64,000 nucleotides of DNA from a virus, in the IMG/VR virus record IMGVR_UViG_3300033148_006102, positions 1 to 64,000 of that record. One strand, written 5' to 3'. The notes beneath the pieces were generated by a model, which searched no databases, was not told the origin of the DNA, and saw only the letters and a list, made by a program, of their open reading frames with translations. Below, piece by piece: positions 1 through 64,000 of this stretch. Made by a program: the position numbers and the translations under genes. The first letter of the stretch is position 1. Every line of letters starts with the position of its first letter.

Positions 1-1
1 G

Positions 2-106
2 AGTGAAGCTGCAGGTAATATACTGATGGTCGCGACGTTTTCTTTGCAGCGGATCTTGGAAGTGTGCATGTTGAAGGACGTGGAAAACCCTTTCGAAATC
101 CGCTAG
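2..106 (+). CDS. 3' end of tail assembly chaperone (G-like), partial
   Basis: Open frame from window start (SEAAGNILMVATFSLQRILEVCMLKDVENPFEIR*), ending just after a slippery site and upstream of the tape measure gene. Confidence 0.65.
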   Translation, partial: SEAAGNILMVATFSLQRILEVCMLKDVENPFEIR

Positions 107-447
107 CGTGGCATCGGAGCACGCTATATCAGCGCGGATTTTACTCCGATTACGCGACAGAAGTTGAAACAGCTGAGATGGTTTATGCTGAGCAGGTCGT
201 ATTGGCACATGAGCAGCGGGCCACTATGCTGGATCTTGTGAAAGCTTCAGCACAAATAGCCGCATCTGCACGGGATCCGAAGTTGGTACGACCATTGATC
301 AATAAGCTGTTTGATATGTTTGAGCCAGGCAAGGAAGAGCAACTGGCGAAGAAGAGTGCGCAGGAAGATAAGGAACTGAGAGAGCTTGCGCGTAGAACGT
401 TCAAGGTAAGTCTTGGTGGTTCAACCTCGGTACTGAAGGTAACGTAA
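64..447 (+). CDS. Tail assembly chaperone GT-like extension (-1 frame)
   Basis: Frame open 19-447 without a good RBS/start; directly precedes the tape measure gene. Confidence 0.65.
   Translation: MHVEGRGKPFRNPLAWHRSTLYQRGFYSDYATEVETAEMVYAEQVVLAHEQRATMLDLVKASAQIAASARDPKLVRPLINKLFDMFEPGKEEQLAKKSAQEDKELRELARRTFKVSLGGSTSVLKVT
85..94 (+). other. Overlapping -1 slippery heptamers A AAC CCT and C CCT TTC
   Basis: AAACCCTTTC; both heptamers fit X XXY YYZ in the upstream ORF frame; the -1 frame stays open to 447. Confidence 0.75.
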
Positions 448-448
448 T

Positions 449-3166
449 ATGGAATACGCCGAATTTAGAGAGCAGGTCAATCGGTCGGTGGATAACGCAC
501 GCCGATTTGCTCTCGAGTCACAGATGATGGCGCGTTCACAGACGTCACTGGCCGCGGTGCCAATGACGTCTGGTTCATTGCCGATGGTTGCGCCTGCACA
601 GCCGTTTGTATCGCCGCAAATGGCGATGCAGATGCAGCAGTTCATGATGCAGCCACGTGATATGTTTGCTGGTATCGGTGGCGGACGTATGAATACGCTG
701 CAGATGCTTGGCGCGTGGGCTGGTATGGACGTACGTGCGCAAGGATTCTCGCAGGCAGAAATATCAGCATATGCTGGGGATATTCTCGGTTCCAATCTTC
801 GACAGGCTGGTTACACCGGCATTCGTCAGATGTTGACTCAAGGTCCCATGTTGGCCGGTGGCGCGACCATGATGATGGCCGGCGGACCTGTTGGTGTTGG
901 GATCGGCGCAGGCCTTATGGCAGGTGGATTGGCTATGCCAGGGTTTATGCGTTGGAGCGGCTTAGACTACTTACTATCACAAGAATCATTGGCTCAAGGG
1001 ATGCATCAAGCTATCCGTGATCGTACGGCTGGTGTACAGGGCGACTATGGTTTTGGTGATGGTAGTGTGTTGATGCGAACAGTAGCCAGCGTTCGGCAAG
1101 CGGCGACAAGCGATGAAGTGCAGCGGTTTATTCGTGGCCGTCAAGGTGGTTTCTTCGGGATCGATGCTGAAGAATTCGGCAGATTGCAGCGGGCGGCAAC
1201 CTATACGATGTCGGATATCGACATTGACAAGATGGTACAAGGAGGCGGCAAGGCGGTTGTCGAGGGCATGGAGGCCATGCTGAATGCCGCAAACAATCTG
1301 AACGTCTCATTTGAAGAGATTGAGCGTATTGCGCAACAGATAGGTCAGATCGGTGGTCCCGCGCGCTTTGAACGTATTACGCAGGCCGCACGACTGCTAC
1401 GCGCACAAACAGGTTTGATGCGTTCTGTATCAACTGAGCTCTTTGCTGAAGGGGTAGGTATTGGGCGTACGACCGGTTTCGGTGGGGAAGAGACTGGTAT
1501 GGCGATGATGACTATGGCCGCACAAGTCAAGCGTCAATACGATCAAGGTCTAATCGGCATGAACCAGATGTTCGCCTTTGGCGGCCGCAATGAATCAGAA
1601 GCGGCAGCGGCCACAGCTCGAGCAATGATGCAGGCGAATGTTGCAGGTGCGCAGTCTCCGCTGGGCAGACTGTTGCTATTGAATCAAGCAAATGGAATGG
1701 GCGCCGGCGGCACCATGCTGCAACAGATGGCAGGCGGAGCCGGAGTATTAGCACGTGATCCGTATGCGATGGTACTGGCGCAAATGGATGAATCCGCATT
1801 GCGTTTGGCTGGACCGACAATGGCGTTTGACATCATGAATATGATGGAAACAATGCCGAGTCCGTTTATGGATGAACGCGCACAACGAGCTCGCTTTGGT
1901 ATGTACGCCACGCGTTTCGGCCTAGCACCTGACTTGCGGCGAGCGGGTATCATGTATGAAAACTTGCAACGTACGCGTTCGCATGTGGCTGAATTGTTGC
2001 CGAATGCGTCTGCAGAGCAAGTACGTCGGGTATCGCGTATAGCTGCAGCAACGCCGGAAGCTATGGGTTTGAGCGGGGCTAGGTTGACTCGCTTCGCCGA
2101 TTTGGTCACACAAGGTATGGATCCGGCAGTTGCTATGTTTGCGACAGATCCGTTTACGCCGTCTGGTATGCGCAGCGAGAGTGTACAGGGAATGGCCGGT
2201 TTTAAGGCGCGATTTGCTAAATCAGCGTGGATAGCGGGTGTTAGCCAAAACGGTCTTTCGGCATATATACCGGAGTCGGGTGAATGGACAAGTGTGGCAG
2301 GCGGAAGAGCGATCGGTTTGCCAGGGCTTTTTGGATTAAAAGGGGAGGCGTGGTACGAGAAGCTCGGCTCAGGGTTTAATCCTTTTGATCCAGGGGCCAT
2401 GATGGTATGGGAAGGCGGCTTCGAGGATATTTTGACTACGCCCGAACTTCAGCAGATGTTCGCAGAAGAAGCAATGAAGTTTAACGTGAGGGCACGAACG
2501 GCGGAAGGTGGTTATGAGACTGATACATTTGTAGGCCCAGGTGGCGGTGCGATAGAAAGCGCGGAAAATCTGCTGTACTATCTGAAACGCGGGAAAGTGG
2601 AGATGAATTTGGGTGGGTCTGGTTCACGCGATGAAGTGACGATGAAGATTCTTGGTCGCGTAAATGCCCGCCTGAAGCGTAGCGCCATGATGGAAGGGAT
2701 GGCGCAAGGCGTATCGGACATCGAAGGCAAGTTTGGTACCTTTGGCACGAGAATCTTAAAAGAACGCTTTGGCTTGGATACACAGGGCGCCACGCTGGAA
2801 AACCTTATGAGCCAGCTGGGCGGCTCCCAGGTACAAACTGCGTTTATGGAGCAGCTTAATCGTGGCGCGTTCAGGCCTAGTACGCTCAATCAAATGCGTA
2901 TGGCGATGCAGGCGTTTGATAAAGAGTTGATGGAGTCCATGCAGGTTGATTCGAATGGCGATGGTAAGGTCTCCGATCGCGAGTTGACGACGTACTTGAA
3001 AGGTAATATTACCAGTGATGCTTCGCGCATGGCTATGTTCGCAGGAATGGCATCGGTAGTGAATCGCGAGGCAGAGTTAGCACAACAACGTGTGGGTTTG
3101 AATGTCGATAAGATTGCTAACTGGCAGGACCCGGTAACGAAGCGAATAGCAGTAACCGTGCAATAA
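449..3166 (+). CDS. Tail tape measure protein
   Basis: 905 aa, A/G/M/Q-rich and helical, hydrophobic Gly-rich stretch near the N-terminus, follows the chaperone frameshift. Confidence 0.75.
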   Translation: MEYAEFREQVNRSVDNARRFALESQMMARSQTSLAAVPMTSGSLPMVAPAQPFVSPQMAMQMQQFMMQPRDMFAGIGGGRMNTLQMLGAWAGMDVRAQGFSQAEISAYAGDILGSNLRQAGYTGIRQMLTQGPMLAGGATMMMAGGPVGVGIGAGLMAGGLAMPGFMRWSGLDYLLSQESLAQGMHQAIRDRTAGVQGDYGFGDGSVLMRTVASVRQAATSDEVQRFIRGRQGGFFGIDAEEFGRLQRAATYTMSDIDIDKMVQGGGKAVVEGMEAMLNAANNLNVSFEEIERIAQQIGQIGGPARFERITQAARLLRAQTGLMRSVSTELFAEGVGIGRTTGFGGEETGMAMMTMAAQVKRQYDQGLIGMNQMFAFGGRNESEAAAATARAMMQANVAGAQSPLGRLLLLNQANGMGAGGTMLQQMAGGAGVLARDPYAMVLAQMDESALRLAGPTMAFDIMNMMETMPSPFMDERAQRARFGMYATRFGLAPDLRRAGIMYENLQRTRSHVAELLPNASAEQVRRVSRIAAATPEAMGLSGARLTRFADLVTQGMDPAVAMFATDPFTPSGMRSESVQGMAGFKARFAKSAWIAGVSQNGLSAYIPESGEWTSVAGGRAIGLPGLFGLKGEAWYEKLGSGFNPFDPGAMMVWEGGFEDILTTPELQQMFAEEAMKFNVRARTAEGGYETDTFVGPGGGAIESAENLLYYLKRGKVEMNLGGSGSRDEVTMKILGRVNARLKRSAMMEGMAQGVSDIEGKFGTFGTRILKERFGLDTQGATLENLMSQLGGSQVQTAFMEQLNRGAFRPSTLNQMRMAMQAFDKELMESMQVDSNGDGKVSDRELTTYLKGNITSDASRMAMFAGMASVVNREAELAQQRVGLNVDKIANWQDPVTKRIAVTVQ

Positions 3167-3175
3167 GGATAAGGC

Positions 3176-3742
3176 ATGGAATCACCAATACTTGACGGCT
3201 TTCACAGATTTTATCAAGCATATGAGCAGGGTTTGGCAGATCCAGCTAGCGCAGATCTATCCGCATTTTCGGAGCCTGATCCATTGCACGCGCTTACGTC
3301 AGAATCGGTGAACACACGTTACGCGGAAGTTTCGGAAGCGGATGCACGTATTGAAGAGGTCACTCCATTGGCACGCGGCGCCTTCATTGACTTTTGGAGT
3401 GTGTCCAATGCGCAGGCGTTGTTTCAGAACAGGCTGGCGCGTATGGGCATGGCGCGAGAATACGTACCGAGTTACGTGACTCTGGAGCGTGAGATCTTTA
3501 CAACGCTTAACCCAGACCTTAACGCAATTGCTTCACGATTAGCTGGTATTTACAGCCGGAGCTCGGCTAGCTTACAAGAGTTGGCTGCGGCCGCGGCGCT
3601 TGCACTGGTGTCGACGGAAAGCGATCACGTTCCGAACGACTTGCGCGCGCCGACTGGTGTGGAGTTTGATACACCCAGTGCATCACGTTTACGCGCTTTC
3701 AAATTTTACATTAGCGATCTGCTTGGTCTGACGGTAATCTGA
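3176..3742 (+). CDS. Hypothetical protein, probably tail-associated
   Basis: 188 aa ORF with RBS, in the tail operon. Confidence 0.6.
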   Translation: MESPILDGFHRFYQAYEQGLADPASADLSAFSEPDPLHALTSESVNTRYAEVSEADARIEEVTPLARGAFIDFWSVSNAQALFQNRLARMGMAREYVPSYVTLEREIFTTLNPDLNAIASRLAGIYSRSSASLQELAAAAALALVSTESDHVPNDLRAPTGVEFDTPSASRLRAFKFYISDLLGLTVI

Positions 3743-3769
3743 TCCCTCCTTGTGAGAATGGAGGGTCCA

Positions 3770-4162
3770 ATGAAATTATTGTCAGTGCTTTTTGTCGCAC
3801 TTCTAGCTGTGGGCTGCGGAGCCACACAGGAAACCAAAGATCTTAGTCACGAAATTCTTTCACCTGGCGGTTACGTCGATCAGCGCATGGCGGTCGACGA
3901 CAAGATCATTACAACGTACCGGGATTTGCTCGAGGCCAATAAAGAGAGCGTGCCAACACTGAAGTTGGCGGACGGCCGAGAAGTACCAACGCAAGATGTG
4001 ATCGACGCGCTCGATACTATCTTGACGACAACCCCGGCAATTCTTGAGGGCACGCATGCTGTTGACGCGTATACCCAGGCGGGAACGAACGTCGGGGATC
4101 TCGCGAAGGATATCATGGGTGATATCGACATTCTGTCCTCTGTGGGGAGCCTATTCAAATAG
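3770..4162 (+). CDS. Lipoprotein (possible outer spanin-like)
   Basis: MKLLSVLFVALLAVGC signal peptide with lipobox; RBS GGAGG. Confidence 0.6.
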   Translation: MKLLSVLFVALLAVGCGATQETKDLSHEILSPGGYVDQRMAVDDKIITTYRDLLEANKESVPTLKLADGREVPTQDVIDALDTILTTTPAILEGTHAVDAYTQAGTNVGDLAKDIMGDIDILSSVGSLFK

Positions 4163-4170
4163 GAGAGACC

Positions 4171-4653
4171 ATGACATTGCTTACGTTCGATTGGGGCACC
4201 TTTGCAATAGGTGCTGTGCCGGCCGTTGTGGCTTTGGTCGGTGCCGTCATCGCCATTATTAAAGCCATTAAAGGTGGGAAGAAGTGGTATCAAGCCACAC
4301 TCGATGAGAAGGACAAGTTCATCGAGATTTACAAGCAGATCAGTGCTGCGATCAAGTCGGCGAAGAAAGCCAGTGACAGTGGTCAGGTGGCGCATAAACT
4401 GTTGTTGGAAAATGTGGACGAGAAGATTCTTGGCAAGCTCGACACTGAAACCAAGAAACAGCTGGATATTGCTGCCGCGCCCATTCAGGATATTGTGAAT
4501 GAAGAGTTGGCCAAGAATGGCGTGCAGGATGACGATAAGCTGAAGGTATTGGTGAATGCAGTCAACAGCGGCGCATCGGCGAACGAAGCGTGGAAGAAGT
4601 GGGTTGAGGTAGGCGGTACTGTCGCGACTACTGCTGTTAAAGTAGCCCTTTAA
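4171..4653 (+). CDS. Membrane protein with one N-terminal TM helix (holin/inner spanin-like)
   Basis: FAIGAVPAVVALVGAVIAIIK helix followed by a charged helical domain. Confidence 0.5.
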   Translation: MTLLTFDWGTFAIGAVPAVVALVGAVIAIIKAIKGGKKWYQATLDEKDKFIEIYKQISAAIKSAKKASDSGQVAHKLLLENVDEKILGKLDTETKKQLDIAAAPIQDIVNEELAKNGVQDDDKLKVLVNAVNSGASANEAWKKWVEVGGTVATTAVKVAL

Positions 4654-4676
4654 TTGGGACTATGTCAAAATACCAG
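4654..4676 (+). repeat. 23-bp dyad site, copy 1
   Basis: TTGGGACT-ATGTCAA-AATACCAG immediately after a TAA stop. Confidence 0.8.
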
Positions 4677-4707
4677 AAACGCGCTCTTGCATGGGGCGCG
4701 TTTCTTC
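4676..4707 (+). terminator. Probable intrinsic terminator
   Basis: Stem GAAACGCGCTC/GGGCGCGTTTC with 7-nt loop and a short T-rich tail. Confidence 0.55.
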
Positions 4708-4732
4708 GTATCATCTTTCGCGGAGCTGCGAC

Positions 4733-5290
4733 ATGCCAGAAAACATTGATCCGCAATATCTTGCGTTCGTACAGGAACGTTTTGTAGCCCTTGAGAGCAC
4801 ATGGGAACTGCTGTGTGCTCACAAGATCATACCAACTGAAAAGGGCGCACGGTTGGAGCGATGTAAGCTGGCATCATCGATAGCGTACCGACAGTTGGTG
4901 GAAACAGCGGAAGCGGTAGAACTTGAACCGCTTTGGGTAGATCCCGGTTCGATCGAAGAACAGGATGGTACGCTGGTATTGAAGCCAGGTATCCTCGATC
5001 GACCGGAAGGGCGATGGCTACTTGAAGTTGGTAATGCACGATTGGGTATTTGGTTTGCATACCAGCGCAGAGCATTTGATCACGAAAATCTTCAGAAGAT
5101 TACGCTAATCGGATTGCACTTTGCGCAGAAGGCGTTGGAAGTACCGACGTCTGTGTTACAGATCGTGCAGAAGGTGATGGGATACACAGACCAAGCTGAG
5201 CTCAAGGGCGGTACGGCTATGCGAGGATACTACTATCTTGAAGAGAACCAGAACGCAAACGCATTGAGGATCAGAGTCCAAGGATCATGA
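4733..5290 (+). CDS. Hypothetical protein
   Basis: ATG with GGAG RBS inside the tracked ORF 4691-5290. Confidence 0.6.
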   Translation: MPENIDPQYLAFVQERFVALESTWELLCAHKIIPTEKGARLERCKLASSIAYRQLVETAEAVELEPLWVDPGSIEEQDGTLVLKPGILDRPEGRWLLEVGNARLGIWFAYQRRAFDHENLQKITLIGLHFAQKALEVPTSVLQIVQKVMGYTDQAELKGGTAMRGYYYLEENQNANALRIRVQGS

Positions 5291-5577
5291 AAAGACAGCG
5301 CGTTAAAATTTACGCAAGCAGTACCAAGGGCAGTCCGTACGTACCGGCTGTCCGATATGGAATCCAGACCGACAAAGGTGGTGTAGCTATTGTCGTGAAT
5401 GAACGCGACGACAGCTTCTTCTTGTACGAGGTGGACCGTAAAGAGGGTATGGTACACTCCGTGAGATTGACACCGGAGGTCATTACTGCTTTACTAACAG
5501 GCACTGGTGAAAAACCACAGCCTGTTACAGTTCCGATTCAGGAACTGAACTTGCCAGCGTTTCCGTGGGAGCAATGA
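5287..5577 (+). CDS. Hypothetical protein
   Basis: ATGA overlaps at both ends. Confidence 0.6.
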   Translation: MKRQRVKIYASSTKGSPYVPAVRYGIQTDKGGVAIVVNERDDSFFLYEVDRKEGMVHSVRLTPEVITALLTGTGEKPQPVTVPIQELNLPAFPWEQ

Positions 5578-6188
5578 TGGAGAAGGAATTAGCTGACTTT
5601 GTAGAAAAGCGTATAGCCGCAACTGTAATGGGCAACGGCACAGTACGTATGGAGCAGCTATTGCAGTTGCATGACCATTTACCTCGCGGTTATGGCATCA
5701 TGCGGCCGGTGGCGTTTGGAGATTATCCGCACCAAGAACAGCAGATGCCCCTGATTCATTGTTGTGAGTTTTACTACACCACAGGTGTTCATGACGAGCT
5801 CGAAGCGCACATTTGGTACAGCGACGAGTATCGTGACGGATTCCATCGTGTGATGCGGATATGGTTACCGCAGTGGATACGAAATGGCCGTTCGACACTG
5901 GGTGCGCTCATGCCGTACATGAACATGGAATTGGAAATGATGCAGCCGCGTCCTTTCATTGAAATGTTTCAGAACGGTTTGGATGAGTATACGCGCATGT
6001 ATGGTAATGACGCCGTTGCTATGCAGGTTGTGGCGAAGCATTGGCAAAACAAGTATACGGAAGACGAATTGGAGTCATTCCGCGATTCTTCAAGAAACCC
6101 ACCTTCGCTGATATGGTCGGTTAAAGCGGGTTTGGATACGCTGGCGAAGGCGGCACAGGCCCCACCCAAGGAGACTCAGAATGAATGA
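5574..6188 (+). CDS. Hypothetical protein
   Basis: Translationally coupled ORF. Confidence 0.6.
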   Translation: MMEKELADFVEKRIAATVMGNGTVRMEQLLQLHDHLPRGYGIMRPVAFGDYPHQEQQMPLIHCCEFYYTTGVHDELEAHIWYSDEYRDGFHRVMRIWLPQWIRNGRSTLGALMPYMNMELEMMQPRPFIEMFQNGLDEYTRMYGNDAVAMQVVAKHWQNKYTEDELESFRDSSRNPPSLIWSVKAGLDTLAKAAQAPPKETQNE

Positions 6189-6816
6189 GATTATCGATCC
6201 CGATACCTCGCTGAAGATATATGTTCTGCCAGAAGATTTCGAGCCCGGTAAGCAGGATTTATCGCAAGACATGGTGATTGGCACGCTGTTTACGCAGGTA
6301 TCATTGAAAGGGCCGCAACGCACGTATGGGAATCATTACGTTCTGCGCTGCACGCCCGAAAACACGGAGCAAGTGATTGGGCGCGCATCGTTTGCACCGT
6401 GGCTCAAGGAGCGCAAGAAAGTCGCCATCTTCATGATGAACGATGATTTGGCGATGTATGGCTACCTTGTAGCGACTCCGATGATGGGCGAGCAGGCCAC
6501 AACCTTCGGCGCCTACGATGTCCACAACATCATGTTGTTTACGGAACATGAAAAGGAAGAGGCCGAGAATGCTGCGAAGCGAGCTGCGCCTCCGACAATT
6601 CAGCCTGGTACCGGTCAGCCGGTTATCAAGGAACCGGCAGCAACAGTGGCGGAGGAAACGGACGATCGCAAGAAGGCCTTGAAGCTGTCGTCGCTGACCA
6701 AGCTCAAGGCTATGGCGTTTGACATGAAGATCCAGATCCCCGCGGACATCAGTAAGGATGACCTGATCGACCGCATCATCGAGGTCGAGAAAGAGGACGC
6801 TGTTAAGGCTTCATAA
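6181..6816 (+). CDS. Hypothetical protein with C-terminal Rho-N/HeH-like helical domain
   Basis: C-terminal LSSLTKLKAMAFDMKIQIPADISKDDLIDRIIE. Confidence 0.5.
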   Translation: MNEIIDPDTSLKIYVLPEDFEPGKQDLSQDMVIGTLFTQVSLKGPQRTYGNHYVLRCTPENTEQVIGRASFAPWLKERKKVAIFMMNDDLAMYGYLVATPMMGEQATTFGAYDVHNIMLFTEHEKEEAENAAKRAAPPTIQPGTGQPVIKEPAATVAEETDDRKKALKLSSLTKLKAMAFDMKIQIPADISKDDLIDRIIEVEKEDAVKAS

Positions 6817-6853
6817 CCTGTCCGCGCGCCAGTGACGTATCTATACTGGTAGT

Positions 6854-7657
6854 ATGGCAGGGCAGACCACATTAGGGCGCATTGCGCAGTTGAAAGAAGC
6901 CGGAGCCGCAAATGACCAGCGGTTGGGTGGTCTAGGTATTTATGACCTTCCATGGTTTCGCTTTCGCCGCTTTACAGATAAGGTCGCCGAGCTCGAAGGG
7001 CCAGCTGTTATAGTCGCATACCGGCCAGCACAAACAGAGGATCCAACACAGCTCGCAGAAGTACATGAGCTTACGCGAGACCAAATCGTGTGTGTCTTTG
7101 ACGCGTTTGTGGTAATGGGTTTCCAACGTTCAGACACAGAAAATACGGAGATCCGTCATACTTTTGGTGCGTCAAAGATCATGGCGATGAACAGAATGCC
7201 ACGATCTTATAGCTTCACGTTTCAAGTGGAATTATCCGATAACCAGCCCAATTTACGGGGTACTGTTGAGAATAACCAATTTGGCTATCCAGCTCACGGT
7301 GTGAAGGCGTGGATGCACGCGTACGATAAGTACTTTCGTGCAGCACGTTTGGGAGCGGCGCGTAATGAAGATAAGCTGGTGTTAGCAGTTTACATTCGTG
7401 ACCGCATTATTCATGGTGCCTTTGTATCGACTACTGTAACTGTCGGTGCTGATCAGCCACAAATGGGCATATGTAGCGGACTGCTGCATGTGACTTCGGA
7501 TACACGTAATTTGCGCGGTGCTCAACCTGGAGCAAGTCTGGGTACGCCTCCGTTACCGTGGTCAAGTCGTGAGCTTCGGCTCGCTTGGCGTGAGGCCACA
7601 GAGGAGGCGCGAGAAATTGCGAATGACGTGCGTCGAGCGTTGCACGGAATAAGATAA
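6854..7657 (+). CDS. Baseplate/tail-tube-related protein (paralogue A)
   Basis: ENTEIRHTFG...NRMPRSYSFTFQV pattern; position upstream of the hub gene. Confidence 0.45.
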   Translation: MAGQTTLGRIAQLKEAGAANDQRLGGLGIYDLPWFRFRRFTDKVAELEGPAVIVAYRPAQTEDPTQLAEVHELTRDQIVCVFDAFVVMGFQRSDTENTEIRHTFGASKIMAMNRMPRSYSFTFQVELSDNQPNLRGTVENNQFGYPAHGVKAWMHAYDKYFRAARLGAARNEDKLVLAVYIRDRIIHGAFVSTTVTVGADQPQMGICSGLLHVTSDTRNLRGAQPGASLGTPPLPWSSRELRLAWREATEEAREIANDVRRALHGIR

Positions 7658-8463
7658 TGGCGAATGCGAATTCCATCGGCGGTAGTCGTCGGCAGCTACT
7701 GCAGCTGGCTGGCCTTCCACGTCGGCGTGACCTTTTCAAAGACAGTATCACGATCACGAACCAAGTGGATCAGATGGTGGCGACATTCTCGTTGTATGAC
7801 GACGAGGATTTGTTAAACCCTATTTTGGAGTTCGATAACATCATTGTCGGAGAGATCCAGATTACCGAGGTTGAGCGGGTTCAGAAGGTGCCTTTATTTC
7901 GCCGACAGAGTCAACTGTATGCATACGGTCGAGATGTGCGCGCTATTTCATTGAATGGCGTGGCTATAGATGCAGAGGATCTACCGGAAGAAGATGGAAC
8001 AGGGACGCGCAACCAAATAACGATGATTGAGCTGGCACATTGGAAATATTTTCGAACACCGAAATTAGCACAACAGAAGCGTACGCTCTTCTTGTCGGTT
8101 GCGGGGATGACGTTCAGCGTTGGAGCGATTGAACTAGGCCGCGGTAGTACTGCAGATGCGCCGACCATTGATGTCGTTCAATGGCGGTTCTTGATTTTGA
8201 ATGATTTGTCGAACTATGAACGACTGCTTTCGGTAGTAAGTTCGACGAACGCGGTTGATCCGCTCAGCACCTTGGACAGAGATGCTGGACTAGCTGCGCG
8301 AAACAGACGACGTACGCAGGGCGGCGGTGGCGTATCTGTGCTGGTAGAGAAAGTAAATGGGCCGCCAGTAGGACGACGTCGCTGGGAACACGCAGTATCG
8401 CAAGAAGGTCTAATAGAAGTGTTGCCGCAATTAGCAGAGGGTACGGAGGATGAGGCAGCGTGA
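7657..8463 (+). CDS. Baseplate/tail-tube-related protein (paralogue B)
   Basis: ERVQKVPLF...YGRDVRAISLNGV parallels the motif in the preceding gene. Confidence 0.45.
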   Translation: MANANSIGGSRRQLLQLAGLPRRRDLFKDSITITNQVDQMVATFSLYDDEDLLNPILEFDNIIVGEIQITEVERVQKVPLFRRQSQLYAYGRDVRAISLNGVAIDAEDLPEEDGTGTRNQITMIELAHWKYFRTPKLAQQKRTLFLSVAGMTFSVGAIELGRGSTADAPTIDVVQWRFLILNDLSNYERLLSVVSSTNAVDPLSTLDRDAGLAARNRRRTQGGGGVSVLVEKVNGPPVGRRRWEHAVSQEGLIEVLPQLAEGTEDEAA

Positions 8464-11400
8464 TAGAACAGACTGATCTTGCTCATTATGACGTCGTGGC
8501 ATTCTTTGACGGTATCCAGTTACCGTTGGTGTCAGTGGTTATCAATCAGGCGATGCGGCAGACCACTGCAGAGTTGAACGTTGAGCCAAATGATCTGCTG
8601 GAATTTCTCAAGCCTCGGTCAAGGGTGTCCGTATTTGTTCGTGATCCGCACAAGGATTTGAGCGAGATTCGTGAAGTTGTTGACAACCAGAATGAGTTGC
8701 CACGCAATATTTCACAGGAAGAGCTGTTCAAGCACGCCTTTTACTTGTACTGGGAAGGTGAGTATGCCGGGTTTTCGGAGTCCGAAGAGGCAAGCGTGCG
8801 TACTACGACGCTGCATTGCGTCCCGGTAATGTCGCATTTAGATTCAACTGCGTTACAGATGACGGCCACCGGCAGTTTTGTCAGTTATCCGTTATTGAAT
8901 GGTTCACTTTTCATTGACCCTGTTGTGGATACGTTTGGCCAGGCAGATTACTTGGGCATGATTGCTTCACGTGTGTTTCAGCAAGTGAAGGAAGAGGCCG
9001 AAGAAGACATTGATGGGCCGTTTTTCAATTATGCTCTGCGCTCAGTCTTGTTTCTATCCTATGTAAGCACACGCCACGCTGACCTGTACATGCGTCTGAA
9101 ACGGACGCGGTTCTTTGAGCGTGTGCTTGCGTTACCTGATCGTTTGATGGCCACAGTCTTGCCACGACTTGTGGCGCGTACCGCCTTTGAACAGAACATG
9201 ACCAATATGGTTAGCAGTAACGGTACGGTAGGCGATGCGCTGGACGTGCTGTTAGGCTTTGGGCAGTATTCACGATGTGATATTGTGCCGCACGTGGTAC
9301 GGCCGGTAGACACAACATCATCGGGGACGCTCGCAACGGATGCGGCATTATCGGATAAGGAAGTACCAGCATACAATCGCGAAGGCTACGTGTACGGTAC
9401 AATTGGGTTATTCCCCTCGTTGTACTACGCGTTGCCACCACGATGTAACTGGCTCTTTCCAGATCATATTCAGGAATTACAGTCATCGCGTAATCTTTTG
9501 ACAGAGCCTACGCGGCTGGGTTTGACAGATCCAAATGTGACATCCTTCGGCCTGGATGGCATGATCCATGTAGCTCCGCCAAGTCTGTCTAAGTATTTGC
9601 TTGAAACATACGAAGCGTTGCCAAAGCGTACGGTCGCAGAAAGCCGGTTTAATAGCGCATCCATATCAGCGCAGAACTCACCAGACGTACTGGATAACGA
9701 GGACATAGGTACTCTCAAGTCAACGCCGCTGGTATGGTACACCCGCGATACGCGCGCACAAATACTAGATAGTAGTGACCCAACAGCCGACATCTACAAG
9801 GGCGTACAAGATGGCACGACGCCATCGTTACTTGCCAGCATGCAGCCGATAGAGTTGCTCAAGGGTATCGTGTACAAATCAGAAACAGGAACGTTTGAAT
9901 CACTCGCGGCCGCATTATTGGCAAAAGATGAAACGGCGATTGGCGCGATTAAGAAGGCGTTGGTGACAGGTGATTTCTTTGTTAACACCGGTAAGAAGGA
10001 AAACATCTACTACGTCAACTTCATGCAGCATATCGCGCAGTATCGATTGTTGATGGCACAATTGAGCCGTGGCTTGACGGTATCAGGACCATTTAATCCC
10101 GACCCGCAGGTCGGTCTCCCGATGGTAGTGTTACGTGATTCGCGGGCTTACATTGGGTTGTTGGTGGGCAAGGCCGATAGCATTAATGCAACGGGTGGGG
10201 CGAGTACGGTATACACGCTTGAGCATGTACGGTTAGTGCCGAATCTGGAGGTAAGTGAGTCTTTGATTGACAGCGTGGTCAATCATGAACGAGATGTGCG
10301 TGACGTACGTCGTCGCCTAAATCAAGTCGATAAACAGCTAGAGTTCTTCAGCAAGCAGACGCCGAAAGCGATTGCCACAAAGCATCCGAATTTCTTCTCG
10401 CGTACCATGAATATGGCCAGTAGGAAGGACTCGGATAACAGTAAAATCGGCGGCGCGGCTTACTGGGACAGTCACGGTAGTACCAATTACCCGAAGAACT
10501 ACTTACCACGGTCAACTAGCGGTTTGGAGGCGATTGGTCGTGCAGTTGTGCCAGGACTAACACAGCTTCAGTCATTTCAATTCAATGCGGTTGAACGAGA
10601 TCTGTCGTTTGATGATCTTTTCCAACGTTGGGCAGACGAAGCGGATGGTGTGGAAGTTACTGAGAACGCACAAGCAGCTTTCCGGGAAGCAGTATCAGAG
10701 ATACTGACAGCATCAGTGAACGGCGATGATTCATACGAAGCCGCACAAGATCGTAAAGAACTACGCCGTGCTTTGGACGCAATGGACGCAGCTGAAACGA
10801 TTGTGGATCGTTTACATGATGCAGCGGTAGCGTGGCAGGCGGCGTACGATCAGAATATGCCAGAAGATACGCGACCAAATATCAACGCAGATGATATAGC
10901 TGGAGATCCGTGGTCTGAGCGACGAGAAGGTTTCCTCGAGGCACGGCCGGGATTGGAAACTTTCTATGATATTGATCAGTTTCGATCGCATCCGGTTAAA
11001 CGAGCCTACCCAGAATTATCGACCTTTTCTGTTGATACGCTCCTGGCGTTGTCACAGGATCAAAAGTATGCAATTACTACTGCTGCTTACCGGCCGTGGA
11101 TCTGGTCATCGCGCGTCATGTACAGCATTGCGAACATGATTGTGGCCTATCTGGATAACATTTTGCGGATCTGTGCTGCGCTTTACACGTCGTTGCAGGA
11201 AGCGTTAAATGCAGAGAAAGCAAAAATTGAGCGTCAAGTACCGAAGTTGGCGGAAGATGCCCGGACAGATCAAATATTGAGTCCATCTGTATCCGTGTCC
11301 AACATCATTCCGCCGGTGCTGCCATCGGCACGGCCCGATTATTTGGATCCGCGCACAGCAGATATTTTGTATCGGAAGTACTTTGGTCGGATCGGTAACG

Positions 11401-12026
11401 AAAAGAGCACATATGCCGAGATACTGGGCGACGAACTGCTGCGGATCGGGGACATTTTGAAAGAAGGCGATCCGATTGAGCTGCGTTTGCATGCCGGAGC
11501 CAATCTACTGCGTTTACTGAGCAGAGTACGTGACAACTATTTTGAAAAGCGCGAAAAGAGTGGGGAATCAACAGCAGAGTTTGTCTACAACTTTGTGCAT
11601 CGCGACTACATCTACGGGCGGGACTTGGGTCATGTGTTCCCAGGTATGGGTATCCGGTATTATCCATTTCCACAGCAAGATGAGGAAGATCTAGGCATCC
11701 TAGAAATACGGAAGGAACCGCTGGAAACAGATGATACGACTCAGGACGATAGTGGCGGCGCCTTCTCAGTTATCCCACAAGTGGTGCTGCCGCGATTCAC
11801 GCATACTGAAGAGGACACAACGCTCGAAGTAAGTAAGCAGGACTCTTTGGTGATCAGCCAGACTATTACGAAAGCGCGCTCTGTTTCCGATCGTGGACGG
11901 ATTGAGGAAGCGGAGAGAGAAGCAACAACTCTTGCGAAGATGACCAATGATAGTTATCTTCAGGACATAGCTCGTACAGTCTTCCACGAACAAGCCCGCT
12001 TGCCGGCCATTCGACGAGGTAGGTAA
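8460..12026 (+). CDS. Large baseplate hub-like protein
   Basis: 1188 aa; N-terminal beta-rich segment (FFDGIQLPLVSVVI...YWEGEYAGF); CNWLFP motif; tail-cluster context. Confidence 0.5.
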   Translation: MIEQTDLAHYDVVAFFDGIQLPLVSVVINQAMRQTTAELNVEPNDLLEFLKPRSRVSVFVRDPHKDLSEIREVVDNQNELPRNISQEELFKHAFYLYWEGEYAGFSESEEASVRTTTLHCVPVMSHLDSTALQMTATGSFVSYPLLNGSLFIDPVVDTFGQADYLGMIASRVFQQVKEEAEEDIDGPFFNYALRSVLFLSYVSTRHADLYMRLKRTRFFERVLALPDRLMATVLPRLVARTAFEQNMTNMVSSNGTVGDALDVLLGFGQYSRCDIVPHVVRPVDTTSSGTLATDAALSDKEVPAYNREGYVYGTIGLFPSLYYALPPRCNWLFPDHIQELQSSRNLLTEPTRLGLTDPNVTSFGLDGMIHVAPPSLSKYLLETYEALPKRTVAESRFNSASISAQNSPDVLDNEDIGTLKSTPLVWYTRDTRAQILDSSDPTADIYKGVQDGTTPSLLASMQPIELLKGIVYKSETGTFESLAAALLAKDETAIGAIKKALVTGDFFVNTGKKENIYYVNFMQHIAQYRLLMAQLSRGLTVSGPFNPDPQVGLPMVVLRDSRAYIGLLVGKADSINATGGASTVYTLEHVRLVPNLEVSESLIDSVVNHERDVRDVRRRLNQVDKQLEFFSKQTPKAIATKHPNFFSRTMNMASRKDSDNSKIGGAAYWDSHGSTNYPKNYLPRSTSGLEAIGRAVVPGLTQLQSFQFNAVERDLSFDDLFQRWADEADGVEVTENAQAAFREAVSEILTASVNGDDSYEAAQDRKELRRALDAMDAAETIVDRLHDAAVAWQAAYDQNMPEDTRPNINADDIAGDPWSERREGFLEARPGLETFYDIDQFRSHPVKRAYPELSTFSVDTLLALSQDQKYAITTAAYRPWIWSSRVMYSIANMIVAYLDNILRICAALYTSLQEALNAEKAKIERQVPKLAEDARTDQILSPSVSVSNIIPPVLPSARPDYLDPRTADILYRKYFGRIGNEKSTYAEILGDELLRIGDILKEGDPIELRLHAGANLLRLLSRVRDNYFEKREKSGESTAEFVYNFVHRDYIYGRDLGHVFPGMGIRYYPFPQQDEEDLGILEIRKEPLETDDTTQDDSGGAFSVIPQVVLPRFTHTEEDTTLEVSKQDSLVISQTITKARSVSDRGRIEEAEREATTLAKMTNDSYLQDIARTVFHEQARLPAIRRGR

Positions 12027-12349
12027 TGAAACCAGTAGATATCGCGATCACTGCAATACGGCGTATGACCGAAATCATTTCGAACATCGGTTTCTCATTT
12101 GGTACATCGCCACGAGAGATACTGGTAGTAGGTACTGCTGAAGTCGATGGCAAGGAACGCGGTGTCATAGCCGAGCTTACGGCAGAAGGCCAGGCGCGTG
12201 TATTAGCTATTGCGATACATCCGGATATGAAGGTGGAGAAATTCGAGGTCGAATTCGCACGTATGGACGAAGTCGGTGCCGAAGCCACTGAGCAGATCCA
12301 ACAAGCCATCCAGTCAGAAGAAGGTACCGGAACACCATTTGATGGTTAA
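12026..12349 (+). CDS. Hypothetical protein
   Basis: Coupled ORF (TAATG overlap). Confidence 0.6.
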   Translation: MKPVDIAITAIRRMTEIISNIGFSFGTSPREILVVGTAEVDGKERGVIAELTAEGQARVLAIAIHPDMKVEKFEVEFARMDEVGAEATEQIQQAIQSEEGTGTPFDG

Positions 12350-12357
12350 ACTGGTAC

Positions 12358-13047
12358 GTGATGAAGAACCTCAGTGACGAGCTTCTGGCGGTTCGTGCGA
12401 AGACCGATAACCAGGCCAAGAACGAACTGGTACGTCGTTTCGCGCCCACAGTGACGACGCGATCGAACATGTACCGTGGTGTAGCGGTTCCCCAGCCGGC
12501 TATCTACGGTGAAGGACTTCGTTTGGTTCAATATGCAGCGGAGACATTCAAACCCACCAAGGGCGCCAAGTTCTCGACTCACCTGGAGAACCATTTACGG
12601 CGGATGTCTCGATACGTAAATACGCATAAGAACATTGCCCGCATCCCACCAAGTAAGCAAATGCGTATGGGGTTGTTCCGGTCACGTGCAGCGGTATTGC
12701 GCTTGCGGTTAAGTCGAGAACCGGCGCCAGAAGAATTGTCGGAGGATCTAGGATGGTCCGTAAAAGACGTAGTGGACCTGATGAACTTGGAGCGGCGTGA
12801 GCTGGCTAGTTCAGATCTCGTCGGGGAAATGGATACTGCGCATTTTGATCGTATGCGGGAGACAGCTGCGTTCGTGCGTTTTGAGTTGCGGCCTGAAGAG
12901 AAGGTCGTGTTTGATTATCTCTACGGATGGCACGGTCGTATGCAAACGGACAATGTACAGCAGATTGCTATGCATTCTGGCGTGAGTACGGATAAGGTGT
13001 ATCGAACCATCCGCAAGATCAAGGATCTGACACAGAGGCATCTATGA
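12358..13047 (+). CDS. Phage RNA polymerase sigma factor (sigma70 family, FliA-like layout)
   Basis: Region 2 GAKFSTHLENHLRR; region 3 REPAPEELSEDLGW; region 4 HTH VQQIAMHSGVSTDKVYR. Confidence 0.85.
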   Translation: MMKNLSDELLAVRAKTDNQAKNELVRRFAPTVTTRSNMYRGVAVPQPAIYGEGLRLVQYAAETFKPTKGAKFSTHLENHLRRMSRYVNTHKNIARIPPSKQMRMGLFRSRAAVLRLRLSREPAPEELSEDLGWSVKDVVDLMNLERRELASSDLVGEMDTAHFDRMRETAAFVRFELRPEEKVVFDYLYGWHGRMQTDNVQQIAMHSGVSTDKVYRTIRKIKDLTQRHL

Positions 13048-13958
13048 TAACGGAAGCACAAGCACGCATGTTGGCGGAAGCCATACTGGATAAACTGGGT
13101 TCACGCTTCAGGCCGCAAGCTGAAGCTACGCAAGGTCCGCGCTCTGTTGTGGCACCTGCGGTTGAGAATCCAGTGCCCCGAGCAGGTAGATCTGGTATTG
13201 GAGCACGTGATGCTGGCGGCGGGACAACTGGTAAGCGCGAGACACAATCAGCGCCAGCGGAAGGATTAACAGCTCTGGCAGCGGAACTATTTGATGCCAA
13301 GTCGACAGGTATGGCAACTGTGCATAGTGGCGGTACCGGTGGATCTACGAAAGGAACAGTATCGCCGTTTGTACGTGATTCGGCTAAGGGCGGCGCGCGT
13401 ATGGGGTTGAACTCCACGCCAGCTTCTGTGCAAGCACCGAAGAAGCCAGGTATCGTTACAGCGGCGTATGTAGGTAGTCAGGTTGGGGAACTAAAAATGC
13501 GGCTGGGTACGAAGCCCAAGAAGCCAGTTGTGATCAAGTCGACCGAGAAGAAGGCCGACATGGGCAAGGAACACGAGCGACGTTATATCCTGAATGCACT
13601 GCCGCCGTCCGCGAAGAAGGGCTCGAAAATCAAACAAGGGATTATGGTAAAGTCCCAGAAAGGATACTCAAGGATTCGCGAACAGGACGGGAAGTACACG
13701 ATGACAGCCAAATACTTCCCGCTGCACCATGAGGCAGAGACAGAGATATCGAAGGAGATCTTCGATACCTTGTGGCCGAAAGTACAAGATCAGCAGATCA
13801 AGACGCGCTACAAGATTTCAACGCCGGATAAGAATGAATGGATTGTCGACGAGTTTGAGGACGGAAAAGTTATTGCAGAAGTGGAAATGCCACGGAAGAA
13901 CGGTAAAGTGTCTATTCCTGATGATTTCGATGTGAAGACGGCATACCCGTATAACTAG
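13044..13958 (+). CDS. CYTH-domain protein with long low-complexity N-terminal extension
   Basis: EHERRY (ExExK/R), IKQG, SRIR, TMTAK, EAETEI, KTRY, WIVDEF, IAEVE motifs. Confidence 0.8.
   Translation: MITEAQARMLAEAILDKLGSRFRPQAEATQGPRSVVAPAVENPVPRAGRSGIGARDAGGGTTGKRETQSAPAEGLTALAAELFDAKSTGMATVHSGGTGGSTKGTVSPFVRDSAKGGARMGLNSTPASVQAPKKPGIVTAAYVGSQVGELKMRLGTKPKKPVVIKSTEKKADMGKEHERRYILNALPPSAKKGSKIKQGIMVKSQKGYSRIREQDGKYTMTAKYFPLHHEAETEISKEIFDTLWPKVQDQQIKTRYKISTPDKNEWIVDEFEDGKVIAEVEMPRKNGKVSIPDDFDVKTAYPYN
13636..13658 (+). repeat. 23-bp dyad site, copy 2 (intragenic)
   Basis: AAGGGATT-ATGGTAA-AGTCCCAG. Confidence 0.65.
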
Positions 13959-13965
13959 AGAGGGC

Positions 13966-14211
13966 TTGATGACCGTGGCAAAGAAGGATACTCGGCGCAC
14001 AAAGAAGCGTCGGACTATCCGAATCCCTAAGTGGCTCACCAAGGAAGAAGTAGAGGCACTGCAGGCTGAAATCATACACAATCCGCATTTGACGGATGAA
14101 GAGGCGCTGCAACGTGTGCTGTTTAATACGACACGGTTGGAAGAAATATACGCAGAGCGCATACAACCGGAGTCGGAAGATGAAGACGAAGAAGAGCCAG
14201 AGGACGAATAA
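13966..14211 (+). CDS. Small protein with basic N-terminus and acidic C-terminus
   Basis: 81 aa ORF, coupled to the next gene. Confidence 0.55.
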   Translation: MMTVAKKDTRRTKKRRTIRIPKWLTKEEVEALQAEIIHNPHLTDEEALQRVLFNTTRLEEIYAERIQPESEDEDEEEPEDE

Positions 14212-16139
14212 TGGCTGGACTTCAATCAGGGTTGGTTTGTGGTGACTTGATCAGCTTGGCTATTCAGGCTTACCAAGCACTCAAAACTAATGAGCTCTTA
14301 CGTGAAGAACGGAATGCGATCTCGGCACAAGTGGCCGAGTTTGTGTTCGATTTAAATGCTGCGCTCTCCCCTGATGCCACCACTGATACGCTTGAGGCGA
14401 TAGGCGCAGAGTTCTATCAGCCTATTGTGGAGGTACTCAATGGCTTAGAAGAAGGCATTGCGCAAGCATACGGACAGAGTTTCGCCGAGTCTCTGCAAAC
14501 CGGTGCGATAGATCCGGCGCAGGGCAACGTTGATGCCGTTCAGGCATTCTTCTCTGCATCGTCAAGTACCGTGTTGGGCGATGCTATCACAGACGATCAA
14601 CTTTCTGATCCAGACGCCACATACAGGCCGAGTGCTATTCGTACAACCTTCCGCGAGCCAGCTGAAGAGGTCGAATGTGGTGATAGTGTGGTGCAGGGCG
14701 CATTCGCCAGCGTTGCCTCAGCCGCCACAGGACTCATAAATCGTGGCGCGAATATCGCACAGATCACAACTTCTTCGTTTGGTATGATTTCGCATGCCAT
14801 ACCGAAGGTGCTGTATGGCGCCGCGGCAATGAATGTGGAGCAGATCCTTTCGTTATTTGTGGATCGTGATGTGATTTTGGACAAGATCATACGCGCCGCT
14901 GATCGACTTGCCGAAAGTGTCGGATTCATTGAAGAAGAGCACTACTTCCCCAACTTGTTCTCCCGAGCTGGCAAGACGATTAAGATCCTGCGTCGAGCAG
15001 TGAGCGCGCTTGAGCGTGTTGAGTATTTCATGCTGGAGAATGGGGTCACTGACCTGAACAGCTATGAGCAGGCAATTGAGTACGTGGAAGATGCAGAGGA
15101 AGAACTGTGTAGGCTGGAGCTCTTGCCGGATCCAACTGGCTATACCTACATGATGAAGCTTCAGACACAGATCAATTTCTTGGCTATCCTCAAGCGCGGC
15201 CTTGAGAACAAACAGGACGTTCTATTGGGTTTGCAATCACTGTTGGTTGACTTCCGCGGCGATCTGGGTTCTAACGCACGATTTGATTCGCTATTCATCG
15301 GCTTGGTGACGCAAGTTAAGTGCCGGATTGACAAGCTGATAGGTCGGTTGCGTGCCGCCCAGAAAGCAAATCGGATTGAAACATATATCACACAGCAGGC
15401 GGCCGCGTGTATTGAGCTGCAGGTACTGATTCCGTTCATGGAATTGGTAAAGCAGCCGTTGTCGCAAAAACTGTCATTATTGGATGTAGATCCGATCGGC
15501 GAAGCTGTAGCAGATATCGAAGTTGCGGCAGCCAACCTGGATATTGATTCGCCGGATTACCAGGCATTGATCAATTCAATGGACTTGTTGATTACTCAGG
15601 CACGAGTATCGCTCACCCGTTATCAGGATCCTGCGCAGGTCCAGGCATTGGCGGAACAGGTCAAGAGTCAAGCAGAAGCGATGAAGGGCCAAGGACAGGA
15701 ATTCGAGCAAGCGGTGGCTGTAGCCTTGGTAACGCTCGCAGGGGTACGTGCTGTGTTGGATGCGGTACTTGGCGGCTTTGGTGATGATCCGGCCATTAGC
15801 AGTATTGTCGAGAATATTCGAACAGGTAACTGGGAGAAGCTTTTCAGCATCGATGCAGTCACGTCTTCATTGGAAGGTGAAGTAGCGAAGCTGATGTCGG
15901 CAGCTGTAGCGTGCTGCGAAGCATCTGGCCGGTCGCAGACTTCTCAGGGCGCAATCTTTGATTTGCTCGATATTTCGGAAGAATTAGCAGACGAAGCTCG
16001 CAGAGAGGCGCTATTCCACGATACAACTACAATGTTTGGTAGTAAGTCGCATAAGGCGACTATGAACTTCAGGATACCGCTGCTCAAGCAGCAGCTCGGT
16101 AGAGCCATAAATGCGGCTCGCGCGGACTGTTTCCAGTAG
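14211..16139 (+). CDS. Hypothetical helical protein, probably structural
   Basis: 642 aa ORF in the morphogenesis cluster. Confidence 0.6.
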   Translation: MAGLQSGLVCGDLISLAIQAYQALKTNELLREERNAISAQVAEFVFDLNAALSPDATTDTLEAIGAEFYQPIVEVLNGLEEGIAQAYGQSFAESLQTGAIDPAQGNVDAVQAFFSASSSTVLGDAITDDQLSDPDATYRPSAIRTTFREPAEEVECGDSVVQGAFASVASAATGLINRGANIAQITTSSFGMISHAIPKVLYGAAAMNVEQILSLFVDRDVILDKIIRAADRLAESVGFIEEEHYFPNLFSRAGKTIKILRRAVSALERVEYFMLENGVTDLNSYEQAIEYVEDAEEELCRLELLPDPTGYTYMMKLQTQINFLAILKRGLENKQDVLLGLQSLLVDFRGDLGSNARFDSLFIGLVTQVKCRIDKLIGRLRAAQKANRIETYITQQAAACIELQVLIPFMELVKQPLSQKLSLLDVDPIGEAVADIEVAAANLDIDSPDYQALINSMDLLITQARVSLTRYQDPAQVQALAEQVKSQAEAMKGQGQEFEQAVAVALVTLAGVRAVLDAVLGGFGDDPAISSIVENIRTGNWEKLFSIDAVTSSLEGEVAKLMSAAVACCEASGRSQTSQGAIFDLLDISEELADEARREALFHDTTTMFGSKSHKATMNFRIPLLKQQLGRAINAARADCFQ

Positions 16140-16147
16140 GAGTTCTC

Positions 16148-16327
16148 ATGACACAAGCTGAAGTAGTAGGGAACTGGCTGGCAGATCAGTTCATCAAGCA
16201 GGGCATTTTGACCGAAGAATTAGCGCCATACTTCTTGGCCGGTGTGATTGATAAGACTGCATCGATGGATGTGATCGAGATTGCAGCACAATCACGCGAA
16301 GTGGATGTTAGAGTATCGGACAGCTAA
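16148..16327 (+). CDS. 59-aa protein with the F-x-x-G-x-x-D-K-T-A motif (not in ORF track)
   Basis: AGGAG RBS; MTQAEVVGNWLADQFIKQGILTEELAPYFLAGVIDKTASM...; TAATG overlap. Confidence 0.7.
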   Translation: MTQAEVVGNWLADQFIKQGILTEELAPYFLAGVIDKTASMDVIEIAAQSREVDVRVSDS

Positions 16328-16806
16328 TGGAAGATCTGCTACTACTTACACCGGACGCCACCGTGGATGATTCCGAGATTCGGGATCTTCCGGATGGCCT
16401 GGTGCAAGCGCATATCATTCGTAGCGTGTCGCCCAACCACAATACGCACATGACTTTGCTAATTGAGGGCATACAGAAGTTGGTGCAGGAAGTGTGGTTA
16501 GAGATTATCAGTGATCGAACACCGGACGGCAGCGGCTCAGGGATGTCAGCCGCAATGCAGTCAACGGCTGCTAATGCACAGTCAATTACTCAGTTGGCAC
16601 AGCAGTACACGGCAACCGTACAGGCCAATGTCATACGTAATCAAGGATTGCTTGGGCGGATACCAGCGGCAGAACAGCTGCGTTCGCTTCTTGTTCGTGA
16701 TGTTCAGTATGATGAAGTTCTGCGACAGTCAGTAATCAGTCTTGAATTGCAGTCGCGTGCGGGCATGACGGCTGTTATTACATACCAACCACCAAGGCGG
16801 CGTTGA
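16327..16806 (+). CDS. Baseplate wedge protein, gp25-like
   Basis: IEGIQKLVQEVWLEIISDRTPDGSGSG...EQLRSLLV pattern; size and context. Confidence 0.55.
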   Translation: MEDLLLLTPDATVDDSEIRDLPDGLVQAHIIRSVSPNHNTHMTLLIEGIQKLVQEVWLEIISDRTPDGSGSGMSAAMQSTAANAQSITQLAQQYTATVQANVIRNQGLLGRIPAAEQLRSLLVRDVQYDEVLRQSVISLELQSRAGMTAVITYQPPRRR

Positions 16807-18047
16807 TGGGTATCAACAGGGAAATGTTTATACAAGGCTTCATGCGGAAGCTCGCCGATATCCAGACTTCACCTGAGAAGGCGAAGGGTTTGGGGCCGTC
16901 ATATGTGTCAACGGGGATGACCAGTGGTGCCAGTCGAATTTCGCCCTTCATGGATGGGCCGGCCGAAGGTAACGACCCGCAAGACGAACAGGATGAAATC
17001 GAAGCTGGTGGCGGTGATGAAGAGCATCGTCAAGATCTTGGGGATATGCAGGAATTCCAACACGCGTTGATGCGTGGTGAGATGCCGCCAGATCCTGAAA
17101 TGGATACGGCGATTGAGGCTATCGGTGTCCGAGATGCTATGCCGTTAGATACGAATGCGGTTCGTGGTGGACGAAATACAACGGATTATCGTCATCATAC
17201 GCCGGCGGAAGTTGCTCGGCTGTTAAGCGAGAAGATTGGACAGGAATACAAGGATCCTAACGTCAGCGCAATTGACGCTTTCTTCAATGAGAGAAAAGCG
17301 CGGAAGACGCAGAACCGCAATCTGTTGAATGGTCAATATAACCACGGTCACACTGGTGAGTATAAAACTGGTGGTGTGCCGAAGGATGAGCAACTAACAC
17401 TTCCGTCCGCGCCGCACTTGACTGGAACTGAAAACGACAAAGAGAGTGAACATTCAGCTGAAGGAGCGATCCAAAAGCTGTACGGGGATCTCGAAGCATA
17501 CTTTGGTCGTACCAAGAAAGCGGAGTTTGATAAGGAAGCACTCAAGGGATTGTTAGGCGCGCTTTCGGGTGGTGTGAAAGCTCTCGGAAGAGCGGGTCGT
17601 ACGGCAACTAGAGCGGCAACAAAGAGTTTCAGGGCGCCGGCTAAGTGGGCGCCGCGGCGTGCTGCACAGACACAGACGGTTAATACAGTGAAGCCTGGGA
17701 CCGGTGGTTTGTTTCATGGACCACAATTTACTACATCGGCGTCAACAGCTGCGCGACAAGCCTACACAAATCAATCTCGTGGCCAGCGTATGCGTGCAGT
17801 ACAACAGCAGCGGGTAGCACAAGGCAAGCGTCGCATGCCGAAGCGACCGCTCATGGGTCTGCAGCCAAAACAACCTGGAATGGGAACAGAGCTCGCCAGG
17901 CTAATGGGAGCGGAACAAGCTATTGGTGCTGGTGAGAATATTATTGGTGGCTTTACTGGGCAACAAGATCAGCAAGGCACCGCGATGGGACAAGGTTTGA
18001 GAGATCTCAACAGGTTCCGTTTTTATGGGAGGGCGTTGGGTAGATGA
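16803..18047 (+). CDS. Low-complexity K-x-A motif protein (putative internal head protein)
   Basis: N-terminal MFIQGFMRKLAD; internal EKIG, KKAEFDKEAL. Confidence 0.6.
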   Translation: MMGINREMFIQGFMRKLADIQTSPEKAKGLGPSYVSTGMTSGASRISPFMDGPAEGNDPQDEQDEIEAGGGDEEHRQDLGDMQEFQHALMRGEMPPDPEMDTAIEAIGVRDAMPLDTNAVRGGRNTTDYRHHTPAEVARLLSEKIGQEYKDPNVSAIDAFFNERKARKTQNRNLLNGQYNHGHTGEYKTGGVPKDEQLTLPSAPHLTGTENDKESEHSAEGAIQKLYGDLEAYFGRTKKAEFDKEALKGLLGALSGGVKALGRAGRTATRAATKSFRAPAKWAPRRAAQTQTVNTVKPGTGGLFHGPQFTTSASTAARQAYTNQSRGQRMRAVQQQRVAQGKRRMPKRPLMGLQPKQPGMGTELARLMGAEQAIGAGENIIGGFTGQQDQQGTAMGQGLRDLNRFRFYGRALGR

Positions 18048-18328
18048 CGCAAGGATTCCCAAAAGCTGAGCTCCTGTTGAAGATCGCCGAAGCGCCGCCA
18101 ATGTACTGGGTGGCAGATCAAGAGCAGCCACAGATCGATTTTCAGAAGTTCTTTCCGCGGCCTACGGAATGGGAAATGCTGCCGTTGACGAAGAAGATTC
18201 AGATACGGATGCAGCAGGACAATGTATCGCCGGAGGACGCACAGAAACTCACGTCATCGTACCGCAAGAAGGCACCGGAGATGTTGAAGGAACCGGTACC
18301 ACAGGAGATGCTCACGGGCTACCAATAA
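18044..18328 (+). CDS. Small K-x-A motif protein
   Basis: N-terminal ELLLKIAE. Confidence 0.6.
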   Translation: MTQGFPKAELLLKIAEAPPMYWVADQEQPQIDFQKFFPRPTEWEMLPLTKKIQIRMQQDNVSPEDAQKLTSSYRKKAPEMLKEPVPQEMLTGYQ

Positions 18329-18349
18329 TCACAGGTTTTGTGGCATAAG
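18320..18349 (+). promoter_or_regulatory. 30-bp promoter-like motif, copy 1
   Basis: TACCAATAATCACAGGTTTTGTGGCATAAG; aligns without gaps to copies at 40876 and 43251. Confidence 0.55.
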
Positions 18350-18464
18350 ACTGTGAGTATAGTTTTATTACGAAAACGACCGCAAGTGATGGGCAATCCT
18401 TGCGGTCGTTACACGTTTGGTCCCGGCAGGACCTGCGCGAATGATTGTGGTAGTGGGATCGCGC
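18329..18464. ncRNA. Candidate structured RNA with four tandem hairpins
   Basis: Stems 18329-18356, 18375-18410 (12 bp perfect), 18419-18433 and 18435-18464 in a non-coding gap. Confidence 0.4.
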
Positions 18465-18470
18465 AAGCGG

Positions 18471-18500
18471 ATAGTACCCAAGATATGGTATGTCTGTCAA
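18471..18500 (-). promoter_or_regulatory. Possible sigma70-type promoter, minus strand
   Basis: TTGACA-N18-TACTAT; predicted start near 18464. Confidence 0.35.
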
Positions 18501-18607
18501 CACTAGATAAGATTTTTTGACAAATACAACTTATGTGTCCTTTTGCCTATACTGATTACGTGGCCACGTTGCGGTCAAGAGTGCATATTTTGTGATGCAA
18601 AACGCGT

Positions 18608-20695
18608 ATGACGCTTAAAAATCCTATGAGTGATTTCCCAATTGCCGACGCCCTGCTCAATAAAGAGGCAGAAGGAATGAGCGCGCTCTCTTTGGTGCGT
18701 GAAGATTTGGACGCACAGCAGTACATGCAGGCCGTTGAGAACCTTCGTCAGCGTGAATCTACAACGTTGCAGATGATGCAGCAGAGCGGCGCTGATCCGA
18801 CTATGGCTGGTGGGTATCAAGAGGAATTGGCGCGCACGCGACAGAATTACCTCACGGCTAAGGCGCTTTACGAAGCCAAGGCTATGGGGAAGGACAGTAC
18901 TGTTTCACTGAAAGACGTGAATGAACCTTCGCTAGCTGCATTGGTCAGAATGCCACCTCCCGGACTCGACACCGAGCCACAGAAGGAAGCTCCAATGACG
19001 GCCGCCCCAGGATCACCTGGCGAGGCGGCCAAAGCACAGGTAGACCAAGCGGTAGGTAGCGGAGGCGGTGATGCAGAGGGACCACCCGCTTCCGATTCTC
19101 CACCGGAGGCGTCTCACGAGGACATCGCCGCCTCTCCTTTTGCGCAAGCACTAAGCAGCCCGGACATGGGCGATGCAGATATGGCCTCAGAACCACCAGC
19201 TGAGGCACTACCACCTGAAGCTCCACCAGAAGAGATGCCGCCCGAGGGTATGACACCAGAGGAAGAACTGCCACCGGAGCAGCAATTGCTCGCCGGTAAA
19301 ATGGCAGAACTCGAATGGGATGCGGTTGATACCCTTCTCAAGAAGGTCGGTATGGTTGCGCCTACCGCACAGCTGTCGACGTTGAAGGATATGTGGCCAC
19401 AGCTCGGCCCGAATACGCGGCGCGGCGCGGCTGAGAATATCTTCAGTCAGTATCATCAGCAGGGCAGGCCTATTGAAGAGGTACCGCAAGCGCTGACTAA
19501 TTTTTTGACTCGTGTGAGTCCGATGCCACAGGCATTGTATCCCACGAAGCAGGGAGAAGATGAAATGTTCAATGGCGCACAGGCGATGCTGAAGCGTGCA
19601 AAGGATAAAATCCCTGGTGGTTTGGCTGACAAGAAAGATCCGAATTCTTTCTGTAAGCGGCAGATGCGCATGGGACGCAAAGTCGAAATGGAGCATACCG
19701 ATAGTCCTGCGGTAGCTGACGAAATTTCGCGCGACCATCTTACAGAGTTCCCAACTGATAAACTGCCAAAGGGCGAAGGTTATTATGACGAACTTGATGA
19801 GATGGAAGCGGAAATGAAAGACAAGATGAAAGGTAAAAAAGAAGCTCATGTGTTGTTGAAGCACGCGGCGAAACCTTCAGCAGGTCTTTCCAAGAAGCAG
19901 AAGTCTGACGTTGCGCGTAAAGCCCGAGCCGGCAAAGATATCGGCAAGAAGGGCAAAGGCTTTAAAGCTGTGGCAGAGAAGGCGCGTGCAAGTGGTGCGC
20001 GTGATCCTGATGCTGTTGCCGCGGCTGCGATGTGGAAGAACATCAAACGTGGGACTATAGAAGAATCCCAGATTGAGAAATTCGCGGAAGCGATGTGGGG
20101 CGAGATTTCACAGGATGATCTCGAAGCGCTATATGAGGCAGTGTTACCGGGGCAAGGAAAGACTGCGGCGGCAATCGTTTGGCCGAAAGTTGAGGCATAC
20201 CAGAAGCTCGCAAGTTCCCCAGAGCAGAAAGTTCCAAAGGACAGTGAGCCAAAGGATGGCAAGCAGCCCGCAAAGCCTGAGTCGTCAGCGCCCAAGGCTA
20301 ACTACAACAATAACCAATCCACCAATCCGTATTCCAAGCAGGATCACGGTACGAATTTGTTGCCAGCGAATGTACAGAAGCCCCAAGCTGGGCCGAAGAT
20401 TGATGAAACGCCAGTGTCGGATATCAACAAAAAGTGGGATGAGACCATCGGTGCTGCAGCTGAGGCTGTGAAGAAGGCGTACGCAGATAAGCGCGCGCAG
20501 GCTGGTACGATCGGTACGCAGGGCATGCCCACCTCGCCGGTGCAACCGCAGGGCGGAGGCGTAGGTAAAACTTTAACCTCGCTCGGATTGGGCCAGCCAG
20601 GCGGTCTGATGTTTGGTGCCAAGAACCGAGCAGGCAACATGAATGTTGGTTCAGGTATGCAAGGGATAAACGCAGCTAACTCGCCATCAGTCTAA
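18608..20695 (+). CDS. Modular K-x-A/G protein with a DUF5661-like domain (putative head cargo polyprotein)
   Basis: MGRKVEMEHTDSPAVADEISRDHLTEF...YYDEL; about 10 K-x-A/G motifs between modules. Confidence 0.65.
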   Translation: MTLKNPMSDFPIADALLNKEAEGMSALSLVREDLDAQQYMQAVENLRQRESTTLQMMQQSGADPTMAGGYQEELARTRQNYLTAKALYEAKAMGKDSTVSLKDVNEPSLAALVRMPPPGLDTEPQKEAPMTAAPGSPGEAAKAQVDQAVGSGGGDAEGPPASDSPPEASHEDIAASPFAQALSSPDMGDADMASEPPAEALPPEAPPEEMPPEGMTPEEELPPEQQLLAGKMAELEWDAVDTLLKKVGMVAPTAQLSTLKDMWPQLGPNTRRGAAENIFSQYHQQGRPIEEVPQALTNFLTRVSPMPQALYPTKQGEDEMFNGAQAMLKRAKDKIPGGLADKKDPNSFCKRQMRMGRKVEMEHTDSPAVADEISRDHLTEFPTDKLPKGEGYYDELDEMEAEMKDKMKGKKEAHVLLKHAAKPSAGLSKKQKSDVARKARAGKDIGKKGKGFKAVAEKARASGARDPDAVAAAAMWKNIKRGTIEESQIEKFAEAMWGEISQDDLEALYEAVLPGQGKTAAAIVWPKVEAYQKLASSPEQKVPKDSEPKDGKQPAKPESSAPKANYNNNQSTNPYSKQDHGTNLLPANVQKPQAGPKIDETPVSDINKKWDETIGAAAEAVKKAYADKRAQAGTIGTQGMPTSPVQPQGGGVGKTLTSLGLGQPGGLMFGAKNRAGNMNVGSGMQGINAANSPSV
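20049..20071 (+). repeat. 23-bp dyad site, copy 3 (intragenic)
   Basis: GTGGGACT-ATAGAAG-AATCCCAG. Confidence 0.7.
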
Positions 20696-20740
20696 CTACA
20701 TTGATAGGTGTGAGTTCAGCTTCTTTTGAGGGAGATACGA

Positions 20741-21448
20741 ATGGCAGGTATTACGAATACTTCTGATCTGGCGATTGCTTCGCGCGAAGATGTGCTGGCC
20801 ACGCAGATCATCAATGCGTACAACGGATTGTCTGCGGCAGATCAGACCATTTATGGCCCGATGCTTGAAGCCATCGGCATTGTTGTAGGCAACTATCCAA
20901 AGACAGCGTCTGCACCGCTGCGCAACTTGCAGGTCGGCATGCAACTGCTGCTTGCAAACGCGGATATTGGTGACACTGGTGCGTTTACATACGTAGCTGG
21001 TGGACTGATTGCGAATGGTGCGACAGTCGCAGACTTTACACTCGAGGCAGGCTTCGAGTATGTCCTTGCAATGGCTATTTCCGATGATAGCCCGAATCTC
21101 CTGGCCGCTGCCGACTTTGATGCGATCGGCGACCTGGATGGCCTCGGTAATCAGCTGTTGCTTACCAGCGTGAATGACTTCTCTGCAGCTCCAACTGCAG
21201 CCCTTGACGTGACCTTTGCGCCGACCAATAACGATGGTGCCGGTGTATTGGTATTCCGCAAGGGCGCAACCGACGTCACTGACTTGCTCGGTGGTACAAC
21301 GGTTGTGTTGACACAGTTGACGGGCGCAGGTGACACGTTGACGCTGGATAACGGTGCGGCTGCAAACTCCCTATCGTTGGTTCACGCCGACGGCGGTGGC
21401 ACCGGTAATGGCGGGTACATTCTTGCCCGCAGACCGCTCAGCATGTAA
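20741..21448 (+). CDS. Hypothetical beta-rich protein, probably virion
   Basis: GAGGGAG RBS; A/G/T/D-rich; followed by a terminator. Confidence 0.6.
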   Translation: MAGITNTSDLAIASREDVLATQIINAYNGLSAADQTIYGPMLEAIGIVVGNYPKTASAPLRNLQVGMQLLLANADIGDTGAFTYVAGGLIANGATVADFTLEAGFEYVLAMAISDDSPNLLAAADFDAIGDLDGLGNQLLLTSVNDFSAAPTAALDVTFAPTNNDGAGVLVFRKGATDVTDLLGGTTVVLTQLTGAGDTLTLDNGAAANSLSLVHADGGGTGNGGYILARRPLSM

Positions 21449-21474
21449 ATCGTGTTGAGATAACCATAATACAT

Positions 21475-21509
21475 GGCAAGCCTCTCGGAAGGGGCTTGCC
21501 TTTTCTTTT
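21475..21509 (+). terminator. Intrinsic terminator ending the structural block
   Basis: GGCAAGCC...GGCTTGCC stem followed by TTTTCTTTT. Confidence 0.85.
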
Positions 21510-21645
21510 GCCCTCAGATACGCTCCATTTGGAAGCTGCGTTATTACATCAACAGCCAGATATGTCATCCATCGGTTATATGGTGGAACGCGCGGCTTCC
21601 TTACGGTAGTGGGAGAAGCTATGGATCAGCACAAGTAGTGTCGAC

Positions 21646-22509
21646 TTGCCATATGACGATGGCTGGTTTTGGCACAAATGCAATCATCCGAAGACTTACG
21701 AAGATCTCGTAGAGGTCATCAAGGTAGTGAAGCTCAATGGCGATTTGCGCGCCATTCGCATGCTGGATCGCCACATTTACGCATTAGATGAACCGCCTAG
21801 CGATAACTACCCGGTTGTGCCCACGCACAAGAAGGCAGCCAAGCATACCAGCGCATATGATGACAAAAAGCATCGGCGATGTGCGCATCCAGATGTATGG
21901 GCACCAAGTTTATGTTGTAAACACTGTGCGAATTGGCCATCAACACCAAATGTAAATGAAGAAGGCGCGGATCTTAGGTTATGTTCCATTGACCAAATTA
22001 TACGTAGTGGGGCCACGAAGTGTGATAAACCGGAGTCGTTTGTTATGTGCGGATCCATATTCAAATCGCAGAGTGAGATGAAGCAGGAAGAAGTATGCGG
22101 CAAATGTGGCCGGTACCAGATGAATAGGATGGGTACTGCCTGGGTTTGCTCGTTCGATGGCGAACCTCATCACTTTCAAGATGTTTGTCCGCACGAAGAT
22201 GAATTTGTTCATGGTGATGCCACAAGTCGAACGGCTGGCGACGGATGTGAATGCAAAGAACTGAAGTCTGTGGGCTTAGACCCCAGCTTCATCCCGCTTA
22301 ATGCGACCAAGTTCGAGGAATGGTTTCAGTTGGTTGCTATGGCGAATATGGTCATAGAGCAGCTTGTGCGCGTCGACGACAAGTTGCTCAAGACTGCGCG
22401 CGAGATGCCAGGATTCAGCGCCAAGGCGATAGTGGAAGAGCGTCAGCGCCAGGCCATATTACGTATGTGGCAGCGATGGGGGCGGTGTGCGTTACCAGAT
22501 GGGCGTTGA
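21646..22509 (+). CDS. Cys/His-rich hypothetical protein
   Basis: Multiple CxxC motifs; start uncertain. Confidence 0.55.
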   Translation: MPYDDGWFWHKCNHPKTYEDLVEVIKVVKLNGDLRAIRMLDRHIYALDEPPSDNYPVVPTHKKAAKHTSAYDDKKHRRCAHPDVWAPSLCCKHCANWPSTPNVNEEGADLRLCSIDQIIRSGATKCDKPESFVMCGSIFKSQSEMKQEEVCGKCGRYQMNRMGTAWVCSFDGEPHHFQDVCPHEDEFVHGDATSRTAGDGCECKELKSVGLDPSFIPLNATKFEEWFQLVAMANMVIEQLVRVDDKLLKTAREMPGFSAKAIVEERQRQAILRMWQRWGRCALPDGR

Positions 22510-22690
22510 TTGGGGAGACGGGAAGTCGTACTCGGCGCGGATCGAGGCGGTTCTGAATGATGACTGTGATCATGACTGGGGACCGGCGGAAAAGGATGGT
22601 TATCGTTCCTGTAATAAGTGTGGCGATATTTCGCTCCATCCGGCCATAGTGGAGGCACATCGGGATAAAACGCGGAAGGAGACGATGTGA
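22487..22690 (+). CDS. Small Zn-finger-like protein
   Basis: CDHDW...CNKCG. Confidence 0.45.
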   Translation: MRYQMGVDWGDGKSYSARIEAVLNDDCDHDWGPAEKDGYRSCNKCGDISLHPAIVEAHRDKTRKETM

Positions 22691-23097
22691 ACACATTGAA
22701 GAATAAATCAGATGTCCTTGAGCATGCTGTTGCAGTTCATGCCGGCAAGGCCAAGCGCCTGCCATTGAAGGCATGCTTGCCTGACGCGTACGCATACGTT
22801 CAGGAATTTCGCGACAAGGCCATCGCAGATATCCGCAAACACAAGATTGTGGATATACATATGGAAGAAGAGCTGATACAACAGTCGTATCACGAGCTGG
22901 GATTTCAGCATAAACACATTTGGCGCATGCATAACGAAGACTTAGGTATGTACGTGTGCGCTGTCTGCGGCATGCTGGGTACAGTAACGGAATGTCAGGA
23001 GGCATCCAAGCAGGATGAGTCTGACTACACCGAATGGGAAAAGAAGGTCCTCGAGGAAGAGTACAAGATCCACGAGGGCGCGGAGGAAGAACTATGA
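22687..23097 (+). CDS. Hypothetical protein with Zn ribbon
   Basis: HKHIW...CAVCG; coupled. Confidence 0.55.
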   Translation: MNTLKNKSDVLEHAVAVHAGKAKRLPLKACLPDAYAYVQEFRDKAIADIRKHKIVDIHMEEELIQQSYHELGFQHKHIWRMHNEDLGMYVCAVCGMLGTVTECQEASKQDESDYTEWEKKVLEEEYKIHEGAEEEL

Positions 23098-23306
23098 GCG
23101 AAGTAGCATACAAGCGTGTTGTTGAAGAGATGCGGGAATATTTGGAGCGTCAAAACAGCAATACGGATAAATGGATGCAACAGGAAAAGCCAGGTAGTGT
23201 TGCGTATGCCATGTTGGAAGCGCGATACGAAGGTTTTCAGTTAGCGCTAATGCATCTGCATTTTATCACCGAGATATACGTGACGTTTGGAGAACAAGGA
23301 AAGTAG
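23094..23306 (+). CDS. Hypothetical protein
   Basis: ATGA overlap; RBS. Confidence 0.55.
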   Translation: MSEVAYKRVVEEMREYLERQNSNTDKWMQQEKPGSVAYAMLEARYEGFQLALMHLHFITEIYVTFGEQGK

Positions 23307-23498
23307 TTGAAGAAATTGAAAGAGTCGCCTTTCCGCCAGATCGTGGTCAGTATGCGCAGAGAGCTGGAGATCACGATTGAGGCGATAGATCAGGCAATGA
23401 AAGAGTATGGTCCAAACAACATAGATGTTATCAAGAAACAAGTATACCAGCAGTCGTTGGACATGCTGGATAAGTACATCGACAAGTACCTACCATGA
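23307..23498 (+). CDS. Hypothetical protein
   Basis: TTG start adjacent to the upstream stop. Confidence 0.5.
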   Translation: MKKLKESPFRQIVVSMRRELEITIEAIDQAMKEYGPNNIDVIKKQVYQQSLDMLDKYIDKYLP

Positions 23499-23902
23499 AG
23501 CCTATATTTCAGACATCGTACGGGAAGGGTCAGGGCAATTGTCTGGGTGCGTGCGTCGCATCCATCCTTGAACTCGATGAAATTCCCGAATATCGCAATA
23601 CCTCGTGTCAGCTGGCGGATCTCCATAATTGGCTATTGGAACGCGGCATACATCTGCTACGGATCGATAAGTCGTTGAATCCGGAAGGTGATGGAGATCC
23701 GCATCCTGAGATTGAATGGCCCATTATGTCCGCGATTTCGAATGGCTACTGGATTGCTTCAGGAATATCGCCCCGCGGTATCCTGCATGCCGTAGTCATG
23801 AAGGGCACAGATATGGTGCATGATCCACATCCAGAAGGTGGCGGGATCGCAAGCATAACCAGCATGGAAATATTGATTCCAAACGAAGGGAAAATGCAAT
23901 GA
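23495..23902 (+). CDS. Papain-fold (C39-like) cysteine peptidase-like protein
   Basis: Q...GNCLGACVASIL, LHAVV and VHDP give a Cys-His-Asp order. Confidence 0.5.
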   Translation: MKPIFQTSYGKGQGNCLGACVASILELDEIPEYRNTSCQLADLHNWLLERGIHLLRIDKSLNPEGDGDPHPEIEWPIMSAISNGYWIASGISPRGILHAVVMKGTDMVHDPHPEGGGIASITSMEILIPNEGKMQ

Positions 23903-24312
23903 CGACGAAAGAACCGCGCGATTTGAGCGGCATAAACGGCACATCCATTGTTGGTCAAGGTGAGGGCGAAGAGCCTCAGGTAACCATGCCGTTTAGGGAA
24001 TTCAAGCGGCTGATGGACGAGCGCAACAAATATGAGGTAGATTACCGCGAGAATCGACTGGGTAATAATCACTACAGCCAGGACATCAATCGGCTGAATT
24101 GTCGCGTGACGTATTTGGCGGAGTCGCGGCGTAACATCTGTGCAGGCATGGTTATCGCGATCGCGCTTGCCGCGCTCTTGCTTGGTCTCTTAGTAGGCCA
24201 GTGCACGGCGCCAACGCCCGACATTCCGGTGAAGATAACAATTCAGAAGGATGTGCCGGCGAATGCGGTGGTTGAGCCAGTGGACATACCTGTGAAGGAT
24301 GCTAAGGAATGA
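23899..24312 (+). CDS. Membrane-anchored coiled-coil protein
   Basis: TM segment MVIAIALAALLLGLLVG. Confidence 0.55.
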   Translation: MTTKEPRDLSGINGTSIVGQGEGEEPQVTMPFREFKRLMDERNKYEVDYRENRLGNNHYSQDINRLNCRVTYLAESRRNICAGMVIAIALAALLLGLLVGQCTAPTPDIPVKITIQKDVPANAVVEPVDIPVKDAKE

Positions 24313-24593
24313 AACTGGGGCGATTTAAGTTTCGACTGGGTTTATCTTGGCAGGACATGTGGGTTGGCGTGTATTGGGATACATCAATTCCTGCATTGTT
24401 AATTTGCTTGCTGCCGTGTGTTGTGCTGAAAATCGAGGATACGCGTAGGCGGGAAAAGCGGCTGCGTAAAATCCGAGAGCAAGCCAAAATAGGTGCGTAT
24501 CTTGGTCAATTTGTGGCAAAAGCATTTGTGAATGATACCGAGAAACTTGTACAGAAACTCAAGGATAGGGAAGAGAATGAGGAGATTGAGTAA
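24309..24593 (+). CDS. Hypothetical membrane-associated protein
   Basis: WQDMWVGVYW...LLICLLPCVVL. Confidence 0.55.
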   Translation: MKLGRFKFRLGLSWQDMWVGVYWDTSIPALLICLLPCVVLKIEDTRRREKRLRKIREQAKIGAYLGQFVAKAFVNDTEKLVQKLKDREENEEIE

Positions 24594-24669
24594 TGGGTAA
24601 GTACATAACTCAACGATTCTTCTATAGGAAATGCAAAGTACCAGAGTTAGAAGATGGGGTTATTGACTG

Positions 24670-25158
24670 ATGCCAGGGTACACGCAACCAGCGAAGACAA
24701 CTGAATGGGAAACACCGCCTTCGGTGATGCGCTGGGTGCGCGAGCATTACAATCCTCAGCTGGACGTATGCGCCAAGAAGGGTAACGCACAGTGTGATCG
24801 GTACTTTAATCGTACGACCAATGGGCTGAAACAGCATTGGGGTGTTCAGGATTGTTGGATGAATCCGCCGTACGGCCAATCGCTCAAGAACTGGGTGCGG
24901 AAGGCATACGACGAGTCCGTATCAGGATCCACTGTGATTTGTCTGTTGCCTGTGCGCACAGATGCGCAATGGTGGCACGACTACGTGATGCCGTATGGTG
25001 AGGTATTCTTCATCCGTGGCCGGCTACGGTTTGGCGGCGCTGAGCACAATGCGCCATTCCCGTCAGCGATCGTGGTGTTTTACCCGCAGCACATCCACAG
25101 CCACTATAAGCCGCGTGAGCGCTTTCACAGCATTAGTTTGAAGAAGGCAAAGAAATGA
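24670..25158 (+). CDS. Phage DNA N6-adenine methyltransferase (Dam-type)
   Basis: WETP, LDVCA, WMNPPYG, LLPVRTD, RGRLRF motifs. Confidence 0.9.
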   Translation: MPGYTQPAKTTEWETPPSVMRWVREHYNPQLDVCAKKGNAQCDRYFNRTTNGLKQHWGVQDCWMNPPYGQSLKNWVRKAYDESVSGSTVICLLPVRTDAQWWHDYVMPYGEVFFIRGRLRFGGAEHNAPFPSAIVVFYPQHIHSHYKPRERFHSISLKKAKK

Positions 25159-25343
25159 AGAAGATTTGGTGGTTCATCAAGTGTGCCCTGGGATTTGGCA
25201 CTATCGACGATGGCTCGATCTGTTGGTTCAGCGCGAAATTCTGGGACGTTCACGATTACCACTGGGAGAAGGGCGGTGATGGCCAGCCCTCGCATTTTTA
25301 CACATACGTTTGTCCGGAATGCGACAAACATTTCATGATATAG
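25155..25343 (+). CDS. Small hypothetical protein
   Basis: DVHDY...CPECDK; coupled. Confidence 0.5.
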   Translation: MKKIWWFIKCALGFGTIDDGSICWFSAKFWDVHDYHWEKGGDGQPSHFYTYVCPECDKHFMI

Positions 25344-25397
25344 GAGAAAGGAATGAGCTGAAACGAAGCATATCCAGATACATGGAATGAATTACGT

Positions 25398-25853
25398 TTG
25401 ATGATGTCACCAACCGGTGAGATCCATTGCATACATGATTCGGCACAACAGCCAGGTGTTGATGATCTACCAACATTTGCTCGTCTGATGGCGAGAGTGG
25501 CTGCAGGTGATGCTGGTGACGGTGTAAAAGCCATTGCATATGAGCGCAGACGTCAAATGACCATCAAAGGATTTGATGCTGAGCACGACGATAGTCACGA
25601 AGAGAATGAGTTGGCGCATGCCGTGGGTTCGTCAGAACTGTGCTTGCCGGTAAATACCGAGTCAGCGTACGCAGGTTACATGGAAGTATGGCCTAATGAC
25701 TGGGACGATAAGGGTTACATGGAAGTATGGCCTAATGACTGGGACGATAAGTGGAAGCCTGAGCATAAGGCAAATCGTACACGGCAGCTTGTGATCGCAG
25801 GTGCGTTGATTGCGGCCGAAATCGACAGGATCAATCGCGGATTGAAAGAATGA
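25398..25853 (+). CDS. Conserved phage hypothetical protein (ERxRQ...EHDD...WKP...GALIAAEIDR type)
   Basis: Recognisable family motifs; carries an internal 13-aa duplication. Confidence 0.65.
   Translation: MMMSPTGEIHCIHDSAQQPGVDDLPTFARLMARVAAGDAGDGVKAIAYERRRQMTIKGFDAEHDDSHEENELAHAVGSSELCLPVNTESAYAGYMEVWPNDWDDKGYMEVWPNDWDDKWKPEHKANRTRQLVIAGALIAAEIDRINRGLKE
25674..25751 (+). repeat. Perfect 39-bp tandem duplication
   Basis: GGTTACATGGAAGTATGGCCTAATGACTGGGACGATAAG twice (GYMEVWPNDWDDK x2). Confidence 0.95.
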
Positions 25854-26164
25854 AGATAGTAGCACCTTCGCACTTTGTTCAAGAAGCCGGCGAATTGACG
25901 CCGAAAGTGCTGGACGACATCTGGGCGGCCTTCGCGCACGTCTACGCGCCGCCCTGGGTAGTATACAGCGACATATCGTATTCAAAGACGCAGTCGATCA
26001 TGGAACTGGTCTCGACGTCTCTCAAGCTGCCGATAGCTACGCACGTGCAATCCACGGCGTCAAGGACACAGGAAGAGGCTGAGACAGAAGTCGCCATGAT
26101 CCGTAATTTCCGCGCAATCGAAATGGCATGTAACTGGGCACCATCCATGGTGATGGAGATCTAG
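25850..26164 (+). CDS. Hypothetical protein
   Basis: ATGA overlap. Confidence 0.5.
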   Translation: MKIVAPSHFVQEAGELTPKVLDDIWAAFAHVYAPPWVVYSDISYSKTQSIMELVSTSLKLPIATHVQSTASRTQEEAETEVAMIRNFRAIEMACNWAPSMVMEI

Positions 26165-26195
26165 CGGTTGCGGAAGCGCGTAAAGGAATTGGAAG

Positions 26196-26399
26196 ATGAG
26201 CAAGAGAAGTGAGTGGCTGGCGCGGCGGAGAGGCCGGTGGGTTAAGGCACTGATGTGTCGTGGTGTCCAGTATCCCACAGAGGTTATCGACGGTGTCAGG
26301 TATTACCGTGTAGGCGACAAACTCTTTAACGCACGAGATGTGTTGGAGAGTGATTCAATTCTGGAGGGTGAGGATGTACACGAAGGAACAGATAGCTGA
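26196..26399 (+). CDS. Hypothetical protein
   Basis: GGAAG RBS, 67 aa. Confidence 0.5.
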   Translation: MSKRSEWLARRRGRWVKALMCRGVQYPTEVIDGVRYYRVGDKLFNARDVLESDSILEGEDVHEGTDS

Positions 26400-26547
26400 A
26401 ATCGTTGAAAACGAAGGCCTGGGTTATACCTTCACGCACTACCTCGATCCCAAGCAGATTGAGGACGAGGAATTGCGCGAACTGGGTATCCAGGCACAAA
26501 CTGCACTCCGTAAGATCGAATCGATCTTGGAAGAGTTCATGCCCTGA
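26374..26547 (+). CDS. Hypothetical protein
   Basis: GAGG RBS; MYTKEQIAEIVENEGLGY. Confidence 0.55.
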   Translation: MYTKEQIAEIVENEGLGYTFTHYLDPKQIEDEELRELGIQAQTALRKIESILEEFMP

Positions 26548-26557
26548 AGGGAGAAAG

Positions 26558-26941
26558 ATGAAGAAAGGTAAATGGGTTGCGGCGCTCCTCGCCGTACTGT
26601 GGATAGTCGTGGCCATAGGTGGTGTATTGAGTGGCGCGATGCTGTGTGGTTGCGACGAGGAATCAACCAAGAAGCAGACTTACCACCGGCGTACCGTCGT
26701 GCTGTTCACGCCACCGAAGGCGGATCGCGAGACCATACTGGCACAGCAGGCGTTGGCGATGGAGCTCGCGGCCCTGGAGCTGTTCCCGTTGGACGACAAC
26801 GACGCGCAGGAGAACGAGGCCTTCGTGGTGTTGACGCAGTGCTTCTATGGGCGGTACATCGACGAATTTGACAAGAAGTTCGACGCGGTCCTCGAGCGAT
26901 ACAAGGACCGATGTCATTTTCAGGTGAAGGAAGGAGATTAG
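26558..26941 (+). CDS. Membrane/lipoprotein-like protein
   Basis: MKKGKWVAALLAVLWIVVAIGG...LCGC. Confidence 0.55.
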   Translation: MKKGKWVAALLAVLWIVVAIGGVLSGAMLCGCDEESTKKQTYHRRTVVLFTPPKADRETILAQQALAMELAALELFPLDDNDAQENEAFVVLTQCFYGRYIDEFDKKFDAVLERYKDRCHFQVKEGD

Positions 26942-27208
26942 GTGCAAGCAACAGCAGAACGTAAAGACGCCTGGATGGCGGTAAACATATCGAACCCGGA
27001 CGAGAGCAAGAGGAAGCAGACCTTGTGTCCGCAGGGTGCGCAAATCATGTATGTCATAGATCCCAACGGCGAAGGCGCGGGTAAGTACAAGCGTCGGATC
27101 GTCGCGTATCGTGTCACCATGCCGCGCGCAATGATTTGGCCATGGCACGATGGCACGCTCAAGATATACGTCCAATGGGGGCGATTGGGAATGGTGGAAG
27201 GTGGATAG
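26942..27208 (+). CDS. Hypothetical protein
   Basis: GGAG RBS before GTG. Confidence 0.5.
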   Translation: MQATAERKDAWMAVNISNPDESKRKQTLCPQGAQIMYVIDPNGEGAGKYKRRIVAYRVTMPRAMIWPWHDGTLKIYVQWGRLGMVEGG

Positions 27209-27210
27209 CC

Positions 27211-27750
27211 TTGTCGACATCTAAGATTACACGACCAGATATTGGTGAAATATGGGAGCACGTGACGCTAACGAAGGTGGCCTTAAATGATGCTCAGTTA
27301 TTTGCTGGGGTAAAAGCGTTGCTTGCATACATCAAGGAACTGGAAAAAGAGCGACAAGATATCGCCAAAATTAAGCGAGATCACAAAAAGGAATTACGTG
27401 CGCGACAGGCACGTATAACAGACTACATCTACAGCAATGCGGTCTATGAAGCGCAAGTTATGGCGTTAACACAAGCATTGATTGCAGCGCGACGTGAACG
27501 AAGACCAAATATAAAAGAGCTGGAGGATGCCACGCAAGAAGAGATCAACGCGTTGCCGCTAGATGTACTACATATAGGCAACCGTGCACGTGGTGTGCTT
27601 GATCGTGAACGTGTGCGTTCGGTAGGTGAGCTTTATGAGCGAAATAATTGGCGTGGTGCACATGGTCTCGGAACCAAGTTGTTTCGTGAAATAATATCAG
27701 CGATGGTTGAATTTGAGACCCGGACGCGAAAAGATGAACCACTCGCCTAA
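27211..27750 (+). CDS. Coiled-coil protein with C-terminal RNA polymerase alpha-CTD-like domain
   Basis: LPLDVLHIGNRARGVLDRERVRSVGEL...GLGTKLFREI; start inferred. Confidence 0.6.
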   Translation: MSTSKITRPDIGEIWEHVTLTKVALNDAQLFAGVKALLAYIKELEKERQDIAKIKRDHKKELRARQARITDYIYSNAVYEAQVMALTQALIAARRERRPNIKELEDATQEEINALPLDVLHIGNRARGVLDRERVRSVGELYERNNWRGAHGLGTKLFREIISAMVEFETRTRKDEPLA

Positions 27751-28639
27751 GCTGTCCGTTCTCAGCTTCGGCGGAGGCCAGGATTCGACAGTTATATTGA
27801 TCAAGCTGATTCAGGATGCGTGGTTTCGCGAAAAGTACGCACCTGAGGATCTGCTGGTCATAATCAGTGATACAGGCGATGAACACCAAGAAACGTATGA
27901 TCACGTCGACCAGATGCTGCGTAGAGCAAGAGAACGCGGCGTCGAGACTGCCTGGCTCCGCCCAGCAATGGGATTTCACTCAGAAAAGTGGCAAAGCCTT
28001 CGTGGATTTTATCGACGAACGAATACGATCGGCTCGAAGGCTTTCCCAAAAACCTGTACGGACAAGCTGAAGCTGGTGCCAATTTACCGATATCTCTCCG
28101 AATACGTGGCCGCGAAGTATTCGCCGCCGTCGACAGGGAAAAGATACAGAGGTAAACAGCCGTTAGTTGACTTTGCCGCGGCATTCGGTAAGATTCGCGT
28201 CATGCTGGGAATAGCTGCGGGAGAAGAGTCCCGCGTGGCCGATGAAGACAAGCTGCCGAAGTGGATGCAGTTGTCTATCGAACGCAGCTACCCATTGATC
28301 GATGTAGGATGGGATCGATCAGACTGCATTGCGTTCATGCAGGGCAACGTGTTTGGCGTACCAATCCCATCCAACTGTATGCTGTGTCCATACATGAATC
28401 TAGCGGAGCTCTTGTGGCTGTACCGCTTCCATCCAAAAGACTACGACGAATGGGTGGAGCTCGAGGCCAACAAGATCGCGGCAAACAAACACAAGGGAGA
28501 CAAGAATCTCGGTGTCTGGGGTAAAAAATTATTACCCGAGGTGCTGCGTGAGGCTATTGAGAAACACGGTCACATGACCGATGAGGAATTGTGGGATTAT
28601 AAGATGACCCATGGTCACAATGTCCGCTCAAAGTATTAG
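27734..28639 (+). CDS. PAPS-reductase-like PP-loop protein
   Basis: VLSFGGGQDS PP-loop; CTDKLK; SNCMLCPY. Confidence 0.8.
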   Translation: MNHSPKLSVLSFGGGQDSTVILIKLIQDAWFREKYAPEDLLVIISDTGDEHQETYDHVDQMLRRARERGVETAWLRPAMGFHSEKWQSLRGFYRRTNTIGSKAFPKTCTDKLKLVPIYRYLSEYVAAKYSPPSTGKRYRGKQPLVDFAAAFGKIRVMLGIAAGEESRVADEDKLPKWMQLSIERSYPLIDVGWDRSDCIAFMQGNVFGVPIPSNCMLCPYMNLAELLWLYRFHPKDYDEWVELEANKIAANKHKGDKNLGVWGKKLLPEVLREAIEKHGHMTDEELWDYKMTHGHNVRSKY

Positions 28640-28647
28640 GAGACGCT

Positions 28648-29229
28648 ATGCCTGACGGAAAGCGAACACCGATAGAGTTATCCAAGCCGCCGAAGTGGCT
28701 ACCAGATGGCAGTGTTGAGTTAACGATGTCAGCGGCAGAAGAATTCAAGATGCGGCTACAGATGGACGAGCAGCTGACACAGGCCGGCGTGGACGCAGGT
28801 GTGCTCGAGCGCGGCCCACCTGTGGTTTGTAGTGGTCCTATTCATGCTGATCGTAAGCCATTGTTTGACCGGGATGCCTTAGATCCTCGGGTTAACGAGA
28901 CGCTCGTAGAGAAATCAGATATTGTTGTTTGTGTGAAGGTGCTTCCGACAGGTCAACCGAATGCAAATGGGGATGTCTTTGTTATGAAGGACAAAGAAGA
29001 CGTTATCGCGACGTACGAATACTTTGATGTGGTTGCACAGCCGCAGAAGCCGCACCGTAAAACACGCGACTATCTCATAAAGAAATCTGACGGCTTTGTG
29101 CTTGGTCAGATTGTTTTCCATGCGCCGTGGCGTCAGCACGTGTTGATACTAGAGCCGCATACAATATGGTCGAAGGGCTGTATGGAGGACGTGAACGTCT
29201 TCCTGGCCCAATTAAAGGAGAAGAAATGA
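28648..29229 (+). CDS. Hypothetical protein
   Basis: GGAG RBS; 193 aa. Confidence 0.6.
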   Translation: MPDGKRTPIELSKPPKWLPDGSVELTMSAAEEFKMRLQMDEQLTQAGVDAGVLERGPPVVCSGPIHADRKPLFDRDALDPRVNETLVEKSDIVVCVKVLPTGQPNANGDVFVMKDKEDVIATYEYFDVVAQPQKPHRKTRDYLIKKSDGFVLGQIVFHAPWRQHVLILEPHTIWSKGCMEDVNVFLAQLKEKK

Positions 29230-29495
29230 ATTTTGGCGAAGCTATTGCGGCCCTGAAGGCGGGCAAGCGCGTGTGTCGTGGTCCAGGTTGGAACGGCAAG
29301 GGTATGTGGCTTGTCTACGTGCCTGGCTCAACAATTACGGTTGAGGAAGGTCGACCGTTGGCCGTGGGCATCCCGGTAGGCACGGTTGTTGAATTTCAGC
29401 CTTATATCGTCATGAAGACGGCGCAGGACACGATGGTGCCATGGCTCGCGTCTCAGAGCGATGTACTCGGTGAGGATTGGGAAATCGTTGAGTAA
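29226..29495 (+). CDS. DUF2829 / Tad2-like anti-defence nucleotide-sponge family protein
   Basis: MNFGEAIAALKAGKRVCR..GWNGKGMWL...PWLASQSDVLGEDW. Confidence 0.85.
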   Translation: MNFGEAIAALKAGKRVCRGPGWNGKGMWLVYVPGSTITVEEGRPLAVGIPVGTVVEFQPYIVMKTAQDTMVPWLASQSDVLGEDWEIVE

Positions 29496-29601
29496 CGAAG
29501 TAATAGCTGACCTGATTGTGGCCGCATGGCTTATCGCCGGTGTGATCACAATTAGCGTCATGTTTGGTCAATTGATTTGGTCCATGAAAGGAACACAGTG
29601 A
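29488..29601 (+). CDS. 37-aa single-TM peptide (not in ORF track)
   Basis: MSNEVIADLIVAAWLIAGVITISVMFGQLIWSMKGTQ; overlaps both neighbours. Confidence 0.4.
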   Translation: MSNEVIADLIVAAWLIAGVITISVMFGQLIWSMKGTQ

Positions 29602-30224
29602 TGGTTAAGCCAAGAACCAAACAAGAACGGATGGTGCTTGTCTTCTATAAGGAAGCACAAGAAAAAGTGGTTGAGTTAGTGGCTTTTATGCGTGAGCAGC
29701 TTGTGGGCCGCAAGGTGGTACTCACCAAGATGGAGCCTAAATACCACACTACTGATACATATCGGCGCAAAATAACGGTTGATGGGTTTCCAGTATTTAT
29801 TGCGGCATCGAAGACGCAGTACATGCTACGTGGAGAAACTCCGCGCTGGTGGATACGCATTAAAAGTAAGGTTAATACTTGGACAGAACGTAAATATGCG
29901 TACTACCAGATAGGTAAGACAACAAACCTAGCTGCGGCGGTTAAAACCATGTGCAGGCGTATCCTGCGTTGGCAGCAAGAATCACGTGATTTGCATGAGG
30001 CTAAGGTCGCGCGCAAATTACGTGAAGTACAAACAAAGAAGGTGTTCAAGAAATACGCGCGCTTCGGTAAAGGCCGCAAGAACGTGGCGTGTTTGGTTGA
30101 GGGCGTAGATAACGTGGATCTGCATGACTGGAATGATCGATATGAGATTGAGTTCAAAACGGATAGCCTCGACACAATGGCGGAGCTACTCGCGAAGCTC
30201 AGGAAAGCGAAGATCATAAAATGA
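29601..30224 (+). CDS. Basic hypothetical protein
   Basis: Lys/Arg-rich; AAGGA RBS. Confidence 0.55.
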   Translation: MVKPRTKQERMVLVFYKEAQEKVVELVAFMREQLVGRKVVLTKMEPKYHTTDTYRRKITVDGFPVFIAASKTQYMLRGETPRWWIRIKSKVNTWTERKYAYYQIGKTTNLAAAVKTMCRRILRWQQESRDLHEAKVARKLREVQTKKVFKKYARFGKGRKNVACLVEGVDNVDLHDWNDRYEIEFKTDSLDTMAELLAKLRKAKIIK

Positions 30225-30823
30225 CAGACGATAATATAGATATGTTTGGGCCGTTTGCCGGAAGCAAAATGGACATGCTTATGCGGCATATGGCTTTAAT
30301 GGCCGTATGGAAGCTGTTTCAGGTTGAGCAGATGATGAAGGAGTCGCAGGTCGATTCGCGGCACGGTCCGATGGAATCAGATAAGGATAGTTTTGGTGCC
30401 TTCATGTATTGGATGCATCGCGTAATGCGCGAGGCGCTCGATGATGAAGGCATTAAATACGCTGAATCCGCAACGGAACAGACAATAACTGTGTCTGAGA
30501 CAGCATGGGAGAAGCTACATCTGCAGGCGGATATGGCTACCTGGGTTAATAGCATAATCCCAGATACCAATCTGCCCATGAAGCTGAAGGAAGAGGTTCA
30601 AGAGCTTCTCGAAGCTATGCAGCATCCGAAGATACGGCATTCTGAGGTGGACAACACATCGGAGATGGAAGACGAGCTGGCAGATGTGCTGCTAGTGCTA
30701 ATGGTGATCGCGCATCGATGCCATGTAGATCTTCTGCAGGTCGGCGTCAACAAACTCGAGGTGAATAGAAAACGCAAGTGGGAAAAGCAGCCAGGTGGTA
30801 CTTACCACCATGTGGAGGATTAA
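30221..30823 (+). CDS. Protein with C-terminal MazG-like NTP pyrophosphohydrolase domain
   Basis: KLKEEVQEL...EDELADV...NKLEVNRKRKW. Confidence 0.8.
   Translation: MTDDNIDMFGPFAGSKMDMLMRHMALMAVWKLFQVEQMMKESQVDSRHGPMESDKDSFGAFMYWMHRVMREALDDEGIKYAESATEQTITVSETAWEKLHLQADMATWVNSIIPDTNLPMKLKEEVQELLEAMQHPKIRHSEVDNTSEMEDELADVLLVLMVIAHRCHVDLLQVGVNKLEVNRKRKWEKQPGGTYHHVED
30541..30563 (-). repeat. 23-bp dyad site, copy 4 (intragenic, reversed spacer)
   Basis: Minus strand CTGGGATT-ATGCTAT-TAACCCAG. Confidence 0.7.
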
Positions 30824-32227
30824 GTGTTCGAGCAAATAGGTTTCTTTGAGGGAGCTGGATTCGCGGCGGCCCTCGCGTTAGGCGGTATCCTGCTCACGAG
30901 TTGGGCGAAGGTAAAGGACTTCTTCAGCCGTCTGTACAGTCGCATCGTGGTAACCGTCATTATTGACTGGCCGGTCTACACCGCTGTCCAGGCATACCTC
31001 AATCGGAACTACAAGCGATCGCGCTTCGGTATCAAGTTCTACGAGGGCTTCCATGCCTTTGTACGGCCGAAGCGCCGATGGGAGATGGTTGCGTACGAGC
31101 GCATCGGGAAGAGTTCGCGCCTCTTCAGGCGTGGTTGGTGCTTCCTGTGGGCGAAGTACGGCAATGACGACAATAACAGCCGTGATACGTTGGCCGTTAG
31201 TTTCTTTCGCGGCATGCTCAACCCTGAGAAGCTTGTGGCGGATGCCGTGACGTATTGGAATGACGTAACGCGTGGTACTGGCGGCAACCGGTCCACGCGT
31301 TATTGCGTTTACCGTGTCTTTGGCAAGGGTGGGCGCCTGCGGGGTGTCGCGTCCAGTGATGATTCAGATTCTGATAGCGCGGGCGCCGGCGCAGTACGTG
31401 TACAGAGTGCGCGTGCCAGTTTCATGGACGAGATCTACGAGCACAACCTCATTGGTTGGGAACCGGACGACATTGGGCCGGACGTAACAATAGGATCTGC
31501 TGTAGAGAAGATGGCGCTGCATGAGGACGCGCTGGAGGCCGTGGAAGAGGTCAAGCGGTGGCTGGAGAGCGAGAAGTGGTATATTGAGCGCAGCATCCCA
31601 TGGAAGCGCGGATGGCTGCTACACGGGGTACCGGGAACAGGTAAGACGAGCCTTGTGCGCTCAATTGCCGAGGACCTGGACATACCGATCTATGTCTACG
31701 ATCTCGCGTCCCTGTCCAATCAGGAAATGACCGAATCGTGGATGACAATGCTCGAACATACACCGGTCATTGCATTGTTGGAAGATATTGATAATGTGTT
31801 CTATGAACGCAAGAACACCACAGGCGAGATGGGCGGAGGCTTGACCTTCGATTGCCTGCTTAACTGCATTGACGGTGTTGAGCGTTCGGATGGGCTCTTT
31901 GTGGTAGTCACAACCAATCGTTTGGAAGGCTTGGACAAGGCGCTAGGCATACCGTCTGATGACGGCAGTGGTGTATCCACAAGGCCAGGCCGCATTGATC
32001 GAGCCATCGCGATGCTTCCTCTGAGCGAGGACGGCCGGCGTAAGTTGGCGAAGCGCATTCTGAGGGATTGGCCGGAGAAGATCGAAGAATTGGTAGCTTC
32101 GTGCGAAGGCAACACAGGCGCGGAATTCCAGGAACGATGTGCGCGCTGGGCCTTGGCGAAGCATTGGGATGATAAGGAAGACGATGAAGCCAGAAGTGTT
32201 TTGGAACATGAACATGCGCGGTGCTGA
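30824..32227 (+). CDS. BCS1-like AAA+ ATPase with N-terminal TM helix
   Basis: WKRGWLLHGVPGTGKTS, LLEDID, CLLNCIDG, TTNR, RPGRID. Confidence 0.85.
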   Translation: MFEQIGFFEGAGFAAALALGGILLTSWAKVKDFFSRLYSRIVVTVIIDWPVYTAVQAYLNRNYKRSRFGIKFYEGFHAFVRPKRRWEMVAYERIGKSSRLFRRGWCFLWAKYGNDDNNSRDTLAVSFFRGMLNPEKLVADAVTYWNDVTRGTGGNRSTRYCVYRVFGKGGRLRGVASSDDSDSDSAGAGAVRVQSARASFMDEIYEHNLIGWEPDDIGPDVTIGSAVEKMALHEDALEAVEEVKRWLESEKWYIERSIPWKRGWLLHGVPGTGKTSLVRSIAEDLDIPIYVYDLASLSNQEMTESWMTMLEHTPVIALLEDIDNVFYERKNTTGEMGGGLTFDCLLNCIDGVERSDGLFVVVTTNRLEGLDKALGIPSDDGSGVSTRPGRIDRAIAMLPLSEDGRRKLAKRILRDWPEKIEELVASCEGNTGAEFQERCARWALAKHWDDKEDDEARSVLEHEHARC

Positions 32228-32585
32228 TCCTGAACTGAGGGACACGCATCAGAAGTGGGATGAAGCCATGTTGAAGGCTGAAACTGCCTTCATCGAACAA
32301 GTAATAGGTGCGTACCGCGAGCTCGGCAATGGTGACTTCATGCTGGTATCGTTGGCACGCAACCTGCGCTCACGCCTACGTAATGAAGTAATAGATTGCG
32401 CGTACCACGCGCGGATGCAGGCGAAGACGCTCAAATCAAGCGCGAAGAAGATCTGTCGTAACTGTGATCTGTTGCGGTACGTACCAGATTCAATGAGTCA
32501 CAGCAAATCATCAGGCTGTGAGGTTATGGGGAATCGCGAGCCCGATATGGAGGCTTGCGATGAATTTGTGGAGAAAGAAGGGTAA
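32184..32585 (+). CDS. Hypothetical protein
   Basis: C-terminal CRNC...C...C; coupled. Confidence 0.5.
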   Translation: MKPEVFWNMNMRGADPELRDTHQKWDEAMLKAETAFIEQVIGAYRELGNGDFMLVSLARNLRSRLRNEVIDCAYHARMQAKTLKSSAKKICRNCDLLRYVPDSMSHSKSSGCEVMGNREPDMEACDEFVEKEG

Positions 32586-32983
32586 TGACACAGTTAGACG
32601 TAGCTAAGGCGCTTCAAAAAGGGGCAGAAGATGCGCTGGAAGGGGAAATGCGGAAAGTTCCGGAGACCTTAGAAGCAGTTAAAAAAGCCGACGATGTAAT
32701 TGCGCGGCAACAAGCGAAGAAGAAGGAAGCAGATGCGACTAACCCGTCGCATTACAAGGATGTCGGCATTGACGCGCTGACAGTGATGGCCCTGAACAAT
32801 CAGGACTATGACTTCTGTCTTGGCAATGTGTTGAAGTACGCGATGCGCGCCCAGCACAAGAACGGGACAGAGGATTTGCGTAAAGCTCGCTGGTATCTCA
32901 CATACATGATCGGCCGTTCGTATGGTATGAGCGTGGAGGATGCGATCGCGAATTGCCGGTTGCCCTACCCAGGAGATAAATGA
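32585..32983 (+). CDS. DUF3310-family protein
   Basis: NPSHY, FCLGNVLKY..R...K...EDLRKARWYL. Confidence 0.85.
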   Translation: MTQLDVAKALQKGAEDALEGEMRKVPETLEAVKKADDVIARQQAKKKEADATNPSHYKDVGIDALTVMALNNQDYDFCLGNVLKYAMRAQHKNGTEDLRKARWYLTYMIGRSYGMSVEDAIANCRLPYPGDK

Positions 32984-33294
32984 TGCTGAAAAAAGGCGCA
33001 TTTTATTCTCCAAGGGATGTTGATGACAGCTATGACGTCAATTCATGGCGTTGGATGTACGGTACTGATCGAGATGTGCGCGTACATATAGAACAAAACG
33101 CATTGGACTATGCAAAGCACATGGCTCGAAGGGCAGCGGCCGCAGAAGCGCGGCTTAACAGTATTTTGATGCGGGTTGTGGGCACGATAGCTGGTGAGGA
33201 AACACGAGCATTGCATCACATCAGGGACATGTGCATGGATTCGTTGTACCCAGAAAGGAAAAGAGCACGTGAGAGAAGACAAAGAAGCGCCTGA
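32980..33294 (+). CDS. Hypothetical protein
   Basis: ATGA overlap. Confidence 0.5.
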   Translation: MMLKKGAFYSPRDVDDSYDVNSWRWMYGTDRDVRVHIEQNALDYAKHMARRAAAAEARLNSILMRVVGTIAGEETRALHHIRDMCMDSLYPERKRARERRQRSA

Positions 33295-33475
33295 AGAGAT
33301 CATTCAACAGATCAAGAAACAGGCAGGTAAAGCAGCAACTGCGCTCAATCAAGGCACATGGGAAGAGGTCTACGATGAGTCGATGAAGCTGTATGACATC
33401 ACAAAACATCTCGTCGAACGTGTCGCGGAAGAGCGGGACGCTGAAGAGGATGAGTTAGAAGAGGATGAAGATTGA
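33269..33475 (+). CDS. Small acidic hypothetical protein
   Basis: GTG start inferred within ORF 33194-33475. Confidence 0.45.
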   Translation: MREDKEAPEEIIQQIKKQAGKAATALNQGTWEEVYDESMKLYDITKHLVERVAEERDAEEDELEEDED

Positions 33476-33678
33476 TGGCACGAGTTCATTGCGAAGTGGA
33501 ATACACGCAGCAACTGAATGAAGACACTGAACGCATGCAGGACTGCGTGGTCGTGACATGCACCAAGTGTGGCGATTCCCAGATGAGCTGGGGCCACGGC
33601 GACGCAAGCGTACGACGCTGTTTGGCGCTGTTGTCAGAGGAATGCGTCGAGAACAATTTCTATGTAGTTGATGAATAA
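33472..33678 (+). CDS. Small Cys-rich protein
   Basis: VTCTKCG...RRCLALL.EEC. Confidence 0.55.
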   Translation: MMARVHCEVEYTQQLNEDTERMQDCVVVTCTKCGDSQMSWGHGDASVRRCLALLSEECVENNFYVVDE

Positions 33679-34168
33679 GCAGAAGGAAACGGATATGGCG
33701 GTAAACGCGGATCGTGCGATTGATAGGCTGGTCAATAAAGAGCGAAAATTCGCGAAAGCGCTCTCGGAGCCAGAATCGGTAGAAGTCTCGCTTCATTTGT
33801 TTCGTAAATGGCTAGAGTTTCGCCATATCGAAAAAGAAGAGGCGCATGAGCTATTCGCCAATCGTCTCAAGGGATTTCGCGGCGCACCAGCGGCGTACAT
33901 GAAATTGCAGCATGAATTGGATCAAGTATCTGGCAGTCATCTGCTTGACCATGCGCGAGCATTCAGGACAGCTGATAAGGCAGTTGTACTTGTGTCGCAG
34001 CCATATACCGACCCAGGTACCGCTGAGCGCGAAGCTATCGAAGAATACTGTCAAGAGCATGGTATGCGTGTGCGCTTCTGCTCACCAAGCGAATCATGGC
34101 ATTATCCAGAGCACACAACGCTTGTTGAATTTTGGAAAGCGGAAGAATATCCGCAGTCAGAGAAGTAA
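33668..34168 (+). CDS. Hypothetical protein
   Basis: LLDHARAF...SQPY...SWHYP. Confidence 0.6.
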   Translation: MMNKQKETDMAVNADRAIDRLVNKERKFAKALSEPESVEVSLHLFRKWLEFRHIEKEEAHELFANRLKGFRGAPAAYMKLQHELDQVSGSHLLDHARAFRTADKAVVLVSQPYTDPGTAEREAIEEYCQEHGMRVRFCSPSESWHYPEHTTLVEFWKAEEYPQSEK

Positions 34169-34170
34169 GC

Positions 34171-34440
34171 ATGCCACGAGAAGGTCAGTATAAATTAGAT
34201 GAGATCGGCGCCGTTCTCGAAGACGAAGACGGCGTGCGCGAGGTCTGGCATGATGGACAATGGGTCAAGTGGTACCGAAATTCGGACCATAAAAACATCG
34301 TGGAATTAAAACACGAAATGAAGGAACTGAAGGCTGTTGTGTATGACCTTGTATGCGCAACAATTGTTCAGCATCCGTCACATTCGGTTGCCAAAAATCT
34401 CAAGGGATACTATCTCAAACACAAAGCAACGAAAGGATAA
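34171..34440 (+). CDS. Hypothetical protein
   Basis: ATG after the upstream stop. Confidence 0.5.
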   Translation: MPREGQYKLDEIGAVLEDEDGVREVWHDGQWVKWYRNSDHKNIVELKHEMKELKAVVYDLVCATIVQHPSHSVAKNLKGYYLKHKATKG

Positions 34441-34441
34441 A

Positions 34442-35221
34442 ATGGATACGCTTATTGTAGTTGAGCCGCATTTCGAGCTCATTACACCACGGGAAGATCT
34501 TGGGCGCATGCTGAAACTGCTCGAGGCTGCCGGCCGGACTTGCTACAAGTCTGAGGCAATGATAAAGGAAGACTCGGCCGGCAAGTTCATTCAAGGTATT
34601 GTCAAGCGCGGTCATGAGTCCGTGATCGAGCACTGTGTTATCACAGGGCGTTTTGTGGGCGATAGGACCATGTCGCATCAGCTGGTGCGGCATAGGATCG
34701 CGGCCTATTCACAGGAATCTCAGCGATATTGTGATTATGGCAAAGTCTCAGCCATGCAGATCGTGGCGCCACCGGATACTAGGTTGCCGCCAGGAATATA
34801 CGAACGGGACGAGAACAAGCTTATCCGCTTTACCAAACGTACTGGTGAAGGCCCATTCAGGCTGCAGGCCTACATGGCAGAGGATAATTGGTCTATTGCG
34901 GAAATGGCAATAGCCAAAGCTTTTCTTGGTATCAACTTCGATGCTTACTGGACATATCAGTGGTTGCGCAATCACGGCCTCAAGCCAGAGGACGCGCGGT
35001 TGGTGCTTCCAGGTGGATCCAAGACCGAAGTGGTGACTACCTTCAATTTGCGGATGTGGCGGCACGTGTTTGAGGAACGCGCGCTCAATCCACATGCGCA
35101 GTGGCAAATCAAGAAGATCATGCGCCAAGCATTGGAGATCTTCGGGGAAGAGTTGCCAGAATTGTACGGTGACCAGTTGGAACGCTTGAAGGAACAAGTG
35201 GCAAATGAACAAAGCAGTTGA
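34442..35221 (+). CDS. thyX: FAD-dependent thymidylate synthase
   Basis: GHESVIEH, HQLVRHRIAAYSQESQRY, PEDARLVLP, HAQWQI. Confidence 0.95.
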   Translation: MDTLIVVEPHFELITPREDLGRMLKLLEAAGRTCYKSEAMIKEDSAGKFIQGIVKRGHESVIEHCVITGRFVGDRTMSHQLVRHRIAAYSQESQRYCDYGKVSAMQIVAPPDTRLPPGIYERDENKLIRFTKRTGEGPFRLQAYMAEDNWSIAEMAIAKAFLGINFDAYWTYQWLRNHGLKPEDARLVLPGGSKTEVVTTFNLRMWRHVFEERALNPHAQWQIKKIMRQALEIFGEELPELYGDQLERLKEQVANEQSS

Positions 35222-35606
35222 TTGTGAAGGGACGGAGTTGCGGCCAGGTGATCTGGTCGCCTCAGCCCCTACGGATGAACAAATCCATTGTGCACGCGTC
35301 GAGGCCATCCTTGAGGAGGAATGGTTGGAATTGAAGCACATGAAGACCGGTGAGAAGTATCAGATGCTAGCGCACGGCACATTGCTCATGAAGAGTAAGA
35401 CGATGACCTACAAGTCGCGCAAACGGCGTCGACGCAAGCCTGATCATCACCGGCGTGCACAGGAACGTCGGCAAAATCATTATCCACCGAAGCCTACAGC
35501 TTCTGAGGATTACAATCCTCAGGCGTACCATAGTGATATGCGTGAGCCGCCGGAACCTGAATATCAATCTGATAACCCGCAGTGCTACCACAGCGACGAA
35601 AGGTGA
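35205..35606 (+). CDS. Hypothetical protein (SH3/KOW-like N-terminus, basic tail)
   Basis: GTELRPGDLV; Arg-rich C-terminal half. Confidence 0.5.
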   Translation: MNKAVDCEGTELRPGDLVASAPTDEQIHCARVEAILEEEWLELKHMKTGEKYQMLAHGTLLMKSKTMTYKSRKRRRRKPDHHRRAQERRQNHYPPKPTASEDYNPQAYHSDMREPPEPEYQSDNPQCYHSDER

Positions 35607-36199
35607 TGATGAACGCAGCGATATTCGGTGGGATGGCTTCTCACTACACCGATCTGATCAAGCGATTGATCAAGATTGGTTTCAATAAATCAGACGCCAC
35701 ATACTACGCGAACAATTTTGTGCAGACAGTCATGCAAACTAGCGCGCCAAGTGTACCGGCGTGTCAGTTGGACGAGCATCCGATGGCGACATGCATCAAG
35801 CAGTTTTTGGCGTTGCCGGTGCTTGAGCAATGGGAGGTAGTGAAACGGCTGGATCCGCGATACTCCGATCGTTACCGCGGCTATTCGCGTGAATGGTTGT
35901 TTGTGAATCTTGTCCAAAATCTACTGAGACAGCATATTGACCTGAAAACTATCTACATGACTGTGGAATGGTATGCTACAGGTCGCATAGCGGCATACGA
36001 AACATTTGAACGACAACAGCAACAAGGAGAAGTACCTGATGGGGATGATGATAGGAGCGATCCAGCCAGTGGGCTCAGCGATCCCGACAGTGTCGAATGC
36101 ACTTATGTTAAGCATGTCATTCATTCAGACCAGCCCAATAAGAACGGAGACATTTTCGTTCACGAGTCGGCCGATAAAGACGCCGGCGATAGTGACTGA
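35606..36199 (+). CDS. Hypothetical protein
   Basis: TGATG overlap. Confidence 0.55.
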   Translation: MMNAAIFGGMASHYTDLIKRLIKIGFNKSDATYYANNFVQTVMQTSAPSVPACQLDEHPMATCIKQFLALPVLEQWEVVKRLDPRYSDRYRGYSREWLFVNLVQNLLRQHIDLKTIYMTVEWYATGRIAAYETFERQQQQGEVPDGDDDRSDPASGLSDPDSVECTYVKHVIHSDQPNKNGDIFVHESADKDAGDSD

Positions 36200-36252
36200 G
36201 GTGTCGAATATCGCGGACGAATCCGTGCTTGCGAAATTGGGAGTACCGACGT

Positions 36253-36753
36253 ATGCCTGAAGCAAAACGACATGCTCCGATGTGTTTAACAGATGAAGAG
36301 TGGGAACTCTCGGCGGAAGAGTTGTGGAAGCTCAATGACGAATTATTGGCGGCGGCTGATAGATTTATGGCAGCAGGCGGTAATAGGCAATTCAGCCCAG
36401 AATCTGGGAAGGCAGGTTCATTGAGACTCCGTGCTAGTCTTGTGCGTAGGCTTGCGCGAGTAAAAGAGTCGACGGCACCACAACGTGCATTGGCTACTGA
36501 GCTACATGAGCTGTTCTGTTACAACAATCACACCGATATGAGCGGTGGGTGTTACGAGGAAATTGATTACCGAGACAGCAAGAGACCAATGGAACTTGCG
36601 CATTATATTATGTGGTCAGGTAACACACATGCCGACTGGTTGAAGAAAGCGAAAGCGCTCGAAGAGACATCGGCGCTGTCGTATGGCGAGCTAATCGGCG
36701 CCACGCAATCCATGATTCCGCACTTCAAGTTTCCAGATAGTTTGAGGCGATGA
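36253..36753 (+). CDS. Hypothetical protein
   Basis: GGAG RBS. Confidence 0.55.
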   Translation: MPEAKRHAPMCLTDEEWELSAEELWKLNDELLAAADRFMAAGGNRQFSPESGKAGSLRLRASLVRRLARVKESTAPQRALATELHELFCYNNHTDMSGGCYEEIDYRDSKRPMELAHYIMWSGNTHADWLKKAKALEETSALSYGELIGATQSMIPHFKFPDSLRR

Positions 36754-36769
36754 CGGAACAAAACGATTT

Positions 36770-37144
36770 TTGTCGAATGATGAATTAGCTGCATCCACAT
36801 CGATAAAGACATCCATTTCGCTATTAGCGGATATTGCTCCGTCATTAAAAGAGCTGATGAGCATGGATTTGGATGCGCTCGATGACGACAAAGACGCGAA
36901 AACAGAATGGGTAATACATGCTTATACGCTATCTCGGGCGCTTAAAGAATCAGCGGAGATGTATTTGAATGCCTGTGATGCGCTGCGTGAACGCGTACTT
37001 ACGGCATTAAGCGAAGAGGCAGTGGGTAATTTGGATAAATTGGCGCATAGCGTGTTTCACGATAACATGACGGTTTACTATAAAAGGGAATTCAGATGTA
37101 CGCGTGATGCATTGAATGAGGACAAGACAGATGATCAGTCGTGA
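36770..37144 (+). CDS. Hypothetical protein; true start may be ATG 36750 via a frameshift/indel at a T5 run
   Basis: The coupled ATG at 36750 is in a different frame. Confidence 0.5.
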   Translation: MSNDELAASTSIKTSISLLADIAPSLKELMSMDLDALDDDKDAKTEWVIHAYTLSRALKESAEMYLNACDALRERVLTALSEEAVGNLDKLAHSVFHDNMTVYYKREFRCTRDALNEDKTDDQS

Positions 37145-37448
37145 TGGCCTAACCGGTAGATGGTGGACGCTTGGACCAGAAACACCATGGCTGCCACACC
37201 CAGATGAGTGGGTAAATGTCCGTGGGAACCATACTGTGTACTCGTGGATGTTTTATCATCCTGGCTCAGAGAAATGGGAGCCAGTATTTTCGTTGCGCGA
37301 AGCTCGTGATCTAGCGAAGCATGGCTATGTACTGGTATGCTTTACGGAGCACGACGAAGTGAATCGGTATATTGAGGACCAGCGTCGACAGGAAGCGGCG
37401 AAGTGCGGTCAAGACTTCGGGCCGGACAAATGGCGGCCAAATTATTAG
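37131..37448 (+). CDS. Trp-rich hypothetical protein
   Basis: GAGG RBS. Confidence 0.5.
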   Translation: MISRDGLTGRWWTLGPETPWLPHPDEWVNVRGNHTVYSWMFYHPGSEKWEPVFSLREARDLAKHGYVLVCFTEHDEVNRYIEDQRRQEAAKCGQDFGPDKWRPNY

Positions 37449-37451
37449 AAT

Positions 37452-37474
37452 CTGGGATTATGGCAAAATCACAG
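37452..37474 (+). repeat. 23-bp dyad site, copy 5 (overlaps a start codon)
   Basis: CTGGGATT-ATGGCAA-AATCACAG. Confidence 0.8.
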
Positions 37475-38182
37475 GAACGCGCATTGGTGCCAGGTAAGCT
37501 AGCGGATTCGGATCTTAGTCCGAATCTATTACGCGAACTGGCGCCATTGCTCAAAGATAGAATAACGCAGCCAGATAACGCTCACGATGCGCGTGCGTTG
37601 AAGCATGCGTTCGAGCTGGTTATGCCGCGGATGATCGAAGCGGCAAAGATGCTGGGGTTGACAGGTGTTGAGGCATTGATGCGCGCTACGGACGAGGTCC
37701 TGGCTGATAAAGGTCCGCGGCAAGAGTTGTATGATGCGTGGATAGCCTGCGCAGGTGATTTGGATCCTGACGAGCAGCTTAAACAAAATGCCCGTATTGC
37801 GGCGCATAATGCTCCGATTGATAAACTGGCGCCGTTGGCACATAAAGCTGTGATAAACGCCATGATGGAGCTGCGTGGCGAGTTCAGTGCACGCAAACTA
37901 TCGATTGACAAGTACCAGTTGGGTACTGAGGCATATGATGTGTTGCGGTCTCGTGAGGACTATGGCGTAAAGGGTCATTCGGACGGTAGCCTTACCTTCG
38001 AGCACATATTTATTCAATTGATGGATGACTTCCCGTTCCGCGGGATTCGTGCACTCAATCATGAAAAACAGCTGGCGATAACTTTGGAAATCGGCGGCGA
38101 ATTTGTAGTTACGTCGGGTGAGTCTCCGCCGCGATTCAAGCGGCCGGATGCGCCTACAACAGTAGAGGCAAAGGTGAGGTAA
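37460..38182 (+). CDS. Hypothetical protein
   Basis: ATG lies within the dyad spacer; start uncertain. Confidence 0.55.
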   Translation: MAKSQERALVPGKLADSDLSPNLLRELAPLLKDRITQPDNAHDARALKHAFELVMPRMIEAAKMLGLTGVEALMRATDEVLADKGPRQELYDAWIACAGDLDPDEQLKQNARIAAHNAPIDKLAPLAHKAVINAMMELRGEFSARKLSIDKYQLGTEAYDVLRSREDYGVKGHSDGSLTFEHIFIQLMDDFPFRGIRALNHEKQLAITLEIGGEFVVTSGESPPRFKRPDAPTTVEAKVR

Positions 38183-38518
38183 ATGGCTAAGAAACTTCGA
38201 CGGCGCGGCAAAAAGAAGATGCCACATCTGTGGAAGGACATGTTGGAAGTCCTGCAGGATATTCAATGGAGCGGTAGCGTGATTTCAGTGCCGACAGGCG
38301 GATCGCTATCGCAAACATGCCCCTCCTGTGGAGCTGTCGAAGTCCGCGGCCATTATCCGGACTGTAAGATCCAATATTTTATACAGATATTGGAATTGCT
38401 GACGTCCGAGAAGATGAACAAGGTATACGAGGTGTTCCGTGACAACCTGACTGAGATCATGGAGCCGCCAACGTCCGAGGAAATGTTCAACCTGTTGTTG
38501 GACCGGGAAAGGTCATAA
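38183..38518 (+). CDS. Hypothetical protein with CxxC
   Basis: GAGG RBS; CPSCG...H..DC. Confidence 0.55.
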   Translation: MAKKLRRRGKKKMPHLWKDMLEVLQDIQWSGSVISVPTGGSLSQTCPSCGAVEVRGHYPDCKIQYFIQILELLTSEKMNKVYEVFRDNLTEIMEPPTSEEMFNLLLDRERS

Positions 38519-38931
38519 TGAACGGTTTTGACATATTTGATTGTGGGCCAACTAAAAAGAAACCTAAATGCGAAGAGTGTCCAGAAGAGGCCGCGTGCGA
38601 GTTAACGCCACCACGGTTGTTTATGGAACAACTGATTGAGATCTTGGAAGAATCCGAGATGTTTGAGGAAGTAATCAAGCCTGTGCCGCTAGGTATGCCA
38701 CTACTGCTGGATAGCTACGACAAGGTAGCGGAAGCATATGACATGGCAGCGGATGCGTTTGATCTGACAGCACAGTACATTCGGGAGTATCCGAAGAACG
38801 ATGCTCTGGCACATTTTATCGCCGCGCAATTTACAGAAGCATTGGGCAGAATAATTATACGGCTACGGACACTCAGGCGTATTCGGGAAAAAATGAATCA
38901 ACCGGATCCACCTGATCCGCGGTTGAATTGA
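38518..38931 (+). CDS. Hypothetical protein
   Basis: TAATG overlap. Confidence 0.55.
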   Translation: MNGFDIFDCGPTKKKPKCEECPEEAACELTPPRLFMEQLIEILEESEMFEEVIKPVPLGMPLLLDSYDKVAEAYDMAADAFDLTAQYIREYPKNDALAHFIAAQFTEALGRIIIRLRTLRRIREKMNQPDPPDPRLN

Positions 38932-38938
38932 GGAAGCG

Positions 38939-39142
38939 ATGGCAGCGATTGACAAATTGCTGGACGCGATTGATGACTTGGCCAAGTACACACGCTGGCG
39001 CGGTACGCACGGCGATACGGCCACAATGGTGTTTCAGCTTCACCATCTTTCTCGCCACGTGCGACGTGAGTTGAGTGAGGAACGTGCGGTTGAGCACCCG
39101 GACAAACGAATAACCACAAAGGTACGAAAGGAAACTGATTGA
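38939..39142 (+). CDS. Hypothetical protein
   Basis: GAGG RBS. Confidence 0.5.
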   Translation: MAAIDKLLDAIDDLAKYTRWRGTHGDTATMVFQLHHLSRHVRRELSEERAVEHPDKRITTKVRKETD

Positions 39143-39345
39143 AGCACATCAATGACCGGGAACCTAATTTTTGTGATGAAGATGGTGCCTTTCATCTAGT
39201 ACGTTGCTTCGCGTGTAGTACTACGCCACGCGGCCGCGAGAACTGGAAGCTAGCCGTTTCGTCGGGGCGCTGTTGCCACTGCGGGTGGACGGAAGAACAG
39301 GCAAAACAAGATGCCCAAGAACGACTCAAGTCAGCCACCAGATAA
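39139..39345 (+). CDS. Small Zn-ribbon protein
   Basis: LVRCFAC...RENW...GRCCHCGW. Confidence 0.55.
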   Translation: MKHINDREPNFCDEDGAFHLVRCFACSTTPRGRENWKLAVSSGRCCHCGWTEEQAKQDAQERLKSATR

Positions 39346-39508
39346 ATACGTCGACACGGAGCCAAGTAACAATCGTTGTTACCATTGTGGCCGCGAAACG
39401 ACATTTTCATTTAGGCTTGGCCAATACTACTGTGATCGTTGCGGCATGCCCACAATTTCCAGTTGTGACGGCGCCGAGCGCATGGGTCAGTTGAAAGATG
39501 AGGAGTAA
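39311..39508 (+). CDS. Small Zn-ribbon protein
   Basis: CYHCG...CDRCG. Confidence 0.45.
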   Translation: MPKNDSSQPPDKYVDTEPSNNRCYHCGRETTFSFRLGQYYCDRCGMPTISSCDGAERMGQLKDEE

Positions 39509-40137
39509 TGTACAACAACACAGTATCCAAACGACCGACACATATCATTTGTGGCGTACCGCTTATCCAGAAGGCAATGGAAGATACAGGTGTGCCATCA
39601 GAGAATTGGGCGTACCCGACAGAGCATCGTCTCGGGGATCCTGTGCACGATGATTACTACGCGGAGATCTGGACCAATGGCATGGATTGGCAGGTGGTTT
39701 ACTGGTTGCTTGAGCAGCGCAATCTGGATAACCCGGTCGCGATTCCGTTGATCACCTTTGACGACTACAAGGACCGCGAGGCCTTTCCGGACTTCGATGA
39801 GTTCTTGATTGCACTTATATGGGAGCGCCGGCGTTCATCGCGCAAGGATGACAACAATTGGGGAATATACTGGGATTCGGTATGGCCGTTCTTTCAGATT
39901 CAGCTCGATAGGACGCAGCACACGAATGCAACAAAGCCTGGTGAGCCGTTTTGGGTAGGCGCGAAGTTTGAGCACGCCGGCGGCCGATCAGAGTTCTATG
40001 TGCATCGTACTGTGGCTGAAATGGCTGTGGTATATCGTGCTGCACAGGATGAAGCGGTCAAGCGCCATAAACAGAAGTATCCAGACGAAATGGATATGAA
40101 AGCGGAGACCGAATTTCCTAAGACACGCATGCCATAG
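39508..40137 (+). CDS. Hypothetical protein
   Basis: GAGGAG RBS; last gene before the terminator. Confidence 0.6.
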   Translation: MYNNTVSKRPTHIICGVPLIQKAMEDTGVPSENWAYPTEHRLGDPVHDDYYAEIWTNGMDWQVVYWLLEQRNLDNPVAIPLITFDDYKDREAFPDFDEFLIALIWERRRSSRKDDNNWGIYWDSVWPFFQIQLDRTQHTNATKPGEPFWVGAKFEHAGGRSEFYVHRTVAEMAVVYRAAQDEAVKRHKQKYPDEMDMKAETEFPKTRMP

Positions 40138-40147
40138 GATCTGAGGT

Positions 40148-40181
40148 AAAAGAAATAGGGGCACATGCCCCTTTTCTTTTT
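40148..40181. terminator. Bidirectional intrinsic terminator at the convergence point
   Basis: AAAAGAAATAGGGGCA-CA-TGCCCCTTTTCTTTTT. Confidence 0.8.
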
Positions 40182-40389
40182 ATCTGAGGATCGACGGGCG
40201 GCGCCGAATTAGCGCAACCGCGTGATCTGTAGTTCTAGGCAGAAACATCGATGTAACAACAGCGTGGCTGCCAAAGAGCGCCGCCCAGAGCCATTGATGC
40301 ATGGCAATACAGTACAGGGCAACACCAGTTGTTACAGGCAGGCTGAACAACAGGCCTAGACACAGGCTTATCAGCAACATGCGGCGCAT
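40180..40389 (-). CDS. Small two-TM membrane protein
   Basis: AAGGA RBS; two hydrophobic segments. Confidence 0.6.
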   Translation of the reverse strand: MRRMLLISLCLGLLFSLPVTTGVALYCIAMHQWLWAALFGSHAVVTSMFLPRTTDHAVALIRRRPSILR

Positions 40390-40404
40390 GGTTGTTTCCT
40401 TTCT

Positions 40405-40578
40405 TTATTCGTATGTGCCGACGCAATCAGCGTCAGACGACTGGGTAGTTTGTGCTAGTATTGTGCGCATCAGGGGTTCCAGTTCGAAATCCGCGTCGCG
40501 CAGGTCTTTCAGCTCCTCGTTGTCGTAAACCTCGACAACTTCTGTTTCTTGTTCGACTTGTGTGAGGTAAACGAACAT
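40405..40578 (-). CDS. 57-aa acidic protein (not in ORF track)
   Basis: MFVYLTQVEQETEVVEVYDNEELKDLRDADF...; fills the gap exactly. Confidence 0.55.
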   Translation of the reverse strand: MFVYLTQVEQETEVVEVYDNEELKDLRDADFELEPLMRTILAQTTQSSDADCVGTYE

Positions 40579-40827
40579 TTAGAGGCGATACCATTCTTCG
40601 CAAAACGGTAGGCCGATGACGGTCAGTCCGTCTTCGTTTTCGGCGACTTTGAGTACGCCGTAGTTGGTGTACTTCCAGTGGCTGCATTCGCTGTAGATCC
40701 AGGCAATACCTTCTTCGGCTGCGCTGGCGTCAGCTTTGGTGGCAAGTTTGACGTCGTCATCTGGTAGATTTGTAAAACAGATCACGAACAGCGCCGCGAT
40801 AAGCATAATGAATAGAACGAGTCTCAT
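40579..40827 (-). CDS. Small exported or membrane-anchored protein
   Basis: AAGGAG RBS; MRLVLFIMLIAALFVIC. Confidence 0.6.
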   Translation of the reverse strand: MRLVLFIMLIAALFVICFTNLPDDDVKLATKADASAAEEGIAWIYSECSHWKYTNYGVLKVAENEDGLTVIGLPFCEEWYRL

Positions 40828-40875
40828 GGTCTCTCCTTGAGTAGAGGGTTGAGAAATATGGTTGTTCTTCAGTGG

Positions 40876-40905
40876 CTTATGCCACGAAATAGGCTATTTT
40901 TGGCA
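40876..40905 (-). promoter_or_regulatory. 30-bp promoter-like motif, copy 2
   Basis: TGCCAAAAATAGCCTATTTCGTGGCATAAG. Confidence 0.6.
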
Positions 40906-40907
40906 GT

Positions 40908-41267
40908 TTATGAGACATACCACGTTGCTTGGGGATGGAGCAGCGCCCACCCAAGTAATACATTGCAGGCGTGACCAGCGTTGCCGCGGGTTGCTGCCCA
41001 GTAGTCTTCGTCTTTATCTATCCCGAGTTCACGTACCATACGTTCAAGTTCAGGTACGGTATCCGTAGCATGACGTCCATGCAGATTACGGAGACTGAAT
41101 CCGAGATCCCGCCAGATGGTCGAGTAGTTGTACGTGATACATATGTCGGCCGCACAGCTGTCAATAGGATTGCAGTTGAGGTCGGCCATCAAGATACTGC
41201 CTTCGCGGTGAGGTGGTACTGAGACTGCGCGGCCGTCTGGGTTTTCGAGTCGTACAGTGAAGCTCAT
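40908..41267 (-). CDS. Conserved phage hypothetical protein (ITYNYS...DYW.AT.GN type)
   Basis: ITYNYS, LHGR, EDYWAATRGNA motifs. Confidence 0.65.
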   Translation of the reverse strand: MSFTVRLENPDGRAVSVPPHREGSILMADLNCNPIDSCAADICITYNYSTIWRDLGFSLRNLHGRHATDTVPELERMVRELGIDKDEDYWAATRGNAGHACNVLLGWALLHPQATWYVS

Positions 41268-41461
41268 TTGACACCATCTTCTAAGCCGAATTTGTACGCC
41301 ATACGAATGAGTTTGCAGCTGAACCACGAGTCGGCAGACGGAACGACTCCAACTTTCTTACCATTTCGATAAACGTTATGGCGTTGAATCGGCGCATCAC
41401 ATGTTGGTGAGTATGGTTCCTCTTCAAAACGTATTTCGAATTTGGGTGGCGTATCAGCCAT
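41264..41461 (-). CDS. Small hypothetical protein
   Basis: AAAGGA RBS; MADTPPKFEI. Confidence 0.55.
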   Translation of the reverse strand: MADTPPKFEIRFEEEPYSPTCDAPIQRHNVYRNGKKVGVVPSADSWFSCKLIRMAYKFGLEDGVK

Positions 41462-41471
41462 AGCTTCCTTT

Positions 41472-41723
41472 CTATTCAGCCCACTCACCGTGCAGGTGCG
41501 CACTCAGTTGCTTTCGGTCGAAGCATTTACGTTCAAAATAAATGCCTTGGATGAAACCAATGGTATGCATGGTGGCTGAGATATCGTTTTTCTTGGCAGA
41601 TTTCAGAGCGACCTAGCAGAGAGCGTATGCCATCGTGTGCGATGGACTTACCAATCGTTGGCCGCTGTACCGCATATAACGATGGATCAAATCAATGATT
41701 TTGTCTTGTGTGAGAGCAGGCAT
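41472..41723 (-). pseudogene. Gene interrupted by an in-frame TAG at 41613-41615
   Basis: AAAGGA RBS and ATG; reading through gives 83 aa ending 10 nt before the next start; C-terminal half has a GFIQG motif. Confidence 0.6.
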
Positions 41724-41732
41724 AATTCCTTT

Positions 41733-42284
41733 CTAGAATAATTCGGCCATGCGTTCATCAAAGAACCCATCAGGCCAATCACTCGTAAAGTCGCCTTCGT
41801 CATTGATTTCCAAAGTGACGTTTTCGCCATCTTTGGTTATGTATATGACTGTGACATCTTTGGGTGTGATGCACGGTGTGTCTTTATCTTCGTGATGTTC
41901 GCGGATGCGACGCAGAATGCGAAGCATGAGGTGCTCGCTGTGCGTCTCCACGAAGATAGTGTTACCGAGTTTGTGCGACTCAATTAATAAATCGCCAAGT
42001 TCGACCTGGACCTTTGGGTGCAGGCCGGTCTCTGGATACTCGATTCCGATGATGTCGTTTTCGTTGCCCAGTAGCGCATTTACTACGGGTTCGATCATTG
42101 TCCAACCGAAACCACCGATAATGAGATTGGACATCATCCATGTACGACCAGCATTGTATTTGGTAGGTCGTCGGTAGTTGAGGTTGCGCCGTGCGTCAAT
42201 GTATGTGCATTTGCGAGGGTCGCACAACCCTTTAAGGAGTGAGGATTTACCTACGCCGGTAAATCCAAAGATGAGAGTGATCAT
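41733..42284 (-). CDS. Minimal ABC-type ATPase (AAA_21-like plus DUF3696-like C-terminus)
   Basis: GFTGVGKS, IEYPETGLHP, VETHSEH, DWPDGFFDE. Confidence 0.75.
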   Translation of the reverse strand: MITLIFGFTGVGKSSLLKGLCDPRKCTYIDARRNLNYRRPTKYNAGRTWMMSNLIIGGFGWTMIEPVVNALLGNENDIIGIEYPETGLHPKVQVELGDLLIESHKLGNTIFVETHSEHLMLRILRRIREHHEDKDTPCITPKDVTVIYITKDGENVTLEINDEGDFTSDWPDGFFDERMAELF

Positions 42285-42829
42285 TCGTCCTCCGTACAAT
42301 TGGTGGCAATAGCTTCACCACCGATGGTCACTTCATTTGGCAGCGGATCTGTATAGATTTGTGCTTCCATCCCACAGTTGTGACAGCGCAAAATTCGATA
42401 CAGGCCGCCATGCGCCTTGTTCGTATGGGTAACGTACACAAGTCGGTGGCCGCGGTACTTCATCGTTGTTCTTGCGTCGTGCTCCATCAATTTCATGCGA
42501 TTCCAGTCGGATGTTAATTTCGCTGGAACGCGCGCACGATCGTGTAGCAGTGAAAGGTATGCTTTGTACGCTAGCTGCAGGTCATCCGGTGCGTAGTACT
42601 CGCCGTTGAACAAGCGCAAGCCACCATCGTCCGTATGACAAGAGCATACAGCCCACCAGCCACGCGCGTCTTCAGGTGCGGCGCAGTCATCTAGATGTTC
42701 CGCAGTGATTTGTGCGAGGCTGATTGTTTCATATGGAACATGAGGGTCCAGCGGATGTACTGCGGTCTCCGCGATTATGTTTCGGTCCTCTAGCTTCGTT
42801 AGAATGAAGAGGCCGTTAATATCCATCAT
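42281..42829 (-). CDS. Hypothetical protein with C-terminal CxxC
   Basis: GGAG RBS; coupled. Confidence 0.55.
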   Translation of the reverse strand: MMDINGLFILTKLEDRNIIAETAVHPLDPHVPYETISLAQITAEHLDDCAAPEDARGWWAVCSCHTDDGGLRLFNGEYYAPDDLQLAYKAYLSLLHDRARVPAKLTSDWNRMKLMEHDARTTMKYRGHRLVYVTHTNKAHGGLYRILRCHNCGMEAQIYTDPLPNEVTIGGEAIATNCTEDE

Positions 42830-43053
42830 GTAAACATCTCCTTTTGATGGGGCGGCTCAGCTGGGAATTCGAGCGCGCCATACGCGTCGTCGGTAATTCC
42901 GCAAAGCCGCCATTGTTTGTCTTGAAGGCGGAACCAATAGATGCGTTCGAGTTGAATGCCTATGGTCCCGCCCAGTTCCAGGTAGGTCGAAACCTTATGC
43001 TCAGAGCATAGGGTTTTGATCAATGTGTTCACCGATCGCGCGCTGGTACGCAA
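42826..43053 (-). CDS. Small hypothetical protein
   Basis: Fills the operon gap; start uncertain. Confidence 0.45.
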   Translation of the reverse strand: MRTSARSVNTLIKTLCSEHKVSTYLELGGTIGIQLERIYWFRLQDKQWRLCGITDDAYGALEFPAEPPHQKEMFT

Positions 43054-43219
43054 CGATCACGCCTCCTAAGATGAAGTTGAGTGTTATGCTGGCACTGAGC
43101 AACATCCCGGCGAACAGTGATGTTTTGTAGCCCCAAACACTTAACAACAGTACGCCGATGAATACAAAGATCAGAAAGCCAATCCAGGCTTTCTTGCCCT
43201 CAAGAGTTCTAGCAGGCAT
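43001..43219 (-). CDS. Small two-TM membrane protein
   Basis: AAGGAGG RBS; two hydrophobic helices. Confidence 0.65.
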   Translation of the reverse strand: MPARTLEGKKAWIGFLIFVFIGVLLLSVWGYKTSLFAGMLLSASITLNFILGGVIVAYQRAIGEHIDQNPML

Positions 43220-43250
43220 GTTGCCTCCTTTCTAATGTTCTCTTCACTCT

Positions 43251-43280
43251 CTTATGCCATGAAAAGCTGGTATTTTGGCA
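43251..43280 (-). promoter_or_regulatory. 30-bp promoter-like motif, copy 3
   Basis: TGCCAAAATACCAGCTTTTCATGGCATAAG, overlapping dyad copy 6. Confidence 0.6.
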
Positions 43281-43289
43281 TAATCCCAG
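43267..43289 (-). repeat. 23-bp dyad site, copy 6
   Basis: Minus strand CTGGGATT-ATGCCAA-AATACCAG in the divergent gap. Confidence 0.8.
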
Positions 43290-43358
43290 TTGGCAAAACC
43301 GCACCACCAAGTTATTCTGCTTGGCCGTTGTAAATCCTATTGGTAGTGGGAGATAACT

Positions 43359-43829
43359 ATGACTGATATGACGTTTATGTGGCAGGACGCAGAGGCTTGC
43401 CAGCACGCGTCGCGTGCGTTGGACAAGCTACGTTGGCGCTTTAACTCGGACATCGAGACTTCGCCAGATTTCGATGGCGAGGATGAGGAAGGGCTGCAGC
43501 AGGTTCGCTGGGCGTTGCAATCGCTTCGGGGTATCATGTGTTTGGAGATCCCGGATGAGAGCGACCACGCAGCTGGACCGATCTGGAAGACTTTGCTCGA
43601 GATGATGCGGGATCGCTTCGCTGAGAAGTTCAAGAATCACACGACTAACGAAGTTCTGACGTCATGGGAGAAAGCGTGGGAGAAATTCTGCGCACAGCTC
43701 TATCAATTCCCGGAAGAACCGTTTCGCCTCACATCTGATGAACAGGCTCTTGTGTATCCTATACTGTTGGAGTGGCTTGATCGTTTGATTGCCGAACAAC
43801 AAGATCTCCAAATGAAGATGTACGCATGA
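43359..43829 (+). CDS. Hypothetical protein
   Basis: GGGAG RBS. Confidence 0.6.
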   Translation: MTDMTFMWQDAEACQHASRALDKLRWRFNSDIETSPDFDGEDEEGLQQVRWALQSLRGIMCLEIPDESDHAAGPIWKTLLEMMRDRFAEKFKNHTTNEVLTSWEKAWEKFCAQLYQFPEEPFRLTSDEQALVYPILLEWLDRLIAEQQDLQMKMYA

Positions 43830-44044
43830 GAGACCCGTGTACCGACCCCGTCCCAGGTGATACGCTTTCGCGCGAATCACATAGCGGTGTGCGTACAACC
43901 TGGCGAACGGTGGTGGAGGTAGACGGGGATACCCTTACATATGTATCCAACAACTTCCAAGGCAAGGTCCGGAAGTGTAAGAAACTCACTTGGTACGACT
44001 GGGCCAAGCGAGCCAAAGTTGTTACGCGTGGTGAAGAGCTATAA
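43826..44044 (+). CDS. Small hypothetical protein
   Basis: ATGA overlap; RDPCTDPVPGD. Confidence 0.55.
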   Translation: MRDPCTDPVPGDTLSRESHSGVRTTWRTVVEVDGDTLTYVSNNFQGKVRKCKKLTWYDWAKRAKVVTRGEEL

Positions 44045-44054
44045 TGCTAGCGAG

Positions 44055-46256
44055 ATGTTGCCACCGCATTTACAGAAGATTGCTGTACCGATCAGTCAAC
44101 GACTTCCGACATTAAGCGCGGCAAGTCAAAAGCGCTTGATGCAAGCCGGCGACGTCCCGTTTCAGCCCGTTACTCCAGAAACTACTCAGCAGGGAACCTT
44201 CCCAGGTTTTTTGCATGGTATGCGCGAAGGTATGCGTCAACAGGAGATGCCGCCAATCGTACAGCGTCTGCAGGATTCCATAAAGAAGCATTGGGATATG
44301 TACCAGCAGACGGGTAACGCGCATCATTTTGAAACAGCTAAGCAGTACGAAAACATGCTTCGATCACAGGCCGGTGCGATGGAACGAATCGCACGGGTGA
44401 TGGCCGGACCGCCAGGTGATCGGTACGAAGCGCACTGGATGCAGTACGATTCCATTAGGAAGCGGAAGAAGCGCGAGAAAAAGGAACGGGTAAAAGAAGG
44501 CGATTGGTTTCGCTACCTTGGTGAGCCAGTAGGTCTTCGCATGAAGACTGCGACGTATATTTATCCTGGCGACGAGGTGATTGTCACGGCTGTGAAGCAG
44601 GACAGTGGCGCACCGCTGTATGAATTGATGGCAGCCAAAAACGGCAAGATTGCAGCACCACAACGGATAGATACGTTGGAATCCGTGCCTAACAAAGAAG
44701 CCAAGTACGACGGCCGGCGCGGTCCGAAGATGAAGGCGCTCAAGAAGGGGCGTCGTTCATTGGATCCGGAAGAGCGCAAATTGGTGATGGACCGCGGCGC
44801 GGTATGGCAAAATGGCCCAGGTCACGAAATGTCGCCAGCTGTTTGGAAGTCAGTGGTTGATGGTAAAACATGGTACGTCTGCAACACACATAGAGCTATG
44901 AATGTATCACCTACGCTCAAGGGTGCGATTCGCAACTATGATTTCATCAAGACAACAGCTGGATTGAAGGAAGCTGGGTTTAGTCGCAAGATGCTGGGCA
45001 ACTTGGCGACCAGTATTCTTTTAGGTGGGCCAGCGGCATTGGGCGCACTGGGTACAGGTGCAGCAACAGCAGGTCTTGGTTCCGCCATGCCATTTGTTGG
45101 TGGTATCGCAGGTGGCACGCTCGGCCGCGCAATATTTGGTGATAAAGCCAACAAGATCATGCAGTGGGCGCATGCGCCGACGTTGAAGGATATCAAGAAA
45201 AAGCTCAAGAAGCAGGCTCCGCATTTGTCTCCAGAAGAGCAATTATCCTTGGCAAAACAGCATCATGCATATTTGGAGGCCATGCGAAAGGGCAAGACCG
45301 CCGCAGAAGAAAAGAAGGATAGTAAGCCATTAGCGCCGATGCGTGATATAGGCTTGGGTGTAGCCGGTGCTGGCGGCGGATTTTACGGATTGGATAGATT
45401 ATCTAGCGCCATTCTTCGTTCGGCGGGAGAAGGTGACCCAGAGCAGATGTCACCACATGATTTCATGCGACGCTACTACGGTCCTGACTACGAAGACGAC
45501 GTACGTGCAGCTCGTGCATATACGGAAGAAGGAAAGATGCCGAGCGGCGTCACGGAAATGGACTGGGATAGATTTGATCGTGAAGTACCAGTATATCGAT
45601 CATCGCCAGAAGCCATGCAGGCTATCGCCAGTGCGCCGGTACATGGACTTCGTGCGCGTACGCCATTAACCGGTGAAGATATCGTCCTTATGCGTAAGGG
45701 TTATGGGGAAAGTTCGCCGGAGTACAACACCACACTCGGAGAAGAATTGACGCATGCCGGGCAAAAAACGACGTTGCCTGGTCGTTTGGCCGAGTTCTTC
45801 CAGAATGCGATTACTGGCGGAGGGGATTTCAGCGATTATTATAATCGTTCGGAAGAACTGGGACCACGTTACGCGCATGCACGTCGTATGTATGAAATGC
45901 ACACTGGAAACGATGTGCGGTCACCTGAAGATGCCATGAAGGCCGTTCACTGGTATGCTAGTCAGCTTGAGAAGAATGAAGCTGGTGAGGAATTGCCGAG
46001 CACGTTTGAAATACGTGGTGATGAAGATCGTTGGATGCCGCGGCAGGATGCAAGAGGCGCATGGGAATGGGATGAAGATCATGCACATCCGTTTAACCAC
46101 CAAGATCTACCAACACCTACGGAGCGTGCTGAAGAAATGGCACAAGCGATGCCGGGGCTCATTTCGTACGAAGTCCCGCCTCACATGCAGGACATGCTGC
46201 CACCAGGAGCACTTACTGAAGATATGTTCGCGTCCGGTCCGGCGCATATGGTGTAG
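44055..46256 (+). CDS. Modular K-x-A polyprotein with a C-terminal zincin-like module
   Basis: Starts MLPPHLQKIA; internal MKTA, NKEA, LKEA, GKTA; C-terminal GEELTHAGQ. Confidence 0.65.
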   Translation: MLPPHLQKIAVPISQRLPTLSAASQKRLMQAGDVPFQPVTPETTQQGTFPGFLHGMREGMRQQEMPPIVQRLQDSIKKHWDMYQQTGNAHHFETAKQYENMLRSQAGAMERIARVMAGPPGDRYEAHWMQYDSIRKRKKREKKERVKEGDWFRYLGEPVGLRMKTATYIYPGDEVIVTAVKQDSGAPLYELMAAKNGKIAAPQRIDTLESVPNKEAKYDGRRGPKMKALKKGRRSLDPEERKLVMDRGAVWQNGPGHEMSPAVWKSVVDGKTWYVCNTHRAMNVSPTLKGAIRNYDFIKTTAGLKEAGFSRKMLGNLATSILLGGPAALGALGTGAATAGLGSAMPFVGGIAGGTLGRAIFGDKANKIMQWAHAPTLKDIKKKLKKQAPHLSPEEQLSLAKQHHAYLEAMRKGKTAAEEKKDSKPLAPMRDIGLGVAGAGGGFYGLDRLSSAILRSAGEGDPEQMSPHDFMRRYYGPDYEDDVRAARAYTEEGKMPSGVTEMDWDRFDREVPVYRSSPEAMQAIASAPVHGLRARTPLTGEDIVLMRKGYGESSPEYNTTLGEELTHAGQKTTLPGRLAEFFQNAITGGGDFSDYYNRSEELGPRYAHARRMYEMHTGNDVRSPEDAMKAVHWYASQLEKNEAGEELPSTFEIRGDEDRWMPRQDARGAWEWDEDHAHPFNHQDLPTPTERAEEMAQAMPGLISYEVPPHMQDMLPPGALTEDMFASGPAHMV

Positions 46257-46258
46257 CT

Positions 46259-46462
46259 ATGCGATATCCGCCACATTTGATTTGGCTGAAGGAAGCAAAC
46301 GACCTAGTCGCGCAGAAATTCGAGCTTGGGCCGGATGCCCTAAAAGATAAGCAGACGCCAAAGCGCATTCTCAAGCGCGATACTCATTACACTGGTGATA
46401 ACTTGCGCGGCGACAGTGCTGGACCGCCTCATATCCAGTCGACGCCCAGCGCAAGTTTGTGA
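46259..46462 (+). CDS. Small K-x-A motif protein
   Basis: MRYPPHLIWLKEAND. Confidence 0.5.
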   Translation: MRYPPHLIWLKEANDLVAQKFELGPDALKDKQTPKRILKRDTHYTGDNLRGDSAGPPHIQSTPSASL

Positions 46463-46507
46463 CTATGCTGATAGAGGACAAATGACCTGTTTTGACCAGG
46501 AGTAGCA

Positions 46508-47233
46508 ATGTACGCCAACCCATACTTCATTCAGGGTTTTGTTGATCGTCTTACGCAATTTGCTGAGCATGAGAAAACAGCGCGTGGCCCAGTAGGTGAG
46601 GGCGGCAAGTTCATGCAGATGCTTGGCGATATCATGAAGTTTGGGCCAGGGGGCGCAGTAAATGCATTAACCGCACCACTCTCAATTCCAATGAATTTGT
46701 TGACATCGGCTGCTGGATCAAGGAGCGACCTGTCCAAATATCTCGGCGATGAGAGCAAAGGGCGTGGACTCATGCATCTTCTGCTCGGCCGCGGGTCTGG
46801 ACGTGCAACAGAGCGTGCAGCACAAGAGCTTCGTGATGTCACATCGCCCGAGGAACTGGGGGCGTTACAACAGGCAGTCGGTAAGTCATCAGCGCCAGGA
46901 CGCGTAGGCGGCGCAACAGATAAGATTCTACACGCGTTACAAACGCTTCAAGCAGCAGGCTCAGGCAACGTGGTCGGATTGGCCATGAATCCATTGCGTG
47001 CATTGATATCGGCTAACAAGCCGCGCGAGCGTTTGATGGAAGGTTTGGGTGGTGATAGGCCTGGATTCTTCCGCAGGTGGTTTGATCCGGCTGGCGGACG
47101 TGCCAAAGGTCTTGGTGCGATGATTGCAGAACAGTCACCGGAATTTGCAGAAATGTTGCGTAGTCGTATGGAAGCGCAGAAGCAAACAGATGCAGGCAGC
47201 GCATTGAGAGGCATGGTGCCGGCACCGGCGTAA
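46508..47233 (+). CDS. Gly/Ala-rich protein with GF-x-x-RL and K-x-A leader
   Basis: AGGAG RBS; MYANPYFIQGFVDRLTQFAEHEKTA. Confidence 0.65.
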   Translation: MYANPYFIQGFVDRLTQFAEHEKTARGPVGEGGKFMQMLGDIMKFGPGGAVNALTAPLSIPMNLLTSAAGSRSDLSKYLGDESKGRGLMHLLLGRGSGRATERAAQELRDVTSPEELGALQQAVGKSSAPGRVGGATDKILHALQTLQAAGSGNVVGLAMNPLRALISANKPRERLMEGLGGDRPGFFRRWFDPAGGRAKGLGAMIAEQSPEFAEMLRSRMEAQKQTDAGSALRGMVPAPA

Positions 47234-47245
47234 TCGAGGAGTAGC

Positions 47246-47785
47246 ATGTACTATAACATCTATTTTGCGAAGGGCTTCATGGACAAGCTTGCGGCGCTTG
47301 CGCCGGACGAGAAGATTGCGTCTGCGGCAATGGCCCAGCTCGAGGAATTCGAAAAGCTCGCAAAGATGACGCCGTTTGGTCGTACAGCATTGACCGCGGG
47401 CCTTGGTGCGTTGGGCGGCATTGGTGGTCTGGGCGGCATCTGGGGCTCAATGGGACCATCTGCTGAAGAATCACAGATCCAACGGCTGCAGAACCAACTT
47501 GGCAATGTGCAGCAGAAGTACCAAGGACTTGAGCAAACTTCTGGTGCGCAGCAGCAGGCTCTTGCGCCATTACTGCAGAACATGTCACACGAAGATTACA
47601 TGAAGTTCATGGCGTCACAGGGTCATAAAGATCCATTTGCCGCGGAGGCAGGCGATGTTCCGGATTGGTTGGAACCTGAACTGACTCGACGTAAACAACA
47701 ATTCATGCAGGCAGGCTTGCATCAGGCGCTGCAACCAACGCCGGCGCCGGTGCCGACAGCGGCACCACCAGTAGCCGGAAAGTAG
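47246..47785 (+). CDS. Protein with GF-x-x-KL and K-x-A leader, hydrophobic Gly segment
   Basis: GAGGAG RBS; MYYNIYFAKGFMDKLA...EKIA...EKLA. Confidence 0.65.
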   Translation: MYYNIYFAKGFMDKLAALAPDEKIASAAMAQLEEFEKLAKMTPFGRTALTAGLGALGGIGGLGGIWGSMGPSAEESQIQRLQNQLGNVQQKYQGLEQTSGAQQQALAPLLQNMSHEDYMKFMASQGHKDPFAAEAGDVPDWLEPELTRRKQQFMQAGLHQALQPTPAPVPTAAPPVAGK

Positions 47786-47789
47786 GCTT

Positions 47790-47812
47790 CTGGGACTATG
47801 CCAAAATCCCAG
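47790..47812 (+). repeat. 23-bp dyad site, copy 7 (best match)
   Basis: CTGGGACT-ATGCCAA-AATCCCAG. Confidence 0.85.
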
Positions 47813-47871
47813 TTATCGGGGGTTTCTACCAGTTGAGGTCTTCGATAGCCCCTGGACAAAGGGGGAGTGTA

Positions 47872-48156
47872 ATGTTTGGAGCAATCTATAACTGGTTATT
47901 CGGCGCAAATGTCGGCGCAAAATTCGTTTACAACCGAGAGCGGAACTTTGGCGCGGCCAATGGCTATTACATGATTGGGCCGGTCAATCGTTTGGAAATC
48001 ACAGTGGACGGCAAAAAGGTCACCGTTAAAAAGGTAGGCAAGGAGGTTTTGCTGTTCACGGGAGCTGAGCTCAAGAAAGCACGCGATCGGGCGCGCAAGA
48101 ATCTTGAAGACATCCCAGTGGGGTGGAAGAATTACGTATCTAAAGGAAATTCATAA
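47872..48156 (+). CDS. Hypothetical protein
   Basis: GGGAG RBS. Confidence 0.55.
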   Translation: MFGAIYNWLFGANVGAKFVYNRERNFGAANGYYMIGPVNRLEITVDGKKVTVKKVGKEVLLFTGAELKKARDRARKNLEDIPVGWKNYVSKGNS

Positions 48157-48434
48157 TGCCGTCTAATCTTGTAGGACCGGGAAAGCGGTACAGTGAAAAG
48201 GCATGGGGTCAAGCCAAGGATCTCGCCGAGAAGTCATATGACGAACCAGGTCCCGGTGCGTCAGATGCGGAGAAGGCGAAATTCTACGGTACGGTTAACA
48301 AGATCACCAAGAACATTCAGCACGCGCATGGCCGCAAGGGACGCTCCGCCAAGAAGCACAAGAAAGACATCAATAAAGAGGCTTTCTGGCGTGGTTTCAT
48401 GGATCGGCTTGCGCGGTTAGATGACGAAGGATAG
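48156..48434 (+). CDS. Small basic protein with C-terminal KEA-FWRGFMDRLA motif
   Basis: TAATG overlap. Confidence 0.6.
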   Translation: MPSNLVGPGKRYSEKAWGQAKDLAEKSYDEPGPGASDAEKAKFYGTVNKITKNIQHAHGRKGRSAKKHKKDINKEAFWRGFMDRLARLDDEG

Positions 48435-48439
48435 GGCTT

Positions 48440-49522
48440 ATGGCTCGCGAGCGCATCTATGGTCTTGAAGGCTTCCGGGACCGGGCAGTCACTGGCATCA
48501 AGTTGTTCAATATGATCGTTGAGCAGCTCGAGCCGGATGTACGTATTCAGCTATTTGAGGCGTTGATTGAGGAACATCTGGCTGTAGGGCAATCTACGGA
48601 CGCCGTAGTTCAGATCCAACAAGATCCTCGTCAAGTTGAGAATGCGCTTGAATTCACAGAGGCATTTCTGGTCGCGCGCCAGGCATCATTACCGAGTGGC
48701 TTGGCAGTCAAGCAGCCCGCGCGGGTCGGCACCACCGCGGATATTGGTGCTACGTACGCGCCAACAGGTGGTTTGACACAGCGCGGATATTTCACCAGTG
48801 CGCCAACAACGGTGGACGGGATTCTGCTGGAAGATAACGACCGTATTTTGGTCAAGGACCAGATAAATGCGGACGAGAACGGAATTTACTACGCAGTTGA
48901 CGCAGCCGCCGGTGAATGGGACCGCGCAACGGACTTTGATCAAGATGAAGATGCGCGACCTAACTCATACCTGTGGTGCGAAGAAGGTGCCACGTGGGAA
49001 GACACCAGCTGGGTGCTGACGACGGATCGGCCGATTGTGGTCGGCGGTCTCAGCGGTACAGATCAAACATGGATACAGTTTGGTGGTGCAGGTGCGCTTG
49101 TTGCCGGCGATGGCATCAGTATCTTTGGCACAGTCATCTCTGTGCAACTAGACGGAGATTCAGCACAGGTATCGCCGGCAGGACTGAAGACGGCCGTACC
49201 CGTGTTGACGGATAAAGCACGGGCGTGTTTAACGACCACAACGGACGGCCAGCCAGCCTTTTCAGGAGGCATAACATCGACACCAGCTGGAAACAGTTAT
49301 CCCGCGGTGTTTGTAAACGGAATACAGTACAGGGTGGCATTAGACGACAGCGAACGTACTACCGCGCCTTGTTACTTCAGCGGAGATGGTGGCGCAACTG
49401 CGCGAGCCATTGCAGATATTGTTGCAGGAGATCGCCTGTACTGGAACGGTAGCCAAGTTATGCCGCCATTTCAGTTGGCGCCTACGGATACCATTATCCT
49501 AGCGTACGTAGATCACGTCTAG
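48440..49522 (+). CDS. Virion fibre protein 1
   Basis: DGILLEDNDRILVKDQ...ENGIY...RATD fibre module; C-terminal CYFSGDGGATARAI domain. Confidence 0.75.
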   Translation: MARERIYGLEGFRDRAVTGIKLFNMIVEQLEPDVRIQLFEALIEEHLAVGQSTDAVVQIQQDPRQVENALEFTEAFLVARQASLPSGLAVKQPARVGTTADIGATYAPTGGLTQRGYFTSAPTTVDGILLEDNDRILVKDQINADENGIYYAVDAAAGEWDRATDFDQDEDARPNSYLWCEEGATWEDTSWVLTTDRPIVVGGLSGTDQTWIQFGGAGALVAGDGISIFGTVISVQLDGDSAQVSPAGLKTAVPVLTDKARACLTTTTDGQPAFSGGITSTPAGNSYPAVFVNGIQYRVALDDSERTTAPCYFSGDGGATARAIADIVAGDRLYWNGSQVMPPFQLAPTDTIILAYVDHV

Positions 49523-49537
49523 GTAAGGAGTTATGAC

Positions 49538-50887
49538 ATGGGTGACGGCAAACAACTGTTTATTGATAGTGTTGAGAATGACAAACTGGCACCGAATGCG
49601 GTAGCTGGCAGTGCGTCAGGCGCGTCAGGAGACAATGTCATTGAGGCGGCATCGATAGATACTGCCGATTTGGCTTTAGATGCTGTGGATAACACGATCC
49701 TCGACCTCGCCGGAACCTATGATTTTGGTGGCGGTGGTGGTGATGTTCAAGTTGCTGATACGCCAGCTGGCCCAAGTAGTGCTACGAACAAGAACTACGT
49801 TGACGGCGTCGCGCAAGGCCTCAAGATCAAAGAATCCGTTGTGGCAGCGACAACTGGTCCGCTCACCTTAGCCACGGACTTTGAAAACGGCGATACGCTC
49901 GACACATCTGTAACGTTAACGACAGGCGATCGCATCCTGATTAAGGATCAGGCGTCCGGCGTTGAGAACGGTATCTATGTCGTACAGGCTTCTGGTGCAC
50001 CGGTGCGTGCGGCAGATCTACCCGCAGCAGATAACGCACGAAGCATCTTCGTCTTTATTGAAGAGGGCACGGTCAACGCTGATACTGGTTGGGTATGTAC
50101 CAACGATGCAGGCAGCGATGTCGTCGGCACAGACGCACTAGCTTTCACGCAGTTTACTGGTGCAGGTACATACACAGGTGGTAACGGTATCGACGTCTCC
50201 GGCACAACGATCAGTGCGGATCTCGCAGCGCCAGGCGCCGGAACAGGTGGTTTGGAATTTGTCGGCATTGAGATGGCAGTAGATGCTGGTAACGGTATCG
50301 AATTGACTGCTGGGGGTGTCGCAGTTGAGCCATATAGCGGCGCAGACACGAGCGTTGCTCCGTTGACAGTGGATGGCGACGGCGCCGGTGTCGATACAGA
50401 CGATGTTACGATTGAGCATGCGGCAGGCGTCCTTAATGTGAAGGCAGATGGTATTGGCGCCACGGAATTGGATGAAACCGATACATATGACTTCACAGGT
50501 GGCAGTGTTGACGTAGCTACACAAGCAGCCGGAAACAATTCTACGAAGGCTGCGTCGACGGCATACGTCCAAGGCGAGGTTGCCCAAGCAACAGCTGGTG
50601 ACAAAGAGCTCACACCAGCGGTCACAGCAGGCAATTACTCCACAACTGGCATCACCATTTCAGCTACGCCTAAAGGCTATGTTGGCGTGGCAATAAATGG
50701 TGAGTGGTATACCGTTGGTAATGGCGTTCGCACGAAAGACTGCTATTTCAGTAACGATGGTGGAGCAACGGCAAGAGCTATTTCCGCGATTGTGTCTGGC
50801 GATACGTTGTATTGGAATGGCCCACAGGTGACGCCGCCGTTTGAACTCGCAGCGACTGACCGCGTCGACTTGCACTACGAAGTCTAG
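49538..50887 (+). CDS. Virion fibre protein 2 (paralogue of fibre 1)
   Basis: ATNKNYVDGVAQGLKIKESV, DRILIKDQ...ENGIY, C-terminal CYFSNDGGATARAI. Confidence 0.75.
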   Translation: MGDGKQLFIDSVENDKLAPNAVAGSASGASGDNVIEAASIDTADLALDAVDNTILDLAGTYDFGGGGGDVQVADTPAGPSSATNKNYVDGVAQGLKIKESVVAATTGPLTLATDFENGDTLDTSVTLTTGDRILIKDQASGVENGIYVVQASGAPVRAADLPAADNARSIFVFIEEGTVNADTGWVCTNDAGSDVVGTDALAFTQFTGAGTYTGGNGIDVSGTTISADLAAPGAGTGGLEFVGIEMAVDAGNGIELTAGGVAVEPYSGADTSVAPLTVDGDGAGVDTDDVTIEHAAGVLNVKADGIGATELDETDTYDFTGGSVDVATQAAGNNSTKAASTAYVQGEVAQATAGDKELTPAVTAGNYSTTGITISATPKGYVGVAINGEWYTVGNGVRTKDCYFSNDGGATARAISAIVSGDTLYWNGPQVTPPFELAATDRVDLHYEV

Positions 50888-50907
50888 ATAATTGAGAGTT
50901 AGGCCTT

Positions 50908-53900
50908 ATGGGACACGTCAAACAGACGGCCGTCAACAAGGTTGGCACGCCTACATACGAATCGTTGGAAGCGTTCTTGAATTTCTTCGCATCTTCAAGC
51001 GCGTATACCGGTGGCGTGTGCACGGATGGCGGTAGCGGTACATTGAATGTGACGGGCGGCTCGGCCATATTCAAAACCACGGACGACATAAATGCCGTAG
51101 TAGAATGGGCGGACTTTCTCGGCGAAATCGGAATGGCGTTGGTCGATAATTCGGTCAACTATATCTACGCAGATTATAACGCTGGTTCACCAGCGGTTGC
51201 TTCTACGACAAGCCCAACTATTTTTGCCGATAGTACCGTTGCGCTATTTGCCGCCGTATTCCGTAAAGGCACCGACCTGCACATCATGAATACGCCAGGT
51301 CAGTACGCAGATTTCATTCGTCAGAACAACATTAAGTTCTGGGAAATGTTCGGACCTCACCGTGTTAGCGGTATCTTGATCAGTGAAACTGGTACGCGAA
51401 ACATTGCTCTTTCAGCTGGCGCATACTACGTGGCAAATGTGCGGTTGGATTTCTCTTCGTACGATACTAGCGGTGCAGATGATTTCTCATATTGGTACAA
51501 CGATGGTTCGTGGCAAGAAGTCACGGCGCAATCGCAGATCGATAATACACAGTACAACGATTACGGTGTAGGTCTGGATTCATTGACTCCCAATCGTTAC
51601 GGCGTGCACTGGGTATTTTCTGATTGGGACGGCGACCATATTCAAGTTGTATATGGTATAGGCGATTATACGCTGGCGAAAGCCGAGGCTGCTACGATCC
51701 CAGCCAATTTGCCGCCGATTGTCGCACAGTATGGCTTTGTGGTCGGCAAGATCATTATTCAAGAAGGTGCGTCTACTTTTATCGCAGCTGAGAGTCCTTT
51801 CGCTGTACAGTTTTCAGCTTCTGGTGCTACCAGCCACCTGGACTTAATAGACCTACAGGGCGGTACCACTGATCAGTATTATCATTTGACTGCAACAGAC
51901 TATGCGAACCGGCCGACCTGGGTAAAAGCAACCACAAGGCTGGTCCATGTATCGCAAGGCGGCAATGATGGCACGGCCACCGGTATGCCATGGCTACCAT
52001 ATTTGACTTTGAGCGCAGCTATCTCAGCATTTGGTGATGATACTGTCTATGTTTTACACGGAACCATTACAGAAACAGCTGTCGTTGATATTAGTGACAG
52101 GAAGAACATCGCGATTATTGGTGATGGGAACAAAGCGACAAATCTTCTCAACTCCACCACAACGCAGACATTGGAGTACACGCCCACTGCCGCCGGCGGC
52201 GAGGTCGCTCTCATTGGCTTTAAGATACGAAATACTAATGATGATGCTGCAAGCCAGGCGCTGAAGCTTGGGCCGATTGGAGCATCAGGCACGATCGATG
52301 GTCTATGGGTTCAGGATGTCCATTGTGCAGCGCGTGGTGGTTCAGCTGGTATAGCGCAAATCACCACGGATAACGCAGCGGGTGTATGGAGCGAGCATTT
52401 CATTGATGGCTTGACGATTGAGTGGCTGCAGGCGCCTACATCACCATCAACATCGTATGGTATTGATTTACAGACAAACTTGAATGCCGCTAATGTTATC
52501 AAGGTCAGTAATACTAGATTCTTGAACATTGGCTGGGGTGCTGGCGGAGTAAACGATGTCGCCGGTATGATCTTCCCGACAACAGGTGCTACGTCGGCAC
52601 AGTTCGAGATTGATGGTGTTCGCGCTCGCGGTATCGACATAGCGACGACCGCGGCTAAGTACATCCTTCATGGTGTAAACGTTAATTCACGCGTACGTGT
52701 CTGGGATGCGGATGTCGATGTATATTTGGGTGATGATTTGGCTGGCGCATTCTACGGCATGAATTTTGTTGAGGCATTTAATTGCCGCATGCGCGCGGAG
52801 CGTGATTACGGAGAGCATACAGCATTAGCAGCTAATATCGGCATGCGCTTGCTGGAGCAATCAGATGGTAACCATTCGTATATGGAACTGACTGCAAAGC
52901 CAGCCACTGCATTTGATTTTGATGAGATGACGGCCGCGCTAGTATTGGAAACTGGATTCACGAATCACAGTCGGAATACAGGTATTCTGCAGATTAGTGG
53001 TGGTGCCGGCGCAACTATTACCGTAAATGCCAACCAAGATGTCGCAGCAGTAATTGTTAGTACGTCAGGTGCTATTACAGCAGCTACTGCCGGACATGTC
53101 TCAGCCACGATAAAATTCACTCGCATTGCTGGCGTCGGGACAACAGATTTCCAAGATTTTGATGCCTGTCGTATGGTCGGTTTTGGCGGCTATAGTCGAA
53201 TAGGCTTCATCGATGCCGCACTTGAGTTGCTTACAAGCACCAGCACTACGCTTACAGATTGTGCTGCACTGGGGTTGGTGAAGGATTCATTGCTAGGCGC
53301 AGTATACGAGCTGTATGCAGGTTTACTCCAATATATAGATGCCGGTTCACCAGCTACGTTAACTGGATCTGCCATTATGCCGCGGTACAGGTCTGGTGCA
53401 TCAGGTACTCAGGATGTCTATACACAATCAAACGCTGTAACTGTCGCGCGATTTACGAAATCTGCAGATTCGAATATCAGCGTTAAAAACACCGAAGGCC
53501 AGCCGGTCATAGGTATTACGGAAGTTGTAGCTGGAACAGGCTGTGCTGGCGGCGGTAGTGATGGTTCTATCACCGTCAATGTTGGCGGCGGCGATGGCAT
53601 AAACGCTAATGCGAATGATGTTTCAGTGGATCCGTATAGTGGCGGTGATACTTCTGTGGCGCCAGCGTTTGTTGATGCAAACGGCGCAGGTGTGGATACA
53701 GATGATTCGACATTGACACATGCTGCGGGTGTACTCCAGGTTAAAGATGACGGTATAGGTCCTACACAACTAGCAGATACTGCGGTAGTAGCTGATTCAT
53801 ATACCAACGCTGATATTACAGTTGATGCTCAAGGACGGATTACAGCCGCCGCTGATGGTTCTGGCGGAGGAACACCGTGGGCTGAAGCCACGACGTTCCA

Positions 53901-55467
53901 TTGCCATGTTTCTGAGGGTGGAGATGATGGTACGGCTGACGGCAGTCCAGAGAAGCCATATCTGACATTGAGCGGCGCGCTTTCGGCAAATGGAAGCGAT
54001 ACAGCATATTATCTGCATGGAACGATAACGGAAACATCAACAGTTGCGCTGGCCGCATATACGAATATTGCAGTCATTGGTGAGGGTGAAGAAGTAACGC
54101 TGCTTACGAAGTCAACCACTGGTGTTACGCTTACATACATTCCGACAGCATCAACAAAGCGCAATGTGGTCATTAGGGATCTCACAATTGAGAATACTTA
54201 CGACGGCACAGGTAGTGAAGCTTATCACATCGGGCCTGGTTCCAGTGGTGATATGAACGGTTTCGTGATGCGTAATGTGCGCGGCCGCGCCCGTGGTAGT
54301 TTTCTTATCGAAATCGAGAACCAAGGTGGAACTGATTGGTCGGACTGCACACTTGAAAACTTGTCAATTGAGTGGGGCGCAGAGCCAACGTCGCCAGGTG
54401 CGACGACTGTCGGTTTCGAGATGAACGCGTTCGATGCTGGTGATGGCGAAGTTTTCATCAATGGTATGCGCTTCATAAACTTCGGTTATCCAGCAGCACA
54501 TTCGGTGAAGATCGTTGGCGTTCGTGGCCCGACGGCGGCAGGCGACATTCCTATTACCATTGCGCATGTGGAAGGCCGCGGTCTGATTTCATATTCAGAT
54601 GAAGACACGGCTGTGTTATCGGCGAGTAACTTCTCACCTTCGTCTGTATCCACGATGATAATTCGTGATGCGAACATTCAGATTGACATGGGTTCTGATA
54701 ACACATCGAATAATTACGGTGTGTACTGTCTTGAGATCTATGATAGTTTTGTAGAACTTGCTAGAACGTTTTCGGCTAATCCAAGCAGCGCGGATACAGT
54801 AGCTATTTATCGTCCAACGAAGCGTTCTGCGCATAATACTGGACAAACCATAATCACTGTGTCAGCAACATTAACAGCGTTTGATGATTCGCAGTCTGGG
54901 ATCGAATTGCAAGCTGGCGCAGATAACTACTGTCCCACTGAAAATACTGGTATTCTCAAGCTAATCGCGTCGGGAAGCAGCACGACGATTACTTGTTCGG
55001 AGTCGGCGGATGTGGCAGGAGTTGCTGTGTTGGGCGGATCGCGGCTCACGGTAGGAAAGATAACGGGTATTGTGGAGTTGGACCAGAGTGGCTCGTCCAA
55101 TACTTTTGTTAATTTTGATGGTGTGCGCTTTGACTATCCGGCTGCTGGAGGCAGTGAACAATTTGTTATAGCTGACGTAAATGCGATACTACATGAAGTG
55201 GACGCAGCTTTGACGCTTACAACATGCGCTGGCATAGGGGTTATACATACAGACTTAGGCACCATATATCATTACGTACACCGTGGTGTGGCAGCTTATC
55301 ATGCGCCTGGTCCAGGTTCGTATACGGGTTATGCAGTCCGAGAGCGTTCATCAGGATTAGGTACAACATACTTGCGGACTCCCGCAAACGGCGGTATTCA
55401 GCGTTCGAACTTTACATCGTCGTATACCGGACTTTCAGTAGATAGAACGAATCAGAGCTACGTTTAA
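50908..55467 (+). CDS. Long tail fibre/tailspike with two tandem beta-helix-like modules
   Basis: 1519 aa; duplicated HVS.GG.DG...PYLTLS.A....YYLHGTITET module starts. Confidence 0.75.
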   Translation: MGHVKQTAVNKVGTPTYESLEAFLNFFASSSAYTGGVCTDGGSGTLNVTGGSAIFKTTDDINAVVEWADFLGEIGMALVDNSVNYIYADYNAGSPAVASTTSPTIFADSTVALFAAVFRKGTDLHIMNTPGQYADFIRQNNIKFWEMFGPHRVSGILISETGTRNIALSAGAYYVANVRLDFSSYDTSGADDFSYWYNDGSWQEVTAQSQIDNTQYNDYGVGLDSLTPNRYGVHWVFSDWDGDHIQVVYGIGDYTLAKAEAATIPANLPPIVAQYGFVVGKIIIQEGASTFIAAESPFAVQFSASGATSHLDLIDLQGGTTDQYYHLTATDYANRPTWVKATTRLVHVSQGGNDGTATGMPWLPYLTLSAAISAFGDDTVYVLHGTITETAVVDISDRKNIAIIGDGNKATNLLNSTTTQTLEYTPTAAGGEVALIGFKIRNTNDDAASQALKLGPIGASGTIDGLWVQDVHCAARGGSAGIAQITTDNAAGVWSEHFIDGLTIEWLQAPTSPSTSYGIDLQTNLNAANVIKVSNTRFLNIGWGAGGVNDVAGMIFPTTGATSAQFEIDGVRARGIDIATTAAKYILHGVNVNSRVRVWDADVDVYLGDDLAGAFYGMNFVEAFNCRMRAERDYGEHTALAANIGMRLLEQSDGNHSYMELTAKPATAFDFDEMTAALVLETGFTNHSRNTGILQISGGAGATITVNANQDVAAVIVSTSGAITAATAGHVSATIKFTRIAGVGTTDFQDFDACRMVGFGGYSRIGFIDAALELLTSTSTTLTDCAALGLVKDSLLGAVYELYAGLLQYIDAGSPATLTGSAIMPRYRSGASGTQDVYTQSNAVTVARFTKSADSNISVKNTEGQPVIGITEVVAGTGCAGGGSDGSITVNVGGGDGINANANDVSVDPYSGGDTSVAPAFVDANGAGVDTDDSTLTHAAGVLQVKDDGIGPTQLADTAVVADSYTNADITVDAQGRITAAADGSGGGTPWAEATTFHCHVSEGGDDGTADGSPEKPYLTLSGALSANGSDTAYYLHGTITETSTVALAAYTNIAVIGEGEEVTLLTKSTTGVTLTYIPTASTKRNVVIRDLTIENTYDGTGSEAYHIGPGSSGDMNGFVMRNVRGRARGSFLIEIENQGGTDWSDCTLENLSIEWGAEPTSPGATTVGFEMNAFDAGDGEVFINGMRFINFGYPAAHSVKIVGVRGPTAAGDIPITIAHVEGRGLISYSDEDTAVLSASNFSPSSVSTMIIRDANIQIDMGSDNTSNNYGVYCLEIYDSFVELARTFSANPSSADTVAIYRPTKRSAHNTGQTIITVSATLTAFDDSQSGIELQAGADNYCPTENTGILKLIASGSSTTITCSESADVAGVAVLGGSRLTVGKITGIVELDQSGSSNTFVNFDGVRFDYPAAGGSEQFVIADVNAILHEVDAALTLTTCAGIGVIHTDLGTIYHYVHRGVAAYHAPGPGSYTGYAVRERSSGLGTTYLRTPANGGIQRSNFTSSYTGLSVDRTNQSYV

Positions 55468-55476
55468 GGAGTGGCT

Positions 55477-56040
55477 GTGTACGAGAACGTTATTATTAGT
55501 CGTAACGACGATCGTGTTCTTTTGTCGAACTCGGAAGAGATGGCTGTGCTTGACGCAGCTGATTGGGTTATTGACGCGGATATGGCAGCGGTTTCAGATG
55601 AGAATGGTAAGCCGAACGTGCCGCGTAAGTACTGGAAGCTTCCGAATGTCGGCGAGACTGTCGTTACTGAAATGCCGCAAGAAGAGAAAGATGTGGTGGA
55701 TGCCGACGAGGTTGCCGCGTACAAACTACAGAAGAAGCGGGAACTCGCCGACGAATGTCACGCATACATTATCAATAAATGCCCTGCGCATAATCAGATC
55801 ACGTTGTTTGGGATGCACTCGATCGCGCATCGAGAAAACAAGAACAATCGTGCGGATTACATTCAAGCGTTTTGGAATTGGTTGGATGAAGTAATCGCAC
55901 ACAACCACGTGAAGCAAGCCGAGGTCGATGCTGCGGCAGATACGGCGGCAGTTGATGCGGTGGCCCAGGACTTCAGTACGTTTGACACAGACTGGGGTAC
56001 GGGTTGGTTTATCGCGGAAGCACGTGCTATTCCTGATTGA
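55477..56040 (+). CDS. Tail fibre assembly chaperone-like protein
   Basis: Follows the fibre gene; PRKYWKL...EMPQEEKDVVD...KLQKKRELADE; AAGGAG RBS. Confidence 0.6.
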   Translation: MYENVIISRNDDRVLLSNSEEMAVLDAADWVIDADMAAVSDENGKPNVPRKYWKLPNVGETVVTEMPQEEKDVVDADEVAAYKLQKKRELADECHAYIINKCPAHNQITLFGMHSIAHRENKNNRADYIQAFWNWLDEVIAHNHVKQAEVDAAADTAAVDAVAQDFSTFDTDWGTGWFIAEARAIPD

Positions 56041-56041
56041 T

Positions 56042-56064
56042 TTGGGATTATACTAGATTACCAC
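56042..56064 (+). repeat. 23-bp dyad site, copy 8 (degenerate)
   Basis: TTGGGATT-ATACTAG-ATTACCAC, 1 nt after the TGA stop. Confidence 0.55.
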
Positions 56065-56126
56065 GTTTGGCTCGCTATACTAGCGGGCCGTACTAATCTC
56101 TGGTAGTGGATTAGAAGAGACACACG

Positions 56127-56579
56127 ATGAACGAACGTGAGCACTTACCGCCAGTGCGCAAGGGCTGTCGGTACGAAGGTAATCTTGGCAAGACCAAATT
56201 CTATCTGACGTTGAACTATTTCCCTGATGGGCGCCTCGGAGAGATGTTCGTAGACTTGGCTCGTGAAGGGGCTGAGCTCCGGACGATGTATCATCAGTTG
56301 TCAATGTTAGTTTCACGGCTGTTGCAGTATGGATTGCCAGCAGAGAATCTGGTCCGTTGGTGGAAGGGCGTACGTTCTGAAATCAGTGGATTCATGAATG
56401 GTTGTGGAATTGCGGAGCTCGATAACAAGTCATACAGCAGTCTGTTTGATATGTTTGCCGCAATCATAGAACATGAGGCAATCGGCGAAGATGCAAGAGA
56501 GGCTAACAGCGGAGGAGTTTCAGGTCAAATACGGACGTGTCCCGAAGAGGAAACTGAAGAGGCGGCTGAAGCAGCATGA
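56127..56579 (+). CDS. Stand-alone TSCPD-like domain (class II RNR C-terminal type)
   Basis: FYLTLN...DGRLGEMFV...LVSRLLQYG...SSLFD. Confidence 0.7.
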   Translation: MNEREHLPPVRKGCRYEGNLGKTKFYLTLNYFPDGRLGEMFVDLAREGAELRTMYHQLSMLVSRLLQYGLPAENLVRWWKGVRSEISGFMNGCGIAELDNKSYSSLFDMFAAIIEHEAIGEDAREANSGGVSGQIRTCPEEETEEAAEAA

Positions 56580-57015
56580 TCTTGAGGCTATGGCGACGGA
56601 TGGGCAAAGCGAAGCCATAGAAGTACGTATTCCCGGCAAGATCCCATCTTCCAATCATATTTACGCGACAGTTCAAGCGGGCCGGAAGACACGGCGTGTG
56701 TTGAACAAGAAGGGTAAGGCCTACAAGACATATGTGAAGGCCTTGGTCGCAGACGCATGTCGTAAAGCTGGTGGACTTCGTAAATCTAGATGGTATAAGT
56801 TTACCTTATTCACATACTTTTCGTTGATCACACAGAAGGACGAAGTACGTAAGCGCGACGTATCGGATTGCATCAAGTTAATTGAGGATGCGACAGCTGA
56901 GGCGTTGAGGATCGACGACAAGCATAACAAGCGTGTCGAAACTGAGAAGTTCAACAATGATGGCGAAGAGTATATTGTGGTCAAAGTGAGGGTTTACGAA
57001 CCGCTGGTGGAGTGA
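56491..57015 (+). CDS. RusA-like Holliday junction resolvase
   Basis: IPGKIPSSN, RDVSDCIKLIED...DDK. Confidence 0.75.
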   Translation: MQERLTAEEFQVKYGRVPKRKLKRRLKQHDLEAMATDGQSEAIEVRIPGKIPSSNHIYATVQAGRKTRRVLNKKGKAYKTYVKALVADACRKAGGLRKSRWYKFTLFTYFSLITQKDEVRKRDVSDCIKLIEDATAEALRIDDKHNKRVETEKFNNDGEEYIVVKVRVYEPLVE

Positions 57016-57917
57016 TGGCGAAGTTTACGGCCAAGCAAGTCGAAGACGCACTCGAGGAATACCATTATCGTAAGAATCCCGCCTGGGGCATCATCTTCCA
57101 GATGGGCTTTCAGATTAAAGATGACTGGTACGGCCACCAGCGTGTGGTGGATGGGATTGCTTGGCGTCGCCAGGCACACAAGTTTACGATCGACATTATC
57201 GAGATCAAAGTTAACCGATCTGACTGGCTCGCTGAGCTCAAGAGTGAGAAGTGGAAGGATACTTTTGAGATCGGCCAGCGGTTCTGGTTTGCGGCACCGC
57301 GAGGCGTCATTAAAGAAGAAGAGCTCCCGGCCGGCTGTGGGTTGTATCACGTCAATCCGGATGCGTCGAAGGTGAAGGTGCGTATTGCGCGTAACGCCAA
57401 GTCATTCACCCAGCGAGAGATCAAGACGCACACGATCCTGCGCCTCTTCATGAAGTACCAATGGAAAGTTGACGAGATTATTGAAGAGCGCGTCCAGGAA
57501 TTGTTGGGCGATAGACAGGAAGAAGTCGCCGAGCGCATACGCAAGGAACATGAGAAGGATCGCAAGATCAAGAAGTTGGAGAAGCAGCTTGAGCGTAATC
57601 CGCTGATTAATCCGCACATGTACATTTCACTTGAAGAGCTCTCGAATGCGCTAGGCGTGTTTGTGTGGAAGGACAAGATCTCGGAAGAAGAGCGGCTCAA
57701 GCGGTTGCGAGAGAAGCTATTGAAGCAGCTGAAGGTCACATCCCGTATGATGGGTTACAGCGGTCGGCAACTGCGCTCATTGATTAAAGATATGGATGAG
57801 TTGGTGAAATTTGCGGACTTTCTGCAGGATCTACGGACTCAATCGAAAGATAAGGTCATGGAGCCAGAAGAACGTGAAGATGCTGACTGGGAAGATGAGG
57901 ATGAAGACGATGGGTAA
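57012..57917 (+). CDS. MmcB-like PD-(D/E)xK nuclease with C-terminal coiled coil
   Basis: VDGI...IIEIKVNRSDW..E...KW...FWFAAPRG...LPAGCGL. Confidence 0.75.
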   Translation: MMAKFTAKQVEDALEEYHYRKNPAWGIIFQMGFQIKDDWYGHQRVVDGIAWRRQAHKFTIDIIEIKVNRSDWLAELKSEKWKDTFEIGQRFWFAAPRGVIKEEELPAGCGLYHVNPDASKVKVRIARNAKSFTQREIKTHTILRLFMKYQWKVDEIIEERVQELLGDRQEEVAERIRKEHEKDRKIKKLEKQLERNPLINPHMYISLEELSNALGVFVWKDKISEEERLKRLREKLLKQLKVTSRMMGYSGRQLRSLIKDMDELVKFADFLQDLRTQSKDKVMEPEEREDADWEDEDEDDG

Positions 57918-58215
57918 GCGGCGAATGTGCGAAGAGGAAGAAGATCGGCGTCGCCGGCCGAACGAGTTCTTCGATGATTGGGAGAAAGAGAAGGATTTCC
58001 GCGAGGAAATGAATCATGAGCGTGAACTCGAGAAGGAAATGGACGAGTTAGATCGAATAGAAGCGGAAGCCTGGGAAAAGGAAATGGAACTCGAGGCTGA
58101 GGAAGCTGAGCTGCTCCCAGACTGGGATTGCATGTCCTGCGGCTACGAGTTTTGTGATGAAGAGGGCACGGAGTACTGCCCGTATTGTGGGTCATGGGAT
58201 ATAAGGAGGTATTAG
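57910..58215 (+). CDS. Acidic protein with C-terminal Zn ribbon
   Basis: CMSCG...CPYCGS. Confidence 0.55.
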   Translation: MGKRRMCEEEEDRRRRPNEFFDDWEKEKDFREEMNHERELEKEMDELDRIEAEAWEKEMELEAEEAELLPDWDCMSCGYEFCDEEGTEYCPYCGSWDIRRY

Positions 58216-58620
58216 ATGGCGAATAGATACCCAGATTATAAATACAAAGCGAAGGTAGTACGTGTCGTTGATGGCGACACTATTGAGGTCATTATTGATC
58301 TCGGCTTTCGTTTGACGATTCAAGAGCAGATCCGCTTAGCCGACATTGATACGCCAGAACTGCGCCCGCGCAAGGGTACGAAAGCGCAAAGAGAGCAGGA
58401 AAAGCAGAAGGCACGCGAAGCACGCGACTACGTAATGATGAAGTTGGCTGATTACTATTACGGTTCATTTCCATCGACGGCCAAGGATCTGTACATCCGT
58501 GTCTATAAGGGTGATTCCTTTGGGCGTTGGATCGCAGACATATATCTGTCGGCAACGGCCACAAAATCACTTAATCAGATGCTTCTTGAAGAAGGACTGG
58601 CAAAGCCGTACAAGCGGTAG
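58216..58620 (+). CDS. Thermonuclease (SNase-like)
   Basis: VVRVVDGDTI...DLGF...IRLADIDTPE...FGRW...LNQMLLEEGLA. Confidence 0.9.
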   Translation: MANRYPDYKYKAKVVRVVDGDTIEVIIDLGFRLTIQEQIRLADIDTPELRPRKGTKAQREQEKQKAREARDYVMMKLADYYYGSFPSTAKDLYIRVYKGDSFGRWIADIYLSATATKSLNQMLLEEGLAKPYKR

Positions 58621-58695
58621 TAGACTGCCAGAAGCTTGGTCACAATCAATTTATACATATGCGGCGGTAGGCGTTTGGCTATCTTGACCAAGCCT

Positions 58696-60768
58696 ATGCC
58701 GAAACGGCGTCTGCCGCCGCGCCAATTTGAAAGATTCCAAATGTCATTAGACACATTAACTGCAATTGAGATCTTGGGGCCAGATGGTCCAATCGCAAAG
58801 TATCTCGACGATTACGAGATGCGTCCACAACAAGTGACGATGGCGCAAGCTGTGGAGAATGCGTTCATCAATGAGAGAAATCTGATTGCGGAGGCGGGAA
58901 CCGGAGTTGGTAAGTCATTTGCTTATCTGATACCAGCTATTCTGACTTCCCGTCGAACACGGCAACCAGTGGTAATATCAACTGGAACGATCGCGCTGCA
59001 GGAGCAGTTGCTACGAAAAGACATACCGTTTTTGCAGGAGGTTTTGAAGGATATCCCATTTACGGTGGCGTTGGCAAAAGGACGCTCGAACTATGTTTGT
59101 CCTCGGCGCCTAGCGAAGGCCGAATTTCAGCCGAAGGATAAGCGTATTCTTGATCGTATCCGCCACTGGGCGGCGCGCACTAAGGACGGTTCCCGGACGG
59201 ATCTGGATTTCAAGGTATATCCGTATCTATGGCAACAGGTATGCAGTGACCGGTATGACTGCAAAAAGAACCGGTGCAAAGGCTGCTTCTATTACTATAT
59301 GCGCTCAAGCCTGGCGAAGGCAAACATCGTGGTGGTCAACCACAGTTTGTTGTTGATCAACGCGATGCTGCCACCCAAGGCGCGTATCATTCCGAATACA
59401 AGTCGATTGATTCTGGATGAGGCTCACGAGCTTGAAGATATCGCAAGCACAGCGTTCGGAACGGAACTACGGCGTTCACAGATTGATTATCTGTTGAGCG
59501 ATATAGCACGTTTCATGCGTAATGACGCAGATGCCATGGGAGTCACTGGGCTCCTTAGTCCGCTGAATCACGCTGAAGAAGCTATGCACCCAGCGTATGC
59601 AGATTTGAAGGCTGCTATGGGCCGCGGTAAGTGGAGTTCGCGTGCCAAGCGCATTAAGATCCCTCTCGAGTCGCGCTCGGTGGACGCGCTTATTGGTGCA
59701 TTGGCACAACTTGGTAAGCTATTCGAATATAAGCATTCGGAAGCGATCGCCGAGTACGGGACTGAGGATGAGGCTGTGATCCGCATGGACTCGATTATCC
59801 AACGTTCTATGTCCTTTGCGCATCAGTTGGAGCAGTTTGCGAACGTGGAAGCACCGGATGCATATGTGTATTGGATTTCGCAGACTGGGGCGAAGACAGA
59901 CAACATTACGTTGAATATACGGCCGATCGAAGTGGCAAAGCTATTTGAAGAATACATCTTAGATCAGGCTAGCAGCGTAATCCTCACAAGCGCAACATTG
60001 GCGACGGACGCAGCGGATAGTCCTTGGCCGTTTGGTCATTTCCGGCAGCGGCTGGGATTCAGCATGGGCGGAGAAGATTTCTTCAATACCGGCAACAACT
60101 ATCCAGGTTCCACAGCAGCGGACGAGCTACAGGTGGATACGCCTTTCAATTATGCTGAGCAGGTTTCGCTGTACATTCCATACATAGCAGAGCCGAAGGC
60201 AGAGACGTATCTTGATGAGGTGACGGAAGAGGTTCTCGAAGCGATTAAAAAGTCGGCCGGTGGTGTGCTTGTATTATTTACGAGCTATCTGGCGCTGAAT
60301 ACGGTGTACAGTAATGTGGAAGATCGCTTTTATGCAGATGGCGTAAAAGACGTGGTATGCTTGAAGCAGGATTCCGGCGGAAATCGTGGAAAGTTGTTGG
60401 ATGCTTTTGTTCATGCGCCGCAGAAGGCTGTACTATTTGGTACGGAAAGTTTCTGGAAGGGTATCGACGTACCTGGCGACAGTTTGACGACTGTGGTCAT
60501 TACGAAGTTGCCGTTCCCAGTACCGACAGATCCGCTGCACGAAGCGCGGATGGAAGCAATTGAACGGCACGGCGGAGATCCGTTTGTGAGGTATTCGGAA
60601 CCGCATGCGCTTATCAAACTCAAGCAAGGCTTCGGACGCTTGATTCGTAGATCTACGGATAAAGGGCGAGTAGTAATATTGGATAGTCGTTTGTTGTCAC
60701 GGCGCAAAGGCTATGGGAAACGCTTCCTCGCAGCGTTACCACAGGTGCCGAGAGAAGATGACAATTGA
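58696..60768 (+). CDS. DinG/YoaA-family SF2 helicase
   Basis: EAGTGVGKS, KGRSNYVC, VVNHSLL, DEAH, LTSATL, LFTSY, SFWKGIDVPG, QGFGRLIR. Confidence 0.92.
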   Translation: MPKRRLPPRQFERFQMSLDTLTAIEILGPDGPIAKYLDDYEMRPQQVTMAQAVENAFINERNLIAEAGTGVGKSFAYLIPAILTSRRTRQPVVISTGTIALQEQLLRKDIPFLQEVLKDIPFTVALAKGRSNYVCPRRLAKAEFQPKDKRILDRIRHWAARTKDGSRTDLDFKVYPYLWQQVCSDRYDCKKNRCKGCFYYYMRSSLAKANIVVVNHSLLLINAMLPPKARIIPNTSRLILDEAHELEDIASTAFGTELRRSQIDYLLSDIARFMRNDADAMGVTGLLSPLNHAEEAMHPAYADLKAAMGRGKWSSRAKRIKIPLESRSVDALIGALAQLGKLFEYKHSEAIAEYGTEDEAVIRMDSIIQRSMSFAHQLEQFANVEAPDAYVYWISQTGAKTDNITLNIRPIEVAKLFEEYILDQASSVILTSATLATDAADSPWPFGHFRQRLGFSMGGEDFFNTGNNYPGSTAADELQVDTPFNYAEQVSLYIPYIAEPKAETYLDEVTEEVLEAIKKSAGGVLVLFTSYLALNTVYSNVEDRFYADGVKDVVCLKQDSGGNRGKLLDAFVHAPQKAVLFGTESFWKGIDVPGDSLTTVVITKLPFPVPTDPLHEARMEAIERHGGDPFVRYSEPHALIKLKQGFGRLIRRSTDKGRVVILDSRLLSRRKGYGKRFLAALPQVPREDDN

Positions 60769-60789
60769 TTATTCCGGAAGGAGGAAATT

Positions 60790-61317
60790 GTGGGGCGAGG
60801 CATGCGGAAAGGAACGAGCAAGCGCCGCACACGAAAGAAAAGGAGAGCGATTCCGGAGCCGATACCGAAGCATGAAGGACCTGATTTATCTGAACCGATT
60901 CCAGGAGACGGAGATACAGGTGGGATCGATACTCACAACTTCATATTACTGAAAGGCGAATACACAGGTGAGCGGTTGACTCGAGTACCGCTATCGTACC
61001 TACGCTGGATGGCTGCATCCGGGCACGAACATGCAGATTACGCCGAAGCAGAAATGCAGAGGCGCGGTACTCGAAAAGCGACCATTCATTTAACCGCGCA
61101 CGCTATTGACCGAGCATCGTTGAAGTGTTTATCTGTGTGGATCGCAACGCGGCAAGAAAATGAAGGAATCTATTCTTGGTTGATGCGGATAGCTGAAGAA
61201 GCGTTGAAGAACGGGAAGCAGGACAGCCGCGATAAGGAAGTCTACCTGTACAAAGGTGTGCGATTTATCTTCGTGTTTGACGGCAAGTTACCTGTATTGA
61301 AGACGCTGGCCGACTAA
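60790..61317 (+). CDS. Protein with DUF3820-like (GxYxGxxLxxVPxSYLRW) domain
   Basis: KGEYTGERLTRVPLSYLRWM; second domain HAIDRAS. Confidence 0.6.
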   Translation: MGRGMRKGTSKRRTRKKRRAIPEPIPKHEGPDLSEPIPGDGDTGGIDTHNFILLKGEYTGERLTRVPLSYLRWMAASGHEHADYAEAEMQRRGTRKATIHLTAHAIDRASLKCLSVWIATRQENEGIYSWLMRIAEEALKNGKQDSRDKEVYLYKGVRFIFVFDGKLPVLKTLAD

Positions 61318-61318
61318 T

Positions 61319-61341
61319 TTGGGATTATGGCATTATCACAG
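61319..61341 (+). repeat. 23-bp dyad site, copy 9
   Basis: TTGGGATT-ATGGCAT-TATCACAG, 1 nt after the TAA stop. Confidence 0.75.
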
Positions 61342-61349
61342 GAGAACGA

Positions 61350-61631
61350 ATGGCAGAAGAAATTGCTGATGTCAAACCAGACGCCACTGAAGCCGATAAC
61401 ATTAAAGTGGAGTCGTTCGGCTGGGAGCAAGCTGTTGAGGTTTTACGTGGAGAGCGCCCAGTGCGGCGTACCTGCTGGGAATCGACAGAACAGATTAGCC
61501 GAATGGTCCAGGACGGTAAGTTGGCAGAAGGCACTATCCAGCTTCGGCGGCGCGATGCTACCGGTGCGTTGGATTACTACGTGCCGTCCGCGGATGATAT
61601 GCGGGCGGAAGACTGGGTAGAGGCTGTGTGA
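61350..61631 (+). CDS. Divergent DUF2829/Tad2-like protein
   Basis: WEQAVEVLRGERPVRRTCW...YVPSADDMRAEDW. Confidence 0.6.
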   Translation: MAEEIADVKPDATEADNIKVESFGWEQAVEVLRGERPVRRTCWESTEQISRMVQDGKLAEGTIQLRRRDATGALDYYVPSADDMRAEDWVEAV

Positions 61632-61879
61632 TGCCGAAGTTTAGAAAGAAGCCTGAGACTGTGGAGGCGATATGTATGTTGAAAGACATACCTGTCTCCA
61701 CAGGTCGCGGGTTGATTCATGTTGCCGCCGGAGAGTGGTTAGTAACATACCCGGACGGTGAGCAAGGGATAGTGGATGATGTTACGTTTCGGCGGTTGTA
61801 CGATCCGGCAGATCGTAAGGCCGCGGAGTACCTTACGGGGATTATTTTGGATGGGCAAAGCAACAAAAATACTAAATGA
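61628..61879 (+). CDS. Small conserved phage protein (FRKKP..VEA...GEWLV..PDGE...F...Y type)
   Basis: Family motifs; coupled to the Tad2-like gene. Confidence 0.6.
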   Translation: MMPKFRKKPETVEAICMLKDIPVSTGRGLIHVAAGEWLVTYPDGEQGIVDDVTFRRLYDPADRKAAEYLTGIILDGQSNKNTK

Positions 61880-62165
61880 AGACAAGGCTCGACAGGCCTT
61901 GCGCGAGATCCTTGAGATTATTGGGGAATTCGCAGCTGAAGACGTAGATGGTGAGCTACTGGTCAACACCGGGTCTCGCCAGGTACCGATTGATATCGTC
62001 GATGCGAAGGCACATCTGTGTTTCAATGAGAAGCAGCAGATCGAACTGCATTACGCGCTATTTGAGCACCTTGGCTGGCTGGCACCGGAGATTGGTAACA
62101 TCAATGAATTGACTGTTGACAGATTCATTGAGCTAATGCGCCAAGACGGATGTTTTGATGGCTAA
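61851..62165 (+). CDS. Hypothetical protein
   Basis: MGKATKILNEDK. Confidence 0.5.
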   Translation: MGKATKILNEDKARQALREILEIIGEFAAEDVDGELLVNTGSRQVPIDIVDAKAHLCFNEKQQIELHYALFEHLGWLAPEIGNINELTVDRFIELMRQDGCFDG

Positions 62166-62219
62166 ACTGATGAGTGGAGGATCGGCGTGGTCCAGCTCGC
62201 TGGTGAATGGAATAAGCTT

Positions 62220-62351
62220 ATGGCTCGACGTAAGCGCTCTAAGCCACCACGGGAATGGCCGGACGATGTCGTTTTCCTGCTATTATTGCAGTTAGCCCTT
62301 ATGGGCCTATTCGGATTGGTTTTATTGATCGTTCGTTGGTTTTATGGGTAG
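62220..62351 (+). CDS. 43-aa single-TM peptide (not in ORF track)
   Basis: MARRKRSKPPREWPDDVVFLLLLQLALMGLFGLVLLIVRWFYG. Confidence 0.5.
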   Translation: MARRKRSKPPREWPDDVVFLLLLQLALMGLFGLVLLIVRWFYG

Positions 62352-62355
62352 GCTC

Positions 62356-62730
62356 ATGTACGAATTTCACGCGCTGAAAGCACTTCTGCCCAAGTTTGGC
62401 GTTGCGAATGCGGTCCCGGCTACTGGTGAGCGTCAAGGTTATACGATTGATGCATCAGACATGGAAGCGGACGAAGGCACGAACGAGCCGAGCATGCGGA
62501 CAGACGACTATATGCGTGATCCGTACATGACTCATGCGATGGAGCTACTGCAAACTGATGATCCATCAGATCCAGAAGTCCACGAATTAAGCAAAGTGTT
62601 GGCGCGACAATTCAACAAGGTACGACGTGCCGTACCTTCGTTGGATGATGTGTTTGATCGCCAGCGTACAATGAAGCCAGGCGGGGAGGTCCTCGATAAA
62701 GGAGATCTGCCGGTCGACGCCAATATGTAG
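62356..62730 (+). CDS. Acidic protein with an LL-x-K-x-G leader
   Basis: MYEFHALKALLPKFGV. Confidence 0.55.
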   Translation: MYEFHALKALLPKFGVANAVPATGERQGYTIDASDMEADEGTNEPSMRTDDYMRDPYMTHAMELLQTDDPSDPEVHELSKVLARQFNKVRRAVPSLDDVFDRQRTMKPGGEVLDKGDLPVDANM

Positions 62731-62767
62731 CTACATTGGTATCAGTGGCTGCAGGAGGAAAGGTTAT

Positions 62768-63193
62768 ATGAACGCATATTTCATGCAGGGTTTGAGGAAC
62801 ACGCTGACGAAACATGCAGAAGAACTCCCAGAGGGTATCTGCGAACAGCTGCGCAAGTTAGGCATGATCGGTGATGACGAAGCCGAAGGTGCCATGGCTG
62901 AGGACGGCATGGGCGAAGGTGGAATGCCTATGGATACGTCTCCAGGCGCCCCAGATGGCGACGAAGGCGACGCACAGCAGATTCTGCAGTTGATTGAACA
63001 ACTGCCGGAAGAGGCGCGTGTCATGTTGCTTCAGCAGCTGATGGCGCAACTGCAATCAGCAGCACCGCCAGAAGCACCATCACCAGATGGCCTTGACTAT
63101 CTCAATGAGGATGAGGGCGAAGAGGGCGCAGGCGAAGAAGAGCCCAAAGAGCCCGCCGAAGAGAAAGAAAAGGCTGCGCACCTGTACACCTAA
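62768..63193 (+). CDS. Acidic protein with F-x-x-G leader and K-x-A motifs
   Basis: MNAYFMQGLRNTLTKHAEE. Confidence 0.65.
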   Translation: MNAYFMQGLRNTLTKHAEELPEGICEQLRKLGMIGDDEAEGAMAEDGMGEGGMPMDTSPGAPDGDEGDAQQILQLIEQLPEEARVMLLQQLMAQLQSAAPPEAPSPDGLDYLNEDEGEEGAGEEEPKEPAEEKEKAAHLYT

Positions 63194-63203
63194 GGGGTAA
63201 CGC

Positions 63204-64000
63204 ATGGCGTTCACGTTACTGGCGGACCAGTTCAATCTGCCGGCTGAGGATTTTATCCGGACGATTGTGCAAGAGCGGTTCCCTACGCTTGATGTGCGTA
63301 AGGGTACGGCGCTATATCGTTTGGTGATTAAGCCGGCTGCATTGCTCATTGAGCCGTACAGGCGCATGCAGAATGTCTTGCGGCGTAACCAGACCATTCT
63401 CGCATTCGAAGATATGCTCGAGTACGAGTTGGATCAGTTGATGGCGAACTATTTTATAGATCGCCGCACATCCAGCACAGCCACAGGCATTGTACGTGTA
63501 TACGTTTCGGAAGCTGTGGAATTGGCTATTCCTCTTTCAGCACGTTTCTCAACCAATACAGGCTTGATCTTTCAGCCGTCATCACCTGTTGTAGCTACAG
63601 CGGCTGAACTGTTACTCAATGAATCTGGTGGATATTACTACGCGGATGTGCCAGTAATTGCGGAAGCACCTGGCGCGGATTACGTAATTGAATCAGGGAC
63701 GATTGTTAACTTCGAAGGCGTGAGCGCTGATTTCGTTGACAATCCTTCGGCTACTGCAGGCGGTCAGAACATTGAGTCAAACAGCGAACTTGTGGAGCGC
63801 AGTCGCGGCACGATTGCGACGCGCACACTTACATCCGAGAACGGCATTCGCGCCACGTTGCTCGATAACTTTGATTCGGTAACGGGCGTAGATGTTATCG
63901 GTTATCTGGATGCAGAGATGGAGCGGGATGTCATCCAAGCGGTGACCAGTTTCCGGGAACTGTTCGGCGTCCGGTTTGCGCGAAAAGTCAACGTATGGGT
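63204..64000 (+). CDS. Baseplate J-like wedge protein, 5' partial (runs off the window)
   Basis: FPTLDVRKGTALYRLVIKP, LDQLMANYFIDRR...ATGIV, VIAEAPG..Y, GGQNIESNSEL. Confidence 0.8.
   Translation, partial: MAFTLLADQFNLPAEDFIRTIVQERFPTLDVRKGTALYRLVIKPAALLIEPYRRMQNVLRRNQTILAFEDMLEYELDQLMANYFIDRRTSSTATGIVRVYVSEAVELAIPLSARFSTNTGLIFQPSSPVVATAAELLLNESGGYYYADVPVIAEAPGADYVIESGTIVNFEGVSADFVDNPSATAGGQNIESNSELVERSRGTIATRTLTSENGIRATLLDNFDSVTGVDVIGYLDAEMERDVIQAVTSFRELFGVRFARKVNVW

Follow-up and report, generated by a model that had tools for sequence, protein, structure and literature searches.

Evenly spaced 23-bp palindromes in a 195-kb phage genome as candidate sites for a dimeric protein acting in transcription

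The 64-kb stretch of DNA from an uncultured phage analysed here (the window), which opens a virus record complete at 195,108 bp, carries a short inverted word at repeated intervals, and the question that it raises is what reads this word. A preliminary description listed nine copies with two 8-bp arms around a 7-bp spacer starting with AT, and proposed a genome-wide site system. All nine copies are present, and the gaps between them are 4.5–10.5 kb, as described. The arms are indeed inverted, but their extent had been under-read: the symmetry runs as 11 + 1 + 11, up to one central base. The element is thus a 23-bp palindrome with the consensus CTGGGAYTATG-N-CATARTCCCAG and the half-site CTGGGAYTAT, and it occurs in 27 copies in the 195,108-bp genome.

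The genome-wide set (n = 27) was defined with a symmetrised weight matrix at a cut-off of 14.7 bits. A shuffled genome yields 0.21 matches at or above this score, and a clear gap separates the lowest-scoring site (14.7 bits) from the next-best position (8.4 bits). The matrix scan against codon-preserving shuffles, set beforehand as the refutation test, came out decisively in favour of the array. In agreement, the inverted pattern as originally written matches exactly four times, compared with 0 in 100 shuffles, and exact half-sites number 16, compared with 0.55 in codon-block shuffles. A chance origin of the array is ruled out.

The window holds 11 copies, none with an assigned strand: the nine listed earlier, which score 19.4–35.4 bits, and two that the list had missed. 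Five lie 0–4 nt past a stop codon, as had been reported. The copy at 4654..4676 (29.1 bits) is intergenic, abuts the stop of 4171..4653 and precedes a hairpin with a T-run; that at 37452..37474 (33.0 bits) begins 3 nt past the stop of 37116..37448; and the top-scoring copy, at 47790..47812 (35.4 bits), lies 4 nt past the stop of 47246..47785 and 20 nt upstream of 47833. The copy at 56042..56064, 1 nt past the stop of 55471..56040 and followed by a hairpin, has the lowest score of the original nine (19.4 bits), and the copy at 61319..61341 (28.4 bits), 1 nt past the stop of 60790..61317, overlaps at its 3′ end the AGGAG ribosome-binding site of the following gene. A further copy (43267..43289; 34.3 bits) occupies, again as reported, the divergent gap between a minus-strand island (40180..43053) and 43359..43829. 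The remaining five lie within open reading frames: 13636..13658 in 13044..13958, in codon phase 1 and encoding GIMVKSQ, which scores 24.9 bits even though it was excluded from matrix training; 20049..20071 in 18608..20695 (22.5 bits); 30541..30563 in 30221..30823, in codon phase 2 (25.3 bits); and the two new copies. One of these, at 34729..34751 (24.5 bits), is within thyX (34337..35221), where it occupies the variable loop of ThyX just past the conserved SQRY motif. The other, at 22897..22919 in 22687..23097, is weak at 16.3 bits, against a null rate of 0.07 per genome at 16 bits.

Across the whole genome, which is about 94% coding, 18 of the 27 sites lie in tiny intergenic gaps or at gene edges. 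The other nine are within genes, in all three codon phases, and encode unrelated peptides. Because the same DNA word is kept in genes irrespective of phase and peptide, the palindrome is selected at the DNA level. Spacing is very even: on the circular map it averages 7.2 kb, with a largest gap of 13.8 kb and a coefficient of variation of 0.44, an evenness that 20,000 random placements never reached. The regularity is equal whether distance is counted in bases or in genes (coefficient of variation of 0.44 for both), with sites about 5 kb apart in short-gene regions and about 10–12 kb apart in long-gene regions. Two stretches of about 33 kb that have no intergenic sites hold weaker in-gene sites, mostly in mid-gene. 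The array spans early-type, replication and structural regions alike.

Half-sites occur exclusively as inverted pairs with one fixed spacing; those with one mismatch total 48 including the paired ones, and the number of singles is near the chance expectation of 18. The two halves vary independently, and no compensatory change of the RNA type was seen between them. We therefore consider the site to be a double-stranded DNA target of a protein with two-fold symmetry rather than a hairpin. With respect to gene direction, the side of the better half varies from site to site, and so does that of the CAAAAT variant.

The phage encodes a fused β–β′ RNA polymerase (115576..122703), the stop codon of which carries one copy of the palindrome, and two sigma-like proteins, one with regions 2 and 4 (148905..149681) and one, in the window, with region 3 (Sigma70_r3; 12358..13047). 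The complete genome has no match to Phage_integrase (PF00589), for which the control genomes all match, nor to Resolvase, ParB_N (PF02195), SMC_N or type II topoisomerase. It also has no Cro/CI-type gene, the sole HTH_3 match being weak and inside a homing endonuclease. With no integrase, resolvase, ParB or Cro/CI-type gene, both recombination sites and a lysogeny operator are unsupported, and the phage appears to be virulent, with no sign of lysogeny. The earlier remark that no cognate protein is recognisable in the window stands, and the complete genome offered no candidate either: the only clear helix–turn–helix proteins that it encodes are the sigma-like ones and a pair of HNH homing endonucleases.

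Conservation in relatives, raised in the preliminary description, is borne out for geometry in one case and for sequence in none. The phage collection contains no close relatives, and no related genome examined carries the palindrome sequence. Among 596 Gb of prokaryote genomes the motif has just 24 single matches in scattered taxa, so the array is not a host regulon. One distant relative, with an RNA polymerase 43–45% identical, has its own 21-bp palindrome, TGGATYCCSGSCGGGAATCCR, which shares with the 23-bp element its 5-mer arms, 11-bp gap and outer TGG...CCA. Six copies were found in 36.6 kb, one of them 19 nt before the RNA polymerase stop codon. A differing palindrome of this kind is the pattern that would be expected if protein and sites change together. 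In four other relatives, no array of any kind was found.

Of the roles put forward at the outset, operators of a dimeric protein are the best reading of the sites. Our favoured interpretation, which we hold tentatively, is that the 27 copies are sites for one homodimeric, likely phage-encoded protein acting in transcription. The sites are real and symmetric, are under selection as DNA, strongly favour gene junctions and recur at even intervals; from them we infer protein binding, phage encoding and an effect on transcription. Each monomer would recognise one half-site (CTGGGAYTAT) by its outer TGGGA and inner TAT blocks, and the protein would sit on gene junctions around the whole genome. Once bound, it could gate the passage of RNA polymerase or its initiation, forming a genome-wide network of operators or roadblocks that may switch gene blocks jointly, in the manner of stoperators or KorA/KorB-type global operators. 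A role in transcription is most likely given the obligate inverted pairing, the independent halves, the DNA-level selection and the junction preference, together with the evidence against a host regulon, the like geometry in the relative and promoter-like neighbours at some sites. Such hexamers adjoin two sites (TAGAAT at the left edge of 37452 and TATAAT at 132601); TATACT lies 21 nt upstream of the site at 85046, and TTGGCA-17-TATTCT begins with the first base past that at 43267. Against this role are the lack of a candidate binding protein, the four relatives without an array and the absence of integrase and repressor, which leaves no lysogeny to maintain. The in-gene placement also suits coverage of the whole genome better than control of single genes, and the spacing is more even than gene regulation alone requires.

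These last points are the ground for a role in genome architecture, which we regard as possible but unlikely. Here a dimeric protein would loop, condense, anchor on or load along the DNA at regular intervals, for example for packaging preparation, replication or co-packaging of a virion RNA polymerase, like ParB–parS/KorB, Noc, SlmA and MatP arrays. The evenness unmatched in 20,000 random placements, the filling of the 33-kb stretches by weaker in-gene sites and the spread across all functional regions favour it. In addition, mass spectrometry detected RNA polymerase β, β′ and sigma in virions of Arash, a cultured distant relative, with β giving the most spectra (PMC10585845), which makes DNA-bound cargo conceivable. 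However, matches to ParB_N, SMC_N and type II topoisomerase are absent from the genome, the spacing tracks gene length and gains no regularity when measured in bases instead of genes, and a purely physical role would not call for the strong preference for gene junctions, although coding DNA does not easily accommodate a palindrome of 23 bp. A more specific form of the idea, to which we give a low probability, is that in a large and little-studied clade of phages of about 170–215 kb with a single-chain β–β′ RNA polymerase, evenly spaced, lineage-specific palindromes dock a chromosome-organising phage protein. Packaged polymerase and sigma might then be positioned along the DNA, allowing transcription everywhere on entry, or regular loops might form, in either case without ParB or SMC. 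A lower probability still goes to the sites being phage-specific promoters read by the sigma and the fused polymerase that the phage encodes, with transcripts starting at or just past the site edge and leaders that are very short or absent. Each half would then present TGnCATAAT, which resembles an extended −10 element; most sites have TGnCATAAT, CATAGT or CAAAAT in at least one half, matching the form of TGn followed by a TAnnnT-like hexamer. Besides the polymerase and sigma-like genes, this reading draws on the lack of any other over-represented motif upstream of genes, on the shortage of sigma-70-type promoter matches at 36–50 kb (8 compared with 14.6 (s.d. 3.9) in shuffles), on three genes that start 1–8 nt past a site with a weak Shine–Dalgarno sequence or none (97543, 108870 and 122701), and on the purine that follows the site in 20 of 24 cases. 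Yet half-sites never stand singly, the element has no polarity towards the gene that it would serve, and TGnCATART alone is barely enriched (19 compared with 12 expected). In the relative, the centre of the equivalent palindrome is rich in G+C and contains nothing like a −10 element. Position is also awkward for promoters, given the terminator-like hairpin straight after the copy at 4654, the ribosome-binding site overlapping the end of that at 61319, the distance of 100–650 nt to the next gene start for six of the nine in-gene sites and the site at 150113, which falls in the gene that ends a convergent block and has no gene downstream.

The two other readings are much less probable. Site-specific recombination, one of the initial proposals (tyrosine-recombinase sites for cassette exchange or inversion), is very unlikely, as is a self-spreading palindromic repeat with no phage function. 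Inverted arms around a short centre are superficially like recombinase core sites, and the copies at 20049 and 150113 agree at 22 of 23 nt in unrelated genes; in the relative, a second copy of a junction segment of about 70 nt, palindrome included, lies at the edge of an 8-kb non-homologous gene block, so the repeats may aid gene exchange as a side effect. But the genome encodes neither a tyrosine nor a serine recombinase, and the sites lack an asymmetric core of 6–8 bp; being symmetric through the centre, they carry no direction, and with 27 of them active amid essential genes, recombination would lead to the deletion or inversion of DNA that the phage needs. A selfish repeat would not be expected to be evenly spaced, and the ThyX loop with its copy is only three residues longer than in solved ThyX proteins, with no clean seven-codon insertion. 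Least probable, and already largely refuted, is an RNA-level hairpin serving as a terminator, an mRNA 3′ stabiliser, a processing site (like T7 RNase III sites) or a translational operator. Many copies do lie directly past stop codons and just upstream of ribosome-binding sites, and a few fold well (about −12 kcal/mol at 85046 and 194071). Many others reach only 0 to −3 kcal/mol, however, and both strands fold equally well, at a mean of about −4.8 kcal/mol (−4.76 versus −4.69 kcal/mol). Pair 7/17 is Watson–Crick in 10 combinations, G·U in 7 and C·A in 9, and over all pairs on the sense strand C·A mismatches (19) are as frequent as G·U pairs (15), such that G·U is not favoured; nor does a U-tract or T-run follow the sites.

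The array adds a further case to the genome-wide palindrome arrays of phages published for Cluster O mycobacteriophages, and an unusually clean one, with 27 sites, a clear score gap, very even spacing and retained in-gene copies. The phage shows no sign of lysogeny and encodes its own polymerase and sigma factors, so the array cannot be put down to a network of prophage repressor sites. Identification of the binding protein would reveal how a chromosome of 195 kb is coordinated or organised in a large virulent phage, and would yield a DNA-binding protein and a 23-bp site that form an orthogonal pair.

How, then, does an array of putative dimer sites, with a proposed role in transcription, compare with known systems? 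The Cluster O repeat, represented by Corndog, is a 17-bp element (TGTTCGG-N3-CCGAACA) present in more than 30 copies, for which a DNA-binding protein is presumed and the central bases of which show no orientation bias relative to transcription (PMC4351075). Both systems consist of one short-spacer inverted repeat in about 30 genome-wide copies, between and inside open reading frames. The sequences are unrelated and shared descent is not supported; our element is longer (23 compared with 17 bp) and more degenerate, whereas the Corndog arms are invariant, and it is much sparser, at one per 7 kb in 195 kb, given that Cluster O phages carry more than 30 copies in a much smaller genome. The phage described here also has its own RNA polymerase and sigma factors. 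The stoperators of Cluster A mycobacteriophages, bound by the gp71 repressor in L5, number about 30 dispersed sites, mostly off promoters, and their motif changes among related phages along with the binding protein (PMC6550527). They share with our array the scale of tens of genome-wide sites in short intergenic gaps (27 sites, 18 in gaps or at edges). By contrast, the stoperator is an asymmetric 13-bp word with a predominant orientation relative to transcription, to which a temperate phage's immunity repressor binds and blocks elongation (PMC6550527), whereas the element here is a 23-bp palindrome with no polarity in a genome that shows no repressor, integrase or partition genes. Two further systems also bear comparison. 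KorA/KorB operators of the IncP plasmid RK2 and ParB–parS arrays are short dispersed palindromes at which a dimer coordinates operons, organises DNA or does both. Our sites are likewise palindromes spread round a replicon, but they are longer and occur in an apparently virulent phage with no ParB_N homologue. The promoters and RNase III sites of T7, a phage with its own RNA polymerase, are conserved elements of about 23 bp in tiny gaps, asymmetric and pointing in one direction. Our array shares with them the conserved words of about 23 bp in tiny intergenic gaps and the phage-encoded polymerase, but its sites are symmetric, and the polymerase is a multisubunit-type fusion accompanied by sigma factors.

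A 23-bp palindrome recurs across the whole genome in a form that differs in its centre from the one first described. The preliminary description had seen nine 23-bp dyads in the window and read them as 8-bp arms around a 7-bp spacer. Its pattern is exact at four of the nine coordinates and gave no matches in 100 shuffles, and all nine places read out as one word with few changes. The 8+7+8 arrangement itself gave way in a whole-genome search to the palindrome CTGGGAYTATG-N-CATARTCCCAG; the centre had seemed asymmetric because in several window copies one of the halves contains CAAAAT. There are 16 exact half-sites (CTGGGAYTAT), where codon-block shuffles give 0.55, and half-site pairs up to 60 bp apart show a single spacing throughout, 13 bp. 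A symmetrised weight matrix trained on 18 intergenic sites (information 26.7 bits) identified 27 positions scoring at least 14.7 bits, compared with 0.21 per shuffled genome, and the next best position scored 8.4; nine of the 27 sites lie outside the training set. The scan recovered all nine sites first noticed in the window and added two that had been missed (22897 and 34729), so that the window holds copies at 4654, 13636, 20049, 22897, 30541, 34729, 37452, 43267, 47790, 56042 and 61319. The window forms the opening 64 kb of a 195,108-bp virus record that is complete, with terminal repeats, and given its exact terminal overlap of 114 bp we treated the map as circular.

The coding fraction is about 94% in a simple ORF map. 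Up to 149.6 kb the genes lie on the plus strand except in a small minus island at 40.2–43.0 kb; between 149.6 and 194 kb they lie on the minus strand. Of the 27 sites, eighteen are intergenic or at a gene edge, and the gap is often barely larger than the site. A stop codon stands 0–4 nt upstream of sites 4654, 37452, 47790, 56042, 61319, 97543 and 108870 and within sites 74419, 122701 and 185856, and the next start codon comes 1–21 nt downstream. The nine copies inside ORFs fall in each of the three codon phases and give unrelated peptides, which argues that the selected object is the DNA word and not a peptide. One of these, in the flavin-dependent thymidylate synthase gene (ThyX; 34337–35221 in the window), falls in a variable loop directly after the conserved RHR...SQRY motif; an in-frame 21-bp insertion at this site was examined and found no support. 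The sites at 20049–20071 and 150113–150135 share an unusual variant with the centre ATAGAAGAAT and are identical at 22 of 23 nt. They lie in unrelated genes on opposite strands with unrelated flanks, share a codon phase and are both translated as GTIEESQ; one site may have been copied from the other, or the two may have converged on a form that avoids an in-frame TAR stop.

Gaps between sites on the circular map average 7.2 kb, with a maximum of 13.8 kb and a coefficient of variation of 0.44, an evenness matched by none of 20,000 random placements. The stretches that lack intergenic sites (4.7–37.4 kb and 142–175 kb) are occupied by in-gene sites. Gaps measure about 5 kb among short genes and 10–12 kb in the structural region, and the variation is also 0.44 when spacing is expressed in gene counts. 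Some local features were recorded along the way. A terminator-like hairpin at 4677–4706 (stem AAACGCGC/GCGCGTTT followed by a T-rich stretch) holds in its loop the ATG assumed for the ORF after site 4654. Site 43267 is at the border of the minus-strand island (40180–43053, in an otherwise plus-strand region), in which the gene at 41733..42299 matches the C-termini of AAA_15/AAA_21 ATPases and DUF3696, suggesting a fragment of a defence-type ATPase. Between 36000 and 50000 of the window, sigma-70-type promoter matches are rarer than in shuffles (8 versus 14.6, sd 3.9) and terminator-like hairpins commoner (23 versus 13.1, sd 3.6).

An element of this symmetry could act as duplex DNA or as an RNA hairpin. 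We oriented each site with transcription and scored its 11 symmetric pairs, obtaining 206 Watson–Crick, 15 G.U, 19 C.A and 57 other combinations. At pair 7/17, C or T is chosen independently in each half (10 Watson–Crick, 7 G.U, 9 C.A). Sense and antisense strands fold with mean energies of −4.76 and −4.69 kcal/mol, respectively, many sites fold barely, and a search for a T-run after the sites found none. The pair counts, folding energies and missing T-run lead us to reject RNA-level roles as terminator, processing site or translational operator; with compensatory change absent and folding poor, we give an RNA element almost no credence. By contrast, independent halves and poor folding fit a protein dimer on two half-sites of duplex DNA. 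We consider it likely that the sites are duplex-DNA binding sites for a two-fold symmetric protein, probably one encoded by the phage.

Most phage proteins are without a family match. The ORF at 115576..122703 (11576–18703 of L009, the genome part holding the RNA polymerase gene) encodes 2,375 residues with Rpb2_3 and Rpb2_6 followed by Rpb1_1, Rpb1_2 and Rpb1_5, an order that indicates a fused, single-chain beta–beta′ RNA polymerase; site 122701 begins at its stop codon. One sigma-like gene (148905..149681, plus strand; Sigma70_r2 and Sigma70_r4) is the last of the plus-strand block, and another lies in the window (12358..13047; Sigma70_r3 and a possible C-terminal helix-turn-helix). Complete-genome family searches returned no match to Phage_integrase, Resolvase, ParB_N, SMC_N or DNA_topoisoIV, and a targeted search for Cro/CI-type HTH_3 gave none beyond a weak match inside a homing endonuclease. 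Likewise, a binder search with Pfam on 192 small proteins plus targeted families found no ParB, integrase, resolvase, SMC, type II topoisomerase or Cro/CI-type protein. With integrase, repressor-type and partition families missing, the phage looks virulent. The tandem helix-turn-helix protein at 138746..139471 is implausible as the regulator, being an HNH_3/NUMOD4 homing endonuclease; a second HNH_3 endonuclease is at 78818–79399, and a perfect bidirectional terminator hairpin (138693–138727) lies just upstream of the first. Further family matches in the first half of the genome are to a Dam-type methyltransferase, dCMP deaminase, MazG, RusA and PTH2, and the window ORF at 27136–27750 gave weak, coiled-coil-type Pfam matches and none to RNA polymerase alpha-CTD.

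No close relatives were found in the collections searched: megablast with 12 kb against GenBank phages gave no match, tblastn with the helicase and RNA polymerase reached identities of at most about 32%, and a helicase search for related loci found none. Scanning viral, metagenome and genome collections for the motif produced 0, 6 and 24 matches, all of them single and unrelated. The 24, single copies in scattered taxa among 596 Gb of prokaryote genomes, are by our own estimate at about chance level, which indicates that no sampled host uses the motif as a regulon operator. A search with the RNA polymerase revealed a large metagenomic clade with the same fused enzyme (best identity 40–45%; about 1,975–3,760 residues, some with inteins); the contigs that carry it reach about 215 kb, and many measure 170–215 kb. 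Salmonella phage Arash is a cultured distant member; in its virions, polymerase beta, beta′ and sigma were detected by mass spectrometry, with beta yielding more spectra than any other protein (PMC10585845).

Around the polymerase gene, five relatives were inspected for arrays; one has an array of its own and four showed none. The search was negative in contigs L018, L019, L026 and L027 and in the first 50 kb of Arash, and an excess of TGGA-N14-TCCA in L018 was dismissed because the copies have no common interior. The positive case is a distant relative, contig JBQVBM010027594.1 (L020), in which the 36.6 kb examined carries the palindrome TGGATYCCSGSCGGGAATCCR at 606, 9153, 16738, 17789, 27584 and 29994, none of them with more than one mismatch. 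Its geometry is that of our phage (5-mer arms, an 11-bp gap, outer TGG...CCA), and so, broadly, is its placement, most copies being a short way upstream of a gene start and one standing 19 nt ahead of the stop codon of the polymerase gene; both phages also keep the same gene order around that gene. This contig also has two copies, 1 kb apart (16729–16797 and 17780–17848), of a junction segment of about 70 nt that comprises a gene end, the palindrome, a ribosome-binding site and the opening codons MFAA. They lie at the left edge of an 8-kb block of genes without a homologue in our phage, and such repeats may be a means of gaining genes. A screen for dyads in 80 further relatives returned only three-copy candidates of other palindromes (contigs L069, L121, L123 and L091), which we regard as weak, and it is insensitive, as it also missed our own polymerase region.

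As to function, we rank a transcriptional network above genome architecture, then promoters, then recombination sites or a selfish repeat, and last an RNA element. A network of transcriptional gates, operators or roadblocks is our tentative first choice, placed there by the preference for gene junctions and by adjacent promoter-like hexamers: TAGAAT at 37452, TATAAT at 132601, TATACT upstream of 85046 and TTGGCA-17-TATTCT after 43267. At these four sites the hexamers lie beside and not within the palindrome, the arrangement of an operator. Even spacing, with mid-gene sites filling in, favours a role in genome architecture, a possibility to which we give appreciably less weight. Recombination sites, proposed in the preliminary description, or a selfish repeat seem very improbable, since complete-genome searches found no integrase or resolvase match and the site is without direction.

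That the sites are themselves promoters is unlikely, though not without arguments. The TGnCATAAT in each half resembles an extended −10 element, a purine directly follows 20 of 24 sites, and some downstream genes begin 1–8 nt past the site with no clear ribosome-binding site; across the downstream genes as a group, the picture for missing Shine-Dalgarno sequences was mixed. The phage has its own polymerase and sigma and must have promoters to match, and upstream of its genes no other enriched motif was found. Against this, the site lacks polarity with respect to gene direction, lone half-sites never occur, and TGnCATART alone is barely enriched (19 versus 12); genome-wide enrichment of TGnCATART or YATACTG as a general promoter motif was sought and not seen. 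Individual sites are also awkward for promoters: a terminator-like hairpin directly follows site 4654, an AGGAG ribosome-binding site overlaps the end of site 61319, six of the nine in-gene sites are 100–650 nt from the next start, and site 150113, within the final gene of a convergent block, has nothing downstream of it.

Among known systems, the stoperators of Cluster A phages share with our array a dispersed layout and, presumably, a motif that changes along with its binding protein, but assignment to that family fails because a stoperator is an asymmetric, oriented site linked to a lysogeny repressor (PMC6550527). Cluster O mycobacteriophages offer the nearest published parallel, a 17-bp palindrome present in more than 30 copies between and inside genes, with no orientation bias and no known function (PMC4351075). 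Two things stand out in our array: how evenly its sites are spaced, and the apparently virulent phage, with its fused RNA polymerase, that carries it.

What the first reader, a model, noticed from the sequence alone, without database searches (positions are those of the whole stretch)
13044..63193. About 12 unrelated proteins share K-x-A/G motifs: candidate head-cargo targeting and processing system
Seen: ILDKLG (13044), IDKTA (16148), MRKLA/EKIG/DKEA (16803), LLKIA (18044), LNKEA/GKMA/LKKVG/TKQG/LKHA/EKFA/GKTA/QKLA (18608), LQKIA/MKTA/NKEA/LKEA/GKTA (44055), WLKEA (46259), EKTA (46508), DKLA/EKIA/EKLA (47246), NKEA (48156), LPKFG (62356), TKHA (62768). The motif usually ends a short helical leader or separates modules. 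Established: T4 and phiKZ package internal proteins with leaders removed by a prohead protease at a short consensus. Inference: K-x-A/G marks cleavage sites for this phage's protease, and these proteins are payloads released into the host.
Basis: inference. Interest (0 to 1): 0.8.

Follow-up and report, generated by a model that had tools for sequence, protein, structure and literature searches.

The report
Head-loading leader peptides ending in Lys-x-Ala
A 195-kb uncultured phage marks five, perhaps nine, otherwise unrelated proteins in this window with short leader peptides ending in Lys-x-Ala, the signal that crowds its head-assembly proteins; they are probably loaded into the capsid and trimmed as in phage T4, but no cutting or packaging has been shown and about half of the listed motifs look like chance.

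Summary
Partly right. All the listed peptides exist. As written, though, K-x-A/G is barely above chance in the 12 proteins (58 vs 46.6). K-x-G adds nothing (22 vs 21.3) and K-x-A is only mildly enriched (36 vs 25.3).

The real K-x-A signal lies outside the window, in the head-assembly module at 111-142 kb. There it occurs 100 times vs 25 expected (z=16), while sibling patterns are flat. Eight relatives, including Salmonella phage Arash, show the same pattern. This scan had already noted that code (e1-5815310).

What the window adds is a shared leader. F-x-x-G-F-x-[DR]-[KR]-L-[AT] occurs 4 times vs 0.00 expected. It is N-terminal in 16803, 46508 and 47246, C-terminal in 48156, and present as a variant in 62768. 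In relatives this word is mostly an N-terminal leader on small glycine-zipper proteins, or an internal cassette preceded by K-x-A.

Two adjacent pairs (18044/18608 and 43941/46259) share other K-x-A-ending leaders. The DUF5661 protein 18608 has conserved K-x-A at a domain border. The sites in 13044, 16148 and 62344 are unsupported.

Best reading: a T4-like capsid-targeting and processing system with a new cutting rule. Cleavage, packaging and delivery to the host remain inference.

The parts
16803..16856 (+). N-terminal leader of the 414-aa protein 16803-18047: (L)MGINREMFIQGFMRKLA|
   Evidence: Carries the word F..GF.[DR][KR]L (4 vs 0.00 expected). PSSM +0.5. The G2 gene in the same position after the 16327 homologue also starts with the word (MKLVDAYADELEKLG), although its body is unrelated.
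46508..46582 (+). N-terminal leader of the 241-aa protein 46508-47233: MYANPYFIQGFVDRLTQFAEHEKTA|
   Evidence: Carries the word. AGGAG Shine-Dalgarno 5 nt upstream. KTA site PSSM +2.7. Promoter-like motif at 46463.
47246..47362 (+). N-terminal leader of the 179-aa protein 47246-47785: MYYNIYFAKGFMDKLA|ALAPDEKIA|...EKLA|, followed by a glycine-zipper segment
   Evidence: Carries the word. Three K-x-A sites in the first 39 residues, PSSM +1.0 to +1.9. AGGAG Shine-Dalgarno. Similar to 46508 only over residues 1-46. Uncharged G/A/L-rich 20-mer at residue 48.
48375..48431 (+). C-terminal cassette of the 92-aa protein 48156-48434: KEA|FWRGFMDRLARLDDEG-stop
   Evidence: Best hit of the word HMM (iE 4.5e-5). 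The word is directly preceded by K-x-A, as in 9 of 33 instances across the clade against 3.3% at control positions.
62768..62818 (+). N-terminal leader of the 141-aa acidic protein 62768-63193: MNAYFMQGLRNTLTKHA|EE (a variant of the word)
   Evidence: Highest flank score of all window sites (+4.2). AGGAGG Shine-Dalgarno. Promoter-like motif at 62731. Lies just upstream of 63204, the homologue of Arash gp13, which is listed as a virion protein.
18044..18088 (+). N-terminal leader of the 94-aa protein 18044-18328: MTQGFPKAELLLKIA|EA
   Evidence: Shares FP-x-A-[DE]-x-LL-x-K-x-A with its neighbour 18608 (2 vs 0.00 in shuffles, a post-hoc pattern). PSSM +2.2.
18608..18670 (+). N-terminal leader of the 695-aa multi-module protein 18608-20695: ...DFPIADALLNKEA|EG
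   Evidence: Leader shared with 18044. PSSM +0.8. Promoter-like motif at 18547. The G2 homologue also has an N-terminal K-x-A (MTFVMDVTKQA|).
19592..19867 (+). DUF5661 domain of 18608 (19661-19810) with flanking K-x-A sites: KRA before it, KEA and KHA after it
   Evidence: Pfam PF18905, 29.8 bits against a cut-off of 27. In three relatives K-x-A sits in one alignment column right after the domain, and in G003 the leader word follows it directly. G2 also has K-x-A before the domain.
20078..20131 (+). Internal KFA|EAMWGEISQDDLEAL in 18608, resembling KFA|EGFMEELQS of head-module protein 141780
   Evidence: Read from the sequence. The resemblance is by eye only. PSSM -1.0.
44055..44084 (+). Possible leader MLPPHLQKIA| of the 733/771-aa protein ending at 46256 (start codon uncertain: 43941 or 44055)
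   Evidence: PPHL..K-x-A is shared with 46259 (2 vs 0.01 expected, post hoc). PSSM +1.7. No Shine-Dalgarno at either candidate start. The body has a glycine-zipper segment at residue 359.
46259..46297 (+). N-terminal leader MRYPPHLIWLKEA| of the 67-aa protein 46259-46462
   Evidence: Shares the PPHL leader with 43941/44055. PSSM +1.9.
6854..6988 (+).
   Evidence: PSSM +0.6 and +2.6. Promoter-like motif at 6841. No family match.
13044..13100 (+).
   Evidence: K-x-G is not enriched in any head module. It cannot be excluded, because K-x-G ends 13 of 33 leader words in relatives.
16148..16261 (+). 59-aa protein with FIKQG and IDKTA: weak candidate
   Evidence: KTA PSSM -0.8. The small G2 ORF in the same position (139277) has two KLA sites.
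62356..62400 (+).
   Evidence: Contains only K-x-G. No Shine-Dalgarno at either start.
46463..46472 (+). One of five window copies of a promoter-like motif CTAYRYTGRT (the others are at 6841, 18547, 20696 and 62731)
   Evidence: 8 PWM hits in the genome. All are intergenic, on the + strand and 13-79 nt upstream of a start. The set includes the heads of two virion blocks at 110,599 and 141,727.

Best explanation
The window encodes a set of proteins tagged for the phage head, working like the capsid-targeting sequences of phage T4 but with a different tag and a different cutting rule.

Shown:
1. Lys-x-Ala is a specific, clade-conserved signal concentrated in head-assembly proteins. It brackets the catalytic domain of the head-maturation-protease homologue at genome 133,275-134,819. 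K-x-small occupies one conserved position in the capsid protein's N-arm.
2. Five window proteins with unrelated bodies (16803, 46508, 47246, 48156, 62768) carry a short amphipathic word, phi-phi-x-G-F-x-D-(E/K/R)-L, that ends in or is preceded by K-x-A.
3. In related phages the same word is mostly an N-terminal leader. It sits on small proteins that continue into glycine-zipper or Pro/Ala-rich segments, often next to the protease gene. When internal, it is usually preceded directly by K-x-A.

Inferred:
- The word binds the prohead core or scaffold during assembly.
- The protease then cuts after K-x-A, freeing the mature protein and removing the tag.
- 18608 is a multi-module protein cut at its K-x-A borders.
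- 18044, 18608, 43941/44055 and 46259 use shorter sister leaders.

Whether the mature parts are ejected into the host (true cargo) or are core components that get degraded cannot be decided from sequence.
For: K-x-A code:
- In 12 head proteins K-x-A occurs 100 times vs 25 expected (z=16.4). A-x-K, KA, K-x-x-A, R-x-A, E-x-A, K-x-G and K-x-S are all at or below expectation.
- The unbiased per-protein ranking puts 9 of the top 9 at 111-142 kb.
- Eight relatives, with MCP identity 53-24%, show the same pattern. Arash is one of them. K-x-A is enriched only upstream of the MCP (z 4.3-8.1).
- MCP N-arm: K-x-(A/G/S) sits 5-6 residues before the conserved YIQxK[LI]RE block in all relatives.
- Protease: all 7 clade members hit PHROG 18299 'head maturation protease' (best E 3e-9). 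H110, S162 and D170 are invariant. K231-x-A233 is invariant at the domain end, and FEK[ILT]A is conserved near the N-terminus. The phage G gp19 homologue is annotated as a head maturation protease.

Leader word:
- 4 vs 0.00 expected in this phage, always at a protein end. The bodies are unrelated. Shine-Dalgarno sites back the start codons.
- A pattern scan found 39 stretches in viral contigs, with several per genome.
- 4 of 5 contigs found by the word alone carry this protease (E about 1e-95).
- Flanks of 33 instances: K-x-A directly upstream in 9 (control 3.3%, P=9e-7); a Met within 6 residues in 18 (control 12.7%, P=1e-8); K-x-[AG] downstream in 26.
- A leader gene lies immediately upstream of the protease gene in G2, G006, G007 and G009.

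Other support:
- Window N-terminal sites have head-like flanks (P=0.0045).
- K-x-A is conserved at the DUF5661 border, and G003 has two unambiguous internal cassettes.
- One promoter-like motif heads five window units and two virion blocks.
- T4 precedent: 10-19-residue propeptides target unrelated proteins to the core and are removed by gp21 (PMC9026906).
Against: - No experimental evidence of cleavage or of virion location exists for any of these proteins. The Arash paper reports no processing, its supplement has no peptide-level data, and it lists 116 of 252 proteins as 'virion', so that list is not selective.
- None of the 12 window proteins has a detectable Arash homologue.
- In the window the bulk K-x-A excess is small (z=2.4), and N-terminal K-x-A frequency is at chance.
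- This phage's word (GF-x-D-[KR]-L-A) matches only the first half of the relatives' word (GF-x-D-E-L-x-K-x-A). An HMM built from outside instances does not score it significantly (iE 0.96), so equivalence is an inference.
- At leader ends in relatives K-x-G is as common as K-x-A (13 each), while K-x-G is not enriched in head modules. The final K-x-small could therefore be partly a helix cap and not a cut site.
- Co-occurrence of the word with the protease may only reflect clade membership.
- Several 'internal' cassettes could be mis-called starts, for example MKKTAFLQGF.
- The protease fold was not confirmed: the AF2 model has pLDDT 43, hhalign against T4 gp21 gives E=0.34, and there is no Pfam hit.
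- The leader patterns of the 18044/18608 and 43941/46259 pairs were defined after seeing them.
Confidence: 0.5

Rival explanations
1. The leader word is an interaction or membrane-anchoring helix for some partner other than the prohead, such as the cell membrane, a chaperone or a modifying enzyme. On this reading its terminal K-x-A/G is a helix-capping feature and not a cut site. The window proteins would be small membrane-active or regulatory proteins, not head contents.
For: - Leader proteins here and in relatives continue into glycine-zipper or hydrophobic segments typical of membrane proteins.
- At leader ends K-x-G equals K-x-A (13 vs 13), although K-x-G is not part of the head-module code.
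- Co-occurrence with the protease could be mere clade membership.
- An earlier case in this scan (e1-127136) found a shared leader to be tied to a radical-SAM enzyme and not to capsid sorting.
Against: - Internal copies of the word are directly preceded by K-x-A far more often than chance (9/33 vs 3.3%).
- The word occurs in head-module proteins beside the protease gene in four relatives, and in K-x-A-rich 141780 here.
- Window leader sites have head-like flanks.
- One promoter-like motif is shared with virion blocks.
Confidence: 0.25
2. The window motifs are chance. K-x-A/G is a three-residue pattern with one free position in Lys- and Ala-rich, partly helical proteins. The reader picked ORFs that happened to contain it. 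Only the head module, outside the window, carries a real signal, and the shared leaders reflect local gene duplication with no function in processing.
For: - K-x-[AG]: 58 vs 46.6. K-x-G: 22 vs 21.3.
- No window protein is individually enriched.
- N-terminal K-x-A is at chance, the same as in the control arm.
- Most internal sites score negative.
- Two of the three leader types link adjacent genes (18044/18608 and 43941/46259), and 46508/47246 are also neighbours.
Against: - The word also occurs in the non-adjacent 16803 and 62768, and at the C-terminus of 48156, which tandem duplication of N-termini does not explain.
- The same word heads unrelated proteins in many other genomes.
- K-x-A is conserved at the DUF5661 border in three relatives.
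- Window N-terminal sites differ from control N-terminal sites in their flanks (P=0.0045).
Confidence: 0.15
3. The tagged proteins are targeted to the prohead and processed, but they are disposable core or scaffold components (like T4 gp22, gp67 and gp68). They would be degraded and expelled before DNA packaging, not delivered to the host as payloads.
For: - Many are low-complexity, Gly/Ala/Gln/Pro-rich and predicted disordered. 18608 has pLDDT 0.49 in the Atlas model, and composition is given.
- They carry several K-x-A sites, like the scaffold-like head proteins.
- In relatives the leader genes flank the protease gene, where T4 keeps genes 67, 68 and 22.
- No enzyme domain was found in any leader protein.
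Against: - They are scattered over 60 kb away from the head module, unlike core genes.
- Glycine-zipper segments would suit membrane-inserting ejection proteins.
- 43941 (771 aa) has a large, apparently globular C-terminal part.
- Nothing here discriminates firmly between the two readings.
Confidence: 0.3

Closest known systems
Phage T4 capsid targeting sequences (CTS) on internal proteins IPI, IPII, IPIII and Alt, removed by prohead protease gp21 (Mullaney and Black 1996; reviewed in PMC9026906)
   Same: Both use a short (10-19 residue) N-terminal propeptide shared by otherwise unrelated proteins. The propeptide ends in the consensus site that also studs the scaffold and core proteins. Small core genes flank the protease gene.
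   Different: - The inferred site is Lys-x-Ala, with a small residue at P1. T4's site is (L/I)-x-Glu.
- The tag is a different amphipathic word (phi-phi-x-G-F-x-D-E-L-x-K-x-A/G).
- The tag also occurs internally and at a C-terminus, as a cassette preceded by K-x-A.
- The tagged genes are scattered over 60 kb.
- Nothing has been shown experimentally.
Proteolytic maturation in giant phages phiKZ, 201phi2-1 and SPN3US (gp175 / gp245; site A/S/G-x-E; PMC10052503, PMC5694885)
   Same: Many head and ejection proteins have N-terminal propeptides that are removed, and often cut several times, by one prohead protease at a three-residue motif. The protease cuts itself too. The virions carry RNA polymerase.
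   Different: The motif is different and there is no detectable sequence relationship. Propeptides there are often 100-250 residues and do not share one leader word.
Herpesvirus assemblin and related prohead serine proteases cutting after Ala ((V/L)-x-A|S); this comparison rests on my own knowledge and was not checked here
   Same: Both have a small residue (Ala) at P1 and a free P2, and both release scaffold from capsid.
   Different: P3 here is an invariant Lys. No fold or sequence match was obtained here.
Lys-x-Ala head code of this same genome, noted earlier in this scan (e1-5815310)
   Same: It is the same motif, the same protease and the same head-module enrichment. I re-measured these independently.
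   Different: That note concerns 111-142 kb. This report adds four things: the leader word, its spread in other phages, the K-x-A|word cassette, and which window proteins do or do not qualify.

Membership tests
T4-type capsid-targeting / internal-protein system | One short terminal propeptide shared by proteins with unrelated bodies | tested here: met
   F..GF.[DR][KR]L occurs 4 vs 0.00 expected. The only similarity among the 12 proteins is residues 1-46 of 46508 vs 47246.
T4-type capsid-targeting / internal-protein system | The propeptide ends at the motif that is over-represented in scaffold and core proteins (the protease consensus) | tested here: met
   The leaders of 16803, 47246 and 62768 end in K-x-A, and 46508 has K-x-A 9 residues further on. 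K-x-A occurs 100 vs 25 expected in head proteins. That K-x-A is the cut site is itself an inference.
T4-type capsid-targeting / internal-protein system | The propeptide is removed by the prohead protease | not testable with these tools
   This needs N-terminal or semi-specific proteomics, or an in-vitro cleavage assay.
T4-type capsid-targeting / internal-protein system | The proteins are present in proheads or virions and are delivered with the DNA | not testable with these tools
   None of the 12 has a homologue in Arash, the only relative with a virion proteome. Only neighbours do: 12358 matches gp10 and 63204 matches gp13.
Phage head-maturation (prohead) serine protease | Match to a curated or clustered protease family profile | tested here: met
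   PHROG 18299 'head maturation protease' is hit by 7 of 7 clade members, best E 3.1e-9. No Pfam family is hit even at E<=5.
Phage head-maturation (prohead) serine protease | Invariant His and Ser (plus an acidic residue) at catalytic-type spacing | tested here: met
   H110, S162 (in WSMG) and D170 are invariant in 7 sequences at 26-38% identity. Their catalytic role is inferred.
Phage head-maturation (prohead) serine protease | Assemblin / gp21-type fold | tested here: inconclusive
   The AF2 model has pLDDT 43 and is unusable. hhalign against T4 gp21 gives E=0.34, with only the NRN..FPE block aligned. There is no PDB sequence hit.
Phage head-maturation (prohead) serine protease | The gene lies between the terminase/portal genes and the major capsid gene, among scaffold-like genes | tested here: met
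   TerL is at 126,917, the protease at 133,275 and the MCP at 137,518, with small acidic K-x-A-rich ORFs in between.
Pfam DUF5661 (PF18905), for 18608 | Score above Pfam's gathering threshold | tested here: met
   29.8 bits against a cut-off of 27, residues 352-401. Homologous domains are present in G2, G003 and G004.

The most novel reading that the evidence does not exclude
A whole clade of large uncultured phages, of which Salmonella phage Arash is the cultured outlier, uses a portable and excisable 13-17-residue cassette, K-x-A | phi-phi-x-G-F-x-D-E-L-x-K-x-A/G |. The cassette would act as a modular capsid-loading tag. It can sit at an N-terminus, inside a polyprotein or at a C-terminus. 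It would be read by a head protease with a Lys-x-Ala rule that I did not find in the papers consulted, and it would let the phage load and then release many unrelated membrane-active proteins for delivery into the host.
Probability: 0.3. Interest if true: 0.7.

Novelty: new variant of a known kind. Interest (0 to 1): 0.55.

Why it matters
If the reading holds, it extends the T4 principle of 'targeting tag plus protease site' to a deep, almost wholly uncharacterised phage lineage, with a different cutting rule and a different tag. It would assign a role to a set of proteins that have no homologues or domains. It would also explain why one short helix word recurs at the start of dozens of unrelated phage proteins in metagenomes.

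It would offer a practical handle as well: a short peptide that might load chosen proteins into the capsids of Arash-like phages. Because Arash is cultured, the K-x-A rule can be tested directly.

The correction matters too. The loose motif K-x-A/G does not mark substrates by itself.

Tried and rejected
- Megablast of two 8-kb window pieces against phage records: no match.
- Pfam and PHROGs on the named proteins: only DUF5661 in 18608. Nine further window and genome proteins gave nothing useful. Ten leader proteins of relatives gave nothing.
- The search for related loci with 46508: no relatives.
- The search for homologous proteins with the 47246 leader region and with a relative's 111-aa leader protein: only self in both cases.
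- Protein atlas for 43941 and 18608: no usable lead.
- Genome-wide unbiased three-residue motif discovery: K-x-A does not stand out at whole-proteome level. Cys motifs and helix patterns dominate.
- Test of N-terminal K-x-A frequency: not significant.
- AF2 fold of the protease from 7 sequences: pLDDT 43, so I did not use it for fold search.
- hhalign of the protease profile against T4 gp21: not significant.
- PDB sequence search with the protease: nothing.
- Leader HMM built only from outside instances: over-fitted to the search pattern, and matches only the first half of this phage's leaders.
- 8-mer search for promoters: nothing. The promoter-like motif found afterwards is not conserved in relative G2.
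- Arash paper and supplements: no protease, cleavage or peptide-level data.
- Phage G multi-omics preprint: gp19 is called a head maturation protease, but no cleavage rule is given.
- First count of 'internal cassettes' revised downward after seeing that some begin at a likely start Met.


Full report
**What the window is.** The window is the first 64 kb of a complete 195,108-bp virus record with direct terminal repeats. Almost all window genes are on the + strand. No close relative is among deposited phages. The nearest cultured relatives are distant: Salmonella phage Arash (181 kb) and Vibrio phages D69, D148 and D181. Capsid identity to them is about 30% and protease identity about 35-42%. 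Only 15 proteins have Arash homologues. These include the portal, a 2375-aa RNA-polymerase-like protein, the terminase, the protease, the MCP, the sigma-like 12358-13047, and 63204-65198, which matches Arash gp13.

**Checking the observation.**
- In the 12 proteins K-x-[AG] occurs 58 times against 46.6 in composition-preserving shuffles (z=2.1). K-x-A is 36 vs 25.3 (z=2.4) and K-x-G is 22 vs 21.3.
- No window protein is individually enriched. The nine most enriched proteins of the genome all lie at 111-142 kb.
- A K-x-A in the first 25 residues is found in 11 window proteins against 8.0 expected (P=0.17). The replication arm used as control gives 11 vs 7.8.
- So the loose motif is close to chance in the window.

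**Where the motif is real.** The head module lies outside the window. It comprises TerL at 126,917-128,725, a protease-like gene at 133,275-134,819, the MCP at 137,518-138,648, and small acidic ORFs in between.
- In 12 head proteins K-x-A occurs 100 times against 25 expected (z=16.4). A-x-K, KA, K-x-x-A, K-x-x-x-A, R-x-A, E-x-A, K-x-G and K-x-S are all at or below expectation. The signal is therefore a specific sequence word and not a by-product of helix composition.
- The consensus from 99 sites is K-[LIVTQ]-A-[EAG]-[ED].
- The pattern recurs in Arash (gp220 10 vs 3.0, gp223 8 vs 3.0, gp225 7 vs 1.8).
- It also recurs in seven uncultured relatives with MCP identity 53-24%. Enrichment is always upstream of the MCP (z 4.3-8.1) and is absent downstream in six of them. 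K-x-G is neutral or depleted.
- In the MCP, K-x-(A/G/S) sits 5-6 residues before the conserved YIQxK[LI]RE block in every relative. This phage has EKLS|ASLG; relatives have KLA, KLG, KTA, KVA and KEA.
- The protease homologue matches PHROG 18299 'head maturation protease' in 7 of 7 clade members. H110, S162 and D170 are invariant. K231-x-A233 is invariant exactly at the end of the conserved domain, and FEK[ILT]A is conserved near the N-terminus.
- The protease's fold could not be confirmed.
I reached these numbers independently.
- The motifs described in the papers I consulted are (L/I)-x-E in T4 and A/S/G-x-E in the phiKZ group. I found no report of K-x-A.

**What the window adds: a shared leader.** Four window proteins carry F-x-x-G-F-x-[DR]-[KR]-L-[AT], against 0.00 expected.
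- The word is at the extreme N-terminus of 16803, 46508 and 47246.
- It is at the extreme C-terminus of 48156, where it follows KEA.
- 62768 starts with a variant, MNAYFMQGLRNTLTKHA.
- Strong Shine-Dalgarno sites back the starts of 46508, 47246 and 62768.
- The only BLAST similarity among the 12 proteins is residues 1-46 of 46508 vs 47246. The bodies are unrelated and the leaders are shared.
- Two adjacent pairs share other leaders: FP-x-A-[DE]-x-LL-x-K-x-A in 18044/18608 and PPHL..K-x-A in 43941(44055)/46259. I defined these two patterns after seeing them.
Most internal sites score negative, as do 10 of 13 un-named N-terminal sites.
- Window N-terminal sites differ from control N-terminal sites (median +0.5 vs -2.2 and -3.4; P=0.0045).

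**The leader in other phages.** Relatives carry the word as phi-phi-x-G-F-x-D-E-L-x-K-x-[AG].
- A scan of viral contigs for a back-translation of F-L-x-G-F-x-D-E-L-x-K gave 39 stretches. About two dozen are real, and there are up to three or four per genome. Most are N-terminal, such as MNHFLNGFSDELEKV..., MNPFLAGFADELIKTG and MDSFLTGFCDELLKVA.
- Four of five contigs chosen only by the word carry this protease family (E about 1e-95). This may simply reflect clade membership.
- In G2, G006, G007 and G009 a leader gene lies directly upstream of the protease gene. In G010, as here, others lie tens of kb away.
- The leader proteins are small. They continue into glycine-zipper or Pro/Ala-rich segments, like 47246, 46508 and 43941 here. 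None has a known domain.
- I defined 33 word instances without regard to their flanks. K-x-A lies directly upstream in 9 (control 3.3%, P=9e-7). A Met lies within six residues in 18 (control 12.7%, P=1e-8). Only 6 have neither. K-x-A or K-x-G follows in 26, 13 of each.
- Some apparent internal copies may begin at a start codon. G003 has two unambiguous internal cassettes, LEKRA|AFFYGLFSELEKIG| and KKKA|SFIHGLVDEIEKSA|.

**Protein 18608.** Its DUF5661 domain has homologues in G2, G003 and G004. In all three, K-x-A sits in one alignment column just after the domain. This phage has KEA and KHA 6-13 residues further on. G2 and this phage also have K-x-A just before the domain.

**Co-regulation.** A promoter-like motif, CTAYRYTGRT, contains a -10-like TAYRYT. 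It has 8 PWM hits in the genome, all intergenic, on the + strand and 13-79 nt upstream of a start.
- Five are in the window, before 6854, 18608, 20726, 46508 and 62768.
- One is before 68293.
- Two are before virion blocks: 110678, followed by the K-x-A-rich 111598 and the portal, and 141780, a K-x-A-rich head protein that carries the word.
- Only the 110,599 site was found independently of the training set.
- The motif is not conserved in G2.

**Interpretation.** The best reading is a T4-like targeting-and-processing system (PMC9026906) with a new rule and a new tag.
- I rate five window proteins as well supported: 16803, 46508, 47246, 48156 and 62768.
- Four are plausible: 18044, 18608, 43941/44055 and 46259.
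- Three are unsupported: 13044, 16148 and 62344.
- K-x-G is not part of the bulk code. It does replace K-x-A at two conserved positions in relatives, the MCP N-arm and the leader end, so single K-x-G sites cannot be excluded.

**Limits.** The weak points are:
- No experimental evidence exists.
- The local word matches the clade word only in its first half.
- The K-x-small at leader ends might be a helix cap.
- Membrane-type segments allow a non-capsid role.
- Sequence cannot tell ejected cargo from disposable core.

The scan holds analogous leader systems in other phages, and one case where a shared leader proved to be tied to another enzyme.

Noticed in passing
window 6841, 18547, 20696, 46463, 62731 (also genome 68247, 110599, 141727): Promoter-like motif CTAYRYTGRT, containing a -10-like TAYRYT. 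It has 8 PWM hits, all intergenic, on the + strand and 13-79 nt upstream of a start codon. It heads five window units and two virion blocks. It is not conserved in relative G2.
   Followed up: partly
window 12358-13047: Sigma-70 region-3-like protein (Pfam PF04539, E 1.7e-7). It is homologous to Arash gp10, which the Arash paper lists among virion-detected proteins, and to G2_162127.
   Followed up: partly
window 6854-7657: 267-aa orphan protein with two well-scoring N-terminal K-x-A sites (KEA at residue 14, KVA at residue 43) and the promoter-like motif.
   Followed up: partly
window 48440-55467: Two paralogous proteins like head decoration or fibre proteins (360 and 449 aa; PHROG 2647 and 27782) and a 1519-aa tail-fibre-like protein. 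They lie directly downstream of the leader-gene cluster at 43.9-48.4 kb. 48440 begins MARERIYGLEGFRDR, a weak echo of the leader word.
   Followed up: no
genome 115576-122703 and window 14211-16139: K-x-A is under-represented in the 2375-aa RNA-polymerase-like protein (8 vs 15 expected). Its Arash homologue gp206 is the protein most often detected in virions. K-x-A is absent from the 642-aa protein 14211 (0 vs 2.6). This may be avoidance of the cut site in packaged proteins that must stay whole.
   Followed up: no
whole proteome: The strongest three-residue patterns genome-wide are CP.C (11 vs 0.6) and C.KC (11 vs 0.8). This suggests a family of small zinc-ribbon-like proteins. I did not look at them.
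   Followed up: no
L043 (G003:C1:120482-123727), minus strand: A 676-codon open frame in a relative. It joins a DUF5661 domain to several further modules, separated by K-x-A | leader-word | K-x-A/G junctions. It looks like a cargo polyprotein.
   Followed up: partly
window 16327-16806 and G2 138846-139250: A conserved 134-159-aa protein of unknown function. In both phages a small K-x-A-bearing ORF precedes it and a leader-word protein follows it, forming a conserved three-gene mini-module.
   Followed up: partly
window 58636-60768 and 57012-57917: A DNA helicase (PHROG 2488, E 4e-65) and a DNA-repair-like protein lie between the fibre-like genes and the 62-63 kb leader genes. The window therefore mixes replication genes and virion-type genes.
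   Followed up: no
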